Below, piece after piece: positions 1 through 19,310 of a stretch of 19,310 bases of DNA (positions within the stretch are counted from its first letter, which is position 1; every line of letters begins with the position of its first letter). The position numbers and the translations under genes are program-made. This stretch comes from Clostridia bacterium (lineage in GTDB: Bacteria > Bacillota > Clostridia > TANB77 > RGIG9151): positions 1 through 19,310 of the forward strand of contig JAGBIO010000014.1 in NCBI GenBank assembly GCA_017934955.1. The letters run 5' to 3'. Below the pieces are notes generated by a model, which worked only from the letters and a program-made list of their open reading frames with translations, was not told the DNA's origin and searched no databases.

Positions 1-287
1 TAGAGGCAATTAGAGAAAGAGGTGCGGTTGGCAAACCGCTTCGATGTGTCGACAGACACATGCCGGTAAAAGTCCCTTATAGGGACAGAGCAAACCGCCG
101 GCTAAGCCGGCGGTTATGATTATATAGGAAAAATCAAAGATTTTGCCTATACAACAAAAAACGCTCCGCAGGGAAGCACATTCACGCGAAAGGAATGTTG
201 CTACGCAACTCGCGTTCGGCGCAGTTGTTTTGCCTGCGCAAAACACTTTTGTTCCATTAGTGTCCCCGATGCAAAATCAGCGTTACG
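1..287. other. Unassigned hairpin-dense non-coding block, truncated at the window edge; possible structured RNA, strand unresolved
   Basis: Consecutive perfect hairpins: GCGGTT/AACCGC 24-39; ATGTGTC/GACACAT 44-61; GTCCCT/AGGGAC 72-86; AACCGCCGGC/GCCGGCGGTT 93-115; TATAGG..CCTATA with inner AAAATC/GATTTT 123-151. Two mutually exclusive hairpins follow: GCGCAG/CTGCGC 219-239 versus GTTTTGC/GCAAAAC 227-244, the latter followed by ACTTTTGTT. The only ORF (10..246, -) has no RBS and looks spurious. I saw no hallmark motif of tmRNA, RNase P, SRP RNA, T-box or common riboswitches. Confidence 0.3.
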
Positions 288-326
288 GTTCAGAATATAT
301 TTTTGTATAACGGTAGCACAAACATC

Positions 327-530
327 GTAGGGACACAATTTATTGTGTCCGGGAAAAAGGCAGAAAGGCCGGACACAATGAATTGTGTCCGTACAGTAGG
401 TTGAGAAATATCTACAGAAGAGGCAGAAAGGCCGGACACAATGAATTGTGTCCGTACAGTAGGTTGAGAAATGTCTACAGAAAAGGCAGAAAGACAGGAC
501 ACAATGAATTGTGTCCGTACAGTAGGTTGA
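327..530. repeat. REP-like hairpin cluster: inverted doublet plus a 63-bp-period tandem array (about 2.5 units)
   Basis: GTAG-GGACACAA-TTTA-TTGTGTCC at 327-350. GGACACAA-TGAA-TTGTGTCC-GTAC at 371-394, 434-457 and 497-520, spaced exactly 63 bp apart. The inter-hairpin sequence AGTAGGTTGAGAAAT(A/G)TCTACAGAA(G/A)AGGCAGAAAG is nearly identical between units. Confidence 0.95.
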
Positions 531-551
531 TATACATTTAAGGTACTAAGT

Positions 552-580
552 TTGACTTTGGACAAACCGGTTTTTTTAAT
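552..580 (+). promoter_or_regulatory. Candidate sigma-A promoter upstream of recJ
   Basis: TTGACT (552-557), 17-nt spacer, TTTAAT (575-580), about 40 nt upstream of the recJ start. Confidence 0.35.
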
Positions 581-616
581 TGAAAAACTCAAAAAAAAGT
601 GCTAAGCTGTTAGCGG

Positions 617-2869
617 GTGAAGCAGATGAGGGTAAAAATCAGAAATGCAGGAAAGAGAGTGCCGGATTCTTTGATAAAGGCATGTGGTGGAAATAAAATT
701 TTGGCACAGGTGTTTTTTAATCGTGGAATTCAGTCGGGAGAACGGTTACAGCAGTTTTTAGGATATGAACGGTATCGTCCGTATAATCCTTTGGATTTTC
801 CGGGAATGAAAGAGGCTTGTGACTTAGTAGTAGAGACAATTTCGCGAAAGAAAAAGATAGCGATTTACGGCGATTATGATGCGGATGGAGTGACGGCTAC
901 TTCGGTGCTGGTGAAGGGCTTAAGACATTTTCATGCGGATGTGATTTATCATGTTCCGGATCGTTTTGCGGAAGGTTACGGTATGAATTCGGAAGTGGTA
1001 AGGCAGATGAAGGAGGAAGATGTTTCACTAATCATTACTTGCGACTGTGGTATTTCGAATTTTGAGGAAATAAAAGCAGCGAAAGCGCTGGGGATGAACG
1101 TGATTTTGACAGACCATCATACCATTGGAGAAAGTTTACCGGAGGCGGATTTTATTATTAATCCGAAGTTGCTAAAAGAGGGGCATCCGATTCGCAGTGT
1201 GTCGGGATGTGGTGTTGCGTATCTTTTTATTAAGGCACTTGGTACATTGTTAGGGGACGATATTTCAGAGGAGTTTTTGGATTTAGTGGCTTTATCGATT
1301 ATTTCGGATGTGATTCCGCTCCATGATGAAAGTCGGTATTTGTTTGTGAAGGGTTTTCCGAAGCTAATGAACGGAGAGCGACTTGGGATGAGGGAGTTAC
1401 TTAATAATCTTTCGAGTCCTGTAAAATCAGCGGAGGATATCGGCTTTTATGTGGCACCGCAAATTAATGCGGTTGGACGAATGGATAATGCGAAGATTGC
1501 GGTGGAGTTGTTTTTAACGGAGGATGCGGATGAAGCGAAGGAAATTGCTGAGACAATTCGATGTCTTAATGTAGATCGCAAAAACATACAGGCGGAAATT
1601 TATGAGCAAGCCAAAAGGCAAGTGGAGGAAGAGAAAAAGAATAAAAAAATTCTGATTTTATATGGTGAGAATTGGCATCACGGGATTATTGGGATTGTTG
1701 CAGGTAAGATTTGTGAGGAGTATCATAAGCCGTGTATTGTATTATCCTTAAAAGAGAACGGAGAGGGAATTGTTGGCTCTGCAAGGTCGATTGAAGGCAT
1801 CAATATCTATAACCTTCTTTCGAAATTTCAGAATGATTTAACAAAATTCGGCGGGCATGCGGAGGCGGCAGGACTTTCTTTAGAGAGCGGGATGCTTTCG
1901 AAATTTGTGGAGGATTTAGAACAATATGCGGATGTATATTTTGAACTTGCTTCGGAAGAGGAAGTTGTCGTGGATATGGAATTGAAGTTTTCTGATGTGA
2001 AGGAAGACTTGTTAAAGGCATTGGAAAGCGGAGAACCGTATGGAGCGGAGTTCCCGGGACCTGTGTTTGTGACGCAAAATGCAAGGATTACAGCGGAGAA
2101 AATCAGCGGGTTGCATCATTTTTTGACATTAACGGATGCGGAAGGAAACGAGGTTGGGACAACATTATGGAATTATGGGACGGAGCCGTTATTAAATAAA
2201 TGCTGTACAGTGGTGTATAGTATCTATTTGGATACTTATCGGGATCGAAATGAAATTAAGATAAAGATTTCGGATTTATCTTTTGATCCGGTTGAAATTG
2301 TGCAGAGTAAAGTGGAATGGATTGATCGGAGAAATACTGCGTTGGAGAAGGTTATCGAGGAGTTTCCGAATTATAGAGTGTTTTATGAGGGACCGCAGGT
2401 TAATAAGCCGGAGATGACTACCATTGACAGTCATTATTTTGGGGAGGAACGTGGAATTATTTTGGCTTCATTACCACGGGACACCGAAACTTTGGAAAAA
2501 ATTACATCTCATACAAATTGTGAGAAAATCATTATTAATTATTCCTATTTGCCGAAATATGATTGGAATACTTACCTAAAGACATTTTTGGGTGTTGTGA
2601 AAACGGCAGTAAAGCAAAGTGACGGCAAAATTCCGATTCAAAAGATGGCGGAGATTTTGTTGGTAGATAAGGAATTTGTTTTGTTATGTTTGAAATTGTA
2701 TGAAAAGTATGGATATTTTTCTTATCGAATGGAGGAAAATGTGATATTTTTTGATATAATGGAAAAGGAACCGGTGAAGGATAGCTATTTGGAGGAAATG
2801 GTGGAAAATTATTTGTCGGAAAAGCAAGAGTATGTAAATTTTATGAATACGGTACCGGTGGGTGAATAA
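617..2869 (+). CDS. recJ: Single-stranded-DNA-specific exonuclease RecJ (DHH/DHHA1 family)
   Basis: 750-aa ORF with DHH-family motifs IYGDYDADGVTA, ITCDCG and LTDHH, plus the DHHA1 motif GGHAEAAG. GTG at 617; alternative ATG at 626. Confidence 0.92.
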   Translation: MKQMRVKIRNAGKRVPDSLIKACGGNKILAQVFFNRGIQSGERLQQFLGYERYRPYNPLDFPGMKEACDLVVETISRKKKIAIYGDYDADGVTATSVLVKGLRHFHADVIYHVPDRFAEGYGMNSEVVRQMKEEDVSLIITCDCGISNFEEIKAAKALGMNVILTDHHTIGESLPEADFIINPKLLKEGHPIRSVSGCGVAYLFIKALGTLLGDDISEEFLDLVALSIISDVIPLHDESRYLFVKGFPKLMNGERLGMRELLNNLSSPVKSAEDIGFYVAPQINAVGRMDNAKIAVELFLTEDADEAKEIAETIRCLNVDRKNIQAEIYEQAKRQVEEEKKNKKILILYGENWHHGIIGIVAGKICEEYHKPCIVLSLKENGEGIVGSARSIEGINIYNLLSKFQNDLTKFGGHAEAAGLSLESGMLSKFVEDLEQYADVYFELASEEEVVVDMELKFSDVKEDLLKALESGEPYGAEFPGPVFVTQNARITAEKISGLHHFLTLTDAEGNEVGTTLWNYGTEPLLNKCCTVVYSIYLDTYRDRNEIKIKISDLSFDPVEIVQSKVEWIDRRNTALEKVIEEFPNYRVFYEGPQVNKPEMTTIDSHYFGEERGIILASLPRDTETLEKITSHTNCEKIIINYSYLPKYDWNTYLKTFLGVVKTAVKQSDGKIPIQKMAEILLVDKEFVLLCLKLYEKYGYFSYRMEENVIFFDIMEKEPVKDSYLEEMVENYLSEKQEYVNFMNTVPVGE

Positions 2870-2877
2870 GAAAGGAA

Positions 2878-3990
2878 ATGAGGAAAATGAAAAAAGCGAT
2901 TAGTTTGTTTTTGAGTGTTTTATTAATGTTTAACGTTACGTTTGCGGAGATTTCCGTGATATCGGAAGATGTTTCGGATTTTGATACAGAGAAATTGACG
3001 CTTTATAAAGAGTTGATTCAAGATTTATTCTATAAGGACGTTTCGGATAAAGAATTATACGAAGCGGCTATAAAAGGGATGTTTTCTTCTTTAGATGTAT
3101 ATAGTTCTTATTATAACGAAGAACAGACAGCTTCTTTTGAAGAATCGACTTCCGGTCATTATGTGGGAATCGGAATTAAGTTTGAGGGAAATGCAGAATA
3201 TATGCGTGTTGTGAAGGTGTTTACCGGTACTCCTGCCGATACTGCCGGAATGTTGATTGGAGATTATATTATTGCGGTAAACGGTGAAGAAGTAAAGGGA
3301 ATGTCTACTACAAAGGTTGCGTCTATGATTAAGGGAGAAGAAGGCACAACGGTAAAGTTGACTTTGCTTCGTGAACAGACTTTGTTTACAGTAGAAGTAG
3401 AAAGAAAGCAAATTCAGGCAGAGTCTTGTGAGTTTCAAGTTTTGGAGAAAGATATCGGATACATCAAGATTGAGGAATTTAATGATAGTACATATACTGA
3501 AGTAAGTAAATATGTACAAGCCTTAAAGGCACTTCAGATGGATCAATTGATTTTGGATTTAAGAGATAATCCGGGCGGATATGTATCGCAAGCGGTTGCG
3601 GTGGCAAATCATTTCGTTCCTAAGGGCGTTGTGACGACGTTAAAGTATAAGAATTCGGCGAAGGATAAAGAGTATTCTTCTGTTTTGAAGAAGCCGTATT
3701 TTAAGTTGGTTGTGTTGGTAAATGGAAATTCAGCATCGGCTGCGGAAATTTTGGCGGGTGCGATTAAGGATACAAAGGCAGGAACTTTGATTGGAACCAC
3801 AACATACGGAAAAGGTGTTTTCCAGAACATGTATAACTTAAAGGACGGGGGTTCTATTAAGATTACAACAGGTGTTTACTATACACCGAACGGTACTTGT
3901 ATCGATAAAGTGGGAATTGCGCCAAATATTGAGGTAGTAGAGCCTGAGGCACAGTTACAGCGTGCGATTGAGGAAGTGAAGAAATTGTAG
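2878..3990 (+). CDS. S41-family C-terminal processing peptidase (Ctp/Prc-like) with N-terminal signal/anchor and PDZ domain
   Basis: Hydrophobic N-terminus KKAISLFLSVLLMFNVTFA. PDZ-like segment GIGIKF...GDYIIAVNGEEV. Catalytic-Ser motif NGNSASAAEILAGAIKD and Lys motif TYGKG. Starts 8 nt after the recJ stop, so probably co-transcribed; alternative ATG at 2887. Confidence 0.9.
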   Translation: MRKMKKAISLFLSVLLMFNVTFAEISVISEDVSDFDTEKLTLYKELIQDLFYKDVSDKELYEAAIKGMFSSLDVYSSYYNEEQTASFEESTSGHYVGIGIKFEGNAEYMRVVKVFTGTPADTAGMLIGDYIIAVNGEEVKGMSTTKVASMIKGEEGTTVKLTLLREQTLFTVEVERKQIQAESCEFQVLEKDIGYIKIEEFNDSTYTEVSKYVQALKALQMDQLILDLRDNPGGYVSQAVAVANHFVPKGVVTTLKYKNSAKDKEYSSVLKKPYFKLVVLVNGNSASAAEILAGAIKDTKAGTLIGTTTYGKGVFQNMYNLKDGGSIKITTGVYYTPNGTCIDKVGIAPNIEVVEPEAQLQRAIEEVKKL

Positions 3991-4000
3991 AGAGTGATGA

Positions 4001-4030
4001 AGATGTCCGAAAGGGCATCTTTATTGTTTG
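4001..4030 (+). terminator. Rho-independent terminator after the protease gene
   Basis: Stem AGATGTCC/GGGCATCT (8 bp, one G-U pair), GAAA loop, followed by TTATTGTTT. Confidence 0.6.
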
Positions 4031-4052
4031 GCGTAAACCATAGCGGGACGTC

Positions 4053-4161
4053 GGGGACGCCGTCCCCTACAATGATGGTACAAACGTTGTAGGGACACAA
4101 TTCATTGTGTCCGCGGAATGGGCAGAAGGTAGAATTAGGACACAATAAATTGTGTCCGTAC
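4053..4161. repeat. REP-like truncated copy plus inverted doublet (REPIN-like)
   Basis: GGGGACG-C-CGTCCCC followed by TAC at 4053-4070, a short variant. GTAG-GGACACAA-TTCA-TTGTGTCC at 4089-4112. GGACACAA-TAAA-TTGTGTCC-GTAC at 4138-4161. The 25-nt spacer contains GGCAGAAGG. Confidence 0.93.
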
Positions 4162-4248
4162 AGACCGCATTCTACCAGTATTTTTCGTAAGATACAAGAT
4201 TATAGAATGACCTGAAAGACTTAACGTTGGATAAATTTACTGTTTTGA

Positions 4249-4277
4249 TTGACCTTGGCGAATTTTGGTGATATTAT
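4249..4277 (+). promoter_or_regulatory. Candidate extended -10 sigma-A promoter of serS
   Basis: TTGACC (4249-4254), 17-nt spacer ending in TGa, TATTAT (4272-4277). RBS AGGGGG lies about 8 nt before the ATG at 4310. Confidence 0.55.
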
Positions 4278-4309
4278 GTTGTATATGATTTGGTTTAGGG
4301 GGCGTAGAT

Positions 4310-5587
4310 ATGTTAGATATTAATTTGATTAGAGAAAATCCGGAAAAAGTAAAGGCTGCATTGGCTAAAAAACTTTATGATGTGGATTTTACCGAATTTT
4401 TGGAGAAGGATGCGAAGAGAAAAGAGTTACGATATGAGACGGATACGTTAAAGGCGGAGAGAAACAAGACTTCTGCGTTGGTTCCTCAGATGAAGAAAGA
4501 GGGAAAAGATACGACAGCCGTTATTGAGGAAATGAAGAAATTAGGGGACAAGATTAAAGAAAATGACGAAAAAATCAGTGCACTTGAGGCGGAATTGCAA
4601 TATTTCTTGGATTGCTTGCCGAATATGCCGGCGGAGGATTTACTTCCGGGTGGTAAGGAAAACAATAAAGAGATTGCAATTTGGGGAGAGAAGCCGACTT
4701 TTGATTTTGAACCGAAGAATCATGTGGATATTGCGGAGAATTTAGGAATTATTGATTATAAAAGAGGCGCAAAGTTAGGCGGAAATGGTTTTTGGATTTA
4801 TCGTCATGATGGTGCGAAGTTGGAATGGGCTTTAATTAATTATTTCATTGAGACGCATTTGGCAGACGGCTATGAATTTTTGTTATTGCCACATTTATTA
4901 ACAAGAAAATGCGGTTACGGTGCGGGTCAATTCCCGAAATTTGCGGAAGATGTTTATCATTTGGATAATACGAGCGAAAACAGTACGCATTTCCTTTTAC
5001 CGACAGCGGAAACAGCGCTTGTGAATATGCACGCGGATGAGATTTTGGAGGAAGATGAACTTCCGTTTAAGTATGCGGGATATACTCCTTGCTACAGAAA
5101 AGAGGCAGGAAGCTATCGTGCGGAAGAAAGAGGTATGATTCGCGGACATCAGTTTAACAAGGTGGAAATGGTTCAATATACGACTCCGGAAAATTCTCCG
5201 GCTGCGTTTGAAGAGTTATTAAATAAAGCAGCAAAATTGGTGCAAGGTTTGGGACTTCATTACAGAATTTCGAAATTGGCTGCGGCAGATTGCAGTCATG
5301 CGATGGCGAGAACGTGTGATATCGAGGTTTGGATTCCGAGCATGAATGATTATAAGGAAGTAAGCTCGGTTTCGAATGCGTTTGACTATCAGGCGAGAAG
5401 AAATAATACAAGATACAGAAATAAGGCAACCGGAAAGTTAGAGTATGTTCATACTTTAAATGGTTCGGGATTGGCTACCAGCAGAGTTCTTCCGGCGATT
5501 ATGGAACAGTATCAGCAGGCGGACGGAAGTGTTGTTGTTCCGGAAGTTTTGAGAAAATGGGTTGGAAAAGATGTTATTACAAAGTAG
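4310..5587 (+). CDS. serS: Serine--tRNA ligase
   Basis: 425-aa ORF with the typical SerRS N-terminal coiled-coil arm (MLDINLIRENPEKVKAAL...) and a class II core (FKYAGYTPCYRKEAGS, GHQFNKVEM, LNGSGLATSR). Confidence 0.96.
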   Translation: MLDINLIRENPEKVKAALAKKLYDVDFTEFLEKDAKRKELRYETDTLKAERNKTSALVPQMKKEGKDTTAVIEEMKKLGDKIKENDEKISALEAELQYFLDCLPNMPAEDLLPGGKENNKEIAIWGEKPTFDFEPKNHVDIAENLGIIDYKRGAKLGGNGFWIYRHDGAKLEWALINYFIETHLADGYEFLLLPHLLTRKCGYGAGQFPKFAEDVYHLDNTSENSTHFLLPTAETALVNMHADEILEEDELPFKYAGYTPCYRKEAGSYRAEERGMIRGHQFNKVEMVQYTTPENSPAAFEELLNKAAKLVQGLGLHYRISKLAAADCSHAMARTCDIEVWIPSMNDYKEVSSVSNAFDYQARRNNTRYRNKATGKLEYVHTLNGSGLATSRVLPAIMEQYQQADGSVVVPEVLRKWVGKDVITK

Positions 5588-5604
5588 AGGCAGAGATATG
5601 GAAT

Positions 5605-5781
5605 GGACAGCATGAATGCTGTCCGTACAGAAGGATTGAGGAAGAAATAGCGTGTGGACAGCATAAATGCTGTTCGTACAGAAGGGTTGAGGAAAAAATA
5701 GCGTGTGGACAGCATAAATGCTGTCCGTACAGAAGGATTGAGGAAGAAATAGCGTGTGGACAGCATGAATGCTGTCCGTAC
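5605..5781. repeat. Tandem array of four REP-like hairpins, 51-bp period
   Basis: GGACAGCA-T(G/A)AA-TGCTGTCC-GTAC at 5605-5628, 5656-5679 (one C>T giving a G-T pair), 5707-5730 and 5758-5781. Spacers AGAAGG(A/G)TTGAGGAA(G/A)AAATAGCGTGT are nearly identical. The array fills the whole serS-argS gap. Confidence 0.96.
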
Positions 5782-5801
5782 GTGGTTTTAGGAGGTTTTT
5801 G

Positions 5802-7562
5802 ATGAAAACGATTATTGCATATTTGAGCGAAATATTTGAAAAAGCGTTTGTGGCTTGCGGGTATGAGAAGGAGTACGGAAAAGTGACGGTTTCCAATCGT
5901 CCGGATTTGTGTCAATTTCAGTGTAACGGAGCGATGGCAGGGGCGAAGAGGTATAAGAAGAGTCCTTTGCAAATTGCGCAGGAAGTTGTGGAACATGTGG
6001 ATAAGGCTCCTTTTGAAAAAGTGGAAGTGGTGGCGCCGGGATTCATTAATTTGGTTTTGAAAGATGAAGAAATTTTAAAGGCGGCTGTTGCGATTCATGA
6101 AGATAAGGATTTTGGTTTGAATAAGGTTTCGGATGAGACGGTTGTGGTGGATTATGGTGGACCGAATATTGCGAAGCCGCTTCATGTAGGTCATTTGCGT
6201 TCGGCAATTATCGGGGAATCAGTGAAACGATTGGCGAAAGTGTTGGGTTATCGTGCGATTGGAGACGTGCATCTTGGTGACTGGGGTTTACAGATGGGCT
6301 TGATTATTACGGAATTTGCGGAGCAGAATCCGGAGAGCAAGTACTTGGATGATCGTTATGATGGTGAATATGAGCCACTTGCGATTTCGATGGATGATTT
6401 GAATGAAATTTATCCGAGGGCCAGCAAGAGAAGTAAAGTGGATGAAGAGTACATGGCGAGAGCGCAGCAAGCGACATTTGACTTACAGCATGGCAGACGT
6501 GGTTATATGGCACTTTGGAGAGAAATTGTTCGGATCTCGGTGGCGGATTTGAAGGCAAATTATGAGAAGTTGAATGTTTCTTTTGAGTATTGGTACGGGG
6601 AAAGTGACAGTGAGAAATATATTCCGGATATGATTGCGGAATTTATTGAAAAAGGGTATGCATATGAGAGTGAAGGCGCGCTGGTAGTAGATGTGGCGAA
6701 GCCGGAGGATAAGGCGCCAATGCCGCCGGTTTTGGTGCGGAAGAGTAACGGATCGCAGATTTACGCAACGACGGATTTGGCGACGATTAAGCAGAGAATG
6801 CAGGATTTTCATCCTTCTATGATTTTGTATTTTGTGGATAACAGACAGGGATTACATTTTGAGCAAGTCTTCCGTTGTGCGAGAAAAACGGGCTTGGTTT
6901 CGGAGGATGTGGTTTTGGAATTTGACGGATTCGGTACCATGAACGGAAAGGATGGAAAGCCGTATAAGACCAGAGATGGCGGAGTTATGAAGTTACGTGA
7001 TTTGATTGATAACGTATGTGCGGCAGCTTTGGAGAAGATGGAAGAGGCGAAAACGGGATTAGAGTTGTCGGAAGAAGAGAAGAAGGAGACAGCGTTAAAG
7101 GTTGGTATTTCTGCGCTCAAGTTTGGTGATTTAATCAATTACAGAGCGAAGGATTATATTTTTGACTTGGATAAATTTATGTCTTTTGAGGGGAAAACCG
7201 GACCTTATATGTTATATACGATTGTGCGGTTGAATTCAATTTTGACGAAGGCGAAGGAGAAAGGTTTTGAGATTGGTACGCTTGGACTTCCGAAGACGGA
7301 CGTGGAACGTGAGGTTCTGCTGAAGACGATTTTAATGAATGAAGTATTTTGGCAAGCGTTTTCGGATAGAGCGCCGAGTGGTATTTGCGAGAATGCTTAT
7401 CAGATTGCGTCTTTGGCGAATCGGTTTTATTATGAGAATAAGATTTTGTCGGAAGAAAATGAGGAACGCAGAGGGGAATTGTTGGCGTTCTGCGAGTATG
7501 TGTTGCGAATTTTGAAGTTACATATGGAGATTTTGGCGATTGATGTGCCGGAACGTATGTAA
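5802..7562 (+). CDS. argS: Arginine--tRNA ligase
   Basis: ORF-track frame 5769..7562. ATG 5802 (MKTIIAYLSE...) is preferred because AGGAGG sits at 5790-5795 and the 5769 start lies inside the last repeat. Class I HIGH motif in PNIAKPLHVGHLRSAIIGE. Confidence 0.94.
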   Translation: MKTIIAYLSEIFEKAFVACGYEKEYGKVTVSNRPDLCQFQCNGAMAGAKRYKKSPLQIAQEVVEHVDKAPFEKVEVVAPGFINLVLKDEEILKAAVAIHEDKDFGLNKVSDETVVVDYGGPNIAKPLHVGHLRSAIIGESVKRLAKVLGYRAIGDVHLGDWGLQMGLIITEFAEQNPESKYLDDRYDGEYEPLAISMDDLNEIYPRASKRSKVDEEYMARAQQATFDLQHGRRGYMALWREIVRISVADLKANYEKLNVSFEYWYGESDSEKYIPDMIAEFIEKGYAYESEGALVVDVAKPEDKAPMPPVLVRKSNGSQIYATTDLATIKQRMQDFHPSMILYFVDNRQGLHFEQVFRCARKTGLVSEDVVLEFDGFGTMNGKDGKPYKTRDGGVMKLRDLIDNVCAAALEKMEEAKTGLELSEEEKKETALKVGISALKFGDLINYRAKDYIFDLDKFMSFEGKTGPYMLYTIVRLNSILTKAKEKGFEIGTLGLPKTDVEREVLLKTILMNEVFWQAFSDRAPSGICENAYQIASLANRFYYENKILSEENEERRGELLAFCEYVLRILKLHMEILAIDVPERM

Positions 7563-7567
7563 AAGCA

Positions 7568-7618
7568 AATTGCCGGTTGAAAGGAAACAGTATTAGGCGT
7601 TCCTTTAAGCCGGCAATT
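7568..7618. terminator. Bidirectional terminator hairpin between convergent argS and the Coat-F gene
   Basis: Outer stem AATTGCCGG (7568-7576)/CCGGCAATT (7610-7618). Inner stem AAAGGAA (7580-7586)/TTCCTTT (7600-7606). T-rich flank on the - strand. Confidence 0.6.
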
Positions 7619-7624
7619 ATACTA

Positions 7625-7870
7625 TTAGTTCACAAATAAGTTTTTTACATTGCAAACATCGACTTCCGGTGCCATTGCGGCCGGTTTGTAGAAGCCTTTT
7701 TGTTCTGCTAATTTAAATAAGTCGTATTGGCTTGTCTCGTCGTTGTTTCTGATTTGTTGTAAGGTTTGTCTTAAATTGACATTTTCGGATTGTGCAATCA
7801 TGTTTGCATATCCGGTTAAGCTACTGTTTATCATGCTTAATGTATCGTTTACCATTGTTTTTTCGTCCAT
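7625..7870 (-). CDS. Coat F domain spore coat protein
   Basis: 81 aa. The pattern LSMINSSLTGYANMIAQSENVNLRQTLQQIRNNDETSQYDLFKLAEQKGFY is typical of the CotF family. AGGAGG RBS upstream, overlapping the stop of the preceding ORF. Confidence 0.75.
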   Translation of the reverse strand: MDEKTMVNDTLSMINSSLTGYANMIAQSENVNLRQTLQQIRNNDETSQYDLFKLAEQKGFYKPAAMAPEVDVCNVKNLFVN

Positions 7871-7883
7871 GTTGGAATCCTCC

Positions 7884-8069
7884 TTAGTTTAAGAATGAAA
7901 TTAATTTTTGTTTCGTGTTTTGAGCTGATTGCGCAGAACGTTCAAAGAAATCTTTAATTTGGGGATCAACGGCATTTTGGGCGTAAGTAGATAACTTTTG
8001 ATAAGCTGTTTCGTGACTCCCAATTAAATGTCTGAGGTTCTGAAGCTCAATTTGTGTTAAATTAGCCAT
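7884..8069 (-). CDS. Small Coat-F-like protein, first gene of a two-gene spore coat operon
   Basis: 61 aa. LTQIELQNLRHLIGSHETAYQKLSTYAQNAVDPQIKDFF resembles the N-terminal half of Coat F domains. AAGGAG RBS upstream of ATG 8069. Confidence 0.6.
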   Translation of the reverse strand: MANLTQIELQNLRHLIGSHETAYQKLSTYAQNAVDPQIKDFFERSAQSAQNTKQKLISFLN

Positions 8070-8145
8070 TTTTATATCACTCCTTTGTTTTAGTACACAT
8101 AGGAAAGTTCATTTAGGTACGAATTTTAATAGTTTTCAGGAGGCA

Positions 8146-8169
8146 GGCCACAATAAATTGTGTCCGTAC
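8146..8169. repeat. Solo REP-like hairpin, slightly degenerate
   Basis: GGCCACAA-TAAA-TTGTGTCC-GTAC, with one stem mismatch (A>C). Confidence 0.85.
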
Positions 8170-8268
8170 GATACATCTTGCCGCTGATTTACTAAAATGA
8201 ATGATAAAAACCTATCCAAAATTTCCTATGTGTCCTTAGTATTGACAAAGGATGGAATAATATACAAA

Positions 8269-9237
8269 TTATTTGGAATTTATTAATTTTTCTAAAATTT
8301 GGACGGCATTGGAGGCTGCTCCTTTTCGTAGGTTATCTGCGACAACCCATAAGTTTAAGCCGTTTTCGATGCTGTAATCTCTTCGAATTCTTCCGATAAA
8401 GACTTCATCTTTGTTTTCTGCTAAAATCGGCATCGGATAGAGATTTTTTGAGATATCGTCTTGTAAAACGACTCCCGGTGCGTTTCGAAAGAGTTCTCTG
8501 ACTTCTTCGATTTCGAATGGTTGTTTTAACTCTACATTAATCGATTCGCTGTGACCAAAGAAAACGGGCACTCTTACAGTGGTTGCTGTGATTTGGAGAG
8601 AGTAATCATTTAAGATTTTTCGAGTTTCGTTAATCATTTTCATTTCTTCTTTGGTGTAGCCGTTTTCCTCAAAAACGTCGATATGCGGAATACAGTTTGC
8701 GGTAATCGGATAAGGAAATTTTTCGGAAGTGTTGTTTTTTAAATCGTTGAAGCCACCGAGTCCTGCACCGGAGACGGCTTGATAGGTAGAGTAGATAATT
8801 CGTTTGATGCCGTATTTGTCGTAAAGCGGTTTTAAGGCGACAACGGCTTGAATGGTAGAACAGTTTGGATTGGCGATGATTTTGTTTTGTCGTGCAGTTT
8901 CCGGATTGACTTCCGGCACGACAAGCGGAATTTGTGGATCCATTCGCCAACAACTGCTGTTATCGATGACGGTACAGCCTTTTTCTTTTGCAATCGGTGC
9001 AAATTTCTTGGAGGTACTTGCTCCGGCGGAAAATAAGGCATAGTCGAATCCGGAATCGAAGGAAGATTCGGTTAGTTCTTGAAAGGTGCATTCTTGATTC
9101 ATGAAGAAAACTTTTTGACCGGCAGATCGTGAGGAAGAGAACAAAACATATTCATCAATTGGCAGTTGTTTTTCCTCCAATACACGTAAAAACATTCTTC
9201 CTACCATACCACTTGCGCCAACAATGGCGATACGCAT
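8269..9237 (-). CDS. asd: Aspartate-semialdehyde dehydrogenase
   Basis: The ORF-track frame runs to 9372. ATG 9237 (MRIAIVGASGMVG, Rossmann GxxGxxG) is preferred because an AAGGAG RBS precedes it and the 45-aa extension is low-complexity. Active-site motif IANPNCSTI. Confidence 0.92.
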   Translation of the reverse strand: MRIAIVGASGMVGRMFLRVLEEKQLPIDEYVLFSSSRSAGQKVFFMNQECTFQELTESSFDSGFDYALFSAGASTSKKFAPIAKEKGCTVIDNSSCWRMDPQIPLVVPEVNPETARQNKIIANPNCSTIQAVVALKPLYDKYGIKRIIYSTYQAVSGAGLGGFNDLKNNTSEKFPYPITANCIPHIDVFEENGYTKEEMKMINETRKILNDYSLQITATTVRVPVFFGHSESINVELKQPFEIEEVRELFRNAPGVVLQDDISKNLYPMPILAENKDEVFIGRIRRDYSIENGLNLWVVADNLRKGAASNAVQILEKLINSK

Positions 9238-9257
9238 AGCGATCACTCCTTTAATAC

Positions 9258-9286
9258 TTGAATAATTACTAAAAATATAGTATGAT
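9258..9286 (+). promoter_or_regulatory. Candidate sigma-A promoter of the metal ABC permease gene
   Basis: TTGAAT (9258-9263), 17-nt spacer, TATGAT (9281-9286), in the divergent asd/permease region. Confidence 0.45.
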
Positions 9287-9320
9287 AGATAGGCAAAATA
9301 TGTGTGGGGAAGGGAAAAAG

Positions 9321-10160
9321 ATGCAAAATCTGTATTGGTTGATAGAGAACATTTTTCCGTTTGAGTGGACAAGATATGATTTTATGAAGAATGCTTTTCT
9401 TGCGACGCTTTTGATTGGGATATTGTTTGGTTTTTTGGGAAGTATGGTTGTGAATCAGAAAATGGCATTTTTTTCTGAGGCATTGGGTCATTCGGCTTTG
9501 ACGGGAATCGGAATCGGGGCGGTGCTTGGCGTTAGTAATTCGCTTGTTTCGATGATTCTTTTTGCGATTTTTATGTCGTTAGCGATTTGGTTTGTGGAGA
9601 AGAAAAATACGATGTCTACCGATACCATCATCGGGACGATTTCTTCGATTGCGATTGCGTTGGGATTGGTTTTGATGTCGCAGGGTGGAAATTTTAATAA
9701 ATATTCTTCGTATCTAATCGGGGATGTGTTGAGTATTACGACAAATGAGATTGTGATGCTGTTTGTGACTTTGATTGCTACGATTGCCTTCTGGAGCATA
9801 TTATTTAATAAATTGGTTTTGGCAGGCGTGAATAGTGCGATTGCCAATAGCCGAAAGATAAAGTCGGATTGGATTAATTTGATTTTTATCGTTTTGGTGG
9901 CTGTGGTCGTGATGATTTCAATTAAATGGGTAGGAATTTTAATTATTAATTCTTTATTGATTTTACCGGCGGCTACCGCAAGGAATGTTGCGAGAAATAT
10001 GAAACAATATACTTTACTTTCTGTTATTTTCTCGGTGGTTTCGTGTTTGCTTGGATTGGTGCTGTCGTATTACATAGATGCTGCGGCGGGAGCGACGATT
10101 GTACTTGTTTCGTCGGTATTTTTTGTGATTAGCTTATTTGGGCTTAGGTGGAATCAGTAG
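9321..10160 (+). CDS. Metal (Zn/Mn/Fe-type) ABC transporter permease, ABC-3 family (ZnuB/MntB/TroC-like)
   Basis: Polytopic membrane protein (AFLATLLIGILFGFLGSMVVNQKMAFFSEALGHSALTGIGIG...). ATG 9321 is preferred over 9282 because the predicted promoter -10 overlaps 9282 and a GGGGAAGGGA RBS precedes 9321. Confidence 0.82.
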   Translation: MQNLYWLIENIFPFEWTRYDFMKNAFLATLLIGILFGFLGSMVVNQKMAFFSEALGHSALTGIGIGAVLGVSNSLVSMILFAIFMSLAIWFVEKKNTMSTDTIIGTISSIAIALGLVLMSQGGNFNKYSSYLIGDVLSITTNEIVMLFVTLIATIAFWSILFNKLVLAGVNSAIANSRKIKSDWINLIFIVLVAVVVMISIKWVGILIINSLLILPAATARNVARNMKQYTLLSVIFSVVSCLLGLVLSYYIDAAAGATIVLVSSVFFVISLFGLRWNQ

Positions 10161-10163
10161 AGT

Positions 10164-10324
10164 GGACAGCATGAATGCTGTCCGTACGGATGCTTTGATG
10201 GAATGGGTAAAATGGACAGCATGAATGCTGTCCGTACAGTAGGGAAGAATGGGGTAGGGACAGCATTTATGCTGTCCGCTAAATAGGCAGATATGTAAAC
10301 GGACACAATAAATTGGGTTCGTAC
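10164..10324. repeat. REP-like cluster: two tandem copies (50-bp period) plus an inverted doublet mixing both stem variants
   Basis: GGACAGCA-TGAA-TGCTGTCC-GTAC at 10164-10187 and 10214-10237. GTAG-GGACAGCA-TTTA-TGCTGTCC at 10254-10277. Degenerate GGACACAA-TAAA-TTGGGTTC-GTAC at 10301-10324. Confidence 0.93.
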
Positions 10325-10350
10325 AGCTAGTTTTGAAAGGGGAGAGATAG

Positions 10351-11667
10351 ATGGAAAGAGTTGAACCAAAGACATTAGCAGGATTTATGGAATTATTGCC
10401 GGAAGAACAGGTGGTATTTAATCATATGAGGGATGTGATTCGTCATTCTTATGAGACGTTTGGCTTCTTGCCATTGGATACTCCGATTATTGAATATTCT
10501 GAGGTGTTGCTTGCGAAGGCGGGAGGAGAGACGGAGAAGCAGATTTACCGTTTTACAAAGGGGGATACCGATTTATCGTTGCGTTTTGATTTGACGGTTC
10601 CTTTGGCGAAGTTTGTGGCGCAGAATTTGTATCAGTTATCCTTTCCGTTCCGTCGATATCAGATTGGAAAGGTATTTCGTGGTGAAAGACCGCAGAAAGG
10701 GCGTTACAGAGAATTTTATCAATGTGATATTGATATTATCGGAGATGGGGAACTTTCGATTTTGAATGATGCGGAAATTCCGAGCGTGATTTATACAACT
10801 TTTCGTAACCTTGGTTTTGAGAGATTTACCATTCGTGTAAATAATCGTAAGGTATTGGGTGGATTTTTTGAGGCATTAGGTTATAAAGATTCGATTACCG
10901 ATATTTTGAGAATTATCGATAAGGTGGAAAAAATCGGTTATGACGCGGTTCGAGAGGAATTGGCGACGCTTGGCGTAGCAGAAAATGCGATTGAGAAGAT
11001 TATTGAGTTCGTTTCGATTAAAGGGAATACCGGTGAAGTGATTGAAAAATTGCTTTCTTTGGGGATTGAAAATGAGCAATTTCAATTAGGTGTTGAGGAA
11101 TTGAAGGCTGTTTCGGAAAATGCGGAGGCGTTTGGACTACCGAAGGAGAACTATAAGATTGATTTGACGATTGCGAGAGGATTGGATTATTATACCGGAA
11201 CGGTATATGAGACGGTTTTGGATGATTATCCGCAAATCGGAAGTGTTTGCTCGGGTGGAAGATACGATAATTTGGCGGAGTTTTATACCGATAAGAAATT
11301 GCCGGGAGTAGGAATTTCTATTGGTTTGACAAGATTGTATTACCAGTTGAAGCAAGCTGGAATTTTAGGTGCGGTTGCGAAGAATATGGCGAAAGTCATG
11401 ATTATTCCGATGTTGGAGGATATTAAGCCTTGTATTACGTTGGCAAGCGGATTAAGAGCGGCAGGAATTAATACCGAGATTTATTACAACAAGAAAAATA
11501 TGAAGGGGAAGTTTAATTATGCGAATAAATTGGGAATTCCGTATGTAATAGTAATCGGGGAGGATGAGATTCAAAACGGTACGGTTGCATTGAAGAATAT
11601 GGAGACGGGAGAACAGCAAAGCGTGCCAAATGATGTAGAGAGTATTAAGAAGATTGTTGGAGAATAA
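10351..11667 (+). CDS. hisS: Histidine--tRNA ligase
   Basis: 438 aa. Class II motifs (FRGERPQKGRYREFYQCDIDIIG, GGRYDNL) and a C-terminal anticodon-binding domain. RBS AAGGGGAG upstream. Confidence 0.94.
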   Translation: MERVEPKTLAGFMELLPEEQVVFNHMRDVIRHSYETFGFLPLDTPIIEYSEVLLAKAGGETEKQIYRFTKGDTDLSLRFDLTVPLAKFVAQNLYQLSFPFRRYQIGKVFRGERPQKGRYREFYQCDIDIIGDGELSILNDAEIPSVIYTTFRNLGFERFTIRVNNRKVLGGFFEALGYKDSITDILRIIDKVEKIGYDAVREELATLGVAENAIEKIIEFVSIKGNTGEVIEKLLSLGIENEQFQLGVEELKAVSENAEAFGLPKENYKIDLTIARGLDYYTGTVYETVLDDYPQIGSVCSGGRYDNLAEFYTDKKLPGVGISIGLTRLYYQLKQAGILGAVAKNMAKVMIIPMLEDIKPCITLASGLRAAGINTEIYYNKKNMKGKFNYANKLGIPYVIVIGEDEIQNGTVALKNMETGEQQSVPNDVESIKKIVGE

Positions 11668-11674
11668 GAACCAC

Positions 11675-11708
11675 ACCCGTCATTAAAAAGCATAGCTTTT
11701 TGACGGGT
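11675..11708 (+). terminator. Candidate hisS terminator hairpin
   Basis: ACCCGTC/GACGGGT (7 bp) plus AAAAAGC/GCTTTTT (7 bp) with a 3-nt bulge and an ATA loop. The downstream tract CCTTGTTGTTT is only moderately T-rich. Confidence 0.5.
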
Positions 11709-11738
11709 CCCGTGAACCTTGTTGTTTCACAATAAAAT

Positions 11739-11864
11739 GGACAGCATGAATGCTGTCCGTACAGAAGGATTGAGGAAGAAGTAACATGTGGACAGCATGA
11801 ATGCTGTCCGTACAGAAGGATTGAGGAAGAAGCAACATGTGGACAGCATGAATGCTGTCCGTAC
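11739..11864. repeat. Tandem array of three REP-like hairpins, 51-bp period
   Basis: GGACAGCA-TGAA-TGCTGTCC-GTAC at 11739-11762, 11790-11813 and 11841-11864. Spacers AGAAGGATTGAGGAAGAAG(T/C)AACATGT are nearly the same unit as the 5605-5781 array. Confidence 0.96.
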
Positions 11865-11883
11865 AGAAATATTGTGATATTTA

Positions 11884-11919
11884 ATAATAAGGACACCGAG
11901 TTGATGGTGTCCTTATTAT
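11884..11919 (-). terminator. Terminator hairpin of the glycosidase gene, possibly bidirectional; overlaps its stop codon
   Basis: Perfect 14-bp stem ATAATAAGGACACC/GGTGTCCTTATTAT with loop GAGTTGAT and A/T-rich flanks. The stem core GGACACC/GGTGTCC resembles the REP core. Confidence 0.6.
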
Positions 11920-13235
11920 ATGTCGTTTTTGGTGACAATAAAGGCAGATGGCAAGTATCTTCCGTAGGTTGTGCCGTTGGATGGTTTTGTTTGCACTTTT
12001 CCGTCGTAGTACATGATGGAAGAGGAGCCGCCGTCTAATGCGGCTGCGTTGATGGCGCCGTAGGAGGCTAAAATGTCTTGGCAGTCTTTCATGGTTGCGC
12101 CGATGCTGTGGAGTTGTCTTCCGTCGATTACCAACATTAATACGCTTCCGTCCAAGGTTTGACCGATGGCGGTTCTTGGGTGAAGCCCATAGCCTCCGTT
12201 TCCGGATTTGATTCGTTTGTTTCCATTGACAATTAGTTTATAGAATGGCTCTACGGCGTCTCTCAAGTGTAATTCTTCTATTTCTTTTTTTGTATAAGTC
12301 CCTACTATCAGGGTATTTTCATTATCAAATCCGATGACATCGTACTCTTCTTGTTGCGGATCGTAAATCCATTTTCCTTCTGAAATTAAAATTCCGACCG
12401 GATAGGCTGCTTTTCCTTTTCCGTTTTCGTCGATAAATCCGCTTCCGTTAATTCCGGCAACAGCATCATAATTTTTAATAATGTCTTGTAAAAATTGTCC
12501 GTTTGTTCCCATTGTTTGACTGATTCCGACAATGACTTGTTCCGGGTTGCTGATTTTGAGCAATTTTCCGGTAAATCCGCTTCCGGATACGTCGAATACT
12601 TGAAGGATGTTTTCTTTTTTCCCGTATCCTTCTGTTTTAATGGTATCTTCCTCGAAATCCGGCGCAACGTATTCTGTCATGATTTCGTTGATGGTTTCTT
12701 CCGAGAAGAAGATTTTTGCAAGCCATTGGTGCGTATAGGTTGTCATGGCGGTAGAAACATATAGGTTTCGTATTTCTTGAAATGGTTTGAGTGGAATATA
12801 GAAAATACATAAAACAGTAACGGCTAATATGGTAAACATGGCTGCAAAAAAGGAGAAGAGGTATAAGAAAACCTTTTTTGGCAGTTTCATTACTTTCGGA
12901 TTCATTCGAATTGTTTTTTTACTCTGATTGTTTTTTTCGTTGTATTCCGAGAAGAGCTGATAGGCGATTAGGTTAGAGAGATAGAAATCATCTACCATCT
13001 GTCTTTCGTAGCCGTCATTAATGGTTGTTTTTGTACGAATAATATCTTTTGAGGTGTCAAGTCCGTCTTCTTTACATTGTTTTTCTATTTTTAGGATCGA
13101 CTTATAAAGCTTATTCCATGTGCAATTGTCGAGCAAGAATTCGATGTCTCTTGCGCGCCAATAGTATTCACCGGTATAAGCTTCGATTTTAATTTTATCT
13201 AAATGCTGTTCTAATTCTTTGTTGATGGTTGCCAT
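11916..13235 (-). CDS. Membrane protein: N-terminal DinD-like cytoplasmic domain, one TM helix, C-terminal phosphodiester glycosidase (NAGPA/DUF2233) domain
   Basis: 439 aa. The C-terminus (AGINGSGF, HPRTAIGQTLDGSVLMLVIDGRQ, AAALDGGSSS) is typical of the phosphodiester glycosidase family. TM segment VFLYLFSFFAAMFTILAVTVLCIFYI. The N-terminal ~100 aa (GEYYWRARDIEFLL...CKEDG...DDFYLSNLIAYQL) resembles DNA-damage-inducible protein D. RBS GAGGGA. Confidence 0.8.
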   Translation of the reverse strand: MATINKELEQHLDKIKIEAYTGEYYWRARDIEFLLDNCTWNKLYKSILKIEKQCKEDGLDTSKDIIRTKTTINDGYERQMVDDFYLSNLIAYQLFSEYNEKNNQSKKTIRMNPKVMKLPKKVFLYLFSFFAAMFTILAVTVLCIFYIPLKPFQEIRNLYVSTAMTTYTHQWLAKIFFSEETINEIMTEYVAPDFEEDTIKTEGYGKKENILQVFDVSGSGFTGKLLKISNPEQVIVGISQTMGTNGQFLQDIIKNYDAVAGINGSGFIDENGKGKAAYPVGILISEGKWIYDPQQEEYDVIGFDNENTLIVGTYTKKEIEELHLRDAVEPFYKLIVNGNKRIKSGNGGYGLHPRTAIGQTLDGSVLMLVIDGRQLHSIGATMKDCQDILASYGAINAAALDGGSSSIMYYDGKVQTKPSNGTTYGRYLPSAFIVTKNDI

Positions 13236-13372
13236 TAAAATCCCTCATATTTTTAAGTATATATAAATATTCTATCGTAAAGTGAGCGTAATTTCTACAT
13301 GTTTTTAAATAAATATTAAGGGAAAAGTTGCTACTTAGACTATATCTTTCTATGATGATACAAATTCTGTGT

Positions 13373-13554
13373 GGACACAATGAATTGTGTCCGTACAAAT
13401 ACTTTTCTACCGACATTGTAGGGACAGCATTTATGCTGTCCACAGAAAAGGGAGAAATAGGACAGCATGAATGCTGTCCGTACAAATGAAATTCTGCCTA
13501 TAACACTATATAAGGGGACAAGGGACGAGTGGACACAATGAATTGTGTCCCTAC
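13373..13554. repeat. BIME-like cluster of four REP-like hairpins in alternating orientation
   Basis: GGACACAA-TGAA-TTGTGTCC-GTAC at 13373-13396. GTAG-GGACAGCA-TTTA-TGCTGTCC at 13418-13441. GGACAGCA-TGAA-TGCTGTCC-GTAC at 13460-13483. GGACACAA-TGAA-TTGTGTCC-CTAC at 13531-13554, which is a GTAG-type copy on the - strand. Confidence 0.94.
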
Positions 13555-13650
13555 AAACTGCTTTCTGCCGATTTTTTCGAATTTTAAATAAAATCTGAAT
13601 AAAGAATGGGAAAGATGTATAATATTTAAAAGGTTTTCAAGGGTAAAATG

Positions 13651-13679
13651 TTGAATATATAAAATGCTTGGTATATAAT
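13651..13679 (+). promoter_or_regulatory. Candidate sigma-A promoter of mreB/mbl
   Basis: TTGAAT (13651-13656), 17-nt spacer, consensus TATAAT (13674-13679). AGGAGG RBS at 13705-13710. Confidence 0.6.
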
Positions 13680-13718
13680 CAAAATACACAAGGCATGAGG
13701 GAATAGGAGGAAGGTATT

Positions 13719-14741
13719 TTGTTGGGTTTTGGACAAGATATAGGAATTGATTTGGGAACAGCGACTGTATTAATTTATGTAAAAGGCAAAGGAATTGTAT
13801 TAAGAGAACCTTCTGTTGTGGCAATTGATAAGAATACAAATGCCGTTATGGCGGTTGGGGAAGAGGCAAGATTGATGCTTGGCAGAACCCCGGGAAATAT
13901 TGTTGCGATTCGTCCTCTTCGAGATGGCGTTATTTCGGATTATCAAGTAACGGAAAGAATGTTGCGTTATTTTATTAATAAGGTTTGCGGAAGTCGTATT
14001 TTCCGTCCGCGCTTAGTCATTTGCGTACCTTCTGAGGTGACGGAGGTAGAGAAAAAGGCAGTTATTGATGCAGCGATGCAGGCGGGAGCAAGAAAGGTGC
14101 AGTTGGTGGAAGAGCCGATTGCGGCTGCGATTGGTGCGGGTATTGATATCGCGAAGGCTTACGGTACGATGGTGGTAGATATCGGTGGTGGTACAACGGA
14201 TATTGCGGTTATTGCACTTGGCGGAAATGTGCTGAGTACGTCAATTAAAGTGGCGGGAGATAAATTTGATGAGGCGATTATTCGTTTTATGCGAAAAAAA
14301 TATAATGTGATGATTGGGGAAAGAACGGCGGAAGAGATGAAGATTAAAATCGGTTGTGTTTTCCCGAAGGTACAGGATAATTCTATGGAAGTGCGTGGAC
14401 GAAATTTGCTTTCCGGATTGCCGATTACGGTGGAAGTGAATTCTTCTGAAATGTTGGAGGCTTTAGAAGAGCCGGCGACGATGATTGTAGAGTCGGTGCA
14501 TAGTGTTTTGGAGAATACTCCTCCGGAGTTATCGGCGGATATCAGCGATAAGGGAATTTTGATGACCGGTGGAGGTGCGATGCTGGATGGGTTGGATAAA
14601 TTAATTTCCAGTAAAACCGGAATTAATGTTTATTTGGCGGAAGATGCGGTTTCCTGCGTGGCATACGGAACCGGTAAGATTTTGGATAATTTGGATGTTT
14701 TGTCAAAAATTGCTCCTCCGGAGAGAAAATTGGAACTATAA
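13719..14741 (+). CDS. mreB: Rod shape-determining actin homologue MreB/Mbl
   Basis: 340 aa. Motifs DIGIDLGTATVLIYVKG, VVDIGGGTTDIAVI and GILMTGGGA. TTG start 8 nt after AGGAGG. Synteny with the following rod genes mirrors B. subtilis mbl-flhO-flhP. Confidence 0.92.
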   Translation: MLGFGQDIGIDLGTATVLIYVKGKGIVLREPSVVAIDKNTNAVMAVGEEARLMLGRTPGNIVAIRPLRDGVISDYQVTERMLRYFINKVCGSRIFRPRLVICVPSEVTEVEKKAVIDAAMQAGARKVQLVEEPIAAAIGAGIDIAKAYGTMVVDIGGGTTDIAVIALGGNVLSTSIKVAGDKFDEAIIRFMRKKYNVMIGERTAEEMKIKIGCVFPKVQDNSMEVRGRNLLSGLPITVEVNSSEMLEALEEPATMIVESVHSVLENTPPELSADISDKGILMTGGGAMLDGLDKLISSKTGINVYLAEDAVSCVAYGTGKILDNLDVLSKIAPPERKLEL

Positions 14742-14796
14742 AGTTTTGATGCTGTTTTGACGATATCTGTACAGAGGAAAAATAGGAGGTACACTT

Positions 14797-15546
14797 ATGA
14801 TAAGAGGAATCTATACTTCCGGATTGGGAATGATAAAGGAAACAAAGCGTTTAGACGTAATTTCAAACAATTTGGCGAATGCGAGTACTAATGCGTTTAA
14901 GTCTTCCGGCGTGACATCGGGAAATTTTGCGAAGGCCTTAAGTGATGTCAGAGTGGGAAGGAGTAAAATCGATATAGAAAATTACACACCGGATGCGGTG
15001 AATACATATACCAATTATACACAGGGAAGTTTGAAAAATACAGCTAATAAAACGGATTTGGCGATTACCGGAGATAATCATGCTTTTTTTGAAGTAGAGA
15101 ATGATGAGGGCGAAAAATTATATACGCGAGATGGTTCTTTTTCTGTGAATAAAGACGGTTATTTGGTAACGGATGAAGGTTATAAAGTTTTGGGAGAAAA
15201 AGGATATATCAATTTAAACAATAACGAAATTGGAATTTCGGCAGCAGGACAGATTACCGCATTAAAGGATAATTCCGTAATCGATACTTTATCGATTAAA
15301 TCGTTTGAGAATCCCGAAACTTTGTCAAAATTGGGAGATAATTTTGTGAAGCCGGGGGAAGAGTCGATTATGACTAAGTTTACCGGAGAAGTTCAGCAGG
15401 GATATTTGGAGATGTCGAATGTGAATACGGTAAACGAAATGGTGAATATGATTTCGGTAACGAGAGCGTATGAAGCGAATCAAAAGGTGCTTCAGGCACA
15501 GGATGAGATGTTGGGAAAAGCAGTAAGTGATGTTGGAAAAGTATAG
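14797..15546 (+). CDS. flgF: Flagellar basal-body rod protein (FlgF-like; FlhO in B. subtilis nomenclature)
   Basis: 249 aa. N-terminal rod/hook signature GLGMIKETKRLDVISNNLANASTNAFK and C-terminal YLEMSNVNTVNEMVNMISVTRAYEANQKV. AGGAGG RBS. Confidence 0.82.
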   Translation: MIRGIYTSGLGMIKETKRLDVISNNLANASTNAFKSSGVTSGNFAKALSDVRVGRSKIDIENYTPDAVNTYTNYTQGSLKNTANKTDLAITGDNHAFFEVENDEGEKLYTRDGSFSVNKDGYLVTDEGYKVLGEKGYINLNNNEIGISAAGQITALKDNSVIDTLSIKSFENPETLSKLGDNFVKPGEESIMTKFTGEVQQGYLEMSNVNTVNEMVNMISVTRAYEANQKVLQAQDEMLGKAVSDVGKV

Positions 15547-15574
15547 TCGTAAAAGGTAAAGGGAGGTAATACAT

Positions 15575-16390
15575 ATGATGAGAGCTTTGTGGACGGCAGC
15601 GACCGGAATGACAGGGCAGCAGACGAATGTCGATGTGATTGCGAATAATTTGTCGAATGTGAATACGACAGCTTATAAAAAATCGAGAGTGGAGTTTAAG
15701 GATTTAGTATATGAAGAGAGAAATCGTGCTTATAACTTAAAGCGTGATGATGCTCCTGCGAATCTGCAAATCGGTCTTGGTGCAAGACCTTCTGCGACGT
15801 TAAAAGATTTTTCCGACGGTACTTATACGATGACGGAAAATCGTACGGATTTAGCAATTAGCGGACCCGGATTTTTCACGTTGAGAGATACGGAAGGAAA
15901 TACGATTTATACCAGAGACGGAAGTTTTAAGTTTTCTGCGGAAGAAGATGGCGGACAGATGTTGGTGAATTCGCAGGGTTATCCGGTATTGGATGCAGAG
16001 GGAAATGAAATTAAAATAAATATCAATAATTTGGAAGAGTTTGCGGTAGACATAGATGGTTCGATTTATGTTATGGGAGAAGATGGTTTGCCGGTTGATA
16101 CCGGAATTGAAATCGGATTGGTAAAATTCCAAAATCCGGCGGGTCTTTTGAGTATTGGCTCGAATAATTATCAGGTGACGGCGAATTCCGGACAGCCGGT
16201 GTGGGAAAACGCATTAGATGACGGAGAGGAAAGAAGTACAATTATGCAGAATTATTTAGAAGGGTCTAATGTGGAATTGGTTGAGGAAATGGTAAATTTG
16301 ATTGTGGCACAGCGGGCTTATGAGATTAATTCCAAAACAGTACAAGCGGCTGATGATATGTTACAACAGGCAAATAACCTAAAAAGATAG
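15575..16390 (+). CDS. flgG: Flagellar basal-body rod protein FlgG (FlhP-like)
   Basis: 271 aa. MRALWTAATGMTGQQTNVDVIANNLSNVNTTAYKK and C-terminal YLEGSNVELVEEMVNLIVAQRAYEINSK. GGGAGG RBS. Confidence 0.88.
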   Translation: MMRALWTAATGMTGQQTNVDVIANNLSNVNTTAYKKSRVEFKDLVYEERNRAYNLKRDDAPANLQIGLGARPSATLKDFSDGTYTMTENRTDLAISGPGFFTLRDTEGNTIYTRDGSFKFSAEEDGGQMLVNSQGYPVLDAEGNEIKININNLEEFAVDIDGSIYVMGEDGLPVDTGIEIGLVKFQNPAGLLSIGSNNYQVTANSGQPVWENALDDGEERSTIMQNYLEGSNVELVEEMVNLIVAQRAYEINSKTVQAADDMLQQANNLKR

Positions 16391-16398
16391 GGGGATAA

Positions 16399-16743
16399 AT
16401 GATGGAAATAGGTTCTAATCTTCCTTATATTCCAAATCAAGATCAGACAACAAATTTGGTTGGAAAATTAAAAAGTGCCTATACAGAGGCTGACGATAAA
16501 CAGCTAAAAGAGGCATGCCAAGGGTTTGAAGCTATCTTTGTTAATATGATGTTATCGGAAATGCGGAAAACAGTGCCGGAAAGCGGATTAATGGAGTCTT
16601 CTTTTGCAAATGATACTTTTACGCAGATGTTGGATGAAGAGATTGCAGAGTCGGTATCGAAAGGAAAAGGCATTGGAATCGCGGATATGATGTATAAACA
16701 AATATCGGAAAAATTGAAGAATACCTATAAAGTAGAAGAGTAA
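16399..16743 (+). CDS. Flagellar rod-binding protein (FlgJ N-terminal domain only, no muramidase domain)
   Basis: 114 aa. ACQGFEAIFVNMMLSEMRKT ... FTQMLDEEIAESVSKGKGIGIADMMYKQ matches the Rod_binding domain pattern. Confidence 0.8.
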   Translation: MMEIGSNLPYIPNQDQTTNLVGKLKSAYTEADDKQLKEACQGFEAIFVNMMLSEMRKTVPESGLMESSFANDTFTQMLDEEIAESVSKGKGIGIADMMYKQISEKLKNTYKVEE

Positions 16744-16756
16744 AGGAGCGATTTTT

Positions 16757-17122
16757 ATGGATAACAGTTATAAGGAAAATAAAAGCAGGCGTGCCTTCGG
16801 GCGTACCGATAAAGCAGTTTGTAAATTATATGTATCGAAAGGTGCAGAAAAATGGACGGAGGTTTATGCCGTTAATATTTCTGCCGGCGGAACGAAGTTT
16901 ATTTCGAGATTGGTACAGTTAGAAGAGGGAGACGAAATTTTCGTAAGAATTGATTTGCTAAGCGGTTTCTCGGAATTTGTATTTAAGACACGTGCGAAAA
17001 TCAGCAGAAAAGAGAATGCAGAAACTTATGCCGTGCAGTTTTTGGATATGAGTAAGGCGAATCAAGTAATGTTAGATGAAATCGTGCATGCGAATAATCG
17101 GAAGTTTTCAAAAATTGATTAA
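16757..17122 (+). CDS. Single-domain PilZ (c-di-GMP-binding) protein
   Basis: 121 aa. Canonical PilZ motifs RRAFGR (RxxxR) and NISAGG (D/NxSxxG). Starts 13 nt after the FlgJ-like gene, with a GGAG RBS. Confidence 0.8.
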   Translation: MDNSYKENKSRRAFGRTDKAVCKLYVSKGAEKWTEVYAVNISAGGTKFISRLVQLEEGDEIFVRIDLLSGFSEFVFKTRAKISRKENAETYAVQFLDMSKANQVMLDEIVHANNRKFSKID

Positions 17123-17158
17123 AAGAAAAGGACAGCGTTTATGCTGTCCTTTTCTTTT
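17121..17158. terminator. Bidirectional intrinsic terminator shared by the PilZ gene (+) and tRNA-Gly (-)
   Basis: Perfect 16-bp stem AAAAGAAAAGGACAGC/GCTGTCCTTTTCTTTT with loop GTTTAT. The A-tract and T-tract arms give a U-run on both strands. The core GGACAGC..GCTGTCC is the REP stem. Confidence 0.78.
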
Positions 17159-17162
17159 GATC

Positions 17163-17236
<74 letters not shown>

Positions 17237-17309
17237 ATGATTGTATTGTATCACAAGTTTTTGAAAAAATCTATAGAATAAGAAAAAATCCGGCTTATTT
17301 GATGTTACA

Positions 17310-17391
17310 GGTCAGACACAAATTTATATAGAAGGCACAAACCCAGTAGGGACACAATTCGTGGACGTAACGCCATGAACAAAGTGAATGG
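17310..17391 (+). repeat. Left copy of an 82-bp direct repeat bracketing the ATPase gene
   Basis: GGTCAGACACAAATTTATATAGAAGGCACAAACCCAGTAGGGACACAATTCGTGGACGTAACGCCATGAACAAAGTGAATGG. It matches 19038-19119 at 75 of 82 positions, and all 7 differences are transitions. Confidence 0.93.
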
Positions 17392-17459
17392 CTTGTACGT
17401 CCTGTGCAAAGAAACTCTAAGGACGAAGTGATTGGGAAGTTTCTATTGCTATTGTGTCC
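17346..17459 (+). repeat. GTAG-type REP hairpin split by a 90-bp insert in its loop
   Basis: GTAG-GGACACAA-TTC (17346-17360), then a 90-nt insert (17361-17450), then A-TTGTGTCC-GCG (17451-17462). The intact equivalent is 4089-4115, GTAGGGACACAATTCATTGTGTCCGCG. The insert carries its own hairpin: GGACGTA/TACGTCC plus GCCAT/ATGGC (17363-17402). Confidence 0.85.
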
Positions 17460-17663
17460 GCGAAACAAGCTGTCTAAAATTAGGACACATTCTGACGATA
17501 TTTTTTGAAAGATACAAGATTATTGTCTGAATTGTAACCCAAACGCTGAATGATTTTAGCCGAAAAATGAAGCAGAAAAAGTAATAAGCTATTTCAAAAT
17601 CCGTACACACGCTCCGAATCACAAAGTTCGTTGTAAAAAGTGTGATAATTCTACGAATATTCG

Positions 17664-17692
17664 TTGTAATTTTTGCTTTGTTGTGGTATACT
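17664..17692 (+). promoter_or_regulatory. Candidate extended -10 promoter of the ATPase gene
   Basis: TTGTAA (17664-17669), 17-nt spacer ending in TGg, TATACT (17687-17692). GGAGGT RBS at 17712-17717. Confidence 0.45.
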
Positions 17693-17722
17693 ATATCCGT
17701 AATATGATATGGAGGTGCGTGT

Positions 17723-19021
17723 ATGTACCGAATTGCTATTGAGAAATTATTAAAATGGAAAGAAAGCAAACGCCGTAAGCCGTTAATTATTGAGGGAGCA
17801 CGACAGGTCGGCAAAACTTGGCTGATGAAAGAGTTCGGAAAGCTATACTATGCCGATACCGTGTATATCAACTTCGATTCTAATTCAAGAATGGCGGAGC
17901 TTTTCGCTTCCGATCTGGATACCAACCGTTTGATTATGGGCTTGGAGTTATATACTGGTCGAAAAATTGATCCTGATAATACGCTTTTAATTTTTGACGA
18001 GGTGCAGGAAGTTCCGAGAGCGCTCAGTTCTCTAAAATACTTTTATGAAAACTCACCCGAGTATCACATTGTATGTGCAGGCTCTATGCTCGGCATAGCT
18101 TTACACCAAGGCACATCTTTTCCGGTAGGAAAGGTTGATTTCTTAAAGCTCTATCCGCTCTCTTTCAGGGAGTTTTTAATGGCAACCGACAAGGAACGCT
18201 TTGCAGATTTGCTCGATAAACAAGACTACCAAATGATAACCAGCTTTAAGCAAACATATATTGACGCCCTCAAGCATTATTATTTTGTTGGCGGTATGCC
18301 TGAAGCGGTACAAAGTTTTGCGGAAAACAAGGATTTCAATGAGGTTCGTGATATACAAAAGAGAATACTTGCTGCTTATGAGCAGGATTTTTCAAAACAT
18401 GCACCAAACGAAATTGTTCCGAAAATTCGTATGCTGTGGAACAGCATCCCCTCTCAGCTTGCAAAAGAAAACAAGAAGTTTGTTTACGGTCTTGTCAAGG
18501 AAGGTGCACGTGCAAAGGATTATGAAACCGCCATTATGTGGCTTTCCGATTGCGGACTTGTTCATAAGATCAGCCGTGTAAATGCTGCCGGCATACCCTT
18601 AAAAGCATATGAAGATTTGAAAGCCTTTAAGCTATTTGTTGTTGATGTGGGAGTGCTTGGTTGTATGGCAGGACTCCGCCAGCGCACCTTGCTTGATGGG
18701 AACGACCTTTTTGTTGAGTTCAAGGGTGCTCTTACAGAACAGTATGTATGCCAGCAACTTAAAACCGTCGAAGATTTAGGCGTTTACTATTACACCAACG
18801 ACAGAGGTTCTTGTGAGATTGACTTTATTGTTGATACCGGCGAACAAATCATTCCCGTAGAAGTTAAGGCAGAAGTAAACCTCCGAGCGAAAAGTCTTAA
18901 AACCTATCAGGAAAAATTCACACCGAAGGTATCTGTTCGCACTTCGATGGCAGATTTCAAAAAAGAAGAACGGCTTGTTAATTTGCCACTATATGCGATA
19001 GAGCAGATTGCCGATTTATAA
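17723..19021 (+). CDS. AAA-family ATPase with C-terminal DUF4143 (PD-(D/E)xK-like) domain (AAA_14/DUF4143, COG1373 type)
   Basis: 432 aa. Walker A GARQVGKT and Walker B LLIFDEVQ. The C-terminal CEIDFIVDTGEQIIPVEVKA is typical of the restriction-endonuclease-like fold in this family. Confidence 0.88.
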   Translation: MYRIAIEKLLKWKESKRRKPLIIEGARQVGKTWLMKEFGKLYYADTVYINFDSNSRMAELFASDLDTNRLIMGLELYTGRKIDPDNTLLIFDEVQEVPRALSSLKYFYENSPEYHIVCAGSMLGIALHQGTSFPVGKVDFLKLYPLSFREFLMATDKERFADLLDKQDYQMITSFKQTYIDALKHYYFVGGMPEAVQSFAENKDFNEVRDIQKRILAAYEQDFSKHAPNEIVPKIRMLWNSIPSQLAKENKKFVYGLVKEGARAKDYETAIMWLSDCGLVHKISRVNAAGIPLKAYEDLKAFKLFVVDVGVLGCMAGLRQRTLLDGNDLFVEFKGALTEQYVCQQLKTVEDLGVYYYTNDRGSCEIDFIVDTGEQIIPVEVKAEVNLRAKSLKTYQEKFTPKVSVRTSMADFKKEERLVNLPLYAIEQIADL

Positions 19022-19037
19022 CTCATAATTACAATTA

Positions 19038-19119
19038 GGTCAGATACAAATTTATATAGAAGGCACAAACCCGGTAGGGACACGATTCGCGGACGTAACA
19101 CCGTGAACGAAGTGAATGG
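19038..19119 (+). repeat. Right copy of the 82-bp direct repeat bracketing the ATPase gene
   Basis: GGTCAGATACAAATTTATATAGAAGGCACAAACCCGGTAGGGACACGATTCGCGGACGTAACACCGTGAACGAAGTGAATGG. It matches 17310-17391 at 75 of 82 positions. Confidence 0.93.
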
Positions 19120-19143
19120 AAAGTTTTGCCTGCTATGGTGTTC
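19074..19143 (+). repeat. Second split GTAG-type REP with a shorter version of the same insert
   Basis: GTAG-GGACAC (19074-19083), then an insert starting (G)ATTCGCGGACGTAAC..., then a degenerate 3' arm GTGTTC (19138-19143) followed by ACAGAAAAG as in intact copies. Relative to the left copy, about 43 nt between the direct repeats AAGTGAATGG and AAGTGATTGG are missing. Confidence 0.7.
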
Positions 19144-19170
19144 ACAGAAAAGACAGACAATATAGAAATA

Positions 19171-19257
19171 GGACAGCATAAATGCTGTCCGTACAAATTA
19201 GATTACATCTTTCTACAAATATGTACAAACACTGTAGGGACAGCATTCATGCTGTCC
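19171..19257. repeat. REP-like pair in divergent arrangement at the window edge
   Basis: GGACAGCA-TAAA-TGCTGTCC-GTAC at 19171-19194. GTAG-GGACAGCA-TTCA-TGCTGTCC at 19234-19257, preceded by GTACAAACACT. Confidence 0.93.
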
Positions 19258-19310
19258 ACAGAAAACCTACAATTACGTTAAAAAAGACTAAAGTGGAAGA
19301 TGTTTTTTGA

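Follow-up and report, generated by a model that had tools for sequence, protein, structure and literature searches.

The window, a 19,310-nt stretch of DNA from an uncultured gut Clostridia bacterium, carries a real REP/BIME-like family of hairpin repeats, in a phylum for which published surveys of GTAG-tagged REPs reported none. The repeats are probably REP-type hairpins bearing their tag on the 5' side, recognized as single-stranded DNA and arranged in a BIME- or REPIN-like organization. The earlier note, made from the sequence alone, had read them as REP/BIME/REPIN-like, and this reading holds, within an interpretation that is supported in part. REP/RAYT work so far has been nearly all in Proteobacteria; the survey of GTAG repeats (PMC3733652) covers Proteobacteria, Cyanobacteria, Chloroflexi and Planctomycetes-Verrucomicrobia-Chlamydiae (PVC), with Firmicutes missing, and literature searches for REP/RAYT with Firmicutes or Clostridia found nothing specific. 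The note's description of such systems as little documented agrees with that survey but was overstated, as RAYT genes accompanied by GTAG hairpins are frequent in Clostridia assemblies of gut, rumen and termite origin.

Copies, folding and genomic context of the repeats

The window was scanned with a degenerate pattern, giving 30 matches at 2 mismatches or fewer (0.00 expected, 200 shuffles). After palindromic double counts were removed, 24 distinct canonical copies remained (21 perfect), with the consensus GTA(G/C)-GGACA(GC/CA)A-TTYA-T(GC/TG)TGTCC. The 24-nt unit lies within the 20 – 40 nt given for palindromic stem-loops of REPs (24 copies, chance 0). About 26 copies had been reported previously; the dense family stood (0 expected), and the count was revised to 24 canonical copies, two split copies and one tagless copy. 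The canonical copies (start and strand) were:

Copies 1 – 8: 327+, 371-, 434-, 497-, 4089+, 4138-, 5605-, 5656-
Copies 9 – 16: 5707-, 5758-, 8146-, 10164-, 10214-, 10254+, 10301-, 11739-
Copies 17 – 24: 11790-, 11841-, 13373-, 13418+, 13460-, 13531-, 19171-, 19234+

Density was ~1.2 copies per kb locally in the window, and a family density of about one copy per kb is thus possible in one lineage. E. coli K-12, with a genome of ~4.6 Mb, has about one REP per 8 kb. When the window was joined to a 9.7-kb extension to the right from the same organism (29 kb), 28 copies were counted in 11 intergenic regions.

Folded as DNA, every copy forms a stem of 8 bp closed by a loop of 4 nt, with energies of -7.0 to -8.4 kcal/mol and z between -4 and -5. 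Read with the tag 5', the loop was TTCA or TTTA in 24/24 copies, so the orientation of every copy is unambiguous. Two stem variants were present in the window (GC/GC and CA/TG). Species-representative genomes were scanned with the degenerate pattern, yielding matches in at least 105 stretches in which other phyla dominate; the variable stem positions were complementary in 134 of the 136 matches listed from these other genomes (at least 105 loci), with four combinations of complementary pairs in use and 25% complementarity expected by chance. No window-type hairpin was matched in the viral contigs scanned. Rfam covariance models, a check that had been proposed for the window, were run on it and returned only tRNA-Gly and chance-level matches (E up to 1), with no family found.

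Genes were called on identical public contigs, and no copy overlapped a credible gene, in agreement with the claim that none lies inside a CDS. An overlap with the argS ORF was only apparent and was gone with the called start at 5802, which is preceded by AGGAGG; a 42-aa ORF call across 19234 – 19257 was taken as spurious. The contigs of the source organism were 100% identical across their overlap, and all ended close to the left edge of the window. Each ended at or near a repeat, indicating that the repeats break short-read assemblies. A spore-forming, flagellated host had been proposed; this was borne out (Coat_F, flagellar rod genes and mreB), and the host belongs to the class Clostridia (closest named SerS from 'Clostridia bacterium' MAGs).

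Two repeat types and their arrangement

Two types were distinguished. Type 1 is tagged GTAG, has CACAAAC as its 5' flank and lies mostly on the + strand; GTAG was found in 6 of the 24 window copies and in four copies of the contig extension. Type 2 carries GTAC, which falls outside the canonical GT[AG]G tag of GTAG-tagged REPs, and accounts for 18/24 copies; 18/18 lay on the - strand, at 10 independent loci, and 12/18 had a CT dinucleotide directly 5' of the tag. GC skew of the window was +0.05 to +0.42, the GTAC copies being on the - strand of such a window. This orientation bias is inseparable from transcription, the neighbors being mostly + strand genes, with - strand genes flanking only the locus at 8146. 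The earlier note had overlooked the two types with their different flanks and strict strand bias, and also a second GTAG hairpin family and longer elements with ~45-nt inverted flanks. Features of the window, with their coordinates and strands, were:

123..258, +, repeat of 136 nt that matches, at 93% identity, the 'cargo' at 19125-19260 of L108, a contig of the same organism
327..350, +, type-1 REP GTAG-GGACACAA-TTTA-TTGTGTCC with conserved 5' flank GCACAAACATC; left partner of a doublet with 371-394
355..530, -, tandem array of 2.8 units x 63 nt, linker including AGGCAGAAAGGCC
371-394, 434-457 and 497-520, -, type-2 REPs inside the 355-530 array
4044..4070, -, hairpin of the second GTAG family (GTAGGGGACG..., GTAGGGGACGGCGTCCCCGACGTCCCG)
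4089..4161, +, doublet between ctp and serS (GTAG 4089-4112 on +, GTAC 4138-4161 on -)
5604..5781, -, tandem array of 3.5 units x 51 nt with four type-2 copies (5605, 5656, 5707, 5758)
8146..8169, -, solo type-2 GTAC copy with 1 mismatch, between asd and a 61-aa ORF, both on the - strand
10142..10324, mixed, mosaic between znuB and hisS: tandem type-2 copies 10164- and 10214-, then a doublet
11738..11868, -, tandem array of 2.6 units x 51 nt with type-2 copies at 11739, 11790 and 11841
13373..13554, mixed, alternating cluster in the divergent region upstream of mreB: 13373- type 2, 13418+ type 1, 13460- type 2, 13531- GTAG
17121..17158, tagless hairpin GGACAGCGTTTATGCTGTCC at 17130-17149 with A and T runs at its sides
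17304..17538, +, long-form element with inverted ends GTTACAGGTCAGAC ... GTCTGAATTGTAAC
19037..19257, +, second long-form left end; 19037-19119 is 92% identical to 17309-17391

At four to five loci, a type-1(+) copy faces a type-2(-) copy head to head, with a conserved linker rich in GGCAGAA between them. The four convergent doublets named previously (327/371, 4089/4138, 10254/10301 and 13418/13460) were all present; doublets comprised ~6 – 8 of roughly 28 copies in the 29 kb, and their two halves were non-equivalent in tag and flanks. Folded as one long hairpin, doublets gave -21 to -27 kcal/mol. The 4089..4161 doublet has a 25-nt GGCAGAA linker and, as single-stranded DNA, may fold as one hairpin (-21 kcal/mol), and a long hairpin resembling a REPIN can form from the 13418/13460 pair (-25 kcal/mol, z = -9.4). 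The doublet of the znuB-hisS mosaic joins type-1 10254+ to a degenerate type-2 10301-.

Most copies were solo units or one-directional arrays and not GTAG/GTAC pairs. The tandem arrays that had been noted were recovered at 355-530 (63 nt), 5604-5781 (51 nt), 10142-10237 (50 nt) and 11738-11868 (51 nt); each repeats only type 2 with its linker, in a single orientation. The 5604..5781 array lies between the serS stop codon and the argS ribosome-binding site and is 91% identical over 133 nt to the 11738-11868 array, so that one 51-nt unit fills two unrelated intergenic regions. The latter lies between two terminator-like hairpins of the convergent genes hisS and an NAGPA-domain gene and would therefore be outside both transcripts.

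The region 17237-17722, previously listed as copy-bearing, held no canonical copy: in the 17304..17538 element, an insert of ~90 nt interrupts the loop of a type-1 copy (17346-17459), and the right copy, at ~17483, is truncated. In 19037..19257, a split type-1 copy (19074-19143) is followed by type-2 19171- and type-1 19234+. Inverted outer flanks of ~45 nt were found in four elements (17304-17538 and 19037 onward in the window; 19040-19336 and 20818-21010 in L108). The outer motif occurred in only 2/9 intergenic regions of the window, a frequency not above chance. No target-site duplication was visible at the ends read of the long forms in the window, that of 17304..17538 included, or in L108, as expected for HUH enzymes. 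The L108 'cargo' at 19125-19260 is enclosed by two inverted GTAG copies, and the hairpins at the sides of its 123..258 counterpart are degenerate. The second GTAG family also occurs at L108 20948-20975.

The hairpin at 17121..17158, judged on its sequence, looks like a bidirectional intrinsic terminator between a PilZ gene and tRNA-Gly. It was the only copy of the repeat hairpin to qualify as such; intrinsic terminators were rejected for the tagged copies, none of which is followed by a + strand T run except 13373-13396. A CRISPR array was rejected on the identity of the spacers within and between arrays and the lack of cas genes. T-box leaders upstream of tRNA-ligase genes were also considered and rejected, with none detected.

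RAYT genes, related genomes and known REP systems

Related Clostridia (SerS 77 – 88% identical) kept the recJ-ctp-serS-argS or serS-argS synteny. As proposed, these genomes were compared with the window, and the related species with conserved synteny had no copy of the window family at the same intergenic sites, indicating that the family expanded in this lineage; the presence/absence comparison is between species, the nearest other SerS being 88% identical. The serS-argS spacer was 12 – 54 nt in relatives vs a 170-nt hairpin array in the window, and in one relative a GC hairpin not related to the family occupies the corresponding position. The repeats place hairpin arrays of 170 nt between housekeeping genes that almost adjoin in relatives. 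The 51-nt units are nearly identical at unrelated loci, which, together with the absence of the family in relatives, indicates spread by copying.

No RAYT gene was found in the window, as had been stated, or in the 9.7-kb extension (29 kb of the organism), and tnpA and tnpB were likewise absent. The proposed link to Y1/HUH transposases was supported by other genomes, in which RAYT genes are directly flanked by hairpins sharing the GTAG/GTAC-GGACA foot (a REPtron arrangement), making the window family a further member of a known REP type. In L065 (Clostridia MAG CGS6M2-bin21), a RAYT gene (6416-6970) has GTAGGGACACC... copies on both sides (6283+, 6389- and 7094-). In L094 (Bacteroidota MAG274), one-directional tandem units (period 47) of G(T/C)AC-GGACACAA hairpins lie on both sides of a RAYT gene, two of them upstream and four downstream; GTAC-tagged units thus flank a RAYT. 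Both RAYTs matched NF047646 REP_Tyr_transpos with E = 1e-12 to 1e-19, at scores of 45 – 69 bits, under the curated cut-off of 80. A profile of their relatives (alignment A1) matched E. coli TnpAREP 4ER8 at 8e-12 vs 0.0096 for ISDra2 transposase TnpA. Four close relatives of the L065 RAYT were examined (P0002, P0004, P0005, P0006); all come from other organisms and have, next to or within the gene, GTAGGGAC[AG]C hairpins belonging to other subtypes. None of 80 related metagenome RAYT loci had a window-type hairpin, and none of the 240 matches listed when the L065 and L094 RAYTs served as protein queries had the peptides of an in-frame window-type hairpin.

By their sequences, the RAYTs adjoining same-foot hairpins fit the published TnpAREP subclass 2.4 (RAYT Group 4; Quentin et al., 2018, PMC6006769; Bertels et al., 2017, PMC5581495). 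Shared with the GTAG REPs of this subclass are the perfect stem-loop, GTAG directly at the foot (in a quarter of the window copies), a G-C rich stem base, and a 'double-foot' GTAG...CTAC in 22 of the 136 matches listed from other genomes; the RAYTs carry NH[IFV]H (MPNHLH, MPNHFH), WQ and a YIxNNP-like motif (YIDSNP), and in-frame REP insertions within the RAYT gene, a published hallmark, were found in most of the 80 metagenome loci. The window family differs in its foot (GGAC, not three G-C pairs), in its tag (GTAC rather than GT[AG]G in three quarters of copies) and in its host, the subclass having been described mainly from Cyanobacteria and Bacteroidetes with scattered cases elsewhere; a cognate RAYT was not seen in the 29 kb. 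Across the window and related loci, subclass 2.4 RAYT genes are common in gut and rumen Clostridia, and several GTAG hairpin families occur in these uncultured bacteria.

The 584 REPs of E. coli K-12 (types y, z1 and z2; TnpAREP, PDB 4ER8; PMC3333891, PMC8266576) resemble the window family in having two types head to head, conserved linkers, tandem amplification, CT beside many copies and strictly intergenic locations. The E. coli repeats are 30 – 40 nt imperfect palindromes with a bulge, in contrast to the perfect 8-bp stems of the window, and alternate as REP/iREP in BIME arrays, whereas the window arrays are one-directional. REPINs of P. fluorescens (Bertels and Rainey, 2011, PMC3116915) share the inverted doublets with conserved flanks forming one long hairpin and the expansion of one family in one lineage; unlike them, the window has doublets in a minority of copies, with unequal halves. 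REPs of S. maltophilia (Group 3 / subclass 2.5, PMC8266576) likewise combine GTAG with a perfect stem of 8 bp and a short loop of strand-specific sequence, in a unit of 23 nt, and differ in sequence, RAYT subclass and phylum.

Proposed mechanism and alternative explanations

Under the preferred reading, a subclass 2.4 enzyme (RAYT/TnpAREP, Bertels Group 4), presumably encoded elsewhere in the genome, would bind tag and hairpin on single-stranded DNA and cut at a nearby dinucleotide. Strand transfer or rolling-circle-like copying, the model put forward for E. coli BIMEs (PMC3333891), could then carry units to new intergenic sites and multiply them in place, and action on the lagging-strand template would give the copies their uniform orientation. 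In favor of this reading, the GTAG tag is reported to steer cleavage-site choice, a GTAC mutant shifting cleavage elsewhere (PMC8266576), and the GTAG/GTAC pairing of the window is a natural test of this published idea of tetranucleotide-guided cleavage. Putative host effects, for example on mRNA 3' ends between co-transcribed genes such as serS and argS, would be secondary.

That the hairpins are instead immobile and kept by the host without a transposase (for mRNA 3'-end protection, attenuation, termination, or as nucleoid-protein or gyrase sites) is quite unlikely. All copies are intergenic, and many directly follow a stop codon, as at serS and znuB; the tagless hairpin (17121-17158) looks like a textbook bidirectional terminator, a relative has its own GC hairpin between serS and argS, and E. 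coli REPs have such secondary roles (PMC8266576). However, the one T run after a tagged copy in the gene direction (13373-13396) lies in a divergent promoter region, the array at 11738-11868 would lie outside the transcripts of both convergent genes, the 51-nt units recur at unrelated loci and are absent in relatives, and host function is compatible with a RAYT-driven origin. That the repeats are fragments of a conventional MITE, which has terminal inverted repeats, depends on a DDE transposase and contains the hairpin only as an internal part, is most improbable. Such elements would account for the ~45-nt inverted flanks ending GTTACAGGTCAGAC / GTCTGAATTGTAAC, but these flanks equally define REPINs, their motif is at chance level, and most copies are bare hairpins or 50 – 63 nt tandem units; the GTAG tag, strand-specific loop and RAYT link elsewhere are non-MITE features. 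The suggestion that the copies could be internal parts of a MITE with terminal inverted repeats and target-site duplications thus failed, with inverted ends in a minority and no duplication at the four ends read.

Miniature IS200/IS605-type elements (palindrome-associated transposable elements) would place a GTAG hairpin at the left end and a hairpin followed by GTAC at the right end of the same strand, with a classical TnpA, not a domesticated RAYT, as the mover. The geometry is as for IS608 and ISDra2 (PMC3333891, PMC6006769), the doublets are asymmetric with ends differing in tag and flanks, some copies hold a cargo of 90 – 170 nt, and orientation is uniform, the strand carrying both ends being G-rich and the expected lagging-strand template. 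This origin is nevertheless very unlikely: the tetranucleotide abuts the hairpin foot as in REPs, the same-foot hairpins of L065 and L094 adjoin RAYT-type and not IS200-type genes, the RAYT profile matches 4ER8 far better than ISDra2 TnpA, neither tnpA nor tnpB occurs in the 29 kb, and most copies are solo or in one-directional arrays, not in left-/right-end pairs.

A directional REP system, in place of a symmetric one, is possible though doubtful. GTAG and GTAC hairpins would be non-equivalent left- and right-like ends on one strand, each tag guiding a different cleavage dinucleotide; orientation would be locked to replication, the GTAC end would be rolling-circle-copied into arrays, and the system would have been transferred between gut phyla. 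The same architecture flanks the L094 RAYT of Bacteroidota, and identical 20-nt hairpins in MAGs of Prevotella and Muribaculaceae from the rumen (L019, L016) would point to gut transfer between phyla.

Hairpin repeats of the window

The window was scanned on the pattern GTA[GC]GGACA[GC][AC]A-N4-T[GT][GC]TGTCC (up to 2 mismatches), with 200 dinucleotide-preserving shuffles as control. Thirty matches were returned against 0 expected from the shuffles, and dropping the double counts of the palindrome left 24 distinct copies, of which 21 match perfectly. The REP/BIME-like family proposed in an earlier, sequence-only note is real and unusually dense. Each copy folds into the 8-bp stem and 4-nt loop described there (DNA, -7.0 to -8.4 kcal/mol, z ~ -4 to -5), and all 24 lie outside the genes called on identical public contigs, in agreement with the claim that none sits within a CDS. 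With every copy oriented tag-first, 24/24 loops read TTCA or TTTA; the element is therefore strand-specific, unlike a symmetric duplex site. The stem comes in two variants, GGACAGCA/TGCTGTCC and GGACACAA/TTGTGTCC, separated by a double compensatory change. An Rfam search of the window returned no family matching the repeat hairpins. Readings of the repeats as CRISPR or as terminators were tried and failed the defining tests.

Tandem Repeats Finder recovered the expected tandem arrays at four sites. The note had also counted 17237-17722 as a repeat region; it contains 0 canonical copies, with one split and one truncated copy in their place.

Tandem arrays (Tandem Repeats Finder) and atypical hairpins in the window
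355-530, tandem array, period 63
5604-5781, tandem array, period 51
10142-10237, tandem array, period 50
11738-11868, tandem array, period 51
17346-17459, split copy with ~90 nt inserted in the loop
19074-19143, similar split copy
4044-4070 (-), GTAG hairpin of a separate family, outside the GGACA family
17121-17158, tagless copy GGACAGCGTTTATGCTGTCC with A and T runs on its flanks, between a PilZ gene and tRNA-Gly

Two ENA metagenome contigs, ERZ28018929 k141_181248 and the 69.5-kb ERZ28655052 scaffold_699, reproduce the window exactly; they are filed under BioSample SAMN15830104, run SRR12529200, and no isolate genome exists for the organism. It carries recJ, a CtpB-like protease gene, serS, argS, a Coat_F protein gene, asd, znuB, hisS, mreB, flagellar rod genes and tRNA-Gly. 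Among named SerS relatives, 'Clostridia bacterium' MAGs come closest (84% identity), with Thermoclostridium and Saccharofermentanales at ~66%, and the description of the host as a sporulating, flagellated Firmicute was right on both gene content and SerS relatives. GC skew is positive across the whole window (+0.05 to +0.42) and the majority of genes are on the + strand, so the + strand is very likely the leading strand. The leader regions of serS, argS and hisS (3991-4309, 5588-5801 and 10161-10350) are mostly taken up by repeats, and no T-box leaders were found upstream of these genes by Rfam search, even at E up to 1.

Two hairpin types in doublets, arrays and long forms

Types were defined by alignment of every copy with its flanks. 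Type 1 carries a GTAG tag and a conserved 5' flank, (G/T)CACAAAC-N3; five of its six window copies are on the + strand. Type 2 has a GTAC tag, preceded directly by CT in 12 of 18 copies, and lies on the - strand in all 18, over 10 independent loci. Doublets consist of type 1 (+), a linker of ~20-25 nt with GGCAGAA, and type 2 (-), and arrays of type-2 hairpin and linker only, in a single direction throughout. The 51-nt unit of the serS-argS spacer was found again downstream of hisS (91% identity over 133 nt), indicating that hairpin plus linker, or a multi-unit block, has been copied between loci.

On the same organism's longer contig (L108), which reaches 9.7 kb to the right of the window, two doublets have ~45-nt inverted outer flanks (GTTACAGGTCAGAC ... 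GTCTGAATTGTAAC), and the ends of window 17304-17538 match theirs. No target-site duplication was visible at the ends of any of these long forms, which resemble REPINs or cargo-bearing REPIN derivatives. One of the L108 doublets holds a 170-nt cargo, the core of which is 93% identical to window 123-258. This 136-nt repeat, with internal hairpin GTTGTATAGG...CCTATACAAC, lies as cargo between two inverted GTAG hairpins at L108 19125-19260 (93% identical to the window copy), and its flanking hairpins are degenerate at window 123-258; Rfam gave no match for it. A 432-aa AAA_14/DUF4143 ATPase gene (ORF 17723-19021) sits between two direct long-form copies (17304-17538 and 19037-19257), whose left parts (17309-17391 and 19037-19119) are 92% identical; the gene and its bracketing long forms could represent a composite insertion.

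The organism's contig also has two other families of GTAG hairpins, GTAGGGGACGGCGTCC... and GTAGGGGCGATTATTAATCG... (doublet), which suggests that the genome harbours at least two REP/RAYT systems.

Members of the two further GTAG families
Window 4044-4070 (-)
L108 20733-20795
L108 20948-20975

RAYT genes beside same-foot hairpins in other genomes

Species-representative genomes were scanned with a degenerate pattern, which returned at least 105 stretches from many phyla; those listed include Chloroflexota, Bacteroidota, Rhodothermales, Ignavibacteria, Nostoc and several Oscillospiraceae/Clostridia MAGs. Among the matches listed, the tag is GTAG in 131/136, though the pattern permitted G or C, and the two free stem positions are complementary in 134/136, with four different pairs used; both features mark these as genuine hairpins and not chance matches.

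Unbiased clustering of all ORFs in the scan loci picked out one small family with HUH (MPNH[ILF]H) and tyrosine (RYHDH[VI]I) motifs, which matched NCBIfam NF047646 'REP-associated tyrosine transposase' (RAYT, or TnpAREP) at E = 1e-12 to 1e-19, under the curated cut-off. A profile of 38 RAYT relatives gave 8e-12 for E. coli TnpAREP (4ER8) versus 0.0096 for the ISDra2 transposase TnpA. In a Clostridia MAG (L065), three GTAGGGACACCATATATGGTGTCC copies bracket the RAYT gene, one abutting its 3' end. In a Bacteroidota MAG (L094), tandem units of G(T/C)AC-GGACACAATGC(T/C)TTGTGTCC, all pointing one way, lie upstream (two) and downstream (four) of the RAYT gene with period 47, and have the tag, 8-bp stem and array style of the window repeats. 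Four looked-up relatives of the L065 protein (P0002, P0004, P0005 and P0006; 46-54% identity) all have GTAGGGAC[AG]C hairpins next to the gene or within it, so the hairpin foot tracks the RAYT subclade. No cognate RAYT of the window's organism was found in the window, the 9.7-kb extension, the metagenome RAYT loci or the looked-up candidates.

The RAYT motifs NH[IFV]H, WQ and YIxNNP are those of TnpAREP subclass 2.4 (Bertels Group 4), described as plentiful in Cyanobacteria and Bacteroidetes, with scattered occurrences in other phyla (Quentin et al. 2018, PMC6006769). In-frame GTAG hairpins occur inside the RAYT frame in most of 80 metagenome loci (L110-L189; gut, rumen and termite Clostridia assemblies), usually as a convergent pair that is spaced ~165 bp, encloses the HUH motif and is translated in frame (e.g., VGATIGRP ... 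GRPMVAPT or VGTRYIVS ... RTPCMASLQ). Such insertions are an already published hallmark of subclass 2.4 and are not new (PMC6006769).

Further loci with a GTAG hairpin inside the RAYT frame
L053 3195-3223
L192 6256-6325
L194 4380-4434

The L192 gene (P0004; 6001-6534) lies between uvrB and uvrA on a 38% GC Clostridia contig and has two internal GGACAC hairpins, with no further copies in 12.5 kb. The L094 gene contains in-frame 15-nt tandem repeats, GAAGCCGGAC[TA]C (1050-1190), which encode EAGL/EAGH and lie between the HUH and tyrosine motifs, the position of REP insertions in other family members.

GTAG repeats have been described in Proteobacteria, Cyanobacteria, Chloroflexi and the Planctomycetes-Verrucomicrobia-Chlamydiae (PVC) group and not in Firmicutes (Di Nocera et al. 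2013, PMC3733652), and Bertels et al. 2017 (PMC5581495) mention RAYTs of Group 1 only for Clostridia. A literature search for GTAG REP families in Clostridia found no paper; in Gemmiger, Oscillospiraceae and Geosporobacter, public annotations already give the labels 'transposase' or 'RayT' to genes of this kind.

Lineage-specific gain and proposed mechanism

Loci of related species were reached via their SerS proteins. All contigs of the window's organism are mutually identical, and the comparison is between species (77-88% SerS identity).

SerS relatives by identity
L198-L202, 88%
L206, 86%
L195/L196 (NCBI GCA_017450465.1) and L203, 84%
L205, 77%

Gene order (recJ-ctp-serS-argS or serS-argS) is kept in these relatives. 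In every relative except L203, argS comes directly after serS and the spacer between the two is 12-54 nt, versus 214 nt in the window, where a four-unit array occupies it. The presence/absence comparison proposed in the earlier note found the GGACA hairpin in none of the SerS-relative loci, so it is in the window's lineage that the GGACA family has expanded. The relatives have small numbers of doublets from other GTAG families (GGGGCGGGG, GGGGCGACC, GGGAACGG), making GTAG REPs general in this Clostridia group. GC content is ~40% in the window and 30-34% in relatives L195-L206, which places the organism 6-10 GC points above its closest SerS relatives (77-88% identity).

The exact 20-nt window hairpin, GGACACAATT(T/C)ATTGTGTCC, is present in three other MAGs, a distribution across phyla that fits either tight enzyme constraint or horizontal transfer of the system.

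Exact 20-nt hairpin in other MAGs
L016 3541-3604, doublet, goat-rumen Muribaculaceae MAG
L019 3276-3912, one-directional arrays, Prevotella MAG
L009 3141-3199, GTAG and GTAC copies arranged divergently between ftsW and murG, 71% GC Rubricoccaceae MAG

The family fits best among the GTAG REPs of TnpAREP subclass 2.4, here in Clostridia; its GTAC-tagged partner type, one-directional arrays and identity with rumen Bacteroidota hairpins deserve follow-up. A subclass-2.4 RAYT from elsewhere in the genome would recognise tag and hairpin on single-stranded DNA and cut at a dinucleotide close by, and units would then spread or multiply through strand transfer and copying of a rolling-circle-like kind, following the model for E. 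coli BIMEs (PMC3333891). The choice of cleavage site was shown to be guided by the tag, with cutting diverted to GA/GT in a GTAC mutant (Corneloup et al. 2021, PMC8266576); the GTAG/GTAC dimorphism could thus reflect two ends cut at different sites. Action on the lagging-strand template would be consistent with the uniform orientation, which is however confounded with gene direction, the copy at 8146 being the sole one between - strand genes.

A left-end/right-end-like asymmetry fits a miniature element of IS200/IS605 type, but the RAYT association and the abutting tag do not, and we regard such an origin as quite unlikely. A DDE-type MITE is highly improbable given that no target duplications are visible and outer inverted ends are rare. 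That the hairpins are immobile and purely functional is unlikely: units were copied between loci, the repeats are absent in relatives, and the 11738-11868 array lies between the terminator-like hairpins of two convergent genes. The hairpins may have secondary functions. The tagless hairpin at 17121-17158 looks like a bidirectional terminator and may be a co-opted repeat copy.
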